Shown here piece after piece: positions 1 to 64,000 of a stretch of 64,000 bases of DNA. The translations under genes and the position numbers were made by a program. The first letter of the stretch is position 1, and each line of letters starts with the position of its first letter. The DNA is from an uncultured bacterium (GTDB lineage Bacteria > Chlamydiota > Chlamydiia > Chlamydiales > SM23-39): contig OY970323.1 of NCBI GenBank assembly GCA_963716985.1, positions 864,001 through 928,000 on the forward strand, read 5' to 3'. The notes below the pieces were generated by a model. The model made no database searches. It was not told the DNA's origin and was given only the letters and a program-made list of their open reading frames with translations.

Positions 1-224
1 TCGCCTCAACATGTACATTCGTGTCAAAGGCTGTTTCGAAGGAACGCGATTCGCATTCAATTGGAGAAAGGGCGTCTCCAGTTCCGTAAGGAAGAAGAAT
101 TGTGAGAATCTGTGCAAAGAAAATATACATACATAAAAATGTTAAGCAAAGCGGAGAACCCTTTCAAGCAAAAACTTACATTGCCCATTTTCATAGAGGG
201 AAACGCCTTCTTTTGATATGATGT

Positions 225-1670
225 TTGGCCATGTATAGAGCGGCTTACAGTCAAGATGGCAACATTGTTTTTTACATGGACTCTGCAGGCAATAAATATG
301 CCGCAATCGGTGGCAGTTTAGCTTGGCGTTTGAACAACCCTGGCTTGGTTCATAGCGCTAGCAGATTTTTCTCTAGGCAAGGCTCTATAGGATATTTTGG
401 TCATTACGCAATTTTTGCTACTCCGGAAAGTGGACGCGAGGCGTTATCCAACTGGTTGCGTGCTAAAAAATATTTCAATGGATCGCTAAAAACCATCGCC
501 AAACATTACCAGCCGGGTAATATAGATGATTTTGTCAATCGATTATCTGACTTGACTGGTATTTCTGTCCGCACTCAGATCAAGGCGCTGAGCAAGCAAG
601 AATTTAATCAACTGGTTCTTGGTATCTCGAAGTTATGTGATTATGCTTTGAAAGGTGATGAAAAATTTTACCTTCTGCCAAAAGTTATCGGAAAGATTGA
701 AAACGGTAACTTGGAGAATACCTATCTGATTGGCGGCAATGTTGCTCTTTCTAAAAAAGAGGCTCTTGAGTGGACTCAGTCCAATCGATTGGATGCTGTG
801 ATTGTCCATCAACATGATGGTGCTGTTCATTTGCGTTCTAGACCTGATCATTGTATTCAGAATGTGCATCTGCCTACCGCACGATTTTTTGAAGAGAGCG
901 CAGCTCCTCTTCTGAGGGTCGTTGGCACTCAGAAAAAGGGGCAATGCATCTGGGCTTTCATCAATGGCATTTTCAATACCAAAGAAGATGTCTTGGAGGC
1001 TGCAACGCAGATTTCCTCTATGGCGAGTGGTGAGCGTGTATTGACCATGCAAAATGATACGAGATGGCTTCTCGATCTTGGTAATTGCGTTATTTTAAAA
1101 GCGTCTTTTGATATTCCCGTCATTAATCGTACTGTCAAATTTTTGCAGTATCTACTCGCTTTAGAGGAAGAAGAAAAATCTCCTATTGTCCTATTTGCTC
1201 ATAGTCAAGGGGGCATTATCCTTGAACACGCGCTTGAATTATTGCAACCGAATATTGCAGAACGGTTTCGCATTTTTACATTTGGAGGAGGATCATTCAT
1301 TGCAGTTGGAAAGAGTCACCCTGATTCACATAACTACGCTAGTGCCGCCGATTTTGTATGTCTTATGGGATCACCCAACCTGCAAACGTTTGCTCTCAAA
1401 CGCTATCATGCACGTAAAGTTGGTTTAACCGATGCTCAAATGATCCACGACTGGTCTTTTCGCGATGCAATTTTGGAGTTAGACTCAATTGAAGCCAAGG
1501 TGATAGAAAAATTCATCGAAGGAAGGATTAAACATTATCAAGATCTGCTTTCTCGGATTGCAAATTTAACAATCTTAGACCCTGATCCTGATAGTCGCTG
1601 GAAACATAAATTTATGAGCGATTGTTATCAATCAGCAGTGCAGAGAATCATTAACGTATACCGCAAATGA
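225..1670 (+). CDS. Multidomain protein: N-terminal NNPG lysozyme-like region, DUF3892-like middle, C-terminal alpha/beta-hydrolase (lipase-like)
   Basis: 481 aa ORF. Motifs WRLNNPG...YAIFATPESG, EAL..VIV..HLRSRPD, FINGIFNT and nucleophile elbow AHSQGG. Confidence 0.6.
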   Translation: MAMYRAAYSQDGNIVFYMDSAGNKYAAIGGSLAWRLNNPGLVHSASRFFSRQGSIGYFGHYAIFATPESGREALSNWLRAKKYFNGSLKTIAKHYQPGNIDDFVNRLSDLTGISVRTQIKALSKQEFNQLVLGISKLCDYALKGDEKFYLLPKVIGKIENGNLENTYLIGGNVALSKKEALEWTQSNRLDAVIVHQHDGAVHLRSRPDHCIQNVHLPTARFFEESAAPLLRVVGTQKKGQCIWAFINGIFNTKEDVLEAATQISSMASGERVLTMQNDTRWLLDLGNCVILKASFDIPVINRTVKFLQYLLALEEEEKSPIVLFAHSQGGIILEHALELLQPNIAERFRIFTFGGGSFIAVGKSHPDSHNYASAADFVCLMGSPNLQTFALKRYHARKVGLTDAQMIHDWSFRDAILELDSIEAKVIEKFIEGRIKHYQDLLSRIANLTILDPDPDSRWKHKFMSDCYQSAVQRIINVYRK

Positions 1671-1671
1671 A

Positions 1672-2031
1672 ATGGCAAATTATCCTGTAGAGTCAGAACA
1701 AAGATCATCTAAAAAGCGCAAGCTGATTTTTTTCACTATTGTTTATGTTCTTCTCTTTCCGTTTTTATTTTACATGGCGCTGCTTTCTGCAATGGTGTCT
1801 GACAATCCCCATATAACTCCTTTTTTCGTTGGAGTGATTATGTTAATTGTGTTCTGCATTCCTATATCTATTCCTATCAGCATTTATTTCATGTGGTCGC
1901 GTTATTTCCGCGAGCAATATGGCAAAGCTCGCTTGTTTTCTTGGATTCCTTGCTATGTGATTGGAGGTGTTTTTGTTCTTCTTGGCGCTGCACCATACCT
2001 CTATCACGCCATACGTCGCATGTTCGCTTGA
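1672..2031 (+). CDS. Small membrane protein (about 3 TM helices), possible immunity protein
   Basis: 119 aa with three long hydrophobic stretches; separated from the upstream stop by 1 nt. Confidence 0.6.
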   Translation: MANYPVESEQRSSKKRKLIFFTIVYVLLFPFLFYMALLSAMVSDNPHITPFFVGVIMLIVFCIPISIPISIYFMWSRYFREQYGKARLFSWIPCYVIGGVFVLLGAAPYLYHAIRRMFA

Positions 2032-2041
2032 GGCAAATTAT

Positions 2042-4870
2042 TTAAGAAGGAATACCTTTTGTCGCCTCATGCTTTTGCAAACGGCTTAAGGCACGAAGAA
2101 TCGAATCTAAGACATCATCGAGGTGTTTGCCGACATCTTCGGTGAGGAATCGCAAAACCGTATAGCCATTTTCCTGTAATAAGGCATCTTTGCGCCGATC
2201 TCGTCGATAGGCCTCAGCGTTGCCAAGATGCTGAGAGCCGTCAAGTTCAATGGCAAGATGGGCTTCTACACAGAGCAAATCCACCTCCATTCGGCCCCAC
2301 CCATCGAAAGGGATATCAAGTTCTGCATTCAGTCGAAATTGTCCAGATGTCTGAGCAATTGTCTCAAGGCGGCGGAATAAAAAACGTTCCGTCGCACTGC
2401 GCGCGCGATCAGCTCCTTCTGCTTCAGGCGGAAAAATGGAAGCGACCTGAACGAAGAGATGTGCGAGTGGCATGTCTACGCCATCGCGAATAAGCCTTTT
2501 GACGCTGCCAGCATAGTCAGCCTTCCAGGCGGGATCGACAGGAAGAGGAACTTCGGCGGGCCATCCGGGAATAGCGCTAGCGGGAAGAAGGATCTTATAG
2601 CCCACTGCTTCATACCCCTGGCATCTCCGATTGAACATCCTTTCTAGCATGGGGATGCCAAGATCTGCATAGTCATAGACCTGTGCTTCTTGTTTTTGTG
2701 CATAGAGACGGTGGAGCCTGCCAACATACTGCGCGATGGTTCCTTTCCATGAAATGGGCATGGTAAGGAATAGAGTGTCTAGACGCGCATCGTCAAATCC
2801 CTCACCGACAAATTTGCCCGTTGCAAGAAGAACTCTGGGCTCGTTTGCTGGGATAGCTGCTAAACGGTCGGTCGCTTGAGCGATCTCTTTTGAGTTCATT
2901 TTTCCCCGAAGTACGATCAGATGATGGATATGAGGGGAGAGTCTTTCAAACAAGCAATCAAGATGATCATTTCGTTCCGTGAGTATGATGGGGGATCTGC
3001 CTCTTTGAACGGCGCTCATTACATCGCCGCAAATCAATTGATTGCGCTCCTCATCTCGGATGATTTCTTCATATAAATCATGGAATCGGAGACGTGGTTC
3101 GTCACTGGCAGGCTTGATAGGACAAAAGGAAGTGGGCCGGACAAAGACAGTATGTTCGAAAGGGTGTAAGATGGCAGCAGTTTTGGCGTCCACTCGATAT
3201 CTTATTGGACCGCATCGCATGAGGATGATTGGATGATGCCCATCCTTTCGAGTTACGGTGGCGGTCAAACCTGTAATGAATTTGGCTTTTGAGTGACGAG
3301 CGACTTGCTCGAAACTGAATGCCGGCAAATGGTGGCATTCATCAACGATCAGATGGCCATATTGAGAGACTATATCATCGACAATATTTTTACGCACAAG
3401 ACTTTGAATCACTGCCACATCGATAATACCTGTAGGTTTCTTTCGTCCGCCGCCGATGCGGCCAATGGCATTTTTGGGCAATTCAAGAAACGTAGACAGC
3501 CGCTCGATCCACTGCTCTTGTAATTGCTTTCGGTGTACAAGAATCAAGGTATTTACTTTTCGCTTTGCAATGAGCCATGCTCCGATAACAGTTTTCCCAA
3601 AGGCTGTAGTCGCTGACAACACGCCGAAGTTTGTTTTCAGCATTGTTGCTGCAGCTGTTTTTTGTTCCCCTCGGAGCTCCCCTAGAAATTTTGTATCTAG
3701 AGGCATTCCTGATTGCAGCGCATCCCGAACTATCAATTTGATCTTCAAGTCTGAAAACAAATGATAGACATCCTCGAGGCACCCCCTCGGCAACCCTATG
3801 TGATCCTGATAATCTGCAACGCAGGAAATCATTCTGGGTTTTTCGTGCGTTGGAAGTCTCATAGCCTGGGCCCTATAAAACTCAGGATTGGGAAATGCCG
3901 CCAAGCGGATTAATTGGTTTCTTAAACCTGGAGACAGTCCATTTTTCGGGACGTAAATTTCATTTCCAACAATGATATCCAAGCTTTCTGGCAAATCCAT
4001 AGAAGGAAGAATGATTTTGCTGGGAGTGAATTGTCGATTCCAGGGGGTGGCATCATCTTCTTCGATCACTCTGAGATGCATTCCAACAATTCGCCCTCTT
4101 CCTTCGGCACGATGGACGATTGTCTCAGCCTCTTGACGAGTGATTTTGCTTAAAGATGAAAGAAATACCCATTGGTCCTCATAAGCAATCAAATCTTCAT
4201 TCACAAATATGCTATTGCCGAGGTCTCGAGCTTTTTTTTGCAGGGGCAGAGCAATTAGATTCCCAAATCCTCCTTGTGGCAACGTATCTTGGTTGGGAAA
4301 GAATCTGTCATAGGAATCAAGTCCGACATCCGGTCGATGTTCCATCGTTTCAGTCAGAATATGACATCCCAACTTTCGCGCGAGTATGGCTGGAATTGCT
4401 TCAGAAAAGAATAACCAAGCATGGGCTCCCTTTCCCGAGCGGGAACGCTCTATGCTAGCCGGCAAGTTTAGTCCCTGGCAAGTCTTCAAAAAGGCTCGCG
4501 CATCCTCTTGCCAACCAGACTTATCAAAATCTGCTGCTAGAAAAAAGCAGGTTTCGTTGAGCAGCATCGGATAAACGCCCATGACAAAATCTTTTCCACA
4601 ATCATCGTGTCCGGAAAGATGCCATCGTATTACATCGTCAATCACTGGTAGGAGTTTACGGTGTCTGCATTCAGAGCATTTGATTTTCGACTTTTCGCAG
4701 ATTCCTCGAACCCACTCATTGCCGCATGCGGGCGAGTAGCCCGATTTTCCCGTCTTTTTACTTTCGAATCGACGAGGATAGAGGTCTTCACGACCTCTGA
4801 AGAGAGAGCGAAATAGAGCTATTTTGGCGCAGGAGGGTGATTTTTGGGTGACTTGAAGTTTCTCTTCCAC
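2042..4870 (-). CDS. TOTE-type AEP primase-like domain + SF2 (ResIII-like) helicase + DUF559 endonuclease fusion
   Basis: LFRSLFRGREDLY, DFD, ERSRSGKGAHAW, GNLIALPLQ; helicase motifs TAFGKT, DECHH, LTAT, GEGFD, QYVGR; C-terminal IELDGSQH..DRRKDALLQENGYTVLRF. Confidence 0.85.
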   Translation of the reverse strand: MEEKLQVTQKSPSCAKIALFRSLFRGREDLYPRRFESKKTGKSGYSPACGNEWVRGICEKSKIKCSECRHRKLLPVIDDVIRWHLSGHDDCGKDFVMGVYPMLLNETCFFLAADFDKSGWQEDARAFLKTCQGLNLPASIERSRSGKGAHAWLFFSEAIPAILARKLGCHILTETMEHRPDVGLDSYDRFFPNQDTLPQGGFGNLIALPLQKKARDLGNSIFVNEDLIAYEDQWVFLSSLSKITRQEAETIVHRAEGRGRIVGMHLRVIEEDDATPWNRQFTPSKIILPSMDLPESLDIIVGNEIYVPKNGLSPGLRNQLIRLAAFPNPEFYRAQAMRLPTHEKPRMISCVADYQDHIGLPRGCLEDVYHLFSDLKIKLIVRDALQSGMPLDTKFLGELRGEQKTAAATMLKTNFGVLSATTAFGKTVIGAWLIAKRKVNTLILVHRKQLQEQWIERLSTFLELPKNAIGRIGGGRKKPTGIIDVAVIQSLVRKNIVDDIVSQYGHLIVDECHHLPAFSFEQVARHSKAKFITGLTATVTRKDGHHPIILMRCGPIRYRVDAKTAAILHPFEHTVFVRPTSFCPIKPASDEPRLRFHDLYEEIIRDEERNQLICGDVMSAVQRGRSPIILTERNDHLDCLFERLSPHIHHLIVLRGKMNSKEIAQATDRLAAIPANEPRVLLATGKFVGEGFDDARLDTLFLTMPISWKGTIAQYVGRLHRLYAQKQEAQVYDYADLGIPMLERMFNRRCQGYEAVGYKILLPASAIPGWPAEVPLPVDPAWKADYAGSVKRLIRDGVDMPLAHLFVQVASIFPPEAEGADRARSATERFLFRRLETIAQTSGQFRLNAELDIPFDGWGRMEVDLLCVEAHLAIELDGSQHLGNAEAYRRDRRKDALLQENGYTVLRFLTEDVGKHLDDVLDSILRALSRLQKHEATKGIPS

Positions 4871-4916
4871 ATCGAGGCCTGTAAATGCAAAGAAAGTATA
4901 GGTAGGGCTGCTTGTC

Positions 4917-5055
4917 TTTACAAGTCATTAAATATGATAATATTGCATATTCTTGAGACAGAGGTTCCTCGTTTACCGATCTTGAGAGGTCGCAATTAAC
5001 CTAGAAAAATCGAACTTCTAAGTTTTTCTAGGTTGGTGTGCATTTACAAGTCATT
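4917..5055. promoter_or_regulatory. Divergent intergenic region with a 13-bp direct repeat and a 12-bp inverted repeat
   Basis: TTTACAAGTCATT at 4917-4929 and 5043-5055 flank AACCTAGAAAAA (4998-5009) / TTTTTCTAGGTT (5023-5034). Confidence 0.45.
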
Positions 5056-5218
5056 GAAAGTGATAGTCTTGTGTATAGAAATGCGTTTTAGCCGCCACTT
5101 TTTGCATTTTAGGAAAAGAAGTTAGCGAGACTTTTTCTCTTTAACCGTTGCTTTTTGGCTAGAGATAGGGTAAAATGAAGGTATATTGAGAGAAAATATC
5201 TCATAAAGGAGTCTCCTC

Positions 5219-6541
5219 ATGCTGATTCGATTTTCAATTGAAAATTGGATGTCTTTCCAAACCAAAGCAACTTTCTCATTGATAGCCAGCCGCGAGCGTC
5301 AACACGGGGAGCGTGTTCCTAAAATAGGCAAACTTAAGCTAGGAATTCTGCCTATTGCGGCTGTGTACGGAGGAAATGCATCTGGAAAAACCAATCTTTT
5401 TAAGGCTTTGCATTTTGCAAAAGGACTGATCGTTAAAGGGACTCAACCCTACAGCCTAATTGCTGTAGATAGCTTTAGGCTTGGAAATGCACAAAAGGTC
5501 GAACAACCAGCCCAATTTGAATTTGAATTGCTAATCGACGAGACAGTTTATGCATTTAGTTTTTCTGTTAACCGCAAAGCCATAATAGAGGAAAAGTTAG
5601 TTCATATTTCTGGTAATAGCGAAAAGACTCTTTATCATCGAGTATCAGGGGAACCTAATTTTGATTCTTCTTTAAAGGGCAACCAATCACTCCAGTTTGC
5701 TTTCAAGGGTACTCGCGATAATCAGCTTTTCTTAACTAATTCAGTTTCTCAAAAAATAGATGCTTTCAAGCCAGTATATGACTGGTTTAAAGATACCTTG
5801 GAACTCATCGCTCCGGATTCGAGATTTGAACTTTTTGAGCAATTTTTGGATGAAGGACATCCCTTGTACGCGACGATGAATAAGATGTTGTCCCAATTAG
5901 ACACCGGGATATCTCATCTTGGTGGTGAAGAAATTCCCTTTGAAAATTTACCGCTGCCCGAACCGATAAAGATGAAGTTAAGAGAAGAATTAGCGGAGGA
6001 TACGACTGTCAGATTATTACCTGAACCTGGGAATGAGCGTTTTGTTGTTACTCGAAAAAATGGCGAGCTAATCTCAAAAAAACTGGTCACCTATCATTTA
6101 AGTTCTGATGGTTCAGAAACAAAGTTCGATATGAGGCAAGAATCAGATGGTTCTCAACGTGTTATCGACCTTCTCCCTGCTTTTTTAGAGCTGTCTGCGG
6201 CTCAATCCCAAAAAGTCTATGTAATCGATGAAGTTGACAGGAGCTTACATACGCTGTTGATCAGGCGTCTTTTGGAAGACTATCTTTCAAAATGTTCTCA
6301 TAATAGTCGCTCTCAGTTACTATTTACTACTCACAACGTATTATTGATGGATCAGGATCTGCTCAGACGAGATGAAATGTGGATTTCAGAAAGAAACGTA
6401 GAAGGAATTTCCAGCTTACTGTCTTTCAGCGAGTACAAAGATGTGCGATATGACAAAGACATTCGAAAAAGCTATCTGCAAGGACGCCTAGGGGGTATTC
6501 CCCGCATTCTTCTACAATCTCCAATTGTTGGAAACGACTAA
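5219..6541 (+). CDS. rloA: RloA/AbiLi-like ABC-type AAA ATPase
   Basis: Walker A GGNASGKT, signature ESDG, Walker B VIDEVD, TTH, C-terminal [10 protein letters not shown]. Confidence 0.85.
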
Positions 6542-7140
6542 TGCCAAAAAAGCCGCGCACTTTTCAAAGACCTTTAGGGAAGCGCCGATATAAAAAGCTG
6601 TTTATTGTCTCGGTGGAGGGTTCGAAAACGGAACCTCAATATTTTGCCATTTTTAATCAGCCACAGGCGATCGTTCTAGTAAAATGCCTAAAGAGACCAT
6701 CAACAGAAAGCTCGCCGATTCAGGTACTCAAGAAGATGGAGAGCTATTTGCGAAAAGAGTCCTTAAGGAAGACGGATGAGGCGTGGATTGTTGTGGATAA
6801 GGATGATTGGACGGAGGATCAGCTTTGTGGGCTTTTGCAATGGGCAAAGAAAAGCGAGAACTACGGTTTTGCTCTCAGCAACCCCAACTTTGAATATTGG
6901 CTTTTGCTCCATTTTGAAGAGGGAAAAGGGATTACAAACTCTCAAGAATGCCTGGCTCGCCTAAAACGGCACTTGCCCAATTACAAAAAAGATATCGATG
7001 GCAAAAAAATTACGTTGGAACTCATTGCCAAAGCAATTTCTAGAGCAAAACAGCGAGATGCCAATCGATCCAATGATTTGCCGCAAATATGGAGCACAAC
7101 CGTCTACAAGCTGGTTGAAAAAATCATAGATCATCAGTGA
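6541..7140 (+). CDS. rloB: RloB family (AbiLii-like, TOPRIM-like) protein
   Basis: VEGSKTEPQYF, VVDKDD, SNPNFEYWLLLHF; 1-nt overlap with rloA. Confidence 0.85.
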   Translation: MPKKPRTFQRPLGKRRYKKLFIVSVEGSKTEPQYFAIFNQPQAIVLVKCLKRPSTESSPIQVLKKMESYLRKESLRKTDEAWIVVDKDDWTEDQLCGLLQWAKKSENYGFALSNPNFEYWLLLHFEEGKGITNSQECLARLKRHLPNYKKDIDGKKITLELIAKAISRAKQRDANRSNDLPQIWSTTVYKLVEKIIDHQ

Positions 7141-7152
7141 GAAGGGGAGTCT

Positions 7153-7485
7153 ATGAAAACTAAAGTTAAGGGGGTTGGAACAGGCTTTCGTACAGGAACG
7201 ATTGCTTACTACGGTCCCGATGATAAGACTGTTACAAAAGTTATTGTTGGCATTACCGTGGGTGCCGGAAAAAACTTCATCGATACGAAAAAGTGGTCTT
7301 CTGAAGAGAAGGACATAAAAAACGATAAACAGATTTTAGAGGAGATTTCTGCTTATCTAAACCTTAGCAAAGTCGATTCAGTTGCCAGGTTAAAAAGGGT
7401 CATCGGCTGCCCTCATGAAGCAGGGGTTGACTGTCCGGAAGGCATGACATGTCCAGCATGTCCATTTTGGGTAAACGAGAATTGA
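7153..7485 (+). CDS. Hypothetical protein with Cys-rich C-terminus
   Basis: 110 aa; AYYGPDD and GCPHEAGVDCPEGMTCPACPFW; RBS upstream, in operon. Confidence 0.7.
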   Translation: MKTKVKGVGTGFRTGTIAYYGPDDKTVTKVIVGITVGAGKNFIDTKKWSSEEKDIKNDKQILEEISAYLNLSKVDSVARLKRVIGCPHEAGVDCPEGMTCPACPFWVNEN

Positions 7486-7882
7486 CGAGGGGGCATGAAT
7501 CTAAAAAATTTCAAAAAGTATCTCGAAGAGAAAGACGATGAATTTTTGAGAGATGAAATTCTGACCCTTTATAAGACGTTTGAGGTTGTCAGAGAATACT
7601 ATGATTTTAGAATTGAGCCTCAGAGTATCGATGAGATAATTCAAAAATATAAAGCAATATTAGAAGAGCAATTCTGTCCTGCAAGAGGGTTTCCAGAACT
7701 CAAATACTCTATTGCGAGAAAAGCAATCAGCGATTTTAAGAAAGTATGCCGTGACCCCGTTGCTATCATTGATCTTCAACTAACCTATGTCGAATATGGT
7801 GTAAAATGCACTTTGCAATATGGAGATATTGACGAAAGATTTTATTCCAGCATGGAAAGCATGTTTCGTACCAGTCTAGAAG

Positions 7883-9267
7883 CTGATCCTTATACACAAG
7901 TCAACATCCACAACCTAAAAGCGCTCCCATTAACATGTCTTGCAATCGTTTATAACCCTTCCAAATTGTTTGCCACCCAGGCTCCCCATCTGATTTGCGC
8001 CCTATAAAACCCCCCATACGAGCCAGAGAACGCCAGAAATCTTTCACCGTTTTCAATTTCACCATCAGATGCCTTTCTATGAGCGTAATCCAAGGCTTGG
8101 GCACTTTTTCCTCGACCGGTGTTTCCGGAGACAACCGACATCGTTCTCTCATCGATAAAAGTTGCGTCGCTATCACCCCAATCATTCCAAATAGTGCAAG
8201 AATTCGGCTCGCCTGTTTAAGCTGATTATCTTCGATTCGAAAGCCCGTTTTGACCGCCTTATGATAATCCTCTATAAGCCAGCGTCGGCGGTAGATTCTG
8301 ACGATTCTTAGGGAGTCTTCTTGATTGTTGACAGGAAGATTCGTAACCAATAGCCATTCTAACCTGGGCCTATCGGGACACCACACTCGAATATACGTCA
8401 CTTCTTCACCTGCTGAACCCCCATTTCCTGGAGGAAACAATTTCGCTTTGACCCAAGTTATTTCCAGTGTCACTTCACCACCAAATTCTTCGCCTTTTGC
8501 TTTCACATACAGCGTGGATGTACACTTGGCTGTCTGTTGACGAATCCATGAAAAAAGACGTGTCTTCTCGCCATCAATCTCGACTTTGCGATCATGTCGC
8601 GCCCGCACTACACATTTCCACCCCAGCCTATTTGCATTATTCAAAAAATCATAAATATCATTGGCGCGATCGCCAACGCTCACCCAGTTCTCCTGGGGAC
8701 GTCCCATTTTCTCTAACGTCCTCAGCCACACCTCAGATTCTTTCGAATCACTCGCCGATTTTTCTTCGGGACGCACCCAAGCCTCCTGGTAACCAAGTCC
8801 CAAAATTTCGGTTTCTTCAGATTCATGATATTTGGCGACCAGGCATGAGTGAAACATGAGTCCATTTCCGTTACTGTCCGCGGTTGGTCCAAGTCCATGT
8901 GTCCATGGATGGGAATTGAACAAAAGCTCTGAACCATCTTGAATAAATAGAACAAGCTGTTCCGACCAGCGCGCCTTTTCTAAGACTTGATCGTAATGGG
9001 GTTGTTGAAGCGCCTGATGTGTAATTTTAGGATTATTAAAAAAGCGGTAAGTTCCCTGGAGATCTGCCCATTTATCAAAGCGTCCTGCCAGGGACTCTTC
9101 AGGATGTTCTGCGCAACCTATAGCAACGTCAACGGCCCTCTTTTGCAGGCGGGCATCTCCTACATCGATAGTAGAAAATTGTTCATAAATCCATTGTTCT
9201 TTCATGATACCGCTCCTTTTAAAAAAGGAACAGTATACTAAATTTTAGACTTGTGTGTAAGGATCAG
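7883..9267 (-). mobile_element. IS4-family (IS50/Tn5-like) insertion sequence, 1385 bp
   Basis: TIRs CTGATCCTTATACACAAGTC (7883-7902) and GACTTGTGTGTAAGGATCAG (9248-9267), 19/20 match; 9-bp TSD GTCTAGAAG at 7874-7882 and 9268-9276. Confidence 0.95.
7901..9205 (-). CDS. IS4-family DDE transposase (Tn5-like)
   Basis: GDARLQKR, YRFFNN, IQDGS, VGDR, YRRRWLIEDYHKAVK (YREK-like), LARMGGF..RKSDGEPGWQTIWKG. Confidence 0.95.
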   Translation of the reverse strand: MKEQWIYEQFSTIDVGDARLQKRAVDVAIGCAEHPEESLAGRFDKWADLQGTYRFFNNPKITHQALQQPHYDQVLEKARWSEQLVLFIQDGSELLFNSHPWTHGLGPTADSNGNGLMFHSCLVAKYHESEETEILGLGYQEAWVRPEEKSASDSKESEVWLRTLEKMGRPQENWVSVGDRANDIYDFLNNANRLGWKCVVRARHDRKVEIDGEKTRLFSWIRQQTAKCTSTLYVKAKGEEFGGEVTLEITWVKAKLFPPGNGGSAGEEVTYIRVWCPDRPRLEWLLVTNLPVNNQEDSLRIVRIYRRRWLIEDYHKAVKTGFRIEDNQLKQASRILALFGMIGVIATQLLSMRERCRLSPETPVEEKVPKPWITLIERHLMVKLKTVKDFWRSLARMGGFIGRKSDGEPGWQTIWKGYKRLQDMLMGALLGCGC

Positions 9268-9409
9268 GTCTAGAAGACATGGAGGAACATGGCTTGCTTG
9301 ATATGTTTGAAGCAAGATGCGAAGAAATTCAGAAAAAGACATCTGATATGGGATGGGGTTTTGGGATTGCAGTTACCGATTTATATGACGAGTATTTCTC
9401 TGTAGCAAA

Positions 9410-9943
9410 ATGAATAAGTGGTTTATATCCGACACGCATTTCTCTCACACCAATATCATCCCCTATACAGGGCGACCCTTCCCGTCTGTCCATGAGATGG
9501 ACGCACAGCTTATTGCAAACTGGAATGCCCATATTGATCTTAGCGATACAGTGTTCTTTTTGGGCGATTTCGGTCTCAGTGGGACTGATTTTCTCACGGA
9601 TCTTTGCTCTCGACTTCATGGGAATAAGATTTGCATTCGAGGAAATCACGATGGCACTCTCGCCAAAATGCATAAAATCGGCTTCTTGCTTGTGCTAGAA
9701 TCTGCCTTCATCAAAGTGGGTCGGCACCAAGTCGAGCTTGTTCACATTCCTAGTCATCCGGCACCTTCTCATTTTCAACTCCATGGCCATGTGCACGAGA
9801 AGCGGCCAAATAAGCTGGTTGGTCGGCAACTCAATCTTTCCGTTGAGGTCTGGGATTACAAGCCTGTTCCCGAAAAGACCATCATTGCTCTGCTTGATCG
9901 CGCAGATCCGATTCTTGAACCTCATTCTCTTACTGCTTTTTGA
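9410..9943 (+). CDS. Calcineurin-like metallophosphoesterase
   Basis: SDTHFSH, LGDF, GNHD, HGHVH; ATGA overlap with the DUF6155-like stop. Confidence 0.9.
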   Translation: MNKWFISDTHFSHTNIIPYTGRPFPSVHEMDAQLIANWNAHIDLSDTVFFLGDFGLSGTDFLTDLCSRLHGNKICIRGNHDGTLAKMHKIGFLLVLESAFIKVGRHQVELVHIPSHPAPSHFQLHGHVHEKRPNKLVGRQLNLSVEVWDYKPVPEKTIIALLDRADPILEPHSLTAF

Positions 9944-9999
9944 CTGTTCAATATTTTTACCTGTTCAATATATATTGAACAGTTGAATTAAGTGAACAG
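9944..9999. repeat. 22-bp perfect palindrome with extra half-sites
   Basis: CTGTTCAATATATATTGAACAG at 9961-9982; CTGTTCAATAT at 9944-9954; TGAACAG at 9993-9999. Confidence 0.7.
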
Positions 10000-10153
10000 C
10001 CGGCAGCTAAGATCTTTGAGAGTCAAAGGTGTCGTTTCTTTCTGCCGGTTAAGAAAGTGGATTTTTGAGGTCGTTTTGGAATAGCCAGTCAAGAAGGATG
10101 CATCATTCGATCGATTTTCTCTGCAACTTCGGACACAACTATATTGATAGCAG

Positions 10154-11872
10154 GTAAGTTCTCAAAAACCCTTGGTAAAGCATAACGCCTCAAGTAAACT
10201 TAAATTTTTATTTTGTCTTTAAGGCTATTTCCATATATGATTTCAGGAATGAAACTGCAAATTCCTGAAATTCCCGAGAATCTTGTTCTAGATCCAACCA
10301 TCAACAAGTTGGTCGAATTGCTTCAGGTTTGCCTTAGGATCATTCAGGAATTGACGGAAGAAAACGCTCATCTCAAAGATGAAATTGCAAAACTTAAAGG
10401 TCAAAAACCACGGCCAAAATTATCCCCTTCAAGAACAGCTGATGATGCAAAAAATAAGCCGCCTCCCAAAAACTCTGATATTCATCGTTCTTCTTCTCGC
10501 AGACAAAGAAAAAAAGAGCAAAAGACAGTTTTGCCCAACAATATTCCTGCCGGATCGATTTTTAAGGGCTATGATACCTACAACGTTCAAGATCTCCGCA
10601 TAGAGTCTCTTGAAATACAATTTCGCCTTGCGGTCTATTTGAGTCCTGACGGGTCACGTATTCGTGGAGAACTTCCCCCGGAATATCAACAAGGTCATTT
10701 TGGGGCGGAACTGATTGCTTATTGCCTTTCGCAATATCATCAATGCCATGTGACAGAGCCTCTTTTGTTAGAACAGCTTTATGAAATGGGAATCGACATT
10801 TCCCCGGCGCAACTCAGCAATATTCTGATTCAGAACAAAGAAAGCTTTCACCAAGAAAAAGAAGAGATTCTCAAAGCCGGCCTGGTTTTCAGTAAATTTC
10901 TTAATGCAGATGATACGGGTGCAAGACACGATGGGAAGAACGGATACTGCACAGCCATCGGCAGTCCTTTGTTTACCTACTTTGAAAGCACAGGTTCTAA
11001 AAGTCGAATCAATTTTTTAAAAATCTTGCAGGGCAAGGAAGAATTGTATGCTCTAACGGAAGAGGCCATAAATTATGCTTTCGAGCATGGGATTGGAGAA
11101 AAATCTCTCGCAGCTCTGGAGAAGCATAAAGGTAAACAATTTCAAGAAAGCGCTTTTTGGGAAAATTTTCTTAAAAAACAAAAAATCGAATCTGAAAAAG
11201 ATCGTAGAATTGCTACTGAAGCGGCTCTTTTAGGCGGGGCTTTGGAAAAAGGAGTCAACCCATTTCTGATTACGATAAGTGATGCTGCAAGACAGTTTGC
11301 AATTTTTCTAAATGGGCTTTGTTGGGTCCATGAAGAACGTCATTATCGAAAACTGATTCCTCTATCAGATGTTGAAAAAATAGAGCTTGAAATGGTTCGT
11401 TCAGATATTTGGGATTTTTATGAAGCGCTGAAAGAATACAAGAAAAAACCGACTCTTGTCCTGCAGAAAACTCTTGAAGATCGATTCGATCAGATTTTCG
11501 GCAAAGCATACAAAAGTGCAGCCATAAATTCACTTCTTGCGAATACCCGGTCAAGAAAAGACGGGCTCTTGCTCGTCCTTAAGTATCCATTTATTCCTCT
11601 TCATAACAATGACTGCGAAAGAGATATCCGTGAATATGCAAAGCGGAGAAAGATCTCTGGAGGCACACGAAGCGAAGCTGGCCGCAAAGCCAGAGACACT
11701 TTTGCAAGTCTCAAGAAAACCTGCATGAAATTAGGCATCAGTTTTTGTGACTATTTGAAAGACAGGCTTGTAAATGCAAAAAAAATTCCCCGGATGAAAG
11801 ATCTTATTGAACAAAAATCACAGGCATCGCCGGCAAGTTTTTAGTTTTTCCCAGACGTTTTTGAGAACTTAC
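10154..11872 (+). mobile_element. IS66-family single-ORF insertion sequence, 1719 bp
   Basis: Perfect 16-bp TIRs GTAAGTTCTCAAAAAC (10154-10169 and 11857-11872); 8-bp TSD GATAGCAG at 10146-10153 and 11873-11880. Confidence 0.95.
10213..11844 (+). CDS. IS66-family transposase
   Basis: N-terminal coiled coil, ADDTG, CWVHEER, HNNDCERDIR, RKISGG. The real start may be a downstream ATG. Confidence 0.9.
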   Translation: MSLRLFPYMISGMKLQIPEIPENLVLDPTINKLVELLQVCLRIIQELTEENAHLKDEIAKLKGQKPRPKLSPSRTADDAKNKPPPKNSDIHRSSSRRQRKKEQKTVLPNNIPAGSIFKGYDTYNVQDLRIESLEIQFRLAVYLSPDGSRIRGELPPEYQQGHFGAELIAYCLSQYHQCHVTEPLLLEQLYEMGIDISPAQLSNILIQNKESFHQEKEEILKAGLVFSKFLNADDTGARHDGKNGYCTAIGSPLFTYFESTGSKSRINFLKILQGKEELYALTEEAINYAFEHGIGEKSLAALEKHKGKQFQESAFWENFLKKQKIESEKDRRIATEAALLGGALEKGVNPFLITISDAARQFAIFLNGLCWVHEERHYRKLIPLSDVEKIELEMVRSDIWDFYEALKEYKKKPTLVLQKTLEDRFDQIFGKAYKSAAINSLLANTRSRKDGLLLVLKYPFIPLHNNDCERDIREYAKRRKISGGTRSEAGRKARDTFASLKKTCMKLGISFCDYLKDRLVNAKKIPRMKDLIEQKSQASPASF

Positions 11873-12672
11873 GATAGCAGGGGATGGGTGGCGTTCCTTT
11901 TCTTTGGTCCAGAAGTAAGGGGTCTCTAATTCATCTAGACAAAGTCCTTCGGCTATCTCTCCTGCAAGACGGGCAAAATGCATAATTGTTAGAAGCGCGT
12001 TTAGTTGCGCTTGACGTCGATTGGGATCGTAAGGTTTGATATGAGCCATTAACCCATCTTGATTTATCCATTGTCGCACTATTAACCCTTGCTCCATGTG
12101 ATGAGATATTTTTGACAGCCAGCCGTAAGTATACCCAAGTTCATGTGTAGGATAGCGCTTGGTGGCAAAAGTAACGGATTGAGATGCTTGATGCTTTCCA
12201 CCTTGAAGGGCGTTATATGCATTCTCGTTTTCTGAAGCATTCATAACAGCGCTTAAATCTTCCAAGATCATGCGAAGGTTGTTGAAAATAGTGCGCTCAT
12301 GCCCACGTTCTAAAGAATCTAAACAACAGCAACAATCAGATAATAAATTTCTGCTTATTAAAAGTAAGTTCATTATCTTTGTGTTGTCTCTTATAGATTG
12401 AACCTTTAGGCAATTATCGATTACTTGAGAGCTTACCTTCACGACTTCCCATGTTTTATTTAGGAGGTCTCCCAAATCTGCTTCTATTGACTTAGCATTA
12501 TTTTCCGCTATTTTCTTGAAACCGTTTCTCATTACGTTCATGAAGCACTCATTGGTTTTACATTAGGCGGTGCCACGATGATAGCTTCTAAGACGTAAGA
12601 TGCGCAAACAGCTAATTTCTCTGATATCAGGTCTTTCAAGGAGCTCTATGGGCTGATCGTCTCTGACAAAAT

Positions 12673-13698
12673 CTATAGTTGGATTTTGAAGATCGGCTCA
12701 AAGATCTCTTGAAAGACATGTGTTTTGGGGTCTAGTTGGTAGAGTTTTCCCGGGCGTTTCGCAATCGTCTTCTGCAAGCTCGTCTCGATATTTGTAATCG
12801 AGCCTAGAATCAATGCATTACGCTTTTCAAAAGCCTGTTGATCATGAGGCGGATAAGCCACCGCGCGAATGGGGCGTAGCTCTTCATCTACTTTTCTTCC
12901 CATAATCAAATAGGTATGCATCTCGGTATCAGCCATGTCCTCAAACTCTTTGAAATGCGAATGGAATTCCATGTCATAGTAGCCAGCTTGATCGTCAATG
13001 ATTTTGCCTAAGGGAAGCTCTACGCCATCTTCCCAAAATTGGAGCCAGAAACCCAGTTGTCTTTGTCTAATTAGCTTGAGAGAAAGTCCTATTGGGTTAA
13101 TGCCACAAAATGTGTCCCATGACAAATATCTAGTTGCGTATTTTACAAAGCCGACAAAGTCCGTCCTCATGCAGTCGATGATGTCACCGAATAAGACCTT
13201 TTGTAGCTCTTGCGCGCCCTTAAAAGAAGAAGCTCGCTTCTCTCGGTTAGTCACCAAGTCCTCGAAGGTCGTCTGCAAGGTATGTATTTGCTCTGCTATG
13301 TGGGCATCAATCGCACTGGCAATACTACCGAGATTTTCGTCTATTAGGGCTATCGCCTCGGCGTTGATTGTCGCTGGGATATCGGGATCCACTTTTGCCA
13401 ATTCTACGTGGTGATCGAAAGTTGGTTTTTTCAGCTCTGTCGGAATTTTCAACTTCTTCTTTGTAAACCCAATGTATTCGAAGAAGAGATAACAGGACTG
13501 AACCGGTCGGAATCTTCGTCCAAATGTTTTTATAAACGGATCGTGTAGATCGTTCCAAATTTGCGGAATCTCCATTAACGATCTAACCACAGGATTATCA
13601 AAATAAAGCAATTCCACTACATATTCCCTAGAGAAAAAGTGAAATTTTACACCGACGCCATTTTTCGTTCCAACAGTCCTGCGATAGAATTCAAACAT
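12673..13698 (-). CDS. Hypothetical protein
   Basis: 341 aa ORF divergent from the integrase; no motif recognised. Confidence 0.7.
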   Translation of the reverse strand: MFEFYRRTVGTKNGVGVKFHFFSREYVVELLYFDNPVVRSLMEIPQIWNDLHDPFIKTFGRRFRPVQSCYLFFEYIGFTKKKLKIPTELKKPTFDHHVELAKVDPDIPATINAEAIALIDENLGSIASAIDAHIAEQIHTLQTTFEDLVTNREKRASSFKGAQELQKVLFGDIIDCMRTDFVGFVKYATRYLSWDTFCGINPIGLSLKLIRQRQLGFWLQFWEDGVELPLGKIIDDQAGYYDMEFHSHFKEFEDMADTEMHTYLIMGRKVDEELRPIRAVAYPPHDQQAFEKRNALILGSITNIETSLQKTIAKRPGKLYQLDPKTHVFQEIFEPIFKIQL

Positions 13699-13735
13699 TT
13701 ACAACTAATCTCGTGCTATAACAATAGGAGGAAGC

Positions 13736-14881
13736 ATGGAAAAGATGGAAATGTCAGCAGACTTAAAAGCTGATGATTTGAGAGGAATCACGATGCGCAC
13801 GCATAGGCATTGTCAGTCCTATCGGGTTCGCATTCGTATGAAAGGCGGGCAATATTTCGATAGATCGTTTAAATCGAAGACCCTGGCTAAAAAATGGAAG
13901 AGGGATATGGAATCGGCTATAGAGCACGATCGGTATGAATTCACCAACCCAGCAACGAAGCATACGCTTGCAGAGTTGATCGATCTTTACATAGAAAGAG
14001 TGCTCCCCTCCAAGCCCAAAAATGCGAAGAATACTCGGAGACATCTGATTTGGTGGAAGCAGGAGCTTGGCCATCTTCTTTTGGCTCAAATCCGGCCGAG
14101 TTTGATTGCGGAAAAGAGGGATGATTTGCTTGCGGGATTTGTGAAAAACGGCAAGCTGCGCTCTGCTTCGACCGTCGTCCGCTATTTGAGCAGCCTTTCC
14201 CACGTTTTTTCAAAAGCTGTCAAAGAGTGGGAATGGGTGAGAGAGAATCCAGTCCTCAAGATTGAAAAACCAAAGCAGTCGCAGGGACGTAGGAGGGTTT
14301 TAGATGAAGCAGAGCAAAAAAACCTTCTGAAAGCATGTGAGGAGAGTGGGTCAAAGGATCTGTTCTTGATCGTTGCGATGGCTCTTGGGACAGGGATGCG
14401 CAAAGGAGAGATCATGGGTTTGCGCTGGAAGAATTTGAATTTGCATCTTGCTGCAGAGAAAGGGATTATTTTTCTCGAGAACACAAAAAATGGAAAGCCA
14501 CGGCCAATTCTTGTCACTGGGCTATTGTTGAATCTTTTGCGAGAGCGGTGCGCAAATCAGCGGGATGACGCTCTGGTTTTCCCTTCTCCCAATTGTCCAA
14601 GCAGACCTGTCGATATTCGATCAGCGTGGGAATGCGCCTTAAAAAACGCGGGCATCGAGGGCTTTGTATTTCATGGATTGCGTCACCAGACAGCTTCTTA
14701 TGCGGCTACGATCGAAGATAATCCGCTTGTGATCGGAGAGCTGCTTGGCCACGAAACGCTTCAAATGACGAAACATTACGTCCACCTTCCCAGCAGCCAC
14801 ATGCATGCAATGGTAGAGACTCTTCAGGCCAAAATTTTTCAAAATTATCGGGAGGGAAAAAATGAACAGCTTAGAAAATGA
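13736..14881 (+). CDS. int: Tyrosine recombinase/integrase
   Basis: MRKGE, TKNG, HGLRH, LLGH and HY catalytic motifs. Confidence 0.95.
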   Translation: MEKMEMSADLKADDLRGITMRTHRHCQSYRVRIRMKGGQYFDRSFKSKTLAKKWKRDMESAIEHDRYEFTNPATKHTLAELIDLYIERVLPSKPKNAKNTRRHLIWWKQELGHLLLAQIRPSLIAEKRDDLLAGFVKNGKLRSASTVVRYLSSLSHVFSKAVKEWEWVRENPVLKIEKPKQSQGRRRVLDEAEQKNLLKACEESGSKDLFLIVAMALGTGMRKGEIMGLRWKNLNLHLAAEKGIIFLENTKNGKPRPILVTGLLLNLLRERCANQRDDALVFPSPNCPSRPVDIRSAWECALKNAGIEGFVFHGLRHQTASYAATIEDNPLVIGELLGHETLQMTKHYVHLPSSHMHAMVETLQAKIFQNYREGKNEQLRK

Positions 14882-15590
14882 TGATTTTTCCGTTCGCACG
14901 CTTTGGCGACCCGAATTGTTGACCAGTGAAGAGCTGCAGGCGAGTCTGAAAGATGATTATTGGACGGCAAGAATCGCCGCCTGTCGAGCTTTGGGCATGA
15001 AAACTCCCGATGTGGGTAGCCTTGAAGAGGAGAAACGGCTTTGCCCAGATTTTGAGAAATACCACGCACTTTTTGAATCTTGCTTTGAAAACAAGAAGAT
15101 AGCGGTCCAGTGCCATTGCTTGGAACAGGGCAAAATGGTCTGTGCCGCAATGCCTGTTGATTGGCTCAAACTCATTCACAAAGGTCGGCTGACCGACGAT
15201 GGAATTGAGGACAAGGATGTGAAGAAAGCGGGGCTTTACATTTCTCCGGAGCTTACTGCTGCATGGCTTCTAATCGAAGGGAAGGCTTGCTTATCGAAAA
15301 GGCGCCCAGCTCATGAGCGAGAAGATATGGTTTTCATATGGAAAGCGGCGAGAAAAGTCCGAAAGAATTTCCCTCATCTACCTCCTCGCATGATTGCGCA
15401 GATCGTTCATCATCACACCTTGAAGCAAAGAAAATACCCTTTCAAGACGGTCTATGGTTGGGTCATTGCTTCCTTTACTCCCATGAATGAATGGTCAGCT
15501 CGAAAAAGGCGCGATCAAAATGGTCGTCCGAAAAAAGGGAGCTATCCCAAGATTACATTCGATTTCTCCTCCTATTTCTCAGATCTCTAA
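14862..15590 (+). CDS. Hypothetical protein with a possible C-terminal HTH
   Basis: 242 aa, overlaps int, conserved intact in copy 2. Confidence 0.7.
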   Translation: MNSLENDDFSVRTLWRPELLTSEELQASLKDDYWTARIAACRALGMKTPDVGSLEEEKRLCPDFEKYHALFESCFENKKIAVQCHCLEQGKMVCAAMPVDWLKLIHKGRLTDDGIEDKDVKKAGLYISPELTAAWLLIEGKACLSKRRPAHEREDMVFIWKAARKVRKNFPHLPPRMIAQIVHHHTLKQRKYPFKTVYGWVIASFTPMNEWSARKRRDQNGRPKKGSYPKITFDFSSYFSDL

Positions 15591-15706
15591 TTCGCATTCA
15601 AGCACTGCTTTTAAAATTTGTGACCGAAGACATTTTTAATGGCGATGCTTTGCCATAAAATACGGCTATTTAATTCAAACTGCGAGCAATGCAGAAGGAG
15701 GATAAC

Positions 15707-16006
15707 ATGAGAAACGATAGACAAGATTCTAAAAAGAGCACTGAGGGAATGGGGGATGAATCAAAGCAAACACGGTTCATTCCTGTCTCGAAATGGAATG
15801 AATTTCACGAATGGCCACCCGTCGGAGGGATGCGCCATCTGATCTTTTTCCGCAATGACAATGGGTTTGCCAAAGTCTTAAAGCGGCCCAATAGGACATG
15901 GCTGGTCGATGAAAGGGCTTTCTTCAAATGGGTCTCAGAAAGGAAATATAAACCTCGCAAAAAAGAGCTGCAGGATATTGCTATCACAAAAATAGCATCT
16001 GAATAG
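15707..16006 (+). CDS. Small DNA-binding protein, excisionase-like
   Basis: 99 aa after a GAAGGAGG RBS; WPPVGGMRHLIF..WLVDERAFFKWV; lies between int and rep. Confidence 0.55.
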   Translation: MRNDRQDSKKSTEGMGDESKQTRFIPVSKWNEFHEWPPVGGMRHLIFFRNDNGFAKVLKRPNRTWLVDERAFFKWVSERKYKPRKKELQDIAITKIASE

Positions 16007-16014
16007 GTCGTAAG

Positions 16015-16374
16015 ATGCCGAAGACTGGATTCATAAAGCTTCATCGCGAAGGGCTTGAGTTACTAGAAGCTAGCCCCTCAGCATTCTTGCTCTTGGCTCT
16101 GATTGCCTTCCGCGCTAGGCGAACAGGGTCAACGTATTCAACGCATAAGCTGAAGATGAATGAAGCAGTCATCGGAGATCATGAGACGATCGGTTTGACC
16201 AGGCAGCAGTATAGAGGTGCTATGGAGAAGCTGGAAAAATATGGGCTCGCGGTTTTCAAAAGAGATAAGAGAGGAACGATTGCGACTCTGACCAGTACGG
16301 CCATCTTCGATATCAATGCTGAATCAGAGGGGGGTGTCGCAACGAGGATCGCTGAAATAGAACGAGTTAAATAA
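16015..16374 (+). pseudogene. Truncated replication-initiator-like gene
   Basis: First ~105 codons match 46568-47614, then unrelated sequence and a stop just before the att core. Confidence 0.85.
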
Positions 16375-16375
16375 A

Positions 16376-16422
16376 TGGGGCAACCAGGACTTGAACCTGG
16401 GACCGACGGGTTATGAGTCCGC
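16376..16422 (-). other. att core: 3' half of tRNA(CAT; Met/Ile2)
   Basis: Reverse strand GCGGACTCATAACCCGTCGGTCCCAGGTTCAAGTCCTGGTTGCCCCA has the anticodon loop, T arm and 3' acceptor strand; no 5' half. Confidence 0.9.
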
Positions 16423-16528
16423 TGCACCCGCACCACTTCCCAGCAGCTAACTACTCAGAATCATAGCGGAAAGCATCCCTTTCCATCCATCGCGAACTAT
16501 CGTGATTTGTTGCTCTTTTTTGTATGCC

Positions 16529-16553
16529 AGTGGTCCACAAATGGTCCACGGAT
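16529..16553. repeat. Putative integrase arm-binding sites (TGGTCCAC x2)
   Basis: AGTGGTCCACAAATGGTCCACGGAT, 24/25 identical to 58754-58778. Confidence 0.7.
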
Positions 16554-17223
16554 TAATCTATGTACTCAAGATACCTTTTGGATCTAGCGATGAATAAAAG
16601 GTTCATATCGGACGCTCCTTTCTCTCATGCGAATCTATAGATTAAGAATTGCAGTTGCTGAGTATGTGAGTGTTGATTAGGTTTGATCTTTCGTGCTGAT
16701 AAAAAGGTAGGCGATTCCTTTGTAGATTTCATAGCGTTGTACGTTGTGTAGATGATCAGGAATGGACGGTATGGGTTTGCGAACCCCGGGATTGAGAAGA
16801 GGAAGTAGAAGACGTCCTATAGGATGATGAAAATTTTCGCTCATGTGCTCATCCCCCCAAGCAATAATACCGCCTTTACGAGTCACTCTCACAAATTCTC
16901 TCAACGCAATATCTGGATGACTGAACCTGTTGATTCCTCCCATGTGAAATAGTGCGTCGAAAGATTCATCAGCAAAGGGAAGATATTCGGCATTTGCCTG
17001 AATGAGAGGTATGTTTAGATCACCATGCTGCTTTCGGCATTGTTGCAACATGCACATGGAAAGATCGGCCGATAGGATTTGCGCCTCTTTCCCGAGTGCC
17101 TCGCGTAAGAGGGGCTGAAATACGCCGGATCCGGGAGAGACTTCAAGCAGCCGAATTCCCGGCTTTAGATTTAGTAGGGACATGATGTTTTTCCGTTCGC
17201 GCTGCATGTGAATGCCCGCTAGC

Positions 17224-19198
17224 CCGACTTTCCTAGTTACGAAATACAAAAATGAAAACATTCCCCCACAACTATGTTTGGGTCAATTTTTTTTGCGATA
17301 CGCTGTCACCCTAAAACAGTTGAGCCTTATCTTGCAGCCTGAGGATGTTTACCAGCTTTTGCTGGATTCCTGACATCCTTGTAAGCGTTGTCTCTGTTTT
17401 ATCTTTGGTTCCTTTGTGTTTGGCTAATTCGTAAGTATTTACAACCTCATTGATTCTTCCCAGCTCAGTCTCCAGCCGTTTGTATGATATATTGATTCCG
17501 GCTGCTGCAACTCTTCGCTGTAGCGTTTGCCGAAGAAGTAGCGCAATGGAACAGTATAAGGCGTGCACCTTAATATGAGCGTCTATCCAGTGATAAAGCG
17601 GCCACCAGGTCCCGGTAGCGCGATCCTTGGTTTTCTTGAATATGCCTTCCACCAAGTATTGGCTGCGATAAGCTTTGATAATCCTATCTGTATCCCATTC
17701 GTGCCTTGTCGTTACGATAATAGTCTTACCAAGATAAGTATCCTCCAGCTTTGCGAGGGCCTCTCTATCAATATGATATTGCAAAAATGGCACTCCTGTC
17801 GTGTCATCTAACGTTACCTCAGTTACTATTACACGGGAAAGAAACTGTCTGTGCAGTTTGTCCTTGCACTGATTCTCGATACTGGTCTTGGTGGGCTTTT
17901 TTCCCTTCGTCACGAGGCCATTCCGCCGATCATTCAATTTCTTTTGCAACTCTTGCAGCCCATCTATAGCGTGCGTGATATCGTTTTGTAATGTTTTGCG
18001 CTGAGTATCAAATAATTCCGGATTGTAGGTGGTTATTGTGGTGAGAAGTATGCCGCTCACGCGCTTCTTCTTTCGTAGGGCTTTGTTTCCAAGAAGATCT
18101 TTGTCCTGACAGGGTCGCAATACTCCGCTACTGTTAGAGATAGCGGCTAACTCTGTGTGCTCGCCAAGCTTGACCGAACCTACAAAATGAAGCTTCGCCA
18201 ATTTCAAGAGTTTAAAGTTGTCTTTCGAATTATTTCCCTTGTCAAAGATTATCGTTACTTCCGGCTTGCGTGACACTCCAAAGGTGATTTTCAGGAACTT
18301 GTCGAATCTACCAATAACATCCAGAAACTCCTTAGCGTCGTTCCGGTTACCCTCATATACATCATAGTAAAGAGGTATTTGACCGTCGGCGGCGCAAAAG
18401 AGTGAATAGCTGACCTGGCGTAGATTGTCCTGGCCCTGCTTATTCTTGCCTCGCTTGGCAATAGAGCATCGTTCATTGAATGTGTCGATAAAAGTATAGT
18501 AGTTGGTGCCGTCATAAGAAATTGATGCCGGATCGATGTTTTCTCTGGTAATGACACCCTTAAGAATGGTCGTCCAGATCTGTAGGCATTCTTCGTGACC
18601 AAACCGTCGCATATGATCCCAGAATCTCTGAGAACAGAGGCTATCGGCAGAAGCTTGGGGAACATATCGCACAAGTGCAGTTTCACGGAACCACTGCCAC
18701 ATTGAATTTTTGCTGCTGGCCTGAATCGCTCTATTGAGTGCTGCAATGAGTATATACTGTCCAATCGTCAGTCCTTGTGATCGTTTCATGCAAATATTAT
18801 CGATAATCGCAATGACCTCGGCCCGTCGAGCTTCAAGCCACAGAGCGGTTATAATGCCCCACTGGAATACCTGTGCAAACAATGGCTTGCGTCCCGAGCC
18901 CTCCACCGCTCTTAGAATATCCTCTGCCTTCCCTAAATACTTTTGCCACACCCGACGTGGCTTCCCATCAACTCTACGCCATTCGCAGGCGTAATAGTAC
19001 TTATGACCATTTATTACCTTAGCTTCCACCTGAGCCATACGACTCCTATTCTTATAGGATTTCTATTTTAGGGGGACACCATACTGGAAAGTCAAGGTAA
19101 AAAATTTAGGGTGACAATATTAGTCGCAAAAAAATGCCCTCAGATAATCCTGTAAGGGCAAATTAGGATGAATGAGTTTGTCTAACTAGGAAAGTCGG
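17224..19198 (-). mobile_element. IS1634-family insertion sequence
   Basis: Perfect TIRs CCGACTTTCCTAGTTA (17224-17239 and 19183-19198). Duplicated GCTAGC at 17218-17223 and 19199-19204; the target is palindromic, so a 4-bp CTAG TSD is also possible. Confidence 0.9.
17311..19038 (-). CDS. IS1634-family transposase
   Basis: YYYACEWRRVDGKPR..QKYLG, YDGTN, RGKNKQ, GNRND, IFDKG, YRSQYLVEGIFK. Confidence 0.9.
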   Translation of the reverse strand: MAQVEAKVINGHKYYYACEWRRVDGKPRRVWQKYLGKAEDILRAVEGSGRKPLFAQVFQWGIITALWLEARRAEVIAIIDNICMKRSQGLTIGQYILIAALNRAIQASSKNSMWQWFRETALVRYVPQASADSLCSQRFWDHMRRFGHEECLQIWTTILKGVITRENIDPASISYDGTNYYTFIDTFNERCSIAKRGKNKQGQDNLRQVSYSLFCAADGQIPLYYDVYEGNRNDAKEFLDVIGRFDKFLKITFGVSRKPEVTIIFDKGNNSKDNFKLLKLAKLHFVGSVKLGEHTELAAISNSSGVLRPCQDKDLLGNKALRKKKRVSGILLTTITTYNPELFDTQRKTLQNDITHAIDGLQELQKKLNDRRNGLVTKGKKPTKTSIENQCKDKLHRQFLSRVIVTEVTLDDTTGVPFLQYHIDREALAKLEDTYLGKTIIVTTRHEWDTDRIIKAYRSQYLVEGIFKKTKDRATGTWWPLYHWIDAHIKVHALYCSIALLLRQTLQRRVAAAGINISYKRLETELGRINEVVNTYELAKHKGTKDKTETTLTRMSGIQQKLVNILRLQDKAQLF

Positions 19199-19394
19199 GC
19201 TAGCAGATAGCCAAAAATACTCTCGGCAATGTGGTATAGCGGTGCGATGCGGTCGTATACTCGATTCATTTTCAGGTTCTCTCCTGTAAGCGTAGGCGGA
19301 TATACAAGAGAGAGAATCTGATTTTGGGCTACATCGGGGATTTTTGCTTTAGTTGCAGGATCGCGAAGAATGTCTATCAGCCAACTTGGGTACA

Positions 19395-22300
19395 TCATAT
19401 AGGTCTTGGTAAAAAATAGTTGTGCATGAAGAATTCGATCGTTTTTTTAATCCACTCAGTTGGAGTATCGGGTATAACCACCCCCGATTTTTTCATTTTT
19501 TGCAGGGTGAGGCGGGCGGAAACCGTGGGCTCCTGTTCCCCCCAGCGATTTGATAGAAAGCCGGCAAGAGCTGCTGCCGGATCGTTCGGATCTTTCTTCA
19601 GATGCTCAAAAATGATTTGTTTCCACTCATCCATCGTACAAGAGGATAGGTGATAGCCTTTTTCTCTTGCGCAGGCAATCAGGGTTTCAGATTCCAAGGG
19701 ATCAGGATTTAGAATGTGAAATGTTTGATTTTTTTCGTTCGGGTCGATGGAAAGACGGGTGATGGCGCGGCTTGCAATATCAACTGGAATGATCTGTTCT
19801 GCAAAGTCGCTTCCTGGAATCTTGCCCATTTTGATGCAGGCTCGAACAAGTCCCCAATAAAAGTCGTTTTGTTGGCAGGCGCCTGATTGAGTATCGCCGC
19901 CTACGCGTCCTACCCTATAAATATTCACCGAAATATTGCGCTCTTTTGCTGCCAGCATTAGCTTTTCTGCGACCCACTTGCTCTGCAAGTAGCCCATTTC
20001 AAGCGCTTCCCCATGGCGGGGATACTCAGATTCTGTGAGTGCGCTGGACGATCCTTGATCCTCTCGTGTTAGCACATGTAAAGTGGAAATGTAATGCACT
20101 GGTTTTGTGTGGCCTGTAACGGCAAGGCGTAAAATTTCAACCGTTCCTAATACGTTACTCGCTCGCAATGCATTATAGGAATCGGCAAAATTTACCTGCG
20201 CTGCGCAGTGATAAATCGATCCCATGTTTTGAGCATAGAATTGGTATTGCTCTTCGCTTAGACCAAAATGGGGCTGATCGAGATCCCCCGGCACAACGAT
20301 GATGCGATCACAATCGATTTCGTCTGTTAAGCGATAATACGCTAAGTTCTTTCGAAGCCGCATTAGGCCTTCCAATGCGTTTTGGGCGCGCACAAGACAA
20401 TGGACGGTGTTGGAAGTGTGGAATAGAAGATCTCTGAGCAAGTAGACTCCTAGAAACCCTGTGGCTCCCGTGAGAAAGATGTTGGTTGGATTTTGGAGGG
20501 ATGGCTCCTTGGCGGTAATGGAAGCGTGGAGGAAAGAATCTTGTAGCATTTTTGCCCAAGTGATGCTTCTTTGGTTTATATTTTGTTGAGATTCAATGCT
20601 GGAAGCGAATTCTTCAACGGTCGGAAATTGGAAGAGGAGGCGTAGAGGGATTTCTTTTCCTAGACGATCGCTTAGCTTGAGGACGGCTTGCGCAGCGGAT
20701 AGCGAATGTCCTCCGAGATCAAAAAAATGATCCGTTTTACCAATCGATGATAGGCCCAGCACTTCGCTCCACGTCTTAATGATTTCTTGCTCAAGGGGCT
20801 GGCAGGCTGTGGATGGGGGAGGAGAGGCAGATTTTACGGTTGGGAGCGGCAACAATTTTTTGGCAATTTTTCCGTTAGGAGAGAGAGGAAAATGATCTAG
20901 AAAGAGAACGTGTGAGGGCACCATGTATTCGGGAAGTTTTTTCAATAAATAACTTTTGAGCGCGCTTGCTTGTTCTCTCAAATCGATCGGGCGATTGGTA
21001 AAGTGTTGCAATCCTTCGGTTTGCATCGACAGGGTTGGAGAATGTGTAGAGAGGATGGCATTGTACCGAAAGAGAAACATTTCGGTTTTATGCGTTGAGT
21101 GTTGAAGAAAAACTTCAGCTTGGACCTGGGGAATGTGTTTAAAGAGGGCAGGATCTATAAATAGCTCTCGTTCTTGATTTTTTTTATGTCCCACTTGTTT
21201 TTGCAGCTCTGCTACGGTCATTGTCTCTTTTGCATTCTCGAGAATGACGGATTGATAAAAAAGATCCATGAGGGCTAAATTGCGCAAGTCGCCCAGAAAA
21301 ATCGAGCCGCTCGAAGTTAAGAGAGATGCAGCTTTGTTCAGAACGTCAAACAGATATTCGATGCTGGGAAAATATTGCACAATTGAGTTTAAGATCACGA
21401 GATCAAAGGTTTCGTTCTCGAAGGGAGAAAAATCGGGGGCTGCGCATTGAAATAATCGAACGCTTTTTTGGTTGATGGAAGTGGCAGGAATGGCGTTGGA
21501 GATGAAGGATAGCGCCTTGGATGAGATGTCTGTTCCTATATAGAGATCGGTGTGCATCGCCAAACGAAAAAGAAGCATCCCCGTTCCGCATCCGATTTCG
21601 AGGATTTTTTTGGGTTTTAGTTTGAGGATTTTCTCTATTTTCTCATCCACCCACTCCTGCATTGCTTCTTCAGAATAAGCGTTGCCCGTATAGCTGCTGT
21701 TCCATCCCATCGCAGGAGTGGGGTGATTTGCGCTATAGGTGGTGTCAAAGACCGTTTGCCAATGATGGATGCGCTCTTGTTCCTGCGAGCGCGTATTGGA
21801 AGAAACGACATAAGCTGTAAGTGTCTGATCGTGCGCTGCAACCGTTGCAGATTGAATGCCTGGATACTCCAGTAGAGCTTGCTCAATCTCTCCCAATTCA
21901 ATCCGTACGCCCCTCATTTTGACTTGGTCATCAACTCTTCCTAGAAATTCGATTTCTCCATTTTGCCAATACCTGGCAAGATCTCCCGTTTTATATAATG
22001 TCTGCCCTGGAAGGAATGGGTTAGGGATAAATTTTTTCCTCGTGAGTTCCTCTCGGTTCAGATAGCCGAGTCCTACCCCTACGCCTCCTATGTATAACTC
22101 TCCGGAGACGCCGATCGGAACTGGCTGCATTTGGGAGTCAAGGATATAAATCTGCGTATTGGCGATGGGTCTACCAATCGGTATGACCTGCTTTTGAGTC
22201 TTTTTCGAGCAATCCCAAAACGTCACATCGATCGAAACTTCGGTAGGGCCATATAAATTATGTAATTGAGCATGGCTATTTTTTTTAAAATGGTTTGCGA

Positions 22301-24557
22301 GTTCGTAGGAAAGCGCCTCACCGCTGCAAAAGACAAGGCGCAAAGAGGGGCAATGGCTAACCTGCGATAAAAAGAGCATCAGCATGGAGGGGACAAAATG
22401 GAGAGTTGTGACTTTGTATTGTTGGATACAGCAGGCAAGCAGGGCAGGATCGCGGTGGATGCCTGGGGCAGCGATAATGAGCTCTGCGCCCGTGATGAGT
22501 GGCCAGAAAAATTCCCACACGGAGACATCAAAGCTGCAAGAAGTTTTTTGCAATACTCTATCATCGGGGGTTAGTTGATATTCTTGTTGCATCCATAAGA
22601 GTCGATTGCAAATGCCTCGATGGGGAATCATGGCTCCATTCGGCTTTCCTGTTGAGCCTGAAGTATAAATCACATAGGCAAGGCTTATCGGCTGGGCTGT
22701 GCATAGCGGGTTCGAAATTATCCCATTTGCAGGGGACACGCTTGTATCAATCGTGTGTAGAGGGAGCTTGGAAATCCATGAAGGAAGTTCTCGGTTATAG
22801 AGAAGAAGGGGCGTTTTACTATCTTCAATCATGAACGAGACTCTTTCTTCCGGATACTCCGTGTCGAGCGGAAGATATGCGCCGCCGGCTTTTAGAATCG
22901 CTAAAAGACTAATTACTTGTTCTACGGATCTAGGCATGTATACGCCAACTACAACGTTGGGTTTTACCCCCTTGTCAATGAGTTCGTGGGCGAGAAGATT
23001 TGCGCGCCTATTTAACTGCTCATAGCTCAAAGAAAGTCTCTCGTCGGTTACGGCAATTTTGGAGGGCGTTTTTGCCACTTGCTCTTCCACATACTGCGAG
23101 AGCGTCTTAGAGAATGAAAAGTCAACTTCCGTTTGGTTCCAATCAAAGAGCATTTTTCGTAGCTGTCCCTTGCTAAGAAAAGAGACTTCACCAACGCTTA
23201 AGTTAGGATTTGCTGCGATTGTTTCTAATACGGCCTGGTAGTGGTGCAGCATCGCCTCGATTGTATGTTCCGAAAAAAGTTCGGCGTTGTACTCAATTCC
23301 TACTTGATTTTCATAGATGTTGAGCAAAAGATCGAACTTGCAAGTGCCGTTATGAATCTCCATCGGCTCAATTTTTAGCCCCGGCTCATCCACTTTGGGA
23401 ATCGGTTGATTTTGCAAGACAAACATGACTTGGAAAAAAGCAGAGGTATTTAATTCTCGCTTCGGCTGAAGGATCTCGATAAGTCGTTCAAAAGGAATAT
23501 CTTGATGCTGATAGGCAGCTAGTGATTTTTTCTTTATTTGCGCTAATAAGTCCAGAAATGGGAGATCGGAATGGAGCTCTGATCGGATGACTAAGGTATT
23601 GGCAAAGAAGCCGATGAGATCGGATAGCTCGACTCGATTTCGATTCGCTACCGGCACTCCTATAAAAATAGTGTCCGCGTCTGAATAGCGGTGCAAGAGC
23701 AGTTTCCACGCGGCGAGCAATACCATGAAGAGGGTTGCTTCTTCTTGCGTTGACACTTGAGTTAATTTTTCTATTAATTCGGCCGGATAAGAGACGAGCT
23801 TTCTTGCGCCTTTATTGGAGAGCATAGCAGGGCGCGGGTAGTCAATGGGAAGTGTCAAGGGAGGAAAATCGCCTGCAAGCTCCTCTTTCCAATAAGCGAT
23901 TTGTTTATCTAGAATGGCCCCTCTGAGCCACTCTTTTTGCCATACGGAAAAATCGCTATATTGGATCGACAGCGGAGGCAACGGATCGGGCAAATTTTGA
24001 GAATAGGCTTGCAGAAGAGTTGTGACTTCTTTGATGATCAGTCCCAAAGACCAACCGTCAGAGATGATGTGATGCATGGTCCAAAGCAAAATATGATCTT
24101 CTTTATTGAGTCGGATCAATCGGACTCTAAATAGGGGCCCGGTCTCCAGATCAAACGGGCGAATGGTTTCCTCTCGAGCAATCTCTTCAGCTCTTTGTTC
24201 GTCGGATACACTTTCTATGGGCAGATCCACTTCTCGAGAAGTTTGAATCATTTGCATCGGTTCGCCATCTTTGCGTGTAAACGTAGTGCGCAACGATTCG
24301 TGACGCTGCACGATGCGAGAGAGCGCTTTTTGTAGAAGCTGAGGATCGATCGCTCCTCGAATGCGGACGGCATCGTGCATGTTGTAAACAGAAGAGCCAG
24401 GGACAAGTTGCTCTAAAAACCAAAGCCGCTGCTGGGAAAAAGATAGAGGAGCAAACTGGGAAGCGGGTTTTTTAGGGATTTTATCTATACGCAATTTGCC
24501 TTCTGCAAGTTTTGCGAGAAGCTCTTTTTTCGAGTTTGACAATGCGTGAATATTCAT
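19395..24557 (-). CDS. NRPS terminal module C-A(Ser)-NMT-PCP-R
   Basis: HHIISDG; YTSGSTG; Ser-type code DVWHFSLIDK; GWNSSY..LEIGCGTG..NSIVQYFP; GGHSL; FLTGATGFLG and GYLQSKW (reductase). Confidence 0.93.
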   Translation of the reverse strand: MNIHALSNSKKELLAKLAEGKLRIDKIPKKPASQFAPLSFSQQRLWFLEQLVPGSSVYNMHDAVRIRGAIDPQLLQKALSRIVQRHESLRTTFTRKDGEPMQMIQTSREVDLPIESVSDEQRAEEIAREETIRPFDLETGPLFRVRLIRLNKEDHILLWTMHHIISDGWSLGLIIKEVTTLLQAYSQNLPDPLPPLSIQYSDFSVWQKEWLRGAILDKQIAYWKEELAGDFPPLTLPIDYPRPAMLSNKGARKLVSYPAELIEKLTQVSTQEEATLFMVLLAAWKLLLHRYSDADTIFIGVPVANRNRVELSDLIGFFANTLVIRSELHSDLPFLDLLAQIKKKSLAAYQHQDIPFERLIEILQPKRELNTSAFFQVMFVLQNQPIPKVDEPGLKIEPMEIHNGTCKFDLLLNIYENQVGIEYNAELFSEHTIEAMLHHYQAVLETIAANPNLSVGEVSFLSKGQLRKMLFDWNQTEVDFSFSKTLSQYVEEQVAKTPSKIAVTDERLSLSYEQLNRRANLLAHELIDKGVKPNVVVGVYMPRSVEQVISLLAILKAGGAYLPLDTEYPEERVSFMIEDSKTPLLLYNRELPSWISKLPLHTIDTSVSPANGIISNPLCTAQPISLAYVIYTSGSTGKPNGAMIPHRGICNRLLWMQQEYQLTPDDRVLQKTSCSFDVSVWEFFWPLITGAELIIAAPGIHRDPALLACCIQQYKVTTLHFVPSMLMLFLSQVSHCPSLRLVFCSGEALSYELANHFKKNSHAQLHNLYGPTEVSIDVTFWDCSKKTQKQVIPIGRPIANTQIYILDSQMQPVPIGVSGELYIGGVGVGLGYLNREELTRKKFIPNPFLPGQTLYKTGDLARYWQNGEIEFLGRVDDQVKMRGVRIELGEIEQALLEYPGIQSATVAAHDQTLTAYVVSSNTRSQEQERIHHWQTVFDTTYSANHPTPAMGWNSSYTGNAYSEEAMQEWVDEKIEKILKLKPKKILEIGCGTGMLLFRLAMHTDLYIGTDISSKALSFISNAIPATSINQKSVRLFQCAAPDFSPFENETFDLVILNSIVQYFPSIEYLFDVLNKAASLLTSSGSIFLGDLRNLALMDLFYQSVILENAKETMTVAELQKQVGHKKNQERELFIDPALFKHIPQVQAEVFLQHSTHKTEMFLFRYNAILSTHSPTLSMQTEGLQHFTNRPIDLREQASALKSYLLKKLPEYMVPSHVLFLDHFPLSPNGKIAKKLLPLPTVKSASPPPSTACQPLEQEIIKTWSEVLGLSSIGKTDHFFDLGGHSLSAAQAVLKLSDRLGKEIPLRLLFQFPTVEEFASSIESQQNINQRSITWAKMLQDSFLHASITAKEPSLQNPTNIFLTGATGFLGVYLLRDLLFHTSNTVHCLVRAQNALEGLMRLRKNLAYYRLTDEIDCDRIIVVPGDLDQPHFGLSEEQYQFYAQNMGSIYHCAAQVNFADSYNALRASNVLGTVEILRLAVTGHTKPVHYISTLHVLTREDQGSSSALTESEYPRHGEALEMGYLQSKWVAEKLMLAAKERNISVNIYRVGRVGGDTQSGACQQNDFYWGLVRACIKMGKIPGSDFAEQIIPVDIASRAITRLSIDPNEKNQTFHILNPDPLESETLIACAREKGYHLSSCTMDEWKQIIFEHLKKDPNDPAAALAGFLSNRWGEQEPTVSARLTLQKMKKSGVVIPDTPTEWIKKTIEFFMHNYFLPRPI

Positions 24558-25984
24558 GCTATCTCAGCGGTTGAAAGAGAGAGATGTCTTCTCAAAAGTT
24601 TTCCTGTGGCATTTCGAGGCAATGCGCTCAATTGGGTGAAAGTTTCCGGAATTTTAAATGGAGCAAGCCGTTTTTTGCAAAATTGGATGAGCTCTTTTTG
24701 AGAAATTTGATGGCTTTCTTTTAGGACGATGGCGGCGTGAACGCGCTCTCCCACAATAGAATCAGGAGACCCGAAAACAGCTGCCTCTTTGATGGCGGGA
24801 TGTTTCTCTAAAATTTGCTCTACTTCTGCCGGATATACTTTTAATCCCGATACGTTGATTAAATCTTTTTTGCGGTCAATGAGGTAGAGGTTGCCGGCTG
24901 CGTCTTTACGTCCAATATCTCCGGTATAAAGCCAGCCGTTTCTGATTGAAAGGGCTGTCTCTTCTGGCCGGTTCCAATATTGTTTCATCACGTTTGGTCC
25001 TTGAATTGCGATTTCTCCAGCCTCTCCAGGAGCCGTTTCTTCGCCTTGGTCGTTGACAAGTTTGATTTTTACTTGCTCGATGGGAAGTCCAATGGAGACC
25101 GGATTGTCGATCGGCGAGTCGTTGTAGCAAGCAAAAGGAGCGCTTTCGGTAAGGCCGTAGCCTTGGTGAATCGGTACCTCGAAGCGCTGGAGCCAAGCCT
25201 CTGCAATGTCTTGAGTGAGCGGAGCTGCACCCGAATGGCAATACCGCACCCAGTGAAACTGTTTTTTCGCAGCAGGGGTTTGGAGAATGAGGCGATACAT
25301 TGTGGGAACCCCAAAAATCATGCTGACTCGTTCTTTTTCGATGATCTCGCAAATGGTGTGCGGGGTAAAGGTGCGAAGAAGAACGATGCAAGCTCCGGCT
25401 GAGAGAGCATGGTGAAGGATGAGATTTTGGCCGAAACAATGAGAGATAGGGATTGCAAGCAATAAGCGGTCAGTTGAGGCTGTGCAGCAATATTTGCCAA
25501 TCGATTCTGATACAAACCGAACGTTTCGATAAGTGAGGGCTACTCCCTTTGGCGTGCCCGTTGTGCCCGAGGTGTAGAGGATGGCAAGAATATCATCCTC
25601 ATTTAGAGGATGAGCAGATGAGGTCTCATTTGCAAGAGGTGTTTCTTTCGTAAAGAACGCTCGGATGTGGTTTGGAAGACGCCCCTTTTGTTCCTCATTG
25701 GTGATCAATAGAGAAGCAGAGCAATCTGTCAAGAGAGTTTGGATCTCTTCTTGTGTCAAAGAGAAATGCAAAGGAACGACAATGGCTCCAAGACGGATAA
25801 TGGCAAAATACCAGAAAATAAAATCGGGACAGTTTGGAAACAATAGAGCCACTCGGGTCTCCGATTGTATCCCCATTTGCCGAAGCGCGTTCGTGCGCGC
25901 CTCTACAATGAATGCGAGATCTTTGTAGGTGTAAGAGAGATTTTCAAAACGAATGGCTTCGTTATTCAGCAAGGGAATATTCAA
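24554..25984 (-). CDS. Stand-alone acyl/aryl-CoA (AMP-forming) ligase
   Basis: YTSGTTGTPKG, GYGLTE, GWLYTGD, PRNATGK. Confidence 0.9.
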   Translation of the reverse strand: MNIPLLNNEAIRFENLSYTYKDLAFIVEARTNALRQMGIQSETRVALLFPNCPDFIFWYFAIIRLGAIVVPLHFSLTQEEIQTLLTDCSASLLITNEEQKGRLPNHIRAFFTKETPLANETSSAHPLNEDDILAILYTSGTTGTPKGVALTYRNVRFVSESIGKYCCTASTDRLLLAIPISHCFGQNLILHHALSAGACIVLLRTFTPHTICEIIEKERVSMIFGVPTMYRLILQTPAAKKQFHWVRYCHSGAAPLTQDIAEAWLQRFEVPIHQGYGLTESAPFACYNDSPIDNPVSIGLPIEQVKIKLVNDQGEETAPGEAGEIAIQGPNVMKQYWNRPEETALSIRNGWLYTGDIGRKDAAGNLYLIDRKKDLINVSGLKVYPAEVEQILEKHPAIKEAAVFGSPDSIVGERVHAAIVLKESHQISQKELIQFCKKRLAPFKIPETFTQLSALPRNATGKLLRRHLSLSTAEIA

Positions 25985-27702
25985 TGTAGATTCTTTAATA
26001 ACTCCTCTACTTTATCTTCTGACATAAAATGAATCGCCTCGATGAGGCGCTGCTCTACAAGGGCGGAGAGTTTTTGCACGGTTGCTTGTTCCATGACTTC
26101 ATGAATCTCTAATTCAATGGGATAACAATCTTTCAGGGAGGCTACGATTTGTGTGGCTAAAAGGGAATGTCCCCCCAATTCGAAAAAGTCGTCTTCGATT
26201 CCGATTTGCTCTAGCCCTAAATGTTTTTGCCAGATCTCCGCTAGTACTCTTTCAATTTTTGATTGTGCAGGGGCAAAGGCGCAGCTAAGTTGCGGCCGCT
26301 CGTAAGAGGTCGAGACAGGCGCTTGAGGGGTGGTCATTGAGAGATCGAGAAGGCGAGCGGGGATCCAATATTTGGTTTTCGCAAAAAGGTGCAGGGGTCT
26401 GGATGGGCGGATTTTTGGGTTCTCTCTTTCGGGCGCTTGCTCCAAAATAGCATGCGCATTCGTTCCTCCAAATCCGAAGGAGCTTACGCCTAATCGTCGG
26501 GGAAGATGGGTGCTTTCCCAGGCTTGAGGTTCTTTGTTTACCCGAAATGGATGAGAGCCTACCTCCGGATGAAACGCTTCAAAATGGAGGGTGGGAGGGA
26601 TCATTTTGTGCTGTAAGATGAGAGCTCCTTTGATGAGCCCTGCAATCCCTGAGGCTTGATCTAAATGCCCCATGTTTGATTTGAGCGAGCCGATGAACCG
26701 GGAGCTTGTTTTACATCCATGTGCTTCGAAGACTTTTTTGAGTGCAGCAAGTTCAATGAGATCGCCAAGAAACGTTCCCGTTCCGTGTCCCTCGATATAT
26801 CCAATCGTATCGCCTTGGATTCCAGCTGCATTGAGTGCTTTTTCTATCACTCTCATTTGGCTTTCCATGCTTGGCGCTGCAAAACTTGGTTTGGAAGCAC
26901 CGTCATTATTGATTGCAGTTCCAAGTATTACTGCGTGGATCGGGTCTTTATCTTTGAGAGCATCTTCCAATCGTTTGAGCAAAACGACGCCGGCTCCATC
27001 TCCACCTAGCGTCCCGCGCGCTTTGAGATCGAATGGGCGGCACTTTCCGTCGGGTGAGAAGACCCCCCCTTCTTGATAAAAATAGCCGGTGTTCGGGAAG
27101 ACAATAGAGACTCCTCCAGCGAGCGCCATATCGCATTCCTTTGAGAGGAGCGCTTGGCAGGCTTGATGCACGCAGACGAGAGAGGTGGAGCAGGCCGTTT
27201 GAATCGTCATGCTCGGGCCGCAAAAGTTCAATTTATAAGAGACTCTGGTGGCTAGAAAATCTTTTTCGGAATGCATGGCAAGACCGTGCACTTCTGTTAA
27301 GATCTTATCATTGGCAAGAACGTGAAACAGTAAATAGGTGTTTTGATTGGAGCCTGCAAACACTCCGATGGAACGGGTGCATTCTCTAGGATCATAACCT
27401 CCGTTTTCGATCGCATGCCATGCGCATTCTAGGAAAATACGCTGTTGGGGATCGATGAGTTCAGCTTCTTTAGGGCTGTAAGAGAAAAAAGAGGCGTCAA
27501 AATGGTCAAATGAAGAGAGAAGGCCTCTTCTTGGAACAAAATAAGGATTGTGGATGAGCGATTCTGGCAAGCCTTGTTGTCGTAATTCTTCGGGGCGAAA
27601 CGTCGTGATGGTTTCTTTGCCCGATTTGAGCGCATCCCAGAATTGATCGATATTGGCAGCTCCTGGAAAACGACCTGCCATTCCAATAATTGCGATTTTC
27701 AT
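25981..27702 (-). CDS. AT-less PKS module KS-carrier protein
   Basis: TACSTS, HGTGT and NMGH triad; carrier motif GGHSL; no GHSxG AT region. Confidence 0.9.
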   Translation of the reverse strand: MKIAIIGMAGRFPGAANIDQFWDALKSGKETITTFRPEELRQQGLPESLIHNPYFVPRRGLLSSFDHFDASFFSYSPKEAELIDPQQRIFLECAWHAIENGGYDPRECTRSIGVFAGSNQNTYLLFHVLANDKILTEVHGLAMHSEKDFLATRVSYKLNFCGPSMTIQTACSTSLVCVHQACQALLSKECDMALAGGVSIVFPNTGYFYQEGGVFSPDGKCRPFDLKARGTLGGDGAGVVLLKRLEDALKDKDPIHAVILGTAINNDGASKPSFAAPSMESQMRVIEKALNAAGIQGDTIGYIEGHGTGTFLGDLIELAALKKVFEAHGCKTSSRFIGSLKSNMGHLDQASGIAGLIKGALILQHKMIPPTLHFEAFHPEVGSHPFRVNKEPQAWESTHLPRRLGVSSFGFGGTNAHAILEQAPERENPKIRPSRPLHLFAKTKYWIPARLLDLSMTTPQAPVSTSYERPQLSCAFAPAQSKIERVLAEIWQKHLGLEQIGIEDDFFELGGHSLLATQIVASLKDCYPIELEIHEVMEQATVQKLSALVEQRLIEAIHFMSEDKVEELLKNLH

Positions 27703-30700
27703 CGGTTGATTTCAGCCTCTTGTTGAACGGGTAGCGCGAGGTGTAGCTCGGAAAGAATGGCTTCCACAATAGCTTTAATCGTTTGATATTTAAATAGATC
27801 AACAAGAGGGAAGTCGATATCGAATCGCTGTTGCATGAGCCCCTTCATGCGCATGAGGGTAAGAGAGTTGCCGCCGAGATCCTGAAATGCATCTTGAAGA
27901 CCTACATTCGGCGTTCCCAGAAGTTCAGCCCAAATCTCTTGCAAGCCCCTTTCCAATTCTTGCCGCGATAAGGGCAAATGAGTTCCTACATTCGAGTCCC
28001 AATTGTTCAAAATGACAGATATTAAAGAGCTTATAGTGTCAAGTATTTGTTGAGCGCCTTTGAGTGAGAACTTCGATTCATCAAAGAGCAGTCGCACGAG
28101 GAGTTGCTGGCTCGGAAATACCATCAGCGTAAGAGGGTATTCCACTTTTTCTTTCGTCTCAATGCTCACGAGTTTTATAGCCTTGTCGTCTCCCTTCTTG
28201 TCCTCTATAGGATAGTTTTCGATGACGACAACGCTCTGAAAGAGTGGCTGTTTTCCTTGAATTGAGGCGAGAGGGACATGATGATAAGGCTGCATTCGAA
28301 TTTGTAGGTCTTGGATGTGTTTAAACCAAGAGGATAAAGGGTGTAGGCGATCTATTTTGATCCTTTGCGGAACTGTATTAATACATAGGCCTACAATGGA
28401 TTCTATTTCGGGAAGATCGAGGTTTCTTCCTGATACGGTGATCCCGAAAACGATATCTTTTTCACCTGAAAAATGACTGAGTACGAGCGCCCAAATTCCT
28501 TGCATGAAGGTGGCAATTGTAAGGCGTTCCTGAGATAACCTGCTCATGAGCGCCTGATGCATCTCCGGAGTCAGGCGAAGATCGTGTGAAAAACAGCCAT
28601 TTGCTTCCGAAAGAGTTAGATCAGGCAGAGGGGTTGGCTTTCGATGGCCTGCGAGAAATGTTTGCCAAGCTTTCACGGGGGGAAGAGAAGTCAAGGCTTT
28701 GACAAATTGTTTGAACGAGATGGCCGTAGGTAGCAATATTTGATTTCCTAGGCTCAATTGTTCATAAATCATAAACCAGTCGCGAAGAACGATCGACAGG
28801 GACCATCCATCCATAAGGATATGGTGATACGTCCAGAGAATGCGCGTTGTATTCCCTAGTTTTGCTATGTAGAATCTCATCAGCGGAGGAAATGATAAAT
28901 CAAACGGTTTAAGTCGATCTTTTTGAACCGCGGCGTCGAAATCTTCTGTCTCGATTTGGGCCCAAGGCACATCCGGCGAGGGTTCTATCACTTGTACGGG
29001 ATGTTTCAGACCCTGAGTGTGAAAGCTTGTGCGCAAGATTGGATATCTCTCTAAGATCAGGCGAAAGCTTTGCTGTAGCCGATCGAGATTTAAGTTGCTT
29101 TCTATCTGTAAAACACACTGTACCAGATATTTATCAGATGTAGGGTTAAGGAGAGAGTGGAGAAGTAGCCCTTCCTGCAACGGCGTAAGAATGTAGACAT
29201 CATCGATTCGTTTGCAGTTTTTTTGCAACTGTTCTAGATCGGTTTTTTGTAGAGCAGCAAGTGGAAAATCAGCAGGGGAAAGGCTTCTTTCGTGTAAATT
29301 TCGATGCAGATAGATCTGAAAGCGCCCTGAGAGATGAGCAATCGTCTCGTGATTATGAAGATTGGGAGAAAAGGTCCAATATACGTGGAGTTTGCGGTTC
29401 GTAACGAGGGCATTGATTTCGATCCAGTGTGTTCTTTCGGCGTTGGGATCTCGATTGCAGATGGGAGGATTGGCATCCATGCCAAACTGCGTTGCGGAGC
29501 GAACATCATCGTCCATGACCCCTAAGAAGTTGAAGAGGATTTGAGTCGCATTTTTGAATTTTTCTTGGCGCAAAAGAGAAAATGAGAGGGCGTGGTGAGA
29601 AAACTGTCTAAGTTGCTCTTGAAGAAAGTCCAAAGAAACGCCAGGCTCTGCAAAGATCGGATATATTTGCGTAAACCAGCCGATGGTATGGTAAACGTCC
29701 AACGAAGAAGGTCGGCCTTGTTGTTCCAATGCGATGCAAACCGGTTGCTGATCATTCCATTCTTGCAGCGTTTGAATTAAAACCATCGTAAGAAAATCAT
29801 CTAGGCGTTGATGATTGGTAGAGCCGATATCGCAGATGGATTCGACTGTGACGGAATCTTTTTCTAGATTTGAGCCGTCTGAGTGATCGCAGGGAATGGG
29901 TTTTGTCGTGTGCCATGGGATAGAGTCCCAGAAGATCAATTCGTTCTGTATTGTTGGACTTTTTTTGAGCTCTTGTAAATGAAGGGACCATTCTGTGAAA
30001 GAATGGGACGAGGGCGCAGAAGAGAGGGCTTCTTTGGTTTCACATAGAATTTCAATTTCATTGAGAAGAATATGCCACGACATCTGATCCATGACGAGGT
30101 GATGTGCAATGATCAATAAATGATGTCGGTTCTCTTCCAGCCCTTCAATGAAGGTAAACCGAAATAAGGGGCCATTCTCCAAATCAAGTCGTCTGTGCTC
30201 TTCATTGATGGCTTGTGAAAGTGCTTGTTTTTTGACTTCTCGATGCGTCGAAAAAAGGGAAAGCCGAGAAATTTCGAAGGGTTTTTCTTGAGCTGTAAAT
30301 TGTTCCCACCGATCTCCCTTCTTTCTAAATCTTAGCCAGAAACAATCATGTCTTTCTGCGAGTTCATAGAGAGAACTCTCGGCAAGAGGGGTCGGTAGAG
30401 TAAATAATACCCAGTGGTTCCAATGTGCGGGATTTGGGATGGACTGTTGGAAGAACCATTGTTGAATCGGAGTTAGTGGAATTGTGTCTTGAGTAAAAGC
30501 GCGAGGCGATCGCACAGCAGGGGTGGAATTTTTAGCGGCAATTCTTTCTAAAGTCTGTTCTGTAAATACATCTTGAACGGTAAAGGAGAGCCCTTTTCGC
30601 TTTGCAAGAGAGACCATTTGTAGAGCGCGAATGGAATCTCCCCCCAGCTCAAAGAAATTGTCGGTGCGGCGTACCGCTTCTACATGAAGAAGCTGCGTCC

Positions 30701-33700
30701 AAATTTCTTGGAGAGTCTTTTCTTCGCTTGGGATTTGCACAGGCTCTGATTCGGAAGATAATTCAGGTTGGGGCAGCATATTACGAGCAATTTTCCCCCT
30801 TGCGGATAGAGGCATTTTAGAAAGAGTTACGAAAAAGCTCGGAATCATGTAACTTGGCAGACGATCTTTCAAAAATTCTTTATATGTATTAGCGTTTAGA
30901 GGTTGGTTCAATGTAATGTAGGCGCATAATTGATCGCCTCCCCGCAGATTTTTGTGTAAAACAACGACAGCTTCTTTGATATTCGGATGGGCGCGCAAAT
31001 GGATTTCGATCTCTTCCAGCTCAATGCGAAATCCTCTGAGTTTTACTTGGCTGTCAAGCCGCCCGCCAAACCGAATGGTTCCGTCCAGAAGAAACCAACC
31101 TCGGTCTCCAGTTTTATAGAGACGCGGGTGAAAGGGGGTGGAAATGAAACGTTCTTTAGTGAGTTTTGGGTCTTGCACATATTCCAAAGCAAGACCATCG
31201 CCTCCGATATAGATCTCGCCTGGCACTCCGATAGGTACGGGGTTTAGATGCCGATCTAAAACATAAACTTGCGCATTGGCGATAGGCTTTCCGATCGGGA
31301 TAGAACTGGTTTGTAGATCTTCTAGGCAAATCGGATGATAACAGCTGAACGTAGTGCCTTCGGTGGGTCCGTACCCATTGATTAGGCGGCAATTGGGATG
31401 CATGCGAATAAATTGAGCAGACTGCGCCTCAGACACGACGTCACCTCCCACCAAAAATTGACAGAGAGAAGAAAGTCTTCGCATCGCTTCGGTGTCCATG
31501 CTTTGAAATAAAGCGGCTGTCATCCACAAAGTGGAGACCTTGTGTTTCTCGATAAGAAGCCCCAATTCATCAAATCCCAAAAGACGAGCCGGAGCAATGA
31601 CCAAACGTCCCCCGTTTAAAAGGGGGCCCCAGATTTCAAACAGCGCTGCGTCGAAATTAAGAGGAGCAAATAGAAGAAATGTCTCGTTTGGTCCAAAATG
31701 AGCGTAATTTGTATTACAGACAAGGCGAGAGATGTTTCGATGAGAAATTACGACTCCTTTGGGAGTCCCGGTTGAGCCAGATGTATATAGGATGCAAGCT
31801 GCATCTGTCGCTTGTGCAGAACTTGCATATTCGAGAAGTGATGCACCCTCTTGCGCCATGTTTGCAATCGGTTCCAAAGTGTATAAAGAAACAGCCAATT
31901 TTTGAATGACCTCTAGCGGGAGATCTTTGGTAACGATCAGAGAAAGATTGGCCGAATCAGCGATGTGTCGAATGCGATCCAGAGGGTGGGCAGGATCGAT
32001 AGGAACGTAACATGCTCCAAGCTTTAACAGGCTCAAAATGGCTACAATGAATTCAATGGAGCGATCCGCATACAGTCCAACAGTGAAACCCTTTTGAATC
32101 CCGAGCGATTCGAATTTTTGAGAGAGTAGATGGATATATTTACCCAGCTCATGATAGCTAATGGAGCGTCTCTCATCTTCCAGAGCTATGGACTGTGGAG
32201 TTAGATTTACTTGTTTAAGAAAGATCTCGTAAATCGAAAGGTCTTTCGGATAAGAAGATGTGGTTTGATTCCATTCTGTGAGCATGGTTGTTTTCTCTTC
32301 TCGAGAGAGAAGATCTAGTTGCTGAACAGCCGTGTCCATGTGATCCAGGGCATTCTCTAACAAAATGACAAAGTGAGAGGCCATTCTTTCAATCATCGAA
32401 TGATCCAGAGCATCTGCTTTATAATCGAACCAAGCGTGAAGATTTTGTTTGCCTAGAGTCATTTCTAGGGAGAGTTCATAACGAGAGGTTCTTAGATGAA
32501 GCTCCTGAAAGCTGAAAGATTCATCTTTTAAATCAGACGTAGGATCTTTTTCGAAGCTGAATGCGGCCTGAAAAAGAGGAGAAATGAGAGGATCTCTGGG
32601 AGCATGAATATGGCGCAGTATCTGCTCGAAAGAGACATTACTGTGATCATAGGCTGCAAGTAAAGTAGCTTTGATTCGAGTCAAATAGTCTCGGAACGTA
32701 ATTTCCTTAAATAAATCGATGACGATTGGCAATGTATTGATGAAGCAGCCGATCAGATCTTCCGTTTCTTTTGTCTGTCTGCCTGCTGTAATAACGCCGA
32801 TGGCAAAGCTTTCTTGGCCGGAGTATCTTTCGAGCAAAATGCTATAGACTGCAAAGAAAATCATGAAAGGGGTGGTCTGTTCTTGTTTTGCAAGGTCTTT
32901 GACACGAATGACAAGGTGTTCAGGGATTGTAAATGCAACGCGCCGCCCTGCAAATGAGGGCATTTTGGTCGCACTTCGGGGCAGTTCTAACACAGGAGGA
33001 ACAATCTGAAGCGTGCGTTCCCAAAATTGCAGATCATCCGCGTAGCTTTTTTGACGTTGATCAATCGCGTAATCGGCATATTGAAATGTTGGTGGAGAAA
33101 GAGTTTGTGAGCGTAGGATAGAAAATACATTTTGCATGAGTATGCGAGTAGAGACGCCGTCGCAGATCAAATGGTGCATGACGACTAAGACGCGATATTC
33201 TTGCTCTTTAATTTTCACACAGAGAATGCGCAAGAGACGTCCTGTTTCAAGATCGAAAGAGCGTCGGGCTTCTTGCTCGCATGTCTGATGAAAGATTTGT
33301 TCTTTTTCTTCTTTGCTCAAATGACTCAAATCGAGGAAGTTTCGATTTATAGGTGCTGGAGGCAAAACCGTTGCGTAAGGAACCCCCTCTTCTGCAGAGA
33401 ATGCCGTACGAAGAATCTCTTGGCTTACAATGACTTCATCCACAGCGCGATAGAATAGGGTGGGATCAAAGGCTCCTAAATGAGTGGCAATCCCTGCAAT
33501 ATTAAAGGAGAATTGATTTTCTGATTTTTCTAAAAACCAGATTCCTTCTTGCGCGTAGGACAAGGGGATTTTATGATGAGAAAGGGGCAAACGAGTTCTA
33601 GTTTCTTGTGGTGTAGCTACAAGTTCTAGACTTTGCGCAAGATGCTCAAGGCTCATTTCCTGTAGAAGCTGAGACATTGCAACTTGAATGCCTATTTTGA

Positions 33701-36700
33701 CAGCCAATAGATTTTTAAGCTCCGTTGCCATCAAAGAATCTAAGCCCATTTGCGCAAGGGAATGAGTCATGACAATTTCTTCTTTTGCAATCTGAAGAAC
33801 AGAGGCGGCATACTCTTTTAGTTGTTCCAGTAGGGAAAGCACGGGTTTTGAAACAAGAGAGTTGTTTTTCGAATGAGAAGCGGGCATTGAGCCAAGTTCC
33901 CTAATCATGGGTGGAGAATAGGCTCTGGAGCGATGAACTTGAGACCAGTCTGCAGCGGTCACTACGACAGAGGGAAGATTGCTTTGCAGGATTTGCCCCA
34001 TGATGTCCCAACAGAGGTAAGGCTCCATCGGGAACATGCCCCGTTTGGCATGCAGATTTTTATTCTCCAAGGCGGCAGCCATTCCGAGCTGCACCGGTCC
34101 CCAATCAATAGAGAAGGCGGGAAGGTTTTGCCCACGCAAGAAATGGACAAATGCATCCAAGAAAGCATTTGCTGCGGCGTAGACGCTCTGCCCGATGATG
34201 GGGAGAGTGGCTGCTAAAGATGAAAAAAAGAGGAGAAAGTCAAGCGGCTCATCCTTAAAGGCTGTACAGAGGTTTATAGCCCCGTCTACTTTGGGAGGCA
34301 AGATCGCTTGTATATGTTCTTCGGTCACAAGAGGAATGGGAGCGTCTTTGACCGCTCCTGCTGCGTGTATAATTCCTTGAATAGAGGGAAGACCCTTTTC
34401 TTTTCTCTGTTGCAGCAGGTTTGTGAGCGAGGCGAGATTGGTTGTGTCAAGCGTTAGACTCTCTATTTGACAGCCTTGCGATTCGAGAGTGAGGATTTTT
34501 TGAATGGCCTGAAATCGGGGGTGTTCGGCGGAGATACTTTTCCACATTTCTTTTGAGGGAATTTCGTTGACTCCCGTAAGAATCAAATGGTGTGCCCCCC
34601 GATGAGCCATCCATTGCGCAACAGAGAGTCCCAACTCTCCTAATCCCCCTGTGATTAAATATGCAGCACCTGCCCGGAAAGAAATCGGCGGAACAATCGG
34701 CAATGGGGCTTTTTTAAGCCTAATCTGATAACGAACGTTTTGTCGCCAAGCAATTTGATCTTCTGAATCGAGCCACATCTCTAAAATGCGCTGTGCCTCC
34801 ACTGAAGAAGAAGCCTCCGCGAGATCAAGGTCGATCAATTTCCCTTTGAGCGCAGGATGTTCAATATGCGCTGCGGCCCTTGCAAGGCCCCAGATAAGGC
34901 TTTGGTATGTAAGAGAGATGGGTTCATCTCCGATTGCTTGAGTTCCTCTGGTTACAAAACAGAGAGTAGGAGCAATGCTTGCTTCTATACAGATCTGAGT
35001 AAGTGCCAAAGCTTCTGCAAACGGCTCTGGCATTAGGGCGATGACATTCCATTTGCGAGAGGATAGATTTTCTTTAAAGGAGATAAAATCGCAACTCTTC
35101 TCGATTTGTACGACGTGATCTCCTTTCCTTGTTAAAATCTTTTTTAATGCGTTGGAGAGCTTCTCTTTCTTGCCAAAAATGAGCCAAGGGTTATGTTTTT
35201 CATCCACCGATGATGGCGAAGGATTTGAGCTCTTTTCCCAGTTTAGAGCAAGGACGGAGGGAGTGGGCGAATCGAAAACAGTCAATAATTGAAGGGAGGT
35301 AATTCGAGCAAGCAAGCGGCCTGTCTGATCTAGCAATTCTAGGTGAATGTGCAAAGAGGCGTCTTGTCCTTCTAAATATGCATATCCGTAAACCCAAGAA
35401 GATGAAGGGAGAGCGAAACATTCAAATTTTTTAACGCCTATCGGCAAACGTCGTTCATGCCCTTCGCCTGCCTTGCCGAGGGAAGAGGCCATCTGAAAGA
35501 GCGCATCGATGCAGATGGTCCATGGATGAGTAGATGGGCACTCAATTTTTGCGATCGCTTCGGAGATTCCTAAATGAATGTCTTGTAGAGCTTGAAAAGC
35601 AACTCCGTAATGCAACCCTTGCATAGACATAGTTCGGTAATGATTTTTGGCAGAAAGAACATTGGGACATGCAGCGAGAATTTTTTCAGGGTTTTTATCG
35701 GGCGGAATCTGGACAGAGGAAATGATAGAACCCGTTGCAAAACTCATTTGAGAAGTGTGTACTTCAAATTGGATTTCGGCAGGTTCATCCGTCAAGGAGA
35801 GCTGAATCGAGTCGGTTTGAGGGAGTTTTAGCTTGTGAAGGAAGCGAATATTTTGTAATTGGATTGGAGTCGAGATGCCTCGCTTTTGAGCCGCCTCCAG
35901 AACCATTTCTAGGTAACCTGATCCTGGAAACACCACATCAGTTCCAACTTTGTGGTCGCTAAATAGAGCGCTTTTAGGAATGTCCACATTCCACACATGG
36001 AGCAAGGGCGTTTTGATCGGATTTATGTAGGAGCTTAATAGATTGCTCGCGATGTTTTTTTGCGTCTCAATCCAAAAGTGTTTTTTATTCCAGGTTGTGG
36101 TCGGCAAAGAGAGGGGAGGAGCTTGCGCGGAGGCTGGAGTGGAAGAGAGCACCACATGTCCGTTTGTTCCACCGAATCCGAAAGCGCTTACGCCTGCAAT
36201 GAGTTCTTGGGATAAATCGGGCCACGCACCGGATGCGGTAATAACCTCAAAAGGAGATGACTCTTGTGGGATAAGAGGGTTTAAATTTTGGAAATGCAAA
36301 CTTTTCGGAAGCTTTTTGTGATAGACGGCAAGGCTTGTTTTGATGACCCCGGCAATCCCTGCTGCAGCTTCCGTGTGGCCTATATTTGTCTTTACCGATC
36401 CGACAAAACATTTTGAGAGAGGCGATCTCTCCTCCTTGAGAACGGCGGTGAGAGCTTGCGCTTCAATAGGGTCTCCGATTTTCGTCCCCGTGCCGTGCAA
36501 TTCAATATATTGCACTTGAGAAGGGGATATGCGCGCTTGTCGATAAGCTTCTCGCAAAACTGCTTCTTGCGCTTTAGGATTTGGCGCCATGGTGCCGTTT
36601 GTTCGTCCATCCTGATTGATCGCAGAGCCTTTGATGATCGCATAGATGCGATCTTTACTTGATATGGCATCCGACAGGCGCTTTAGGACGACGATACCTG

Positions 36701-37676
36701 CTCCTTCGCTGCGAACGAAGCCATCGGCGTTGGCATCAAACGTTTTACATCTGCCATCCTTTGATAGAGCTTGAGCCCGTGAAAAAAAAATCGAGCTATC
36801 GGGAGTGAGCAATACATTGACACCTCCGACTAGTGCGATGCTGCATTCTCGCGCCTTAAGGCTATGGTTTGCCAGATGAAGAGCTACCAGAGAGCCGGAA
36901 CAGGCCGTATCAATGGCAAGGCTTGGACCATGAAAATCGTAAAAGTAGGAGAGGCGATTGGCCACCATGCTGTGCGCCGTTCCAGAGCCAGAATAGGCTT
37001 CTATACGCTCGGAATTAGAAAAGACCAATTTTCCATAATCATCACTGAGAGTCGCAAGAAATACGCCTGTATTTGATCCTTTTAAACAATGCGGCTCAAT
37101 GCCAGCATCTTGCAGAGCTTCCCAAGATGTTTCGAGCATGAGGCGCTGTCTCGGATCCAAATGAAAAGCTTCTCTGGGAGAGATGCCGAAAAAAGAGGCG
37201 TCAAATTGATCTAAATGATCAAGAAATCCTCCCCAACGCGAATAAATTTTTCCTTTGGCCGATGGATCGGGATCGTAAAGGCTGGCCAGATCCCAACGTT
37301 CGGCAGGAACCTGGGTAATCGCATCGACTCCCTCCCAACAGAGATCCCAAAAAGCTTTTAAGTTTTTAGCCATCGGAAATCTGCATGACATTCCAACAAT
37401 TGCAATATCATCTTGCATAGATTGCGAAGAATTAGAGAATTGCGTAGATATTTCATTAGAAAGAAATCGAGAAAGTTCCTCGATTGAGGGGTATTCCCAT
37501 CCTAGAGTTAAGCGGAGCGATCGGTTGTATTCTGTTTCTAGGGATTGCACTAAGGCAATTAATTGAGAAGATGTGAGGCCATAATGATCAAAAGGGAGAT
37601 CGATTTGAATGGAGCTAATATCGAGGCCTGTTTGGTTTGCAATAAATTTAGTAATAAAAGAGTGAAATTTATTCAT
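27699..37676 (-). CDS. Hybrid PKS-NRPS: ACP-KS-DH-KR-ACP-C-A-PCP-E-C-PCP (3325 aa)
   Basis: GLTS; DTACSGS/HGTGT/NIGH; DH H..G..VFPG; KR TGGLGELG/YAAAN; GLDSL; HHLICDG; A code DAFWLGGTFK; GGDSI; E HHLVMD; HHILMDG; GGNSL. Start placed at the ATGA overlap with the permease. Confidence 0.92.
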   Translation of the reverse strand: MNKFHSFITKFIANQTGLDISSIQIDLPFDHYGLTSSQLIALVQSLETEYNRSLRLTLGWEYPSIEELSRFLSNEISTQFSNSSQSMQDDIAIVGMSCRFPMAKNLKAFWDLCWEGVDAITQVPAERWDLASLYDPDPSAKGKIYSRWGGFLDHLDQFDASFFGISPREAFHLDPRQRLMLETSWEALQDAGIEPHCLKGSNTGVFLATLSDDYGKLVFSNSERIEAYSGSGTAHSMVANRLSYFYDFHGPSLAIDTACSGSLVALHLANHSLKARECSIALVGGVNVLLTPDSSIFFSRAQALSKDGRCKTFDANADGFVRSEGAGIVVLKRLSDAISSKDRIYAIIKGSAINQDGRTNGTMAPNPKAQEAVLREAYRQARISPSQVQYIELHGTGTKIGDPIEAQALTAVLKEERSPLSKCFVGSVKTNIGHTEAAAGIAGVIKTSLAVYHKKLPKSLHFQNLNPLIPQESSPFEVITASGAWPDLSQELIAGVSAFGFGGTNGHVVLSSTPASAQAPPLSLPTTTWNKKHFWIETQKNIASNLLSSYINPIKTPLLHVWNVDIPKSALFSDHKVGTDVVFPGSGYLEMVLEAAQKRGISTPIQLQNIRFLHKLKLPQTDSIQLSLTDEPAEIQFEVHTSQMSFATGSIISSVQIPPDKNPEKILAACPNVLSAKNHYRTMSMQGLHYGVAFQALQDIHLGISEAIAKIECPSTHPWTICIDALFQMASSLGKAGEGHERRLPIGVKKFECFALPSSSWVYGYAYLEGQDASLHIHLELLDQTGRLLARITSLQLLTVFDSPTPSVLALNWEKSSNPSPSSVDEKHNPWLIFGKKEKLSNALKKILTRKGDHVVQIEKSCDFISFKENLSSRKWNVIALMPEPFAEALALTQICIEASIAPTLCFVTRGTQAIGDEPISLTYQSLIWGLARAAAHIEHPALKGKLIDLDLAEASSSVEAQRILEMWLDSEDQIAWRQNVRYQIRLKKAPLPIVPPISFRAGAAYLITGGLGELGLSVAQWMAHRGAHHLILTGVNEIPSKEMWKSISAEHPRFQAIQKILTLESQGCQIESLTLDTTNLASLTNLLQQRKEKGLPSIQGIIHAAGAVKDAPIPLVTEEHIQAILPPKVDGAINLCTAFKDEPLDFLLFFSSLAATLPIIGQSVYAAANAFLDAFVHFLRGQNLPAFSIDWGPVQLGMAAALENKNLHAKRGMFPMEPYLCWDIMGQILQSNLPSVVVTAADWSQVHRSRAYSPPMIRELGSMPASHSKNNSLVSKPVLSLLEQLKEYAASVLQIAKEEIVMTHSLAQMGLDSLMATELKNLLAVKIGIQVAMSQLLQEMSLEHLAQSLELVATPQETRTRLPLSHHKIPLSYAQEGIWFLEKSENQFSFNIAGIATHLGAFDPTLFYRAVDEVIVSQEILRTAFSAEEGVPYATVLPPAPINRNFLDLSHLSKEEKEQIFHQTCEQEARRSFDLETGRLLRILCVKIKEQEYRVLVVMHHLICDGVSTRILMQNVFSILRSQTLSPPTFQYADYAIDQRQKSYADDLQFWERTLQIVPPVLELPRSATKMPSFAGRRVAFTIPEHLVIRVKDLAKQEQTTPFMIFFAVYSILLERYSGQESFAIGVITAGRQTKETEDLIGCFINTLPIVIDLFKEITFRDYLTRIKATLLAAYDHSNVSFEQILRHIHAPRDPLISPLFQAAFSFEKDPTSDLKDESFSFQELHLRTSRYELSLEMTLGKQNLHAWFDYKADALDHSMIERMASHFVILLENALDHMDTAVQQLDLLSREEKTTMLTEWNQTTSSYPKDLSIYEIFLKQVNLTPQSIALEDERRSISYHELGKYIHLLSQKFESLGIQKGFTVGLYADRSIEFIVAILSLLKLGACYVPIDPAHPLDRIRHIADSANLSLIVTKDLPLEVIQKLAVSLYTLEPIANMAQEGASLLEYASSAQATDAACILYTSGSTGTPKGVVISHRNISRLVCNTNYAHFGPNETFLLFAPLNFDAALFEIWGPLLNGGRLVIAPARLLGFDELGLLIEKHKVSTLWMTAALFQSMDTEAMRRLSSLCQFLVGGDVVSEAQSAQFIRMHPNCRLINGYGPTEGTTFSCYHPICLEDLQTSSIPIGKPIANAQVYVLDRHLNPVPIGVPGEIYIGGDGLALEYVQDPKLTKERFISTPFHPRLYKTGDRGWFLLDGTIRFGGRLDSQVKLRGFRIELEEIEIHLRAHPNIKEAVVVLHKNLRGGDQLCAYITLNQPLNANTYKEFLKDRLPSYMIPSFFVTLSKMPLSARGKIARNMLPQPELSSESEPVQIPSEEKTLQEIWTQLLHVEAVRRTDNFFELGGDSIRALQMVSLAKRKGLSFTVQDVFTEQTLERIAAKNSTPAVRSPRAFTQDTIPLTPIQQWFFQQSIPNPAHWNHWVLFTLPTPLAESSLYELAERHDCFWLRFRKKGDRWEQFTAQEKPFEISRLSLFSTHREVKKQALSQAINEEHRRLDLENGPLFRFTFIEGLEENRHHLLIIAHHLVMDQMSWHILLNEIEILCETKEALSSAPSSHSFTEWSLHLQELKKSPTIQNELIFWDSIPWHTTKPIPCDHSDGSNLEKDSVTVESICDIGSTNHQRLDDFLTMVLIQTLQEWNDQQPVCIALEQQGRPSSLDVYHTIGWFTQIYPIFAEPGVSLDFLQEQLRQFSHHALSFSLLRQEKFKNATQILFNFLGVMDDDVRSATQFGMDANPPICNRDPNAERTHWIEINALVTNRKLHVYWTFSPNLHNHETIAHLSGRFQIYLHRNLHERSLSPADFPLAALQKTDLEQLQKNCKRIDDVYILTPLQEGLLLHSLLNPTSDKYLVQCVLQIESNLNLDRLQQSFRLILERYPILRTSFHTQGLKHPVQVIEPSPDVPWAQIETEDFDAAVQKDRLKPFDLSFPPLMRFYIAKLGNTTRILWTYHHILMDGWSLSIVLRDWFMIYEQLSLGNQILLPTAISFKQFVKALTSLPPVKAWQTFLAGHRKPTPLPDLTLSEANGCFSHDLRLTPEMHQALMSRLSQERLTIATFMQGIWALVLSHFSGEKDIVFGITVSGRNLDLPEIESIVGLCINTVPQRIKIDRLHPLSSWFKHIQDLQIRMQPYHHVPLASIQGKQPLFQSVVVIENYPIEDKKGDDKAIKLVSIETKEKVEYPLTLMVFPSQQLLVRLLFDESKFSLKGAQQILDTISSLISVILNNWDSNVGTHLPLSRQELERGLQEIWAELLGTPNVGLQDAFQDLGGNSLTLMRMKGLMQQRFDIDFPLVDLFKYQTIKAIVEAILSELHLALPVQQEAEINR

Positions 37677-38854
37677 GCATTTCGTTGAGAGGATTGAATT
37701 TTTAGCAAAGCAAGGGTGTAGAAGATGAGAGAAAAACAGAGTAGAATAGCAATGGTTGGGAGGATCGCAGAAACGGTATAGCCTCTTACTAAGACGTCTT
37801 GAAAACCTTTTAAAGCCCAAGCGTGAGGAGTGAGAAAGGAAATGCTTTGGAGCAATTTGGGCATTTCAAAGAAGGGGATAAAAATCCCGCCCACTGTTGC
37901 CATGCAGATAAGAATAAGACTGGATAGAGGACCCATTTGTTCCGTTGTTTTAGAGATCGATGCGATTAAAAGTCCGAGCGAGTTCGCTGTCGCTGCAGTA
38001 GCGAAAGTAACCAGTAGTAGTCCTGGTAGGCACTTTTCTAGCACTATATTAAAGACGAAGGAGCCGAAAAGGAACATGAAGGCCACTTGAACCAAATTTA
38101 CTAGATAAAATGGAGCAAGCTTACCAATTAACATTCGGGCGGGAGAGATGGGAGCGGTCATCAATCGATCGTAGGTGCCTCCTTCTCTTTCTCTCAAAAT
38201 CGTCGTGCCAATCACTTGCACAATAAAAAAAATGCCAAAAATCGTATAGCCCGGGACATTTTGCTCTTCTGCGCTGATGGGGCGTGTTAGTTTCATCCCC
38301 TTAGGGGCAATTCTTGCAAAATGAACGGCATCGTAGATGGGACTGTCGATCGAGCTTATTTGAGCGTTTCCGGCTTTTACTCCGGCCACATATCCGGCCA
38401 CATTCATGATATGCATTTTGATGAGGCGCTCGATGGGATTTAGATTAGATCCTCCGGTGGCAGGATCGGCAATAAACTCTACCAGGGGCCTAGATTCTGT
38501 TTGCAATGCACTGGAGAAATTGGAAGGGAATTTTAAAACGAGTGAATAGGAAGAACTGCGTTTAAGTAAGAGTGTTTCGCTCTCTTTTTCTTGAATTGCG
38601 GAACCATCGATTTGATCGACGACAATCAGTCCCTTTTCTTCTCGCAACTGATCGATGATATAGGATGCAAGCGGGCCTTGGTCTTGGTTTACGACGAGGA
38701 TTTTTGCGCTGGCAACGCTCTGGTTACCGACGCCCGCATAAGTCATCAGGAGGACAAAAACAATCGGTAGAATGAAAAGAACAGACAAGACGCCTCGATC
38801 TCTACAGATAAGTTTTAGCTCTTTGATGGTAATTGCAAGTAGTTGCCGAAGCAT
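37673..38854 (-). CDS. ABC-2 type exporter permease
   Basis: KELKLICRD, EREGGTYDRLMTAP, LTPHAWA; multiple TM segments. Confidence 0.9.
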   Translation of the reverse strand: MLRQLLAITIKELKLICRDRGVLSVLFILPIVFVLLMTYAGVGNQSVASAKILVVNQDQGPLASYIIDQLREEKGLIVVDQIDGSAIQEKESETLLLKRSSSYSLVLKFPSNFSSALQTESRPLVEFIADPATGGSNLNPIERLIKMHIMNVAGYVAGVKAGNAQISSIDSPIYDAVHFARIAPKGMKLTRPISAEEQNVPGYTIFGIFFIVQVIGTTILREREGGTYDRLMTAPISPARMLIGKLAPFYLVNLVQVAFMFLFGSFVFNIVLEKCLPGLLLVTFATAATANSLGLLIASISKTTEQMGPLSSLILICMATVGGIFIPFFEMPKLLQSISFLTPHAWALKGFQDVLVRGYTVSAILPTIAILLCFSLIFYTLALLKIQSSQRNA

Positions 38855-38855
38855 T

Positions 38856-39824
38856 TTATCCGTCCTGTTGATCTCGCAGCTCTTTGCCGGTGAGTTTCAG
38901 AAAAACCGTCTCCAAGGAAGGATTAGAAATATTGAGAGAAGAAATTTGGATGTCGAGTTTGTCTGTTATTCCGAGGAAAGACTGGAGAACTTTTTGTGGC
39001 TCTTTCGTCGTGATTTCTAGAGAAGAGTTTTTTAAATTAACCTCAGTAATAAAATCCATTTGCGATAAGATGTCCACCAAAGGGCGTTTGTTTTCCCCTT
39101 GGATGCCGACTCGAAAGAATGCCCCACCGATTGATTCGCAAAGATTTTGCGGGCTGTCCATGGCAATAATTTGTCCTTGATCGACAATGGCCACGTTTTT
39201 GCAGAGGCGCTCCGTCTCCTCCATATAGTGGGTGCTGTAGATGACTGTTGTCCCTGTTTGGCTAAGCTGTTCAATGCACTCAAAAATGGAATTACGGCTA
39301 TGGGGGTCGACTCCCGCAGTCGGCTCATCCATGAGCAAAATTTTAGGTTCGTGAAGCAGCGCAATTGCGATGTTTAAACGTCGCTTCATGCCGCCTGAAT
39401 AGGTCTCTACGATGTCTTTTGCGCGATCGATTAAGCCGACGACTTTTAGTACATGTTGGATACGCTTTTTGGCAGCGTCGCCAAGAATTTGATAAATTCC
39501 GCAAAAGAATTGAAGGTTTTCAAGGGCAGTTAATGTGGGGTAAAAAGCTAAAGACTGAGGGACGTAGCCGATTAGGCGTTTGATTTGATTGCGGTGGTTA
39601 GAATAGGCGAAGCCATGGATCAGAATGGAGCCATTGGAGGGACACTTGATCCCCGCAAGCATGGATAAAATAGAGGTCTTTCCCGCGCCATTCGGGCCTA
39701 GCAGCCCAAACACTTCTCCTTGCGCAACCTGAAAGGAAACACCTTTTACGGCAATCACATTTCCATAGTTACAGCGGACATTATTACATACAATTGCTGA
39801 TGCCATGGGAAACATGCTACGCAA
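38856..39824 (-). CDS. ABC exporter ATP-binding subunit
   Basis: GPNGAGKT, YSGGMKRR, DEPT, STH. Confidence 0.95.
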   Translation of the reverse strand: MRSMFPMASAIVCNNVRCNYGNVIAVKGVSFQVAQGEVFGLLGPNGAGKTSILSMLAGIKCPSNGSILIHGFAYSNHRNQIKRLIGYVPQSLAFYPTLTALENLQFFCGIYQILGDAAKKRIQHVLKVVGLIDRAKDIVETYSGGMKRRLNIAIALLHEPKILLMDEPTAGVDPHSRNSIFECIEQLSQTGTTVIYSTHYMEETERLCKNVAIVDQGQIIAMDSPQNLCESIGGAFFRVGIQGENKRPLVDILSQMDFITEVNLKNSSLEITTKEPQKVLQSFLGITDKLDIQISSLNISNPSLETVFLKLTGKELRDQQDG

Positions 39825-39829
39825 ATCCC

Positions 39830-40525
39830 TTATTTATTGCAAAGAATTAGCAGAGGATTTTGCGCGTTAGTAGCTATTGCGCCAGCCCACCCAGTTCCCA
39901 CGGGAAGCGTGCAGAGAGTCCATTGATCCAAGGAAAAGCTGTCGTAATGATCCTGCCGGATCACCTCGACATTGCGAATGTCGGTATTTAGGCCGCTTCC
40001 TAGCGCTTTTACATAAGCTTCTTTGAGCGTCCAGGCTTGGAAAAGCTGGTCCTTTTTGGCGTGTTCAGGTAATTTATTGTAAATTGCAGATTCTTGTTCT
40101 GAGAATATTATTTTTGACAAATCTTTATCTTTTGAATGTCGTTCTATATCGATTCCTACTTGTGAATTCGTGGTTAGAGCAATGGCAAGGCGGTCATGGG
40201 AATGGGAAAGGTTGAAGTGAAGAGGTGAAAGATGTTTCGAATGCAGAGATGGCTTGCCAAACGGATTATAGATGAACTCGATTTGGTGAGGGGAAGTATT
40301 TAAATGGATGCCTAAGATTTCTCTCAGACGACCTCGCGCTGCAATAAATCGAGTCTGTAGCTCTTCAGTCTTATATCTCGCTGCGCGTTCCTTTTCCGCA
40401 AGGGATAGATAGCTTGTCAGTAGGGCAAGTTTGGAGGAGTGAGTGAGGGACTCAAGCCAAATAAAGATTTTATCCAAATCTAGAAGCTTTTTTGAGTGTG
40501 GATTCGGGGGAGGCAAGATCTTCAT
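39830..40525 (-). CDS. Sfp-type 4'-phosphopantetheinyl transferase
   Basis: GKP, FNLSHS, VGIDIE, WTLKEAYVKALG. The true start may be TTG near 40478. Confidence 0.92.
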   Translation of the reverse strand: MKILPPPNPHSKKLLDLDKIFIWLESLTHSSKLALLTSYLSLAEKERAARYKTEELQTRFIAARGRLREILGIHLNTSPHQIEFIYNPFGKPSLHSKHLSPLHFNLSHSHDRLAIALTTNSQVGIDIERHSKDKDLSKIIFSEQESAIYNKLPEHAKKDQLFQAWTLKEAYVKALGSGLNTDIRNVEVIRQDHYDSFSLDQWTLCTLPVGTGWAGAIATNAQNPLLILCNK

Positions 40526-42833
40526 TCAATAGTGCTACTTGTTCATCAAGCTTTTGATCATCATCATTCCAGAGCCAGGGTTTTTTAGGTTCTGAAGGAT
40601 GTTGAGTGATTTCCCTCACTGTTTGGTAAAGAACCTGTGTAGCGGGCGATATAAAAGATTTTCCTTCGTAGTTCCCGAACATTTTTTGAGAGCGGAGATC
40701 GATTGCCTGGACTGCAAACAGCAGGGCCAGGGAAAGATACTGTCGGAATAGTTCTAATGATTGACGAGTGAGATTCGCTGAATTAAACCCTTGACTATTG
40801 ATGTTCTGATTGAATTGTTCTGCATGCGTTGGGAAACGATCAGCAATTGAATGCCCATAGAATTCCAATAGGGGAAGGATGGAATTGCCCACAATTTGAA
40901 GCCCTTTCATTCCCATATTGATAGGGCGTTCAAGATTTCCCACAAGACAAGGAGATAAGCCATTGCTAAATTTGGGCTCTACCAGTAAAGCAATTTGCAC
41001 GTCTAAGCCTTTTGTTGTAAGGCTTAACATCATGCGCAGCTGATCCATTCCGATTCCGATGTATTCTCCCAGAAAATTCCCTCCATAGAAAATTTCTCCA
41101 GTATCCGGATTCATTAGGGGGTTATCATTGGAGGAGTTCATTTCGACTTCGATTTGCCGTTTTAGATTCCATAAATTCTCAAAAATCGGTCCTAAGTATT
41201 GGGGCAAACAGCGCGATGAGTAACGATCTTGTACCAGATCGTCTTTTGCATTCCTGTCAAATCCATCGTTTCGACGGACCAAAAGAGAGTTCTCTAACAG
41301 ATGGAATATTTTTTCAGCAACCCATAGCTGCCCTGGATGGGGTTTAATCTGGTGCAAATATGGATGAAATGAGAGAGTTGTTCCATGAAGTCCTTGAATG
41401 AACATGGCCTGAATATGCAGCGCAAGCATGAGGAGCTCCTCGGCTTCTTTTACACAGCCTGCTCCGATTGCTGTCATCATGGAAGTGCCGTTTAACATGG
41501 CGAGAGCTTCTTTTGGTTCTAACGATAAAGGCGATAAATTCAGCTTCTTTAGCGCTTCAGTGGCTGGCAATAGCTTTCCGTTCATATCGACCTTATAGTT
41601 GGCTTCATGGCCAACAAGAGCGCCTGCGATATAAGACAGTGGCACTAGATCTCCACTTGCACCAATTGATCCTAACTCAGGAACGCAAGGTGTTATTCCT
41701 TCATTAACGAAAGTGACCAACCGCTCGATTAGAGAGAGACGAATACTAGAATTCCCCCGCAAGTGCGAATTTGCCCGAAGAATCATTGCTGATCGAACGT
41801 CTTGTTTGGGAAGATATTTCCCCGCGCCGGCTTTGTGGATCCATAGCATATTTTGTTGCATATGGGCAGCGTTTTGGGGGGAGATGAGGTGATTAGCCAT
41901 CCCACCAAAAGCAGTGGTGACACCGTAAATTGTCTCTCCAGATGCAACCGCTTGCTGCATTTTTTTATGTGATAATTCAATTCGATTGAGAATAGTCGAA
42001 TCTTTTGTGATGGACACTGTAGAATGTCTGGTTGCAGCCGATATTAATTGGTCGATTGTTAAATTGTTTCCGTTTAATTCTATTGATGCTTGTTTCATTG
42101 TTTTGCTTATTTTTTCAGCCATCTCTTTTCCAGATGTTTTACAAAAGAGATGGCCGCCTTTAAAAGTTTCAAAATAGAAATCGCTTTTTGTATATTGTTT
42201 CCATTGTCTTATTTCACTAGCAGAAGCAAAGATATCTTCACTGCCGCCAAAAGCGAAAATGGGTATTGTCATGTTAGATAGGCTAGATATTGTATGACTT
42301 TCACAAACCGAAAAATCAGCACGTATGATGTGCAGAAACATATCTAATATGTCGGGTGATTTTAGAATATTTTCTGGCAATTCTTCTAATTTCCGAATTT
42401 GATTTAGTAAATCATTTTTTGGTAATAATGCCATTGCGGGAAGTTGAGAAGGGAGATGGGGAGCTCTCATAGCGGACAAGAAGAGGTAATTTGCTTTTTT
42501 TTGAAAGTAGGATTCTAGGTAGCGAGCTAGTTCGAAAGCAATCAAAGCTCCCATTGAATGGCCGAAAAAGGCAAATGGGATATCCAAGTGATCGCGAATA
42601 CCTTGTGCAATAGCAGGTATGAGTTCGTTCATGCTATGGTAAGCAGTCTCATTGATTCTGGTGCCCCGGCCTGGAAGTTCGATAGTGCACATATCGATTT
42701 CAGGAGACATATGGGGCTCCATAGAGCGATATGCAAAACTGCTCCCTCCTGCGAAAGGAAAGCAAAAAAGGCGTGCAGCAGCGGGATAATTTCTTTTCTG
42801 TGCTGAAGGGATCCAGGAATTCTTGGGCATCAT
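40470..42833 (-). CDS. Type II thioesterase fused to an MIO-dependent aromatic amino acid ammonia-lyase (cyanobacterial PAL-like)
   Basis: N-terminal LFCFPFAGG, LPGRG, GHSMG, GGH; C-terminal YGVTTAFGG, GSIGASGDL, QDRYS, HAEQFNQNINSQG; single open frame. Confidence 0.9.
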   Translation of the reverse strand: MMPKNSWIPSAQKRNYPAAARLFCFPFAGGSSFAYRSMEPHMSPEIDMCTIELPGRGTRINETAYHSMNELIPAIAQGIRDHLDIPFAFFGHSMGALIAFELARYLESYFQKKANYLFLSAMRAPHLPSQLPAMALLPKNDLLNQIRKLEELPENILKSPDILDMFLHIIRADFSVCESHTISSLSNMTIPIFAFGGSEDIFASASEIRQWKQYTKSDFYFETFKGGHLFCKTSGKEMAEKISKTMKQASIELNGNNLTIDQLISAATRHSTVSITKDSTILNRIELSHKKMQQAVASGETIYGVTTAFGGMANHLISPQNAAHMQQNMLWIHKAGAGKYLPKQDVRSAMILRANSHLRGNSSIRLSLIERLVTFVNEGITPCVPELGSIGASGDLVPLSYIAGALVGHEANYKVDMNGKLLPATEALKKLNLSPLSLEPKEALAMLNGTSMMTAIGAGCVKEAEELLMLALHIQAMFIQGLHGTTLSFHPYLHQIKPHPGQLWVAEKIFHLLENSLLVRRNDGFDRNAKDDLVQDRYSSRCLPQYLGPIFENLWNLKRQIEVEMNSSNDNPLMNPDTGEIFYGGNFLGEYIGIGMDQLRMMLSLTTKGLDVQIALLVEPKFSNGLSPCLVGNLERPINMGMKGLQIVGNSILPLLEFYGHSIADRFPTHAEQFNQNINSQGFNSANLTRQSLELFRQYLSLALLFAVQAIDLRSQKMFGNYEGKSFISPATQVLYQTVREITQHPSEPKKPWLWNDDDQKLDEQVALLNEDLASPESTLKKASRFG

Positions 42834-43270
42834 GAAGCAAAAAAGGCGATGAGTGCAGTTTCTATAAGGATGATGAGATAAATGCCGCAGAGACGTAAGG
42901 CATCTTTATCTCCAAGTATTCTTAACGGGTTTTTCCAAATGACAGTTGATTCCAAAACTTCAACCCCAAGATGGCTTATGAATACCATCCCCCCCATAAT
43001 AAACATGTGAACTGTGGGAAGGTGGTGTATGCTCCTGAATACACTCGTTCCTTGCCAAAAAAATAGGGTAGCTAGTAAGCAAAAGAAGGTGGCTATATAA
43101 AAAGGAGAGAGAATGAACTCTTCGAGCTTTTTGTTAATGCTTTCTCTGTTCCCTTTAGTTTTTATTCCGGTTAGAGTTCCTGCGATTCCGCAAGCCAGAT
43201 AGCTATAGATTGTAGTGATCCAGAAAATCGGCCAAGCGCTTTTGATTAAGAATAGCCACTGAATATCCAT
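42830..43270 (-). CDS. Small membrane protein, first gene of the BGC operon
   Basis: 146 aa, about 4 hydrophobic segments, ATGA-coupled to TE-PAL. Confidence 0.65.
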   Translation of the reverse strand: MDIQWLFLIKSAWPIFWITTIYSYLACGIAGTLTGIKTKGNRESINKKLEEFILSPFYIATFFCLLATLFFWQGTSVFRSIHHLPTVHMFIMGGMVFISHLGVEVLESTVIWKNPLRILGDKDALRLCGIYLIILIETALIAFFAS

Positions 43271-43396
43271 GTAAATGCCTCTGCAAGAATTGGAAGAGTC
43301 TAAACGTTTTGTGGTTTTTAGCCAAATGAAAAAATTGTAGATTTTTAAGGAAACGAGGAGAATAATCGCTCCTTATCTTGACCGAGGAGGTTGTTA

Positions 43397-43741
43397 ATGT
43401 TTTCAAAGATTCAGAGGGTGTGCGGCAATGTTTTAAACAACGAGCCTTGGGGAATTTCTATCAGGCCTTTTTTAAAATTTAGTGCTTCCTCGTTGGCTTG
43501 TGGAAGCCTTGCAAATAGGATGTGGATTACCGCTAATCAACTTGTCGAAGATCCTCACGCAAGGGAACAAGTGTTTCGAGCGGGACAACGTTTATTTGCC
43601 TTGATGGCAGAGCAAAAAGATACAGCCGTAGATAGTTTTGCCATGGTCAATCGAGTCGGAGCGATGGCTCTTGGCTTGATTAGTACTGCATTGGCGATAA
43701 AGGCTATAACAATTGTTTGGAATCGTAAGGATAGGAGTTGA
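43397..43741 (+). CDS. Hypothetical protein (tandem paralog 1)
   Basis: GAGGAGG RBS; shares MW..AN...E.P.AR.QVFRA.QR with the next ORF. Confidence 0.65.
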   Translation: MFSKIQRVCGNVLNNEPWGISIRPFLKFSASSLACGSLANRMWITANQLVEDPHAREQVFRAGQRLFALMAEQKDTAVDSFAMVNRVGAMALGLISTALAIKAITIVWNRKDRS

Positions 43742-43748
43742 GGTGATT

Positions 43749-44015
43749 ATGAGTGGAGTTATATTTTCTGCAGTGGCGTCTTTTGCTTGCGCCAGCCTTA
43801 CTAGGCAGATGTGGCGCAGCGCAAATAAAGTAAGGGAGAATCCAAGAGCGCGTGATCAAGTTTTTAGAGCGGCTCAACGAGTGTTTCCTTCAATTCAGGC
43901 AAATCAGAAAGAAGTGATAGTAAATCGTTTTGAATATTGTACTCGAGCGGGATCATTGCTCGCAGGCGGAGGAAGCGCGGTGCTTGCAGCGAAGGTTTTA
44001 TTGAAAATGATATAG
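43749..44015 (+). CDS. Hypothetical protein (tandem paralog 2)
   Basis: 88 aa from ATG 43749; paralogous to the previous ORF. Confidence 0.65.
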   Translation: MSGVIFSAVASFACASLTRQMWRSANKVRENPRARDQVFRAAQRVFPSIQANQKEVIVNRFEYCTRAGSLLAGGGSAVLAAKVLLKMI

Positions 44016-44030
44016 CTGTTGAAATCCATC

Positions 44031-44129
44031 CTTTACTCACAGTTGCATGGTCAGAAAATCTGCATTCGAGGAAATCATGATGGTCCCTCTGCCAAAATGC
44101 ATAAGATCGGATTCTCGCTTGCTCTAGAG
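44031..44129 (+). pseudogene. Internal relic of the metallophosphoesterase gene
   Basis: Translates LYSQLHGQKICIRGNHDGPSAKMHKIGFSLALE versus LCSRLHGNKICIRGNHDGTLAKMHKIGFLLVLE at 9602-9700. Confidence 0.85.
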
Positions 44130-44288
44130 TTAGTTGCGCCAAACTTGCAATAAATTCTAATCATTTTCATAGATCCTCTAAATGCCAATCCAGTGAAGTT
44201 TCTCACCGACGCCATTTTTCGTTCCAACAGTTTGCGATAAAATTCAAACATGTACAACTAATCTCGTGCTATAACAATAGGAGGAGGC

Positions 44289-45434
44289 ATGGAAAAGGTG
44301 GAAATGTCGGCAAACTTAAAAGCTGAAGATTTGAGAGGAATCACGATGCGCACGCATAGGCATTGCCAGTCTTATCGGGTTCGCATTCGAATGAAGGGAG
44401 GGCAGTATTTTGATAGGTCATTTAAGTCGAAGACCCTAGCTAAAAAATGGAAGAGAGATATGGAATCGGCGATTGAGCATGATCGGTATGAATTCACCAA
44501 CCCAGCAACCAAGCATACGCTTGCAGAATTGATCGATCTTTACATAGAGAGGGTGCTCCCATCCAAGCCCAAAAATGCGAAGAATACTCGGAGACACCTG
44601 ATTTGGTGGAAGCAGGAGCTTGGCCATCTTTTTTTGGCTCAGATCCGACCGAGCTTGATTGCGGAAAAGAGGGATGATTTGCTTGCGGGGTTTGTGAGAA
44701 AAGGCAAGCTGCGCTCTTCTTCGACTGTTGTCCGCTATTTGAGCAGCCTTTCTCACGTTTTTTCAAAAGCTGTTAAGGAGTGGGAATGGGTGAGAGAGAA
44801 TCCAGTCCTCAAGATTGAAAAACCAAAGCAGTCGCAGGGACGTAGGCGGGTTTTGGATGAAGGGGAGCAAAAAAATCTTCTCAAAGCATGTGAAGAGAGT
44901 GGGTCAAAGGATCTGTTTTTGATCGTTGCAATGGCCCTGGGGACTGGGATGCGCAAAGGAGAGATCATGGGTTTGCGCTGGAAGAATTTGAATTTGCATC
45001 TTGCTGCAGAGAAAGGGATTATTTTTCTCGAGAACACAAAAAATGGAAAGCCACGGCCAATTCTTGTCACTGGGCTATTGTTGAATCTTTTGCGAGAGCG
45101 GTGCGCAAATCAGCGGGATGACGCTCTGGTTTTCCCTTCTCCCAATTGTCCAAGCAGACCTGTCGACATTCGATCAGCGTGGGAATGCGCCCTAAAAAAG
45201 GCGAGCATCGAGGGCTTTGTATTTCATGGATTGCGCCACCAGACAGCTTCCTGTGCAGCTACGATCGAAGATAATCCGCTTGTAATCGGAGAGCTACTTG
45301 GCCACGAAACGCTTCAAATGACGAAACATTACGTCCACCTTCCCAGCAGCCACATGCATGCAATGGTAGAGACTCTTCAGACCAAAATTTTTCAAAATTA
45401 TCGGGAGGAAAAAAATGAACAGCTTAGAAAATGA
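44289..45434 (+). CDS. int: Tyrosine recombinase/integrase (copy 2)
   Basis: About a dozen aa differences from 13736-14881; catalytic motifs intact. Confidence 0.95.
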   Translation: MEKVEMSANLKAEDLRGITMRTHRHCQSYRVRIRMKGGQYFDRSFKSKTLAKKWKRDMESAIEHDRYEFTNPATKHTLAELIDLYIERVLPSKPKNAKNTRRHLIWWKQELGHLFLAQIRPSLIAEKRDDLLAGFVRKGKLRSSSTVVRYLSSLSHVFSKAVKEWEWVRENPVLKIEKPKQSQGRRRVLDEGEQKNLLKACEESGSKDLFLIVAMALGTGMRKGEIMGLRWKNLNLHLAAEKGIIFLENTKNGKPRPILVTGLLLNLLRERCANQRDDALVFPSPNCPSRPVDIRSAWECALKKASIEGFVFHGLRHQTASCAATIEDNPLVIGELLGHETLQMTKHYVHLPSSHMHAMVETLQTKIFQNYREEKNEQLRK

Positions 45435-46143
45435 TGATTTTCCCGTTCGCTCGCTTTGGCGACCCGAATTGTTGACCAGTGAAGAGTTGCAGGCGAGTCT
45501 GAAAGATGATTATTGGACGGCAAGAATCGCCGCCTATCGAGCTTTGGGCATGAAAACTCCCGATGCGGGTAGCCTTGAAGAGGAGAAACGGCTTTGCCCA
45601 GATTTTGAGAAATACCATGCACTTTTTGAATCTTGCTTTGAAAACAAGAAGATAGCGGTCCAGTGCCATTGCTTGGAACAGGGCAAAATGGTCTGTGCCG
45701 CAATGCCTGTTGATTGGCTCAAACTCATTCACAAAGGTCGGCTGACCGACGATGGGATTGAGGACAAGGATGTGAAGAAAGCAGGGCTTTACATTTCTCC
45801 GGAGCTTACTGCTGCATGGCTTCTAATCGAAGGGAAGGCTTGCTTATCGAAAAGGCGCCCAGCTCACGAGCGAGAAGACATGGTTTTTATATGGAAAGCG
45901 GCGAGAAAAGTCCGAAAGAATTTCCCTCATCTACCTCCTCGCATGATCGCGCAGATCGTTCATCAGCACGCCTTGAAACAAAGAAAATACCCTTTCAAGA
46001 CGGTCTATGGTTGGGTCATTGCTTCCTTTACTCCCATGAATGAATGGTCAGCTCGAAAAAGGCGCGATCGAAATGGTCGTCCGAAAAAAGGAAGCTACCC
46101 CAAGATTACGTTTGATTTCTCCTCGTATTTCTCAGATCTCTAA
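45415..46143 (+). CDS. Hypothetical protein (copy 2)
   Basis: Near-identical to 14862-15590. Confidence 0.7.
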   Translation: MNSLENDDFPVRSLWRPELLTSEELQASLKDDYWTARIAAYRALGMKTPDAGSLEEEKRLCPDFEKYHALFESCFENKKIAVQCHCLEQGKMVCAAMPVDWLKLIHKGRLTDDGIEDKDVKKAGLYISPELTAAWLLIEGKACLSKRRPAHEREDMVFIWKAARKVRKNFPHLPPRMIAQIVHQHALKQRKYPFKTVYGWVIASFTPMNEWSARKRRDRNGRPKKGSYPKITFDFSSYFSDL

Positions 46144-46259
46144 TCCACATTCAAGCATCGCTTTTAAAACTTTCGACCGAGGCCATTTTTAATGGCGATG
46201 CTTTGCCATAAAATACGGTTATTTAATTCAAACTGCGAGCAACGCAGAAGGAGGACGAC

Positions 46260-46559
46260 ATGAGAAACGATAGACAAGATTCAAAAAAGAGTGCTGAGGG
46301 AATGGGGGATGAGCCAAAGCAAACACGGTTCATTCCTGCGTCGAAATGGAATGAGTTTCACGAATGGCCGCCTGTCGGAGGGATGCGCCACTTGATCTTT
46401 TTCCGTAACGACAACGGATTTGCCAAAGTCTTAAAGCGGCCCAATAGGACATGGCTGATTGATGAAAAGGCTTTCTTCAAATGGGTCTCAGAAAGGAAAT
46501 ATAAGCCTCGCAAAAAAGAGCTGGAGGACATTGTTATCACAAAAATAGCATCTGAATAG
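46260..46559 (+). CDS. Excisionase-like small DNA-binding protein (copy 2)
   Basis: Near-identical to 15707-16006. Confidence 0.55.
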   Translation: MRNDRQDSKKSAEGMGDEPKQTRFIPASKWNEFHEWPPVGGMRHLIFFRNDNGFAKVLKRPNRTWLIDEKAFFKWVSERKYKPRKKELEDIVITKIASE

Positions 46560-46567
46560 GTCGTAAG

Positions 46568-47614
46568 ATGCCGAAGACTGGATTCATAAAGCTTCATCGC
46601 GAAGGGCTTGAGTTGCTTGAAGCCAGCCCATCAGCATTCTTGCTCCTGGCTTTGATTGCATTCCGTGCTAGGCGAACAGGGTCAACGTATTCAACGCATA
46701 AGCTGAAGATGAATGAAGCAGTCATCGGAGATCATGAGACTATCGGTTTGACCAGGCAGCAGTATAGAGGCGCTATGGAGAAGCTGGAAAAATATGGACT
46801 CGCGGTTTTCAAAAGAGATAAGAGAGGAACGATTGTGACTCTGACCAGTACGGCTATCTTCGATATCAATGCTGAATCAGAGGATGATGCCTTCAATAAC
46901 AAACAGCCATTTCAGAACCTTTTAGGAGCCATTCAGCAACCAACCGACAACCGCAAAGCAACCATATTGGAACCATCTGAACAACCATCAGATTTGTCTA
47001 TGGAAAATCGAAGAGAGCAACCATCTGAACAACCAACCCGTAACCATCAAGCAACCACTAGAGAACCAGAAAGGAACCAGTTCGTAACCACAAGACAGCC
47101 ACTAACAAAGAAAGAAGAAAAAGAAGAAGAAAGGGCAGCAGCAGCTCTTTTGCGCACTTTCTACAAATGCTTGGGCGGATTGGATCTGAGCGATCAGGAA
47201 AAACGCTCTCTGATGCGCTACGGAGAGAGTCGAGTGGCCCATGCTGTCGAATTTGTGAAGAGGAAGCAAGACGTGGATAGCGTCATTGGGATGTTGACAT
47301 GGGTATGCCAACAACCGGAACCGCCCGAACTTCCTCGAGAGAAACGGAAAAATCTGACTCCGCAGCAAAAACTCGCCTGGGAGTACAACCAGTTTCTCAG
47401 CAGCAATGGCTATGCTGCGTTAGCCAAGCAAAATGAAGAGACGATTCCTAATGACAGGATAATGATTTTAGAGCTGGGTCGGCCGATGTCGATCATTTTG
47501 AATCATTCACTTCCGACGTTGCAGGATGATTTTGGTAAGTCCAAAGACGAAATTTTGAAAAGTCAGCGGATTGTTCGGGAGCTTCAGGGCGACAAATTGT
47601 CACCGGTTCGGTAG
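46568..47614 (+). CDS. Putative phage-type replication initiator
   Basis: GFIKLHR N-terminus, wHTH-like region, central Q/P/T low-complexity linker encoded by repeats, then a K/E tract; this is the usual layout of phage replisome organisers. Confidence 0.65.
   Translation: MPKTGFIKLHREGLELLEASPSAFLLLALIAFRARRTGSTYSTHKLKMNEAVIGDHETIGLTRQQYRGAMEKLEKYGLAVFKRDKRGTIVTLTSTAIFDINAESEDDAFNNKQPFQNLLGAIQQPTDNRKATILEPSEQPSDLSMENRREQPSEQPTRNHQATTREPERNQFVTTRQPLTKKEEKEEERAAAALLRTFYKCLGGLDLSDQEKRSLMRYGESRVAHAVEFVKRKQDVDSVIGMLTWVCQQPEPPELPREKRKNLTPQQKLAWEYNQFLSSNGYAALAKQNEETIPNDRIMILELGRPMSIILNHSLPTLQDDFGKSKDEILKSQRIVRELQGDKLSPVR
46900..47130 (+). repeat. Iteron-like AACCA repeats inside rep (putative origin)
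   Basis: Many AACCA/AGCCA units; AACCATCTGAACAACCA at 46971-46987 and 47019-47035; A-rich tract follows. Confidence 0.55.
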
Positions 47615-47713
47615 GGCAAATCGGGGGGACTTTGGGGAGGGTTTTGCGGAGCTAGTAAAAAGGAGGGCTTTTTCTGAAAAACCAGCCCCTACATTAGCCA
47701 AATATGGTTTGAT

Positions 47714-50590
47714 TCACTTCTCCAGAATTTCACGAATATTAGTAGCTATTTTGAAATTGACTCCAAGAGCTTCGAAATGAGCTTTCCCGCAATCAGTCTT
47801 TAAATTTTCGGTCTCTCTTCGTTTGGATGCATCATGCGTGCTTTTAGTTTCACGGATAAGATAGAGCTTTTCGTCGTCTTCAATGGCAACGGCCCAATCT
47901 GGATTATAATTTCCAAGAGGAGTGGGAACGATAAATTCCCTTGGTAATTTGCAGAAGAATTTAACGCGTTTATTGGAATCAAGACCTTCAGCTACTTGCC
48001 GCTCCAGTTCTGAATCAAAAGGAACGCAGTCGTAAGGAGTGCGATTGTCTTTGCTTTGTATTTCGTAAAGATTGTTCAAATATCCAATGATCTCTTCATG
48101 CTGAAAGAGCCTCATCTCATAATATTGATCCTCGATTTGTTCGTACTTGATCCCTTGGGATACCGTTTCATGAAGGGTGCGGGTTATTAGTTTGGCTATT
48201 TGGGACATAAAAGCTTGTGGATTGATTAAAAAATCCTGCAGCCGTCCCGATTGCTTGAGAATTTCTACAAGAGTTCCTCGTGTTAGCTCAGTTTCTCGCT
48301 GGAGAAAAGCAAGAATGTCTGGCAAGGTATAAGAACTGGTGACCATCGCAGTTTTGCTATCGAGAACTCGTCCGCATTCTACGCCTGCTTTATTAATTTC
48401 GATTTCAGTTTTGTCGATTAGAATGCTGATAGGTCGGATAGCATCCATTTTGTGGATTTTTGCAACGGCGCTTCTGATAAGATCTTTAGTTTCAAACTCT
48501 ACGAAGTAGCGGGTTTTTTTAGAAATTTTCTCCCATAGAATTTTAAAATCTTCGTTCAATTCAATTTGCTTGTTGTATTTGAGAGTTCGACGCTCTCTTG
48601 TATTTACGATACGATCTTTGAAAGTATGCCGTTTCAGTTCATCGATAATAGTTGAGGACATATGTTGAAGTGCTTCGGGCAGTTCAAGCTGAAATCCGGG
48701 CTTTTCTGGTGCAAATTTGTCCGTGATACGGCCTTGTTTGTCGATATAGCCTTGGTTTTCAAGGGCAACCCAAATTTCTTTGCTAATAGCACCATTAAAG
48801 AGAGAGCTGAAAGTGATTGGCTCAATACGTCCAAACTTAATCCCCAGATCATTTTCTATATCTTCTTGAAGTCCCTTGGCATAATCCTGAAAGGGCTCAC
48901 TTGCGATCACAGTCAATCTATTAATTGCATCATCATGGATACGGTCACCGCAGTGGTTTACTGGCAATCTAAGCCCTCTTCCAAGGGTCTGACGCCGTTC
49001 TCGTTCTGCGCCCATATCTCGTAAAGAACAGATCTGGAAAATATTTGGGTTATCCCACCCTTCTTTTAGGGCAGAATGGGTGAAAATAAATCGCAAAGGT
49101 TCTTCTTGTGAGAGCAAGCGCTCTTTATCTTTCATAATCAGCTTGTAGGTGTCATCATCTGCTTTGGTTGATCCATTAGTGTCCACTATTTGATTCTTCT
49201 TGCGATCGGCAGAAAAATAACCATCATGGAGCTTTTCAACATCAAAAGGAATCAGACCCGCATAGATGGGCCTTTGAGAGATTTTTTGATAAGACTCTTC
49301 AAACCACTGTGCAAATTTCCCCTTTTGAGCTTTACCTTGGTCGTCATACAAACGGTAATGTGCAACTTTATCGACGAAGAAAAGGGACAGCACTTTGATT
49401 CCTTTGTCTTTTAGTCTGTATTCCTTATGGAAATGTTCTTCAATAGTTCGATGGATTTGCGCTTTGAGCAGCTCATCACCCATCCCGCCCTCTTCTTGCT
49501 TAACATGAATGATTTTTCCATTGGAAAACTCAACTCGTTCTAGCCCCTTTTCGGCAGAAATATTTGCCACGATGTAACCATCATAGCCGGGTCGATCTGT
49601 ATGAGCGCTTACGTTGGTACCTTGATACAGGGTGATCTTCTTTTCTTTGGAGTCATCATCGAAAATTGTCGCTTTGGCATGGGGTGTTTTTGCTCCTTTT
49701 GCGTAACCGATCTTATCAATTCGTAGAAAAACTCCATTGAAGTTGTTTTCTGTTCGAACAGAATCCACCTCTATTCGTTTGACGAGCCGCATATCATAGG
49801 CGCGAATAGGATCAAGTTTGTAGAGCAGGTTATAAGGAGTCAAATGGGTCGCAGAATAACGAAGACAAAAGAGAGGATTCAAGGTTGTGATTGCCTGTCT
49901 CGCCTTGTCCGTGTTGTCTACGCTTTGTGGTTCATCGATAATTACGATCGGACTCGTGGCTTCAATATAATCGATCGGCTTCCGTCCGGACATCTTGTCT
50001 TGTTCCTGATTGATAATATTTAGCTCTTTTTGAAAAGCCTGAATATTAATGATCATGATCTGGATGCTGTTATTCAGCGCAAATTGACGAACGCGGCTTA
50101 AATCGTTTGAGCTATAGACAAAGTGGTCAAAAGGAACTTTATCGTAAAGGTTATCAAAATGGTCGCGCATTAATGCAATGGAAGACAGTACCCCTTCTCG
50201 AACCGCAACAGAAGGAACAACAATCACGAACTTTTTGAATCCATGCTTGTGATGCAACTCAAAAATGGTGCGCAAGTACACATAGGTTTTGCCCGTTCCT
50301 GTTTCCATTTCTATTGAGAAATGAGGAGTGCCATTACTTTTTTCAATTGCGGAAGACTTAGGAAGGCGATTTCGCTCTTGAATCGATTGCAAGTTATTCA
50401 GCAATAAATCATTGCACATCAGGCAGTGATTCCCAATTCCGAGCTCCTGAAGCAGTTCACCCTGTTTTCGTGCAAAATGAATATTTAATGAGCCCTGCAT
50501 TGTTATTGGGGGCAGTCCTTCGAAAAGGTCTGTAACCGATTGAATCGCATCGAGTTGGTATGAGAGCCCCGCATCAAATTTCAATTTCAT
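47714..50590 (-). CDS. res: Type III restriction enzyme Res subunit
   Basis: EMETGTGKT, DEPQ, YSAT, EGWD, GRGLRL, YNPDW..ETK. Confidence 0.93.
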   Translation of the reverse strand: MKLKFDAGLSYQLDAIQSVTDLFEGLPPITMQGSLNIHFARKQGELLQELGIGNHCLMCNDLLLNNLQSIQERNRLPKSSAIEKSNGTPHFSIEMETGTGKTYVYLRTIFELHHKHGFKKFVIVVPSVAVREGVLSSIALMRDHFDNLYDKVPFDHFVYSSNDLSRVRQFALNNSIQIMIINIQAFQKELNIINQEQDKMSGRKPIDYIEATSPIVIIDEPQSVDNTDKARQAITTLNPLFCLRYSATHLTPYNLLYKLDPIRAYDMRLVKRIEVDSVRTENNFNGVFLRIDKIGYAKGAKTPHAKATIFDDDSKEKKITLYQGTNVSAHTDRPGYDGYIVANISAEKGLERVEFSNGKIIHVKQEEGGMGDELLKAQIHRTIEEHFHKEYRLKDKGIKVLSLFFVDKVAHYRLYDDQGKAQKGKFAQWFEESYQKISQRPIYAGLIPFDVEKLHDGYFSADRKKNQIVDTNGSTKADDDTYKLIMKDKERLLSQEEPLRFIFTHSALKEGWDNPNIFQICSLRDMGAERERRQTLGRGLRLPVNHCGDRIHDDAINRLTVIASEPFQDYAKGLQEDIENDLGIKFGRIEPITFSSLFNGAISKEIWVALENQGYIDKQGRITDKFAPEKPGFQLELPEALQHMSSTIIDELKRHTFKDRIVNTRERRTLKYNKQIELNEDFKILWEKISKKTRYFVEFETKDLIRSAVAKIHKMDAIRPISILIDKTEIEINKAGVECGRVLDSKTAMVTSSYTLPDILAFLQRETELTRGTLVEILKQSGRLQDFLINPQAFMSQIAKLITRTLHETVSQGIKYEQIEDQYYEMRLFQHEEIIGYLNNLYEIQSKDNRTPYDCVPFDSELERQVAEGLDSNKRVKFFCKLPREFIVPTPLGNYNPDWAVAIEDDEKLYLIRETKSTHDASKRRETENLKTDCGKAHFEALGVNFKIATNIREILEK

Positions 50591-50602
50591 AAGCCAATCT
50601 CC

Positions 50603-52525
50603 TTAGATCGTTCGGAATACATCTTGATTTCCTCCGGATCTTCGAGAAGAAAACGCATGCATAGCATTCGCTTTCAATTGGTCATTGCCTTTGAATGCAT
50701 GATCGAGACAGATAAATCTTTCGGGATCGGTTGCTGCAACAGCTTCAATGAACTCTCTTGTAATTTCCGATTCCAGACAGATCATCAGCACACCATCTCC
50801 AATAGAATAGACTGTTTTTCCAGCTATTTGCTGTTTCTCGATTTTTGCAGTAGGTAGATAGCCTGATTTCAGAAGCAATTCATAAAGAATGTCTTCTTGA
50901 GACGCCTTGGGATCGATATGAGGGATATGTCCTTCAAGCTTAAGGAGTAGTTCGTTTATAGTTATTTGAGAGGTTGGTTCCCATATCTTGAAGTTGGATT
51001 TATCGAGTTTTAAGACTTTAAAGCCTAAATCGAGATTTGGTTGATCCCCCATCTCTTGCTTGATTTTGTTAATCACCCGGCGGATTCTCTCTTTTCCTAT
51101 ATCTGCAATTGTAGTGTAACCGGCTTTATAGGCATCAGATTCTGGTGCGCATGGTTCTGGCAGTTGGACCATGATGAATTTTCGGTTGCCAGCATCTTCT
51201 TTATTCATATCCAAAACAGCATGGGCAGTAGTGCTCGAACCAGAGAAAAAGTCTAAAATAATATCATCTTTTCCAGTGGCGCCTTGCTCAATCAAAATTT
51301 TCAGCAAAGAAATTGGTTTGGGAAAGTCAAAAAACTTGCCCTCCAATAAGGATCGGACTTCTCTACTTCCGTTTAAAGTATATCCCACATCTTCTGCCAA
51401 AACTGATGAAAATCCAGTTTGATTACTTGATAATTCAGATAAAAATTTCTTTTCTCTTGGCCTGCCGTCTTGTTTTTTGGGAAAAATAATCCGATTATCT
51501 TTTATTTTTTCTTGTAATGTTTGATGAGAGTATCGCCATCCACTATCTTGGGGGGGAGCAAATTTCCATCCAGTTTTTGGATCTTCTATTTTAAAATGAA
51601 GGTTAGGTCTTTGAGAGGCATTTGCCAGTCCAAGTATACTATTGCTCATCCATGCTCCTCTCGGGTCATTATCAGGATTAGTATATTTTGACAGATCAAT
51701 GTCTTTTCCTCGAAGTGCGGAGGTTTCAGATCTCTTTGAATAAACCACAATGTATTCATGATCAATTGAAGCGTTACTTTGATTGCGGCTATCTACAATT
51801 TGTCGACTTTTCCAAATGAAATTTCCTATGAAGTTCTCCTCTCCAAATACCATATCGCAAAGTTTTCTTAGGTTAACCATTTCGTTATCATCAATTGAAA
51901 TGAATATTGTCCCATCTTCGCGAAGTAAATTTCTTGCTAAATACAGGCGTGAATACATCATATTCAGCCACTTGGTATGAAAGCGGCCTTCGTTAGCGGT
52001 ATTTGTGGAAAATTTCTTTCCCTTGTCGTCAACGAATCCAGCATATGCAAGATAAGTGTCGAGAGATTCTGCAAAGTTATCGGGGTAGATAAACTCTTTT
52101 CCAGTATTGTAAGGAGGATCGATGTAGATCATTTTGACTTTACCGAAATAGGACTTCTGAAGCAGTTTCAGCACTTCAAGATTATCGCCCTCGATAAAGA
52201 GATTTTCAGTAGTGTCGAAATTAACAGATTCTTCTCGGAATGGCTTTAGAGTTGCAAGAGATGGTTGCTGAATAATCTTTAAGCATTCCTTTTTTCCAGG
52301 CCAATCCATCCCATAGCGTTCTTTACGGCCCTCAAAAAGATCGCTAAAGGTTCCGAGATCGGCTTTTAGTTTTTCAAAATCGATGGATTCAATCAGGTTG
52401 CCTTTTTCATTTAGAGTCTCAGTAAAAACAGAAGGGAAAAGAGCTTTAAGTCTTTTTATTTTTTCAGAATCTATAGTCATAGATTTTAAATCTATTTTGC
52501 TTTGTAAATTTGTGCCTGTATTCAT
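50603..52525 (-). CDS. mod: Type III DNA methyltransferase Mod subunit
   Basis: IEGDNLEVLK, IDPPY, FPKP, DFFSGSSTT. Confidence 0.95.
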   Translation of the reverse strand: MNTGTNLQSKIDLKSMTIDSEKIKRLKALFPSVFTETLNEKGNLIESIDFEKLKADLGTFSDLFEGRKERYGMDWPGKKECLKIIQQPSLATLKPFREESVNFDTTENLFIEGDNLEVLKLLQKSYFGKVKMIYIDPPYNTGKEFIYPDNFAESLDTYLAYAGFVDDKGKKFSTNTANEGRFHTKWLNMMYSRLYLARNLLREDGTIFISIDDNEMVNLRKLCDMVFGEENFIGNFIWKSRQIVDSRNQSNASIDHEYIVVYSKRSETSALRGKDIDLSKYTNPDNDPRGAWMSNSILGLANASQRPNLHFKIEDPKTGWKFAPPQDSGWRYSHQTLQEKIKDNRIIFPKKQDGRPREKKFLSELSSNQTGFSSVLAEDVGYTLNGSREVRSLLEGKFFDFPKPISLLKILIEQGATGKDDIILDFFSGSSTTAHAVLDMNKEDAGNRKFIMVQLPEPCAPESDAYKAGYTTIADIGKERIRRVINKIKQEMGDQPNLDLGFKVLKLDKSNFKIWEPTSQITINELLLKLEGHIPHIDPKASQEDILYELLLKSGYLPTAKIEKQQIAGKTVYSIGDGVLMICLESEITREFIEAVAATDPERFICLDHAFKGNDQLKANAMHAFSSRRSGGNQDVFRTI

Positions 52526-53802
52526 TAAAAACCCTCTTCTTTATCTTGGTTTTTTGTTCTTTTGTGTTTTTTTAGACTAATATCTCCGAGCCATTCTTTA
52601 AAAACTTTTACGAATAAATTAATTTTGAATTTTAAATTGCCAATTTTAGTTTTCAGTTTATTTTGTTCTGAGAAAAATTGCTGCACATTGATTGTTTTAA
52701 CGTGAGAAAACTTACGGTTCGCACCATAATTTAGACAAATTATTGTTCCAGGGCATAAAGGGAGATTCCATCCTGTAACTTGCTGACTAAGTTCTTTATG
52801 AGTACCTTGACAAAGGGCTAATCGCAGCTCAATGCTCTCAATCGGGTCGCATGTAACGCAAATTACTTCTCTTCTTTTTGAGTCACCTTTCATGCTGCCA
52901 CTAGAAAATCCATATATCGCAAAATGCATGAGTTTTATATCTAGTAAATCGCTATTGGGCTTGAAGGCCCAATTATATTGTTTTACCCACATTTCTAGTC
53001 GTCTGATTTGATATAAATTTAATAATCTCTTTAAACCGCGAAGTTTTTTGTTTTCGTGTTTTAAATGTTTAAGACGAAAAATATGATTTATAAAACGTCT
53101 GTGTAGAATTAGCCTTGTGAAGGGCGCGTCGGAATTAATAAAATGTTGGTTATGATAAGTAGCAAACAAACAGTCATAGAATTTTTCTGCCTGCAACCAC
53201 GTTTCATTCGCAATCTTATCTTCAATCCACTCTGGGCACTCCCACAAAACAGGAAAGACAACTAAACGATCCCATAAAAGATTCCACTCAATTAATTTAA
53301 GATGATTCTCTTTAGGATCACAAATCATTTTTCCAACACGATAAAAGGTGTTGTTTAGGAGTTCAGTTGACTTTTTGTTGCCAACAAAATTACAACTTTC
53401 CTGATACAATGTATTGAGATTTTCTTTTGAAAAGAACTCGTGAGATCTGATGTTTTGAAGCATTTCTTTGGATATTTTATCAATTTGATCGGCCAGCTTT
53501 TTTCCATCAGAAAATGCAGCTAGAGGAATGGAAACTCCCTTATAAATAGTGATTTTTTCCCAGATCGTTCCCTTTCCAATGCGCTCAAGGAACCCTTCTA
53601 TTGTAAAACAAGGATCGAATCCGTTTTCAAAAATAGGATTTAAATTACACAATAAGTCAGAGAGTTGATCATAAATTGCTTCCTGTCCTTTTTTAGATAT
53701 AGGATCTACGACATTATCATCGAAGAGAACTAGAGGTGAAATGACATCTGTCTTATCCGCAGAAGGGTAAGGGTTTTTAATATTTTTAGTTTCTATGCTC
53801 AT
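52525..53802 (-). CDS. Hypothetical AT-rich protein with PIN-like motifs
   Basis: 425 aa; LVLFDDNVV, FLE, DLLDIKLMHFA, ICVTCD; 1-nt overlap with mod. Confidence 0.5.
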   Translation of the reverse strand: MSIETKNIKNPYPSADKTDVISPLVLFDDNVVDPISKKGQEAIYDQLSDLLCNLNPIFENGFDPCFTIEGFLERIGKGTIWEKITIYKGVSIPLAAFSDGKKLADQIDKISKEMLQNIRSHEFFSKENLNTLYQESCNFVGNKKSTELLNNTFYRVGKMICDPKENHLKLIEWNLLWDRLVVFPVLWECPEWIEDKIANETWLQAEKFYDCLFATYHNQHFINSDAPFTRLILHRRFINHIFRLKHLKHENKKLRGLKRLLNLYQIRRLEMWVKQYNWAFKPNSDLLDIKLMHFAIYGFSSGSMKGDSKRREVICVTCDPIESIELRLALCQGTHKELSQQVTGWNLPLCPGTIICLNYGANRKFSHVKTINVQQFFSEQNKLKTKIGNLKFKINLFVKVFKEWLGDISLKKHKRTKNQDKEEGF

Positions 53803-53828
53803 TTTACCTTTTCAAATCCATACATTCT

Positions 53829-56666
53829 TCAAATCAGTTTCCACCGGATGGTGAAAAGAGTTTGTTCCTCAACATTTTGTTTTAACCTAGCCTGGGTTTG
53901 ATCGATCAGGCCATCTTTTTGTCTATCGATTCCTCTGACAGCTTCATCATACTCTCTCCATGCGGAGTCCCTCTTTTTCTCGAGTGCGCGTAAATTTCTC
54001 TGGATTGCCAACTTTTCAGGAAAATTGAGAGCTGTCCGCACCTGTTTTTTTAACTCCGTAATTTCGGTATCATAATCATCCAGTGTAGTTTTTAGCGACT
54101 GCCGTTTATCGTTGGCCCAACGGTCAAGTTTGTCCATCTCTTCTTGGAAGAAAACGCCGCTTTTCTCAGATATAGTGGAAAGGAGATCGGCTTTCATGCG
54201 CTGATAGGCTAAATCGATGAGATGATTAGGAATAGAGGAACAGCCTCGAACATCGGCCGGTAGATTAAAGAGTCGACGAGCTTGGTCTGCATCTAGTTCG
54301 TTGCCATTATCAGTTAAAGCGATAGAGAGAATGTGGTCTTCGGAGTCAAGCGTATTGATGATTGTCAATTGTTTCACTGCAAGGATGCCGGAATGTCCAA
54401 TAAGAGGCTCCAGGGCTGATATTTTCCTTCCATGCCCTGTGTAGTAGAAAGTAAGCTCGGCTAGGGGGAGCTGCTTTTCTTGCGCTGAGCTAAGAACCCA
54501 GTGTGCAAGAGGGTGCTGGCTTCGATAATGGTAGCCAGTAGCGTCTTGTCGTTTGAGTGTGTAGAGGCCGGTTTGAATTCCCGGCTGAGGAGATGTTTTC
54601 AGTGTAAATGCGAGAGCAGCTTCATTGAAAACAGCTTGTTCTTTGAGGATGTGTTGCGTGGTGTCCCAGAGCAGAGCCTCGTAGAGACTGAGAGATTCAG
54701 TCGTTTTTTCTTTATAGATGTTAAGTTTTTCTGCCACCTCCGCATCAAAATTCTCCAAAAGCTTTTGTCGTGTGGACCGCATATTCTCGATAATCTCGGC
54801 ACTGAGGTCGTGTTGCAAAGCGTCGAAGGCTGATTGGATGTCTTCTTTTTTTCTGCAGGTTTGGTAAATGTCGGCTATCCGTTTTTCAAAGTCGATTCCA
54901 GATTCAATACTACCAAGCACTTCGTCACTGGCTCCAAAAACACCGTTGAAAAGACGGAATTTTTCAGAAAGAAGTTGATAAACCCGTTGATCAGCGGCGT
55001 TGTTTTTGTTGAGGAAATTTACTACTACAACATCGTGTTTTTGGCCGTATCGGTGACATCTGCCAATTCGCTGCTCAATTCTCTGGGGATTCCAAGGAAG
55101 GTCATAGTTGACTACGAGGGAGCAGAATTGGAGGTTGATTCCTTCAGCTGCTGCCTCAGTGGCGATCATGATTTTGGCTTTTTCGCGGAAATAGTCGACA
55201 AGAGCTGCTCGGGTGTCGGCAGTTTTTGAACCTGTAATTTTATCTGTGCCACTAAAGCGAGATTCCCATTCGGTGTAAATACTTCGTGATTGTCCATCGC
55301 TATTAGAGCCGTTAAAAAGAACGAGATCATCAGTATATCCATTTTCTGAAAGGAGCTTGACAAGGTAGTTTTGAGTTCGGCGAGATTCAGTAAAAATGAT
55401 TGCTTTTTCTGCTCCACCGAGCTCTCCTGTCATTTGAAACCCTATTTTCAGGGCTTTGAGAAGCGATTCTCCCTTTGCGTTCTGAGTGATTTTCATGGAG
55501 AGGTCAAAAAAGCTTCGCAGTTCTAGGATCTCTTCTTGTATAATTTGTCGCTCTTCTGACGTGAGGGGCTGGGGTAGTTCGTCATCATCGATTTCTAATT
55601 CATCTGCCAATTCTTCAAATCTCTCAAAATCTTCTTCAAAAGATAGATCGGATTTTTTGTCGTTTTTAAGACGCTTTTCGAGCTTGTTGATGAGAGACTC
55701 TAAGGCCCCGGCAATGGCAAATGTCGACGATGCAAGTAATCTGCGTAAAACGAGTGTCATCAAGCTACGTTGACTTGACGGAAGAGCCTGAAGATTGGGG
55801 CGACAAAGATAGTCTGAAATCATGTCGTAAAGAATTTCTTCATCTTCAGTGGGTATAAATTCTTCAGTGTGAGCTTTCCTCTCGGTATATTGGATGTATT
55901 TAAGCACTTGGCGTCGAAGGGTGCGCTTACAAATCTTATTGAGACGGTTTTTCAGATCATCGAAATTATCTTCAGAAGTAAGCCTTGCGAACTGAGATCG
56001 GAAGCTTTTTAGGTCGCCAAAAGTGTGTACGTCAATGAAACTGACTAGCCCATAAAGCTCGAGCAGTGAGTTTTGAAGAGGTGTGGCAGTGAGAAGGAGT
56101 TTGGGCGCATGTTCTGTTGCCTGTTTTAACTCTCGAGCAACCTTGTTCCCAGTTTTATAGACATTGCGGAGGCGATGGGCTTCATCTATAACGATGAGGT
56201 CCCATTGAACAGATTTGATGAAGTCTGCTTTATTGCGAGCGAAGGAATAAGAGCAGATGACGATTTCAGAAACATCGAAGGGATTGCATTCGCCTTCTTT
56301 AATGACTTTTTTAAAAGAGGAAGTTTCCAAGATGATAGAGGGGAGATAAAATTTTTCTTGGAGTTCTTGATGCCATTGCTTTCGTAAGCTTGAAGGAAGA
56401 ATAATTAAAAGTTTTCGTTTTCGCTCAGCCCATTTCTGAGAGAGGACGATCCCGGCTTCAATGGTTTTCCCAAGACCCACTTCATCGGCAAGGATGGCAC
56501 CTTTAGAAAGAGGAGAGCGAAAAGCAAATAAAGCTGCGTCTACTTGGTGAGGGTTTAGATCGACCTGAGAATCCATTAAGGCTGCTGTAAAACGTTCCAC
56601 GCTATCCGATGGACAACGTCGGAGCAATTCATAAGCAAAAAGCTTTGCGTGGTAGTCCGTAATCAT
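53829..56666 (-). CDS. SNF2-family helicase
   Basis: LNPHQ, LADEVGLGKT, DEAH, LTATP, EGINLQ, EQRIGRCHR; start at the ATGA overlap. Confidence 0.93.
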   Translation of the reverse strand: MITDYHAKLFAYELLRRCPSDSVERFTAALMDSQVDLNPHQVDAALFAFRSPLSKGAILADEVGLGKTIEAGIVLSQKWAERKRKLLIILPSSLRKQWHQELQEKFYLPSIILETSSFKKVIKEGECNPFDVSEIVICSYSFARNKADFIKSVQWDLIVIDEAHRLRNVYKTGNKVARELKQATEHAPKLLLTATPLQNSLLELYGLVSFIDVHTFGDLKSFRSQFARLTSEDNFDDLKNRLNKICKRTLRRQVLKYIQYTERKAHTEEFIPTEDEEILYDMISDYLCRPNLQALPSSQRSLMTLVLRRLLASSTFAIAGALESLINKLEKRLKNDKKSDLSFEEDFERFEELADELEIDDDELPQPLTSEERQIIQEEILELRSFFDLSMKITQNAKGESLLKALKIGFQMTGELGGAEKAIIFTESRRTQNYLVKLLSENGYTDDLVLFNGSNSDGQSRSIYTEWESRFSGTDKITGSKTADTRAALVDYFREKAKIMIATEAAAEGINLQFCSLVVNYDLPWNPQRIEQRIGRCHRYGQKHDVVVVNFLNKNNAADQRVYQLLSEKFRLFNGVFGASDEVLGSIESGIDFEKRIADIYQTCRKKEDIQSAFDALQHDLSAEIIENMRSTRQKLLENFDAEVAEKLNIYKEKTTESLSLYEALLWDTTQHILKEQAVFNEAALAFTLKTSPQPGIQTGLYTLKRQDATGYHYRSQHPLAHWVLSSAQEKQLPLAELTFYYTGHGRKISALEPLIGHSGILAVKQLTIINTLDSEDHILSIALTDNGNELDADQARRLFNLPADVRGCSSIPNHLIDLAYQRMKADLLSTISEKSGVFFQEEMDKLDRWANDKRQSLKTTLDDYDTEITELKKQVRTALNFPEKLAIQRNLRALEKKRDSAWREYDEAVRGIDRQKDGLIDQTQARLKQNVEEQTLFTIRWKLI

Positions 56667-57391
56667 TCGAGCACACCATTTGCGGCAAGCCGATAGGAAC
56701 AAAGGCTGCAAGAGGGGTTGGGTTCTGGCGGGTGTTCTGTTGTTAGGGCGGAATGAATCTCAAGTAATTTAGGCTCTATCCAGCTGTCATCGCCAAGATA
56801 GGGGATGACTGAGATTTCGAATTTCAGGCATTCGCCAAATTCAGGAACGTCTTTCTTGCCATTGCAGTAGATGAAATAGCCGGTGTGTGAGACTTGAAAA
56901 CCGTTTTTCCTGAATAGCCATTGGTAAATTTCCATTTGTCTTTTGTAGCTAAGCTGCCAGTCGGCATCTAAATTGATTTCGCCCGCCTTGCTGGTTGCTT
57001 TGTAGTCTACGATGATCAGTTCTCCGGAGGGAGTGATCCAGACGTCATCGATGGCCCCCGTAACTAAAAATCGGGTCGGTTCGTGTAAATAGGAAATGCC
57101 CTTCTGATTCTTTCGCCATTCATCCAGTTTTTCATGTTGGAAGGGGATTGCGTCAATCTTGTGCTTGATCATCAGGGGATGAGCCTCTCCCTTTGCTCGA
57201 TAGAGGTCGAATTCCTTTTTCAGAAGATGGTCAACAGCAGAGTTTAGGTTGAACGGAAGTCCTCCAGGTTGCGCAACTCCAAGTTTGCGATCGAGGTAGA
57301 AGCAAAAGGGACATTCACAAAAAAGCTCGATCTTTGAGCGGCTTAATTTGAATGGTTTTGTGTCTTGAGGATCAAAGCCCTTTCTTTTCAT
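56663..57391 (-). CDS. PD-(D/E)XK nuclease, RecB/Cas4-like
   Basis: LSRSK..CECPFC, GAIDD, IVDYK, QMEIY, C-terminal CSLC. Confidence 0.85.
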   Translation of the reverse strand: MKRKGFDPQDTKPFKLSRSKIELFCECPFCFYLDRKLGVAQPGGLPFNLNSAVDHLLKKEFDLYRAKGEAHPLMIKHKIDAIPFQHEKLDEWRKNQKGISYLHEPTRFLVTGAIDDVWITPSGELIIVDYKATSKAGEINLDADWQLSYKRQMEIYQWLFRKNGFQVSHTGYFIYCNGKKDVPEFGECLKFEISVIPYLGDDSWIEPKLLEIHSALTTEHPPEPNPSCSLCSYRLAANGVLE

Positions 57392-57600
57392 TTTCTTCCA
57401 TTTTAAGTTGTTGATTTAACGTATAATAAGATAGCAGGATTGCAAATAAGATGATATTGTGATTTTTCGTCAATTAAACTATTTTATTTGAATTCCGCAA
57501 GATGGCTGTTTTAGGGAAAATGACTGAAATGCAGAATATTTTTAGGATGTTCTAAATCAATGTGTAAGGGGTGACCTCTGCATCCAAGCGGATGCGCATT

Positions 57601-58695
57601 CTATTTTTTATTATTGAATAATTTCTCATTCAGTTTCGCTGCTGCTGAGTAGATGTGCGCGTTGGAAAGATGGGCATATCTTTTGGTCATTTGGACTGTT
57701 TTATGACCGAGCAGGGTCCCGATTTCTAGCAGGCTCGCTTGGTTCATGGCCAGGTAGGAAGCGGCTGTATGACGAAGATCGTGAAAGCGGAAGTTCGCGA
57801 TGCCTGTATTTCTCAGAGCGGTATTCCAAGCGGATCGGATGTCGAGAGGTTTAGATTGCGAGTGAGGGGCGGGGAATATAAGAGCATTTGTGGCTTGATT
57901 GATGTATCTTGCGCGCAGAAGATCCAGCGCCTTCCCAAGCAGTGGAATATATCGGCGCTCCCCATTTTTGGTGGTTTGTAAGAGGATTGCGCCTTTCACG
58001 AGATCGACATCGCTCCATTTGAGATTCATGATTTCGCTTCTTCTCATGCCTGTCGAAAGGGCCAGTATTACAATTGGGTAGAGTCCTTTTGATTTACTTT
58101 CTCGGCAGGCTTGAATGAGCTTTGCTTTCTCATCCTCATTGAGAAATCGCGTTCTGCCATTGGAGATTTTCGGTTTTGAGATTTTCATGACGGGATTTTC
58201 TTGGACCCATTCCCAATCTTTAACGGCGATCGCAAAGGCGTGAGAGAGACTGGCAAGATAGCGGACCACGGTTGTAGAAGAACGGAGCTTGCCTTTGCAA
58301 GTCAGCCCAGCAAGGAGCTCGTCTCGCTTTTGTACAACGAGATTGGGTTTGATATCGGAAAGGAGGCAATGTCCCAGTTCTTGTTTCCACCAGAGAAGAT
58401 GCTGGCGGACGTTTCTCGCGTTTTTTGGCTTTGAAGGAAGAACTTGTTCGATATAGCGATCAATCAATTCGGCTAAAGTGTTTTTGCTGCCAGGTTTGGC
58501 ATACTCGTACTTGCCTTGTTCAACGGCTGATTCAGTGTCGCGTTTCCATTTCATGGCGAGATTTTTGGAAGCGAACGATTGGATGAGGACGGGGTGTCCT
58601 TTGATGCGGACTCGGGCGCGGTAAGAAACCGTCCCGTCTTTGTGAATGCGTTTGTCGATGCCTTTCACGAGCTTACCTTTGTTATCAGTTTTCAA
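57601..58695 (-). CDS. int: Tyrosine integrase of the 42.5 kb island
   Basis: MRRSE, TKNG, HDLRH, LLGH, RY; TTG start ~160 nt from the att core. Confidence 0.95.
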   Translation of the reverse strand: MKTDNKGKLVKGIDKRIHKDGTVSYRARVRIKGHPVLIQSFASKNLAMKWKRDTESAVEQGKYEYAKPGSKNTLAELIDRYIEQVLPSKPKNARNVRQHLLWWKQELGHCLLSDIKPNLVVQKRDELLAGLTCKGKLRSSTTVVRYLASLSHAFAIAVKDWEWVQENPVMKISKPKISNGRTRFLNEDEKAKLIQACRESKSKGLYPIVILALSTGMRRSEIMNLKWSDVDLVKGAILLQTTKNGERRYIPLLGKALDLLRARYINQATNALIFPAPHSQSKPLDIRSAWNTALRNTGIANFRFHDLRHTAASYLAMNQASLLEIGTLLGHKTVQMTKRYAHLSNAHIYSAAAKLNEKLFNNKK

Positions 58696-58753
58696 AGGTT
58701 AGCTGCTGTTTGATGGCGGGGGATGGTGCTTCTATCGCCAATTGTTGTAGGCG

Positions 58754-58778
58754 AGTGGTCCACAAGTGGTCCACGGAT
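58754..58778. repeat. Putative integrase arm-binding sites (TGGTCCAC x2)
   Basis: AGTGGTCCACAAGTGGTCCACGGAT between int and the att core. Confidence 0.7.
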
Positions 58779-58856
58779 GCGGACCGAGCTTTTTTCTGGT
58801 TTGGTCGATTTGTCGCAACCAGCTCATTTTTAGACTTATGAAGCCAAAAATAAAAG

Positions 58857-58903
58857 TGGGGCAACCTGGACTTGAACCAGGGACCGACGGGTTATGAGTC
58901 CGC
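58857..58903 (-). other. att core: 3' half of tRNA(CAT)
   Basis: GCGGACTCATAACCCGTCGGTCCCTGGTTCAAGTCCAGGTTGCCCCA; no 5' half. Confidence 0.9.
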
Positions 58904-59074
58904 GGTGTCCCTTCTATTGGCAACAATTCGCAATAACTAACAGAAGAAGTTTAAACGACTTGGAGCATTTCAATCTATGGCAATCTTTGGTGGCATGTTG
59001 TCTTTTTTAGTGCGTTAGTGGTCATCCAGTGGTCTTTTTAAGCATAGATTTAAGGATTTGGAATTTGTTTTCGG

Positions 59075-59109
59075 ACCCTGGAGGTTGAACCTCCAAGGTT
59101 CTCCAGGGT
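59075..59109 (-). terminator. Possible hairpin downstream of the AlbA gene
   Basis: ACCCTGGAG / CTCCAGGGT inverted repeat with an inner GGAGGTT/AACCTCC repeat. Confidence 0.35.
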
Positions 59110-59119
59110 TCTATTTAAC

Positions 59120-60478
59120 TTAACTCTTAGGCTTGGCTAAAACAAAGATTTTGTGAGGGTCGAATGGTCCTTTAGAAATTTCAATGAGGATGCCTTCTTT
59201 ACTCAGCTGTTTTAATCGCTGGTTAGCTGTTTTACGGGTGACTTTCCATATTTTATCAGCCTCTAAGACAGAGATTTTACCATATTGCTGAATGTGATCG
59301 AAAATGGGGGTGTACCATGGATGCTGCGGTCTGGCGTAAGCTATCCTTGGATAGAGGGTTACTCGGAAGAAGAAGCCCAACTCTTCAAATTTAGGAGTGA
59401 TCAGTCCGTGTTGAAGGCAGATTGCGCTCATGCGAGCGAGTCCAGATCCCCACTGCTCGATAAGTCGAAGCTCTCTGAATACCCGTCCCAATACTTTGTT
59501 GCGCAGTTGGGAGACCCCAGAGAGGGCGGCTTCCAGGCTCAGTCCGAGGGGTAGTGGCCCGGGATTGGTAATTTCCATGCGATCATCAAAAATGGCTACT
59601 TGGATGGATGAGCGCATGGTTGAGTAATCTGTATGTAAGAGGGCATTGATTACCGCTTCGCGTACAGCTTCGGGCGGATATTCTGGAATATCTATTCTAC
59701 GAACGGATTGGATCACAGCTCTCATGGAAGTATTGCGCCGAATGAAGGTCAAGATTTCATCGATCGCCAGAGGAAATGTGCTTTTGATGTCCGCATGGTC
59801 GATAGCAGTTGTTTTTGTCGTTCCTTCAAAGCGGATCAGGCGCACAAATGGATCCGGAAACAATCTATCGCGTTGTTTTCCAAAGAGCATCAAGGCGCCT
59901 TTGGTGGGGCGTGGACTGCCTCGAAGATCTACAATGAGTTCTAGCGATTGAGCGGTAGTCTGAGTGAACGGTTTGTCAACCGCCATAAACAGCTTGCGAG
60001 CCAGGTCCATGTCCAAATCATCAGGGGATGCATTTGGCTCGGGTAGTTGATCGAACGAGGTATGTTCTTTGATGCGTTTGATTTCAGCGATCAGAGAGGC
60101 ATCTGCAATGCGATTGGTAGATCCCAAACGTACAAAGACTCCGGCTTCTTCTCCCTTTTCCTTGAGATAAAATGGGCCGGGGCTATGGGATACATTAACG
60201 ATCAGTAAATCCTTGCCCCTCCATGAGATGAATTGGAGATTGGGCAGCAGGATAGGACTCACGGAGTCAGCGATGGCGTTTGCGACACGCTCTTCGTCTT
60301 GTTGGATGTTTTCTACTCCGATGACGTTCTTGGTCTTGTCTTGAATGCCAATGACCAACGTGCCTCCTGCTGTGTTAGCGAATGCGATGACAGTTTGAAC
60401 GATCTTAGACACGGATTGGGCATTTTCTTTAAACTCAAGAGTTTTACTCTCAGATTTTGCAAGTAGTTCTTCTAACAA
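59120..60478 (-). CDS. Schlafen/AlbA_2 domain protein with HATPase_c_4-like and HTH regions
   Basis: ESKTLEFKE, AFANTAGGTLVIG, REAVINALLHTDY, NPG, LRN, IEQWGSG. Confidence 0.88.
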   Translation of the reverse strand: MLEELLAKSESKTLEFKENAQSVSKIVQTVIAFANTAGGTLVIGIQDKTKNVIGVENIQQDEERVANAIADSVSPILLPNLQFISWRGKDLLIVNVSHSPGPFYLKEKGEEAGVFVRLGSTNRIADASLIAEIKRIKEHTSFDQLPEPNASPDDLDMDLARKLFMAVDKPFTQTTAQSLELIVDLRGSPRPTKGALMLFGKQRDRLFPDPFVRLIRFEGTTKTTAIDHADIKSTFPLAIDEILTFIRRNTSMRAVIQSVRRIDIPEYPPEAVREAVINALLHTDYSTMRSSIQVAIFDDRMEITNPGPLPLGLSLEAALSGVSQLRNKVLGRVFRELRLIEQWGSGLARMSAICLQHGLITPKFEELGFFFRVTLYPRIAYARPQHPWYTPIFDHIQQYGKISVLEADKIWKVTRKTANQRLKQLSKEGILIEISKGPFDPHKIFVLAKPKS

Positions 60479-60709
60479 GAGATCCTCTCATGCCAATTTT
60501 TTCTATTTAGACAGATTTGGCAATCTTCTGATTTCATGCTTCTGAAATCAGTTTTCCATCAAAGAATATATTACCCATCGTTGCTTTTTGCAAGAGGGTT
60601 CATTTGGGGTGTGAAACGTGTAAGAGGTGTTTAGGCAGGATTAACGATTTGATTCTGAAGTGAATGTGAAAAACACTTGAATGCACACTTATGATGCTGC
60701 GAGGTAAGC

Positions 60710-61279
60710 CTACATTATTGAGAACTTTCCACACATCTGCGAAATCCTTTGTACTGCCAGCACATTCAATCGCGAAATTTCTTCTTGCATCCGATCGAAT
60801 GTCTTTTGATGCATTCTTTTTGGTTTGTAAATGAGAATGTCTGAATCTGCACCCAATTTTTGAACCAAGTCCCATTTTTTATCGATGATTCGATTGATCG
60901 CAGATTTATTCTGGCTGGAGTAGGCGAGATTGAGGCATTTCCGGCAGATGAAGATGCCCTTGGGATGAAGATAAAGCTTTTTGCTTCTCCTATTGCAATT
61001 TGGAATTGGACACAGGAACCAATGACGAGTTCCTCCATAGTTGCAGGAGGTTGTCTCGATGGGAATGCGATAAGAACAGTCTGATTCGCTGTAGAAGGAA
61101 AAAAGGGCGTATGAAGAGTAGCATTTGATTTTATATCCATAGATAAATGACTCTTCACCTTCTTCGAAAGGGGAAAGACGATTGTCGTAGATTTCGCTGC
61201 TGTCTACGCTGAGGTATCTTTCCACTCTGTTCTTTGTAATGTGCCTCTTTCTTCTCCAATGGTTCCACCATCCGCTCAT
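60710..61279 (-). CDS. Hypothetical Zn-finger protein typical of mobile elements
   Basis: NYGGTRHWFLCP..C..FICRKC..LAYSSQ and KPKRMH; start moved to ATG 61279 to avoid overlap. Confidence 0.7.
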   Translation of the reverse strand: MSGWWNHWRRKRHITKNRVERYLSVDSSEIYDNRLSPFEEGEESFIYGYKIKCYSSYALFSFYSESDCSYRIPIETTSCNYGGTRHWFLCPIPNCNRRSKKLYLHPKGIFICRKCLNLAYSSQNKSAINRIIDKKWDLVQKLGADSDILIYKPKRMHQKTFDRMQEEISRLNVLAVQRISQMCGKFSIM

Positions 61280-61359
61280 GATACTTCCTTTTTTCCCTTT
61301 ATCGAAATCATTAGGGAAAACACCTGGTTTTAACAGGTGCATCCAATGCGGATTGTATC

Positions 61360-62118
61360 TTAGGCGTTGATTTTCTGGGAGGTGGTGGATAAAACCCGAC
61401 AGGAGGTTTGCTGATAGCGACAGAATTTGCATTCGGGCGCTGAATCAGGAATTAGATCGGTATCCATAATGCTCTTGATTTCAAGAAGTTTCAATTCTAT
61501 CCAGGAATCATCCGCATCGTAAGGAATGACGAATACATCGAATGCAAGTGAGCAGCCGGAAGAGTTTTCGTCCTTTTTCCCGTTGCAATAGACAAAGTAG
61601 CCGCGTTTTGAGACCTTGAAGCCGTTTCGTCGAAGGAGCCATTGATAGATTTCCATCTGCCGCTTATAGGAAATTTGCCATTCGGAATCGAGATTGATTT
61701 CCGATGCTTTGCTTGTTGCTTTTACGTCGACAACAACGAGTTCTCCGTCTTCATTGATACAAATCTCGTCGGGAGCTCCGTAAATCAGAAATTGGGTAGG
61801 CTCATGAAGGAATTTAACCCCTCGGCGATTATTCCTCCAATCATCGATATTTTCATGCTGGAAGGGGATGATATTGAGGCCATTCTCGAGTAGAGTAGGG
61901 TGGGGTTTTTGCTCGATTCTGTAGCGATCGAATTCCTTTTTCCACAGAGCATCGATGGCGTTATTAAGAGTGAAGGGAGGTCCGCTTGGACGAGATACTC
62001 CGAATTTTCGATCGAGTACGAAGCAACGAGGGCATTCGCAGAAGAGTTCGATTTTTGATCGACTGAGTTTAAAGGGAGTTGTTGCAATGGAATCTAAATT
62101 TTTCTTTCTTTTTGCCAT
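61360..62118 (-). CDS. PD-(D/E)XK nuclease, paralog of 56663-57391
   Basis: PFKLSRSKIELFCECP, GAPDE, VVDVK, SYKRQMEIYQW, CKFC. Confidence 0.85.
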   Translation of the reverse strand: MAKRKKNLDSIATTPFKLSRSKIELFCECPRCFVLDRKFGVSRPSGPPFTLNNAIDALWKKEFDRYRIEQKPHPTLLENGLNIIPFQHENIDDWRNNRRGVKFLHEPTQFLIYGAPDEICINEDGELVVVDVKATSKASEINLDSEWQISYKRQMEIYQWLLRRNGFKVSKRGYFVYCNGKKDENSSGCSLAFDVFVIPYDADDSWIELKLLEIKSIMDTDLIPDSAPECKFCRYQQTSCRVLSTTSQKINA

Positions 62119-62127
62119 ATTGTTTTC

Positions 62128-64000
62128 CTATGATTTCCAGGTAAATTTTGCGATTAGTCCCTCAAGAGATGCTGAAAGATCAACAGAATCATGGGGGATT
62201 AAAAGATAAAGCCATGGTTTAGTAGAGTGTTGCTTAGCATGTTTGCTAGCCAGGTTGCACCAGTGAGTTGCTGCTCGAGCTTTTTGAATTACTACTGGGT
62301 CCTGAAGATCGGAGCTTCTCTTAATTTCACAAAGCAAGAATTTTTGGTCGGTTTCGACAACAAAGTCTGGTTCATATCCAAAATCTGGGTGATAAAAAAT
62401 TTGGAAAACACCTCGAGGAGGCTTTACCCATTTTATCACAGAGATGTCTTGCTCTAGGATACATGCAAATACTCTTTCGGAGTCCGAATCAAATTTTGTT
62501 ATTGGGTAGATGGATTTCCGAAAACCTGAGAACAACAGATTCTTAATTGCAGATTTCTGATCAATAGGTAAGTCAAATGGTTGCGGATCTTGCCCAACAG
62601 GAACTACGTAACGAGCACTCTTTAGAAATGTGAAATCTCGAGCTACTTCCTCGGAAAAACGTTGCTCTGGAGGATCAAAGTGGGCTTGCATTTGCACATG
62701 GATAAGATTAACTAAAGAAGTTTTATGATTGAGTAACACATTTTGTACGTCATTCTCGTTTTTGAGATAGGATCGTAAATGAGCAATCATCTGCTCAGCT
62801 AGAACAAGGATGATGGGTAAGTTCTCTTCAGTATCGGCAATATCATCGAAGTCCAAAAGAGCATTGGCTAACATGTGTTCTGGCGACTCAAGAAATTCGA
62901 AAGGATTTTCGGTGTTTAGGTTTTCTCTAGAACCATCCTCGAGACTTTCCATTACAATTGGATGAGCGATTGTCTGTGGAAAAACATTATCTAATTTCAG
63001 AGAGAATGGGTGATAATAGCCTGGTTTGATCACTTCTAGCTCAACATGAATTCGAGGGATTTTGATTGAAAGCGCTTCCTGTCTTTCTGTGGTCTTTTCA
63101 ACGATCTTTTTGATCTCTTGTTTTTTAACCTCGTCGGTTTCTCCCAATTCTTCTGTTACTTTTTCCAGGAGCTCCTCTTTTCGCCCAGTACCTATGATTT
63201 CGATCTGTTCAAGAGTCTTTTCAGCGATTTGGCGATCAACTTCGTTCAGCTTTGTTACTTCCAGGACAATGGAAGGCGGTATATCCACATTCTTTGATCC
63301 TTCGGGGGGTATATCTACCCCAATGAGGAAGCCTGATTTAATTATTGAATCGGGACGTTTAGCTTCATTAATGATTTCATCAAATCGGTCATGGGAGACA
63401 ATTGTTAATCGATCTATTTCGGTAATACCCGTTCTGCAACCATAAGGTAGACGAAGACCTCTTCCGAGAGATTGCTCAATCAACGTTTTTGAATTTGCAG
63501 CTCTAAGAGGAACAATTGTATAGAGATTAACGACGTCCCAGCCTTCTTTGAGCATATTCACATGGATAACAATTTCGGTTGGATTATCAAATGACTCGAC
63601 CTCGAGAAGATCTTTCACCATTCGTTCTTCTTCATCTGCCTTTATTCCTGAATGGACAACGCGTACCTTGTTTTTATATCGACCCTCGAAGAATTCATCA
63701 CTTTTGATAATAGTTTCGAGTTCATTGGCATGGGTTGTGTTTTGGGCAATAAGAAGCATAAAGGGCTTGATAGCTTTCTTGCCGGATTCATAAGCGTAAT
63801 TTTGAAGAAGAATTTTTGTGTGCTCGTGGATTCGAACCCCATCTTCAATTTTAAGTTTTTCGAGAGCCTGTTCATCATATTCGGAAGCTTTAAAGTTGGC
63901 CCTACCTCCGACCCAAGGCTCTTTAACAAATCCATCTTTTAGAGCTTCGGAAAGTGGATATTGATAAATGATGTTCTTGAAGGAAAGGGTTCGATTTCCC
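62128..64000 (-). CDS. Type III Res-like helicase-endonuclease (5' end beyond the window)
   Basis: Frame appears open upstream of 63759 (KPFMLLIA); MLKEGWDV, EQSLGRGLRLP, YEPDFVV..EIK. Confidence 0.88.
   Translation of the reverse strand, partial: GNRTLSFKNIIYQYPLSEALKDGFVKEPWVGGRANFKASEYDEQALEKLKIEDGVRIHEHTKILLQNYAYESGKKAIKPFMLLIAQNTTHANELETIIKSDEFFEGRYKNKVRVVHSGIKADEEERMVKDLLEVESFDNPTEIVIHVNMLKEGWDVVNLYTIVPLRAANSKTLIEQSLGRGLRLPYGCRTGITEIDRLTIVSHDRFDEIINEAKRPDSIIKSGFLIGVDIPPEGSKNVDIPPSIVLEVTKLNEVDRQIAEKTLEQIEIIGTGRKEELLEKVTEELGETDEVKKQEIKKIVEKTTERQEALSIKIPRIHVELEVIKPGYYHPFSLKLDNVFPQTIAHPIVMESLEDGSRENLNTENPFEFLESPEHMLANALLDFDDIADTEENLPIILVLAEQMIAHLRSYLKNENDVQNVLLNHKTSLVNLIHVQMQAHFDPPEQRFSEEVARDFTFLKSARYVVPVGQDPQPFDLPIDQKSAIKNLLFSGFRKSIYPITKFDSDSERVFACILEQDISVIKWVKPPRGVFQIFYHPDFGYEPDFVVETDQKFLLCEIKRSSDLQDPVVIQKARAATHWCNLASKHAKQHSTKPWLYLLIPHDSVDLSASLEGLIAKFTWKS

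What the first reader, a model, noticed from the sequence alone, without database searches (positions are those of the whole stretch)
16376..58903. 42.5 kb tRNA(CAT)-targeted island packaging a secondary-metabolite cluster with replication and defence modules
Seen: direct-repeat tRNA 3' cores, the same TGGTCCAC doublet inside both ends, an adjacent intact integrase, and an internal second integrase with rep. Known: tyrosine integrases use tRNA 3' cores and arm sites. Inference: an excisable, possibly replicating element that moves a complete PKS-NRPS pathway. No conjugation or capsid genes are present, so transfer would need a helper.
Basis: partly seen in the sequence, partly recalled or inferred. 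Interest (0 to 1): 0.72.

Follow-up and report, generated by a model that had tools for sequence, protein, structure and literature searches.

The report
Two-integrase chlamydial island carrying biosynthetic cluster
This is a real 42.5-kb mobile DNA island, one of several stacked behind one tRNA gene; it belongs to an apparently undescribed two-integrase island family that has recently moved between distantly related chlamydia-like bacteria, and this copy holds a natural-product gene cluster.

Summary
The boundaries are real, but both tRNA(CAT) copies in the window are 3' fragments. The only intact gene (probably tRNA-Ile2) lies 47 kb further right. This island is the third unit of a 111-kb tandem array; a same-genus relative has 4.9 kb there. 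The TGGTCCAC doublets sit at fixed distances from the core (103 and 153 bp) across six families. The 'internal second integrase with rep' is not a nested element. It is a backbone module (integrase, unknown gene, excisionase-like gene, phage-type initiator with phased repeats) facing the end integrase in 12 other elements. Backbone genes are 90-97% identical across genera or families whose core genes are about 60% alike, so transfer is recent. The layout resembles pipolins, without piPolB. The PAL-primed, AT-less PKS-NRPS cluster lies inside the att sites, but no other examined island carries it. A relative keeps an 89%-identical remnant outside the tRNA array. The cluster needs a host acyltransferase, and an IS1634 splits its methyltransferase. 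Excision, replication and the transfer route are not shown. The scan noted related tRNA(CAT) islands in two other genomes. Verdict: new variant of a known kind.

The parts
16376..16423 (-). Distal att core (attR-type): 3' half of tRNA(CAT), host-type T-stem allele
16424..16551 (+). Distal arm with TGGTCCAC doublet (16531, 16542), 153 bp from the core start
16677..17218 (-). 3' part of a SAM methyltransferase gene split by IS1634
17219..19203 (-). IS1634 (transposase 17311-19038); 100% identical copies at two other genome loci; no target duplication seen
19204..19398 (-). 5' part (65 codons) of the split methyltransferase gene
19395..24557 (-). NRPS C-A(Ser-type code)-MT-T-R, reductive release
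   Evidence: code-to-substrate mapping recalled
24554..25984 (-). Stand-alone acyl-CoA ligase / AMP-binding enzyme
25981..27702 (-). AT-less KS-ACP
27699..37676 (-). AT-less PKS-NRPS: ACP-KS-DH-KR-ACP-C-A(Val-type code)-T-E-C-T (last module has no A domain)
   Evidence: E domain and code read by motif (recalled)
37673..39824 (-). ABC-2 exporter (permease and ATPase)
39830..40525 (-). Phosphopantetheinyl transferase
40470..42833 (-). Thioesterase fused to a cyanobacterial-type aromatic amino acid ammonia-lyase (ASG motif intact)
42830..43270 (-). 146-aa hydrophobic ORF, first gene of the cluster
43391..44128 (+). Two small paralogous ORFs (46-49% alike) and a remnant matching DNA at 9602-9699 inside a metallophosphoesterase gene
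44192..44288 (+). Conserved left end and promoter region of the backbone module, with site CACYGACGCCATTTTT
44289..45434 (+). Second tyrosine integrase (int2), 55% identical to the end integrase, catalytic residues intact
45415..46143 (+). 242-aa conserved protein of no known family (possible regulator)
46163..46200 (+). Second, diverged copy of the module site, upstream of the excisionase-like gene
46260..46559 (+). 99-aa excisionase/AlpA-like winged-helix protein
46568..47614 (+). Phage-type replication initiator with 11 AACCA repeats, mostly 11-12 bp apart, at 46938-47090 (putative origin)
47714..52525 (-). Type III restriction-modification Res and Mod
52525..57391 (-). 425-aa unknown ORF, DrmD-like SNF2 helicase, PD-(D/E)XK nuclease
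57601..58695 (-). End integrase (intX), transcribed into the island, catalytic residues intact
58720..58856 (+). Proximal arm with TGGTCCAC doublet (58756, 58767), 103 bp before the core
58857..58904 (-). Proximal att core: 3' tRNA half with the same T-stem allele as the intact tRNA; followed by the far arm of the next island
1..16375 (.). Neighbouring older island of the same type that has lost its proximal end; carries TOTE primase, AbiL-like pair and a 95%-identical backbone module (13638-16330) cut inside rep
58905..64000 (.). Distal end of the next, 17.9-kb island, which has its own integrase, primase-helicase and different arm sites

Best explanation
A site-specifically integrated element of a chlamydial island family, here called X-type. 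Inferred steps: (1) the end integrase binds the TGGTCCAC arm doublets and exchanges strands in the anticodon region of tRNA(CAT), probably tRNA-Ile2; the island restores the tRNA 3' half and displaces the old one to its far end. (2) Later elements entered the same tRNA, so this copy is now third in a tandem array and has a tRNA fragment at both ends. (3) An internal operon (second integrase, unknown gene, excisionase-like gene, phage-type initiator with an internal origin) most likely switches on excision and lets the circle replicate. (4) Two variable slots carry cargo: defence genes between rep and the end integrase, and here a 26.6-kb PAL-primed PKS-NRPS cluster between the far arm and the operon. 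Excision at these ends would take the cluster along. (5) The circle reaches other chlamydiae without transfer genes of its own, most likely by DNA uptake or vesicles during co-infection of one host cell, or through a helper absent from this genome. Shown: ends, array, backbone conservation, selection, recent cross-family spread. Inferred: arm binding, crossover point, excision, replication, route.
For: A same-genus genome is collinear on both sides and has 4.9 kb where this genome has 111 kb. intX relatives occur in 21 of 401 sampled genomes, in six families; 20 of 23 intX loci have the doublet 103-104 bp before a tRNA(CAT) core, 14 of them at the intact tRNA. The doublet is in 19 of 103 family genomes, with the reversed control at 0. 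13 of 16 other genomes with a close rep also have intX; in 11 genomes (12 elements) both lie on one contig, converging. Both integrases keep R-K-H-R-H-Y in all 19 copies aligned and form sister clades; dN/dS is 0.04-0.14 for the backbone genes. The window's int2 and rep are 94% and 90% identical to a genome of another family. The sister island's int2 is 97% identical to a second genome of that family, where a neighbouring core gene is 58%. The top structural matches of the 99-aa protein are excisionases and related proteins (6HN7, 2KVV, RdfS, Tn916 Xis, P2 protein 4LHF; Z 4.4-5.2). rep has 11 phased repeats against 2.1 expected, 0 of 2000 codon-resampled controls reaching that number. The T-stem allele differs between proximal and distal cores as an anticodon-side crossover predicts.
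Against: No circle or empty-site junction was shown. 2 of 10 other complete X-type islands lack the internal module, so it is not needed for every copy to exist. The fold matches are only middling (Z 5.2 at best; Foldseek had no hit at E 0.001). rep has only a weak PHROG match (E 0.004) and none in Pfam or NCBIfam; the phased repeats are few in two homologues. The cluster was found in no other island examined. No transfer machinery was found. The island's GC content equals the genome's (0.444).
Confidence: 0.78

Rival explanations
1. The island is real, but the biosynthetic cluster was dropped into a resident copy in this lineage (by IS-driven or homologous recombination) and has never travelled on the island. 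This is compatible with the island mechanism and rivals only the 'vehicle for the pathway' claim.
For: None of 33 island-region stretches from other genomes has PKS, NRPS, PPTase or thioesterase hits. G013 keeps 5.6 kb of the cluster at 89% DNA identity beside an IS1634-like fragment, on a 31.7-kb contig without core or doublet. At 42.5 kb this copy is far above the 7-29 kb of the other complete X-type islands.
Against: The cluster fills the usual cargo slot, with no IS at either of its ends. G013 has X-type remnants at its own tRNA(CAT), so the island could have delivered the cluster there too. The same-genus genome lacks both island and cluster.
Confidence: 0.4
2. The copy is now a fossil: the ends look intact but it no longer excises, as for several decayed members of the family.
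For: It is buried third in the array; its proximal core is followed by another island's arm rather than the tRNA 5' half. The left neighbour lost its proximal end, and frameshifted members exist elsewhere. No junction reads were seen.
Against: Every backbone gene is full length with intact catalytic residues; both arm spacings match the family exactly; a second intX, 89% identical, could act in trans.
Confidence: 0.3
3. The mobile unit is larger or variable: intX can pair the proximal end with the next distal arm at genome 863231 (59.6 kb), or the integrase at the intact tRNA can excise longer stretches of the array.
For: Three distal arms and two proximal arms of one type lie in direct orientation with near-identical doublets.
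Against: Complete single units of 7-26.5 kb occur on their own in other genomes, so core-to-core units are the normal mobile form.
Confidence: 0.15
4. int2, the 242-aa gene, the excisionase-like gene and rep form a separate small element nested in the island, with its own att sites.
For: The module has sharp homology ends and three copies in this genome. A related 16-nt site occurs twice in it. Two complete islands lack it.
Against: No target repeat flanks it. Wherever an X-type end was in view it lay inside an X-type island, pointing at the intX end. The repeated sites precede two promoters and do not enclose rep.
Confidence: 0.1
5. It is a phage satellite (PICI-like) packaged by a helper phage.
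For: Integrase, excisionase-like gene and phage-type initiator are satellite-like.
Against: No terminase, capsid or packaging gene was recognised in the island; no portal family in the genome; sizes range from 7 to 42 kb rather than fitting a capsid; no relative of the excisionase-like gene in viral contigs.
Confidence: 0.08

Closest known systems
tRNA-targeted genomic islands in tandem arrays, anticodon-centred attP (Islander; PMC4383910, passages read)
   Same: Tyrosine integrase beside a regenerated tRNA; displaced 3' fragment marks the far end; tandem members each have their own integrase and fragment.
   Different: Islander lists only 4 arrays of three or more among 3919 islands; this array has six cores and at least three arm types. 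The class does not imply a second integrase or a replication module.
Pipolins of Gammaproteobacteria (PMC11551731, passages read)
   Same: tRNA 3' integration; one integrase in all complete copies (IntSXT) plus a dispensable second one (IntP2) followed by an excisionase near the replication gene; defence cargo; about 20 kb; tandem pairs; no conjugation or viral genes; recent horizontal transfer.
   Different: No piPolB here; a phage-type initiator with phased repeats takes its place. The two integrases are sister paralogues (55%) rather than two families. Hosts are chlamydia-like bacteria, and cargo includes central metabolism and a PKS-NRPS cluster.
Tycheposons of Prochlorococcus (bioRxiv 10.1101/2020.12.28.424599, passages read)
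   Same: Inward-facing integrase at a tRNA, optional replication module, adaptive cargo, accretion of older material away from the tRNA, no conjugation.
   Different: Defined by their own integrase lineage and hallmark profiles, which were not tested; one integrase; primase or helicase replication; 10-20 kb; vesicle and capsid enrichment shown there, untested here.
Known chlamydial islands: Pam100G (PMC548262) and the Protochlamydia naegleriophila islands (PMC5010888); passages read
   Same: tRNA-linked islands in environmental chlamydiae; one (PnaD_GI4) is near a tRNA-Met and has an integrase.
   Different: Pam100G is at tRNA-Gly, has 17-bp repeats and an F-type conjugation operon. No conserved backbone, arm sites or cross-family spread is described in the passages read. 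Whether PnaD_GI4 is X-type was not tested.
Island-borne PKS-NRPS clusters such as the high-pathogenicity island and the colibactin island (recalled; HPI seen only in the search listing)
   Same: A hybrid PKS-NRPS cluster inside a tRNA-targeted tyrosine-integrase island, mobilised only with help.
   Different: Different pathway: ammonia-lyase starter, AT-less KS domains, reductive release. No named product matches in NCBIfam.

Membership tests
tRNA-targeted tyrosine-integrase island (Islander type) | Tyrosine integrase adjacent to the att end | tested here: met
   57601-58695, PF00589, R-K-H-R-H-Y
tRNA-targeted tyrosine-integrase island (Islander type) | tRNA gene and co-oriented displaced 3' fragment mark the ends (in arrays, each member has a fragment and an integrase) | tested here: met
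   Six co-oriented cores, one intact gene; this unit has its own integrase
tRNA-targeted tyrosine-integrase island (Islander type) | Absent from relatives at the same locus | tested here: met
   Same-genus G001 is collinear on both flanks with 4.9 kb between them
tRNA-targeted tyrosine-integrase island (Islander type) | Excises to a circle | tested here: inconclusive
   Four runs, low-depth contigs only, no junction
Pipolin | Primer-independent PolB gene | tested here: not met
   No PolB family among the island's ORFs in Pfam
Pipolin | End integrase plus internal integrase-excisionase near the replication gene | tested here: met
Tycheposon | [quoted passage not shown] | tested here: met
Tycheposon | Tycheposon-specific integrase lineage and hallmark profiles | not tested
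   Profiles not held; the nearest non-chlamydial match found was a Legionella plasmid integrase at 47%
ICE / IME | Relaxase, with (ICE) or without (IME) VirB4 and coupling protein | tested here: not met
   No such Pfam family in the island; VirB4, VirD4, TrwC, MobP and MobQ families not found genome-wide; other relaxase families and a bare oriT were not tested
PICI / phage satellite | Packaging or capsid-redirecting genes (terS, cpm, capsid) | tested here: inconclusive
   None recognised by Pfam or PHROGs, but several island ORFs have no family
trans-AT PKS-NRPS cluster | KS modules without AT domains | tested here: met
   also in three orthologues
trans-AT PKS-NRPS cluster | Discrete acyltransferase gene in the cluster | tested here: not met
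   The only PF00698 match in the genome is about 400 kb away, at 1302064

The most novel reading that the evidence does not exclude
X-type islands are a self-replicating, conjugation-free gene shuttle of chlamydia-like intracellular bacteria in which two sister integrases divide the work. One integrates at tRNA(CAT). The other, co-expressed with the excisionase-like protein and rep, drives excision, resolves the replicating circle, or captures cargo at the conserved site that bounds the variable slot. The shuttle carries loads up to 42 kb, including a whole PKS-NRPS pathway that borrows the host's FabD, between families that meet inside one eukaryotic host cell.
Probability: 0.2. Interest if true: 0.78.

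Novelty: new variant of a known kind. Interest (0 to 1): 0.55.

Why it matters
Gene flow in environmental chlamydiae has been credited mainly to plasmids and an F-type secretion system (PMC7846284, passages). This family shows recent exchange across families by an element with neither, which makes the route of transfer between obligate intracellular bacteria directly testable with defined junction sequences. Its target is conserved across the order (32 of 41 genomes matched the core), so intX plus attP is a candidate integration tool for a group with few genetic tools. It also offers one explanation for the patchy biosynthetic clusters reported in chlamydiae (PMC9666466, passages). The class of object, a tRNA island with a biosynthetic cluster, is well known, which caps the score.

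Tried and rejected
Reads: 11 runs held 5-10% of the words of the island's right part, none on record as RNA. Four were laid; all were low-depth contigs and gave no near-arm-to-far-arm junction. One contig in run X3 joins rep-like DNA (46883) to the core (58857); the genome's own left junction explains this, and with 42 letters on the short side it cannot be told from an empty site. Context of the three orthologous clusters: their DNA was not obtained; the species-genome scan gave no result, and the metagenome scan returned 80 lyase loci, of which one (L066) was close and has the same genes as G013, so it is not independent. Viral contigs: 5 records match the doublet, none with a tRNA(CAT) core or backbone gene; no relative of the excisionase-like gene. 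rep has no match on plasmids; intX matches plasmids and phages only at 31-47%. The first fold model of the 99-aa protein was unusable (pLDDT 51); PDB sequence searches gave only chance rows. The 242-aa protein has unnamed look-alikes only. GC content does not mark the island. One core-gene row (26% identity) was translated on the wrong strand and was dropped. Two dN/dS rows were saturated and are not counted. The 45 bp left of the distal core match nothing informative among fetched loci. Rejected: a tRNA gene at 16376; the single octamer as significant. Literature searches that found no description of this family; one search found nothing for the cluster type. The library lacks most subscription papers, and supplements were not read.


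Full report
Setting. The window is positions 864001-928000 of a single-contig 2.07-Mb genome of 44.4% GC. No tool named the organism. 'Chlamydia-like' comes from earlier scan notes on this genome and from my own recognition of its gene content; families and genera are cited by tool codes.

The observation. The main correction is that neither repeat is a tRNA gene. The core occurs six times in the genome, all co-oriented within 111 kb: 858784, 863231, 880376 (window 16376), 922857 (window 58857), 940714 and 970034. Only the last is an intact tRNA. The other two CAT tRNAs look like initiator and elongator Met (features recalled), so the target is probably tRNA-Ile2; this is by elimination and untested.

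The array. Reading away from the tRNA: a 29.3-kb island of the same type with sugar-metabolism cargo; a 17.9-kb island with a different integrase (44% identical), a primase-helicase and other arm repeats; the 42.5-kb island of this finding; a 17.1-kb island of the same type that lost its proximal end inside rep; and a 4.4-kb remnant. The same-genus genome G001 is collinear up to the tRNA, carries 4.9 kb, and rejoins this genome just beyond the last core at 95% identity. Proximal cores of the two intact X-type islands carry one T-stem base-pair variant; the other four cores and the intact tRNA of G001 carry the other. That fits strand exchange on the anticodon side of the T-stem, Islander's site A (PMC4383910, passages).

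Arms. The doublet is found in 19 of 103 family genomes, the reversed control in none. Of the 30 genomic matches fetched (39 were listed), 19 had a core within 400 bp at the script's threshold and 24 by eye, including diverged cores. Distal doublets lie 152-154 bp after the core start; proximal ones 103 bp before it. intX relatives occur in 21 of 401 sampled genomes, in six families. 20 of 23 such loci have the doublet 103-104 bp before a core; the misses are one broken copy and two integrases only 61-65% identical. Arm-type binding is inferred from this fixed geometry and from established tyrosine-integrase biology.

Backbone. The module int2 / 242-aa gene / 99-aa gene / rep has three copies in this genome, each in an X-type island. 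Among 400 scored genomes, 16 others have rep at 60% identity or more over a long stretch. 13 of these 16 also have intX; in 11 genomes (12 elements) the two lie on one contig and converge. Two more have X-type arms with decayed genes, and one is on a 7-kb contig. Conversely, 5 of 18 genomes with close intX lack the module; two of those have intX on short contigs. Ten other islands could be read end to end: 7-26.5 kb, 8 with the module (three of them damaged) and 2 without. Kin are not independent, so I give no statistical test. All 8 intX and 11 int2 copies aligned keep six catalytic residues, and the two groups are sister clades (the tree warned of long branches among the outgroup rows). dN/dS is 0.04-0.14. 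The 99-aa protein folds confidently (pLDDT 83); its best matches are excisionase-type winged helices at Z 4.4-5.2, and 7 of 119 homologues weakly match HTH_17. rep resembles phage helix-turn-helix initiators and carries 11 phased AACCA repeats in its linker, against 2.1 expected. A related 16-nt site precedes int2 and the 99-aa gene; it is more likely an operator than an att site.

Recent transfer. The window's int2 and rep are 94% and 90% identical to G122, of another family, with 23% of fourfold sites differing. The sister island's int2 is 97% identical to G108 of that family (6% of fourfold sites), while a neighbouring core gene is 58% identical (66%). intX is 94% identical to G219, of another genus, where that core gene is 62%.

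Cargo. The cluster fills the slot between the distal arm and the module. It encodes a thioesterase-lyase fusion nearest to cyanobacterial PALs (E about 1e-187), a PPTase, an exporter, an AT-less PKS-NRPS, a KS-ACP, an acyl-CoA ligase, an NRPS ending in a reductase, and a methyltransferase split by a recently moved IS1634. Orthologues at 57-69% identity over the whole proteins lie on three metagenome contigs, judged by shared contig lengths. They share the AT-less junction, the A-less last module, the catalytic motifs and the adenylation codes, which I read as Val and Ser from recalled tables. A plausible product is an arylacryloyl-primed, polyketide-extended short peptide with D-Val and a methylated serine-derived aldehyde or alcohol; confidence is low. 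The lyase has x-His where the solved cyanobacterial PALs have Phe-Leu, so the starter is uncertain. The genome's only AT-family gene lies outside the island. Among 401 sampled genomes only G013 has a close lyase fusion (92%). It keeps five genes at 89% DNA identity (22-44% of fourfold sites differing in the four genes compared, against 62-74% for three core genes), lacks the PKS-NRPS genes, and holds the remnant outside its tRNA array. So the cluster has moved between genera, but the vehicle is unproven. None of 33 island-region stretches from other genomes has such genes.

Transfer route. VirB4, VirD4, three relaxase families and the portal family were not found in the genome; a ComEC-family gene was. 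Uptake or vesicles during co-infection, or a helper in other hosts, remain open. F-type systems exist on some chlamydial plasmids (PMC7846284, passages).

Comparison and verdict. It meets the tested criteria for a tRNA-targeted island in a tandem array. It is built like a pipolin (PMC11551731, passages) but fails membership for lack of piPolB, and shares the lifestyle of tycheposons. Six literature searches found no description of this family; subscription papers and supplements were not seen. Earlier scan notes report tRNA(CAT) islands in two other chlamydia-like genomes and a separate finding on the cluster itself; these are unchecked notes, not support. Novelty: new variant of a known kind. 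Interest 0.55.

Noticed in passing
G000:C1:940714-970107 (L008, L009): The newest X-type island carries a block of sugar and glycogen metabolism genes (phosphoketolase, acetate kinase, transaldolase, aldolase-PGI fusion, TIM, phosphorylase, PGM). Parts recur at 80-93% identity in X-type islands of G122, G159, G341 and near X-type ends in G399.
   Followed up: partly
window 58905-64000 and L007: A second island family at the same tRNA, with integrase, 403-aa gene, excisionase-like homologue and primase-helicase, and AGTGGTCTTT-type arms; also present in G013 and G159.
   Followed up: partly
G159:C1:212000-271700 (L223, L257, L224): A genome of another family has the same X-Y-X order of island types behind the same tRNA.
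   Followed up: partly
G000:C1:858784-863231 (L006); G001, G009, G354: A third end type in which identity to the tRNA stops inside the anticodon loop; small cassettes without an integrase recognised.
   Followed up: no
G223 C1 and C2 (L181, L184-L186): Distal-type doublets stand directly before very large ORFs of about 2800 aa, some without a nearby core, suggesting arm-bounded cargo left behind after rearrangement.
   Followed up: no
window 2042-7140: TOTE archaeo-eukaryotic primase-helicase and an AbiL/RloB pair in the left remnant island; both recur at 85-97% identity in other X-type islands.
   Followed up: no
window 40470-42833; P0002-P0005: Thioesterase-lyase fusion found in only three other proteins among 8000 scored; the lyase selectivity pair is x-His in all close relatives, unlike Phe-Leu of solved cyanobacterial PALs.
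   Followed up: partly
window 16377-16442: The distal arm plus core is called as a 67-68-nt tRNA-Met by ARAGORN here and in many relatives; a recurring annotation artefact.
   Followed up: yes
L176, L177, L179, L180: Four viral contigs share a near-identical arm-like doublet in a different conserved context, without the tRNA(CAT) core.
   Followed up: no
window 7873-9274 and 10154-11873: IS4/Tn5-like and IS66 elements with several near-identical copies genome-wide; the genome is IS-rich.
   Followed up: no
NZ_LR134418.1: The closest non-chlamydial relative of intX found (47%) is on a Legionella adelaidensis plasmid record.
   Followed up: no

Follow-up and report, generated by a model that had tools for sequence, protein, structure and literature searches.

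An AT-less hybrid PKS-NRPS operon on a tRNA-Met island of an environmental chlamydia

We describe a tightly coupled hybrid PKS-NRPS operon on the minus strand, at positions 16677-43270 of a 64,000-nucleotide stretch (the window) of the complete genome of an uncultured chlamydia. Judged from its sequence, the cluster is genuine, conserved and uncharacterised, of a familiar kind but with an unusual history of domain loss; its product is a prediction. The reading that we favour, and that we hold with moderate confidence, is that a ten-gene operon on a tRNA-Met island would make a small aryl-polyketide-peptide, similar in kind to an aryl-lipopeptide, by the steps proposed below. According to the portions consulted of PMC9666466, published surveys find chlamydial biosynthetic clusters to be mostly NRPS-like, RiPP-like or type III PKS. 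Here a complete chlamydial genome has a full multimodular PKS-NRPS line, located on a mobile island and conserved in several freshwater and sediment metagenomes.

Results

Organization of the operon

A sequence-only reading of this DNA had proposed a co-directional operon of ten mostly overlapping genes. All ten genes and every domain that it named were found on the minus strand, and a Pfam domain search confirmed the domain order; its gene list overlooked an eleventh open reading frame, that of an IS1634-family transposase. The features are as follows.

42830-43270, minus: g1, helical membrane protein of 146 aa, at the head of the operon
40470-42833, minus: g2, fusion of a type II thioesterase (residues 21-244) and a MIO-dependent aromatic amino-acid ammonia-lyase (residues 258-741)
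39830-40525, minus: g3, Sfp/HetI-type phosphopantetheinyl transferase (PF01648, PF22624)
38856-39824, minus: g4, ABC-2 type exporter ATPase, DrrA-like
37673-38854, minus: g5, ABC-2 type exporter permease
27699-37676, minus: g6, megasynthase ACP-KS-DH-KR-ACP-C-A(Val-type)-T-E-C-T (from Pfam domains and motifs)
25981-27702, minus: g7, stand-alone KS and PCP-like carrier, without AT
24554-25984, minus: g8, stand-alone acyl/aryl-acid adenylating ligase of the ANL family (PF00501, PF13193)
19395-24557, minus: g9, terminal NRPS C-A(Ser-type, with inserted MT)-T-R
19199-19398, minus: 5′ part of the methyltransferase gene, about 65 codons, severed by the insertion sequence
17218-19198, minus: IS1634-family insertion sequence (NF033559), with its transposase ORF at 17311-19038
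16677-17261, minus: g11, 3′ part of the gene for a UbiE-like class I SAM methyltransferase (PF08241)

The eight junctions between g1 and g9 consist of five 4-nt overlaps, one 56-nt overlap and gaps of 1 and 5 nt. The long open reading frame of g6 begins with TTG and extends to 37820; its most likely start is the ATG at 37676, which overlaps the stop codon of g5. Promoter and terminator scans of 43000-44300 and 16300-19500 gave counts that were not above those in shuffled sequence.

The assembly line has the hallmarks of a modular hybrid type I PKS-NRPS: the Cys-His-His residues of KS, the carrier Ser, HHxxxD and the A-domain core motifs. Every catalytic motif that was checked in g6, g7 and g9 is intact, which upholds the earlier description as a PKS-NRPS hybrid. 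The two KS domains have the motifs TACSGS/HGTGT/NIGH and TACSTS/HGTGT/NMGH, the six carrier serines of the line are conserved, and HHxxxD occurs three times in g6 and once in g9. By the KR and DH motif rules of the general literature, the KR of g6 is intact and the His motif of its DH is visible. Both PKS KS domains and all four C domains of the genome lie within the cluster.

The product of g1 had no match in Pfam or NCBIfam, and its relatives are rare (a search of 1.84 billion proteins at E<=0.001 gave only eight representatives); a homologue with 32% identity lies directly upstream of the thioesterase gene in two metagenomic loci, L024 and L025. Its AF2 model is all-helical (pLDDT 90), and gave nothing at E<=0.001 in a Foldseek search of the PDB and only scores of 0.80 or lower in the protein atlas. 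The top NCBIfam match of g3 is HetI, under the cut-off of that model; g3 is the only Sfp-type phosphopantetheinyl transferase of the genome, the other match being a 142-aa AcpS-type ORF. The exporter pair, g4 and g5, matches PF00005, PF12698 and PF01061, and the ATPase scored 288 bits against the NCBIfam DrrA subfamily, just short of the cut-off of 312.

An insertion sequence in the last gene

The transposase ORF scored 236 bits against NF033559 (E 8e-70; cut-off 100), and the element is bounded by 16-bp inverted repeats and a 6-bp target duplication, so that all three marks of the IS1634 family are present. The repeats and the duplication are perfect, which indicates a recent insertion. The element cuts the methyltransferase gene, the last of the operon, after ~65 codons. 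In the frame computed across the IS-less joint, the ATG of this gene, at 19398, overlaps the stop codon of g9; g11 retains the C-terminal 181 of ~246 native codons, and its present ORF starts inside the element. Contigs of three metagenomes run through the IS-less joint (17217>19199), and the element is absent from contigs X1, X2 and X4; the insertion is specific to this genome. The terminal methyltransferase of the earlier reading is thus present as a PF08241 domain, but the gene is broken here.

Loss of the AT domain

The cluster had been called AT-less, and this holds. No AT domain (PF00698) was found in any cluster protein or in the Pfam lists of three g6 orthologues, and the single match in the complete genome of 2.07 Mb is a 312-aa ORF between fabH and fabG, which we assign to the housekeeping FabD. 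The line therefore lacks integrated ATs, as do classical trans-AT PKSs, and a dedicated free-standing trans-AT was found neither in the cluster nor elsewhere in the genome.

A metagenomic homologue, L024, whose locus was covered up to position 22429, retains the order ACP-KS-AT-DH-KR-ACP. Its alignment with g6 shows 65% identity to the end of the KS and resumes 425 residues further on; the segment missing from g6 is exactly the 425-residue linker and AT. On this alignment, the AT-less state of g6 represents a clean excision of a cis-AT domain. This cis-AT module is also the closest relative of KS1 outside the orthologues. The Cys/His/His of KS and the Asp of DH occupy identical positions in all four megasynthases, indicating that the AT-less layout is shared and old.

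The A domain of g6 has the code DAFWLGGTFK, which we take to be Val-type and which is kept in 4/4 megasynthase orthologues. The last module of g6 is C-T, without an A domain.

The stand-alone KS, the ligase and the terminal module

KS2, encoded by g7, has an intact Cys-His-His triad and is followed by a PCP-like carrier (GGHSL). Its nearest solved KS domains come from hybrid and trans-AT systems: 7ZMA (trans-AT; E 3e-167) and the colibactin KSs. A tblastn search of a plasmid collection with the KS-T of g7 returned 1838 records, every one below 60% identity, and the best plasmid-borne matches of KS2 are cis-AT hybrid modules. The two best cyanobacterial plasmid loci were considered as related clusters and rejected, as they are ordinary cis-AT hybrids and not syntenic.

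The nearest solved structure of g8 is the feruloyl-CoA synthetase 8WEV (E 3e-80). In adenylating enzymes, an Asp in the A4 region pairs with the amino group of the substrate; g8 has His rather than Asp in this region. The ligase thus resembles CoA ligases, and loading of an ACP by g8 is putative.

In g9, the methyltransferase insert sits between A8 and A9, and the alignment of the A-MT region to 5WMM continues across the insert. The A-domain code, DVWHFSLIDK, is presumably Ser-type; all five terminal NRPS relatives have a Ser-type code, identical in four. The Val-like and Ser specificities expected from the earlier reading are therefore both reflected in the codes. The R domain contains TGATGFLG and YLQSK (YxxSK), as expected of a thioester reductase, and its nearest structures are 8V1X (E 4e-70) and MxaA 4U7W (E 9e-66). 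Both R motifs are present in three of five proteins, namely g9 and two full-length orthologues with a complete, matching R domain; of the others, P0301 keeps YLQTK and misses the Rossmann pattern, and P0343 is truncated. With the NAD(P)H motif and Tyr/Lys in place and MxaA among the nearest solved relatives, reductive release, as proposed before, is the predicted mode of release.

The MIO enzyme and the starter acid

The two halves of g2, which are separate adjacent genes in L024, match PF00975 (thioesterase) and PF00221 (lyase; full length, E 2e-139). The lyase half has the MIO-forming Ala-Ser-Gly triad (GSIGASGD), and among solved structures it is closest to the PALs of Anabaena and Nostoc (2NYN/2NYF; E 1e-187, 524 residues); the solved TAL, TAM and HAL are more distant (E 1e-53 to 1e-62). 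At one position HAL has Glu where PAL and TAL have Gln, and g2 has Gln. The PAL priming postulated by the sequence-only reading thus stands as a family assignment, on lyase fold, triad and PAL-subfamily kinship, but the PAL selectivity pair does not: Ile-His aligns with the Phe-Leu of AvPAL. The lyase scored 367.3 bits against the NCBIfam PAL equivalog TIGR01226 and did not reach the cut-off of 519.15, which is weak evidence, since that model was built largely on long eukaryote-type PALs. The pair and the score together make the starter acid uncertain.

It is possible, though we would not call it likely, that the same pathway begins from an acid other than cinnamate, the x-His lyase acting on Tyr, a substituted Phe or another aromatic amino acid. 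Besides the Ile-His pair itself, the relatives of the lyase point this way. In the 66 of the 120 best homologues in which the pair was found by pattern, it is x-His in 50 (Tyr-His in 31) and Phe-Leu in 9, and all lyases linked to this cluster type are x-His (IH here and in P0003, TH in P0004, AH in P0005, VH in L016, L024 and L025). Such a starter would also agree with the kinship of g8, whose nearest solved match, a feruloyl-CoA synthetase, is an enzyme of substituted cinnamates. The portion consulted of PMC3789393 assigns Phe-Leu to PAL, His-Leu to TAL and His-Gln to dual enzymes; x-His is not among its pairs. The far closer kinship to the two cyanobacterial PALs than to TAL, TAM or HAL argues against this alternative, as does the Gln at the HAL-Glu position, and no x-His enzyme with a known substrate was found. 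The x-His lyases form an abundant clade in metagenomes, to which no assigned substrate was found.

We also considered an andrimid-like aminomutase, whose β-aryl-β-amino acid would pass through g8 to the A-less C-T module while the polyketide starter came from elsewhere. This scheme would account at once for the A-less module and for a stand-alone ligase that is otherwise an orphan; the solved relatives of the lyase include AdmH (E 9e-75), and the lyase scored 332.1 bits against the model for D-β-Phe aminomutase of the AdmH type (TIGR04475), near its score against the PAL model. That score, however, lies far under the cut-off of 800, the lyases are much closer relatives than AdmH, g8 is like an acid-CoA ligase in its A4 region and best structure, and the N-terminal ACP of g6 would be left without a loader. 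We regard this scheme as very unlikely.

Proposed pathway

The favoured reading, an aryl-acrylic starter made by a lyase, leads to the following scheme, each step of which was deduced from domain content. The MIO lyase half of g2 would remove the amino group of an aromatic amino acid to give an aryl-acrylic acid of the cinnamate type, which g8 would activate and load onto the N-terminal ACP of g6. KS1 would add one malonyl unit, and KR and DH would convert it, giving an aryl-pentadienoyl thioester. C1 would couple this chain to Val, to be epimerised by the E domain, and the A-less C-T module would add a further amino acid, loaded in trans. KS2-T (g7) would add a second malonyl unit, kept as a β-ketone, after which g9 would add a methylated Ser and release the product reductively as an aldehyde or alcohol, with possible cyclisation. 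The methyltransferase, broken here, would tailor the product and the ABC pair would export it.

Because both PKS modules lack an AT, probably after excision of a cis-AT in an ancestor, the malonyl units must come in trans; FabD would be the only candidate for their supply in this genome. Its service to the PCP-like carrier after KS2 is a candidate role.

Conservation and decay

Three to four orthologous clusters were found, with 57-63% identity. Three g6 orthologues are full-length (57-59%), and the g9 orthologues (60-63%) are on the same contigs as those of g6. These clusters keep the catalytic motifs tested and both A-domain codes; in P0123, no match was obtained with the patterns for three features (KR glycine motif, start of the E domain, A10 lysine), and P0124, as a query against the metagenome contig collection, had no match. 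Contigs 93-97% identical to the cluster come from a lake, from groundwater and from a third run (X3). Where such contigs span the insertion site they are without the IS, as is a short sediment contig. The indels listed for X1 within genes are all in-frame or compensated within 7 nt; the rows listed for X4 include 1-nt deletions in g8 and g9, two in all, that are uncompensated. The two ends of X1 have 30 nt in common, as would be expected of a circle or of a unit bounded by repeats.

Decay is also seen. A sister-genus remnant (G014, L016) keeps just g1-g5 and ~12 codons of g6, after which comes an IS1634-like fragment; G014 has no KS beyond a FabF-like one, and a genome of the same genus (G002) has no cluster. 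The loss of the megasynthase genes in the sister genus shows that the cluster can decay in this lineage. These losses, the IS that removes ~65 codons of the last gene, and FabD as sole AT, with no dedicated trans-AT, could all mean that the cluster is carried along in a silent or decaying state, makes no product here and is heading for the same deletion. We consider this unlikely. The ~24 kb of coding sequence in g1-g9 contain no stop and no frameshift, the checked motifs are intact, and the IS is recent, with IS-free copies in three metagenomes. Four orthologues, ~40% divergent, keep the AT-less layout and the testable catalytic motifs, which would be improbable had the loss of AT killed the pathway, and other chlamydiae also have AT-less KS-T-TE proteins. 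The dN/dS values of g1, g2, g3 and g5 against the sister-genus copy are 0.11-0.26.

Named proteins match the megasynthase with at most 32% identity over 58% of its length, and no description of the cluster was found in the literature, the genome-by-genome supplementary tables of PMC9666466 and PMC13229535 lying outside the search. The system thus appears to be undescribed, as had been supposed.

The island and its host

The surroundings of the operon contain the following features.

13638-16330, plus: second copy of the recombinase module; its end lies 45 nt from the truncated tRNA-Met
16376-16442, minus: 5′-truncated tRNA-Met copy (ARAGORN), left boundary of the island segment
44192-46883, plus: 2.7-kb module of a 381-aa tyrosine recombinase (44289-45434; PF00589) and a 242-aa protein
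57601-58903, minus: 364-aa tyrosine integrase (57601-58695; PF00589) and truncated tRNA-Met (58857-58903), right boundary

The 3′ part of tRNA-Met occurs in six copies at genome positions 858784-970083, the last being the only complete tRNA (75 nt); the right-boundary copy corresponds to genome positions 922857-922903. The same integrase-tRNA pair is also found at the intact tRNA-Met (85% identity). Direct repeats of a tRNA 3′ part with an adjoining tyrosine integrase are the signature of tRNA-integrated islands, and on these features the cluster is the cargo of an integrative island, within a tandem array of islands at tRNA-Met. The two recombinase modules that flank the cluster are 94.8% identical, and a third copy beyond the window is 79% identical. 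An IS21-type element had been considered for the 381-aa and 242-aa ORF pair and was rejected, since Pfam identifies a tyrosine recombinase instead. The host, an environmental and obligately intracellular chlamydia, has three full-length ATP/ADP translocases, for which none of 14 control genomes gave a match. A cyanobacterial host, which the PAL and HetI similarities had suggested, was rejected on account of these translocases, the genome size and the relatives.

Discussion

Our tentative overall picture, which we offer as a possibility, is that a chlamydial hybrid compound is made and exported by a line that has lost both ATs and one A domain and runs on FabD, and that the cluster moves between chlamydiae as cargo of the tRNA-Met island. 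If so, it would be a transferable chemical weapon or host-manipulating signal of environmental chlamydiae, and a natural case of a cis-AT line turned FabD-dependent. An active cluster would provide an intracellular symbiont with a metabolite that is a candidate for defence or for action on the host. As to assembly-line evolution, the form without AT can be set directly beside its cis-AT homologue, and since FabD is the sole AT of the genome, service of a former cis-AT line by a primary-metabolism acyltransferase becomes directly testable.

Among known systems, the lgl cluster of Legionella is said, by Ahrendt and colleagues in 2013, to encode a PAL. The portion consulted of PMC5126622 describes its product, legioliulin, as made by a trans-AT PKS from a cinnamic acid primer. 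Both systems would pass an aryl-acrylic starter to AT-less PKS modules in a bacterium living inside amoebae or other eukaryotic cells. Legioliulin, however, is a pure polyketide isocoumarin of a classical trans-AT line, whereas the present cluster has three NRPS modules and predicted reductive release, no dedicated trans-AT in the genome, and a KS1 whose nearest relative is a cis-AT module. No Legionella proteins were among the named hits listed.

The lyase half of g2 belongs to the same MIO subfamily as AvPAL (2NYN) and NpPAL (2NYF), with the ASG triad in common, and differs from them in its fusion to a type II thioesterase, in Ile-His for Phe-Leu and in its location in a PKS-NRPS operon. The andrimid pathway combines the aminomutase AdmH, a stand-alone adenylating enzyme and an AT-less hybrid PKS-NRPS with Val. 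It shares with the present cluster a MIO enzyme, such a ligase, an unsaturated acyl chain, Val, malonyl extension and the AT-less hybrid line, whereas AdmH (3UNV) is distant from the g2 lyase (E 9e-75 versus 1e-187) and the module order and release chemistry differ.

For the release step, the myxobacterial myxalamid protein MxaA (C-A-T-R; 4U7W), which reduces the thioester to an amino alcohol, resembles g9 as a terminal NRPS module ending in a thioester reductase. The Ser-type A domain with its inserted methyltransferase sets g9 apart, and the clusters as a whole are unrelated. Fungal PKS-NRPSs of the equisetin and cytochalasin types have a C-A-T-R end, their products closing to a tetramate or pyrrolinone ring after release, and equisetin uses N-methyl-serine. 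They likewise present a β-ketoacyl-aminoacyl thioester to a terminal R domain; unlike the present line, they are single iterative megasynthases, and the solved fungal structure PsoA matched the R-domain region only at E 1e-18. As the upstream unit would be an unreduced β-ketone, a released aldehyde could cyclise here as well, and the catalytic Tyr kept by the R domain of g9 makes true reduction likelier than Dieckmann cyclisation.

Gene content of the operon

Between positions 43270 and 16677 of the window, we found eleven ORFs on the minus strand.

Genes of the cluster in transcription order, with families assigned by Pfam and NCBIfam
g1, minus: 146 aa, no family
g2, minus: thioesterase (TE) and aromatic amino-acid lyase fusion
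g3, minus: HetI-like PPTase
g4/g5, minus: DrrA-like ABC ATPase and ABC-2 permease
g6, minus: ACP-KS-DH-KR-ACP-C-A-T-E-C-T megasynthase
g7, minus: KS and carrier
g8, minus: stand-alone ANL ligase
g9, minus: C-A-T-R, with a methyltransferase within the A domain
g10, minus: IS1634-family transposase
g11, minus: UbiE-like methyltransferase

The ten genes named in the sequence-only reading were all recovered with these families, and its domain order and interpretation were essentially right; g10 was absent from its gene list. At the eight junctions of g1 to g9, the genes overlap by 4 nt in five cases and by 56 nt in one, and are separated by gaps of 1 and 5 nt in the other two. The start of g6 is most likely the ATG at 37676, not the TTG of the longer ORF; this ATG overlaps the g5 stop codon and is directly followed by the ACP. 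The GC content of the cluster (45.4%) is the same as that of the genome. Systems of this kind are well known, and the cluster is a member that has yet to be characterised; the chemistry proposed for it is deduced from domain content.

Catalytic motifs and predicted specificities

Cys-His-His is present in both KS domains (KS1 of g6 and KS2 of g7). In g6, the DH shows the His, GxxYG-like and DxxxQ motifs, and the KR has the glycine-rich motif and Ser/Tyr/Asn, with VKD at the position of LDD, the mark of B-type KRs. HHxxxD is kept in all three condensation-family domains of g6 and in the one of g9, and the middle domain of g6 has a PLTPIQxWF start and other epimerase marks. At the Stachelhaus positions, the A-domain codes read DAFWLGGTFK (g6) and DVWHFSLIDK (g9), each one residue off the classical Val and Ser codes, respectively, in agreement with the Val-like and Ser residues guessed previously.

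In g9, the methyltransferase interrupts the A domain after motif A8 and before A9; 5WMM, an interrupted A domain, can be aligned to this region across the insert. These features are compatible with backbone N-methylation; O-methylation is also possible. The R domain retains TGATGFLG and YxxSK. Among solved structures, it is closest to a PKS reductase (8V1X, E 4e-70) and to the reductase of MxaA from the myxalamid pathway (4U7W, E 9e-66), so that the reductive release proposed earlier is supported by sequence comparison. The closest solved structure to g8 is the feruloyl-CoA synthetase 8WEV (E 3e-80).

The lyase and the starter unit

The pathway had been described as PAL-primed. Indeed, among solved structures, the g2 lyase domain is closest to the characterised Anabaena and Nostoc PALs (E 1e-187), and far more distant from AdmH (9e-75), tyrosine aminomutases (about 1e-60) and HAL (about 1e-53). 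However, it has Ile-His at the Phe-Leu position of the Anabaena and Nostoc enzymes, which makes the starter amino acid doubtful. According to a published account, Phe-Leu marks PALs, His-Leu TALs and His-Gln dual enzymes (PMC3789393). The selectivity pair was readable by pattern in 66 of the 120 best lyase homologues; 50 of these 66 have x-His (31 of them Tyr-His) and 9 have Phe-Leu. An x-His pair is also seen in every lyase associated with clusters of this type, and our search found no x-His lyase with an assigned substrate. The starter is best termed an aryl-acrylic acid, with cinnamate as a default guess.

Tyr-His, the commonest variant among the best homologues, also occurs on soil-type metagenome contigs of 53–63% GC (L017–L023), in lyases 54–58% identical to that of g2. 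Two of these loci (L017 and L018) have a type I PKS KS, 43% identical to KS1, about 3.5 kb downstream of the lyase, and four (L019–L022) gave no match to the PKS or NRPS proteins of the cluster within the available stretches.

Loss of the AT domain and proposed supply of malonyl units

Neither g6 nor g7 has an AT, and the sole AT of this complete chlamydial genome, the housekeeping FabD, is encoded by a 312-aa ORF flanked by fabH and fabG, with acpP close by; the AT-less character noted previously thus holds. The only Sfp-type PPTase of the genome is g3. A metagenome locus, L024, on a 111-kb contig of 61% GC, has a neighbourhood like that of the cluster: an ABC pair, a homologue of g1, separate but neighbouring genes for TE and lyase, a PPTase-like gene and a permease, followed by PKS and NRPS. 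Its PKS is ACP-KS-AT-DH-KR-ACP, with a complete PF00698 domain (247 bits). Residues 4–514 of g6 are 65% identical to residues 10–522 of the L024 PKS, and g6 residue 515 resumes at L024 residue 948; a relic of the post-AT linker motif is still seen in g6. Since g6 lacks exactly the 425 residues that form the KS-AT linker and AT of its homologue, the alignment indicates that the AT-less state arose by excision from a cis-AT module.

If the assembly line functions in this genome, FabD would have to supply the malonyl units, because the complete genome has no other AT. We infer this supply with some support from another chlamydia: one of the best relatives of KS2 outside this genome belongs to an AT-less KS-T-TE protein of another chlamydia, adjoining an A-T protein (one locus examined). 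Across the phylum, 44 of the 400 scored genomes have a type I KS match at E<=1e-40, all with at most 52% identity to KS2.

The examined locus (L028, G270:C1:759917-764287) encodes a KS-T-TE protein of 897 aa, 50–52% identical to KS2, directly downstream of the A-T protein. About 15 further chlamydial genomes have KS matches of similar identity in ORFs of about 685–1130 aa. Loci of this type may correspond to the 'NRPS-like' cluster that published surveys describe as widespread, and they show that AT-less KS modules recur in the phylum.

Conservation and distribution of the cluster

A search of 5.8 billion proteins returned three full-length proteins with the Pfam content of g6, without AT, at 57–59% identity; the next-best match was a named myxobacterial NRPS/PKS (32% identity over 58% of the query). 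TE-lyase or lyase relatives (68–70%) lie on all three contigs of the g6 orthologues, and g9 has full-length orthologues at 63% and 60%, on two of these contigs as judged from their lengths, plus two partial ones. The Val-type code is conserved in all four megasynthases, and the Ser-type code in all five g9 relatives (identical in four). The KS Cys/His/His and the DH Asp occupy identical positions in each of the four megasynthases. This positional conservation of catalytic residues argues that the AT-less, A-less layout is old and maintained.

We compared 61 genomes, namely the window's own and 60 relatives. The fused TE-lyase occurs in two of them, the own genome and, at 92% identity, G014, a member of the same family but of another genus; the remaining 15 lyase matches are HutH-like (24–40% identity). 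G014 and the metagenome locus L016, identical in arrangement, keep g1–g5 at 79–92% protein identity, with dN/dS of 0.11–0.26 for g1, g2, g3 and g5 between the G014-type copy and the cluster. The first ~12 codons of g6 remain there, followed by an IS1634-like fragment, and no PKS-type KS was found anywhere in the G014 genome. By sequence, the G014/L016 locus represents a decayed copy of the cluster. G002, of the same genus as the own genome, lacks the cluster.

An insertion sequence in the last gene

We aligned contigs from four public metagenome runs to positions 16001–36000 of the window. In one contig each from lake-water, sediment and groundwater metagenomes, 17217 is joined directly to 19199; in the fourth run, this site lies outside the coverage. 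The skipped segment is 1,981 bp long, contains the transposase, and is bounded by perfect inverted repeats of 16 bp and a direct repeat of 6 bp. The IS-less joint in three metagenomes, together with these repeats, indicates a recent insertion specific to this genome. The IS-free methyltransferase frame has about 246 codons and starts with an ATG that overlaps the stop codon of g9, which makes the gene part of the operon. In the present genome, about 65 codons are missing from its N-terminal end, and the current 194-codon ORF begins within the IS. The UbiE-like methyltransferase that had been noted as the final gene is therefore present but broken, by an IS that the sequence-only reading had missed.

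The lake contig (30,836 nt) is colinear with the cluster, with 456 differences over 16.8 kb, and every in-gene indel among those listed either preserves the frame or is compensated within 7 nt. Also colinear is the groundwater contig (27,283 nt), with 723 differences; the rows listed for it include two 1-nt deletions that are not compensated. The lake contig starts and finishes in the same 30 nt of the tRNA copy, as expected of either a circle or a unit of about 31 kb bounded by repeats.

The host genome and the genomic island

The window belongs to a single 2,067,739-bp contig (44.4% GC; rated 99.5% complete); relatives in the genome collection have genomes of 1–3 Mb. Three full-length genes for ATP/ADP translocases are present; this family gave no match in 14 control genomes. 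Upstream of the intact tRNA-Met gene (genome position 970033–970107) and within 111 kb, there are five 5′-truncated copies of its 3′ part, a trace of repeated integration. Two of these copies, at window 16376–16442 and 58857–58903, enclose the cluster, and a 364-aa tyrosine integrase adjoins the right-hand copy. The same island segment has a type III restriction-modification pair and a DrmD-like helicase. A 2.7-kb module with a different, 381-aa tyrosine recombinase flanks the cluster as direct repeats, its two copies being 94.8% identical.

Copies of this module lie at window 13638–16330, window 44192–46883 and genome 944556–947232 (79–95% identical). Each encodes the recombinase, the only product assigned to a family, a 242-aa protein and two small ORFs. 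Copies 2 and 3 run on into a 348-aa ORF, and copy 1 breaks off 45 nt from a truncated tRNA-Met; the module may itself be a mobile element. Counting the intact gene, the 3′ part of tRNA-Met occurs six times in the 111 kb of genome 858784–970107 (window -5216 to 106107). These copies delimit at least five islands in tandem, whose cargo includes the cluster, defence genes and transposases. On the cluster's segment, window 47714–57391 encodes the type III restriction enzyme and methyltransferase (PADLOC E 1e-288 and 8e-212), a 425-aa protein without known function, the DrmD-like SNF2 helicase (E 5e-216) and a Cas4-like PD-(D/E)XK nuclease. To the left of the cluster, the island has Tn5-like (PF14706/PF01609) and IS66-family transposase genes (window 7901–9205 and 10213–11844). 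Window 2042–7140 encodes a 942-aa fusion of TOTE-type archaeo-eukaryotic primase, helicase and DUF559 nuclease (PF22548, E 2e-95), adjoined by an AbiL-like pair of AAA_21 ATPase and RloB-like protein.

Comparison with known systems

This analysis extends the sequence-only reading in five respects: an IS breaks the last gene, the host is a chlamydia and the cluster sits on an island, the lost AT can be traced to a cis-AT module, the cluster family is conserved, and the starter amino acid is in doubt. The cluster shares AT-less modules with classical trans-AT PKSs; unlike them, its genome has no dedicated free-standing AT. KS1 is, outside its orthologues, closest to a cis-AT module (L024, 65% identity). 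For KS2, the best solved match is a trans-AT KS (7ZMA), and the best plasmid-borne matches are cis-AT hybrid modules. The terminal module of g9 is predicted to work like MxaA of the myxalamid pathway, to which its R domain is closely related (4U7W, E 9e-66). In fungal PKS-NRPS hybrids, release at the R domain is followed by ring closure. A beta-ketoacyl-aminoacyl thioester is predicted to face the R domain here as in those hybrids, and by this likeness an open aldehyde or alcohol would be no more plausible a product than a pyrrolinone. The nearest functional analogue that we could document is legioliulin of Legionella, a trans-AT polyketide primed with cinnamic acid (PMC5126622).
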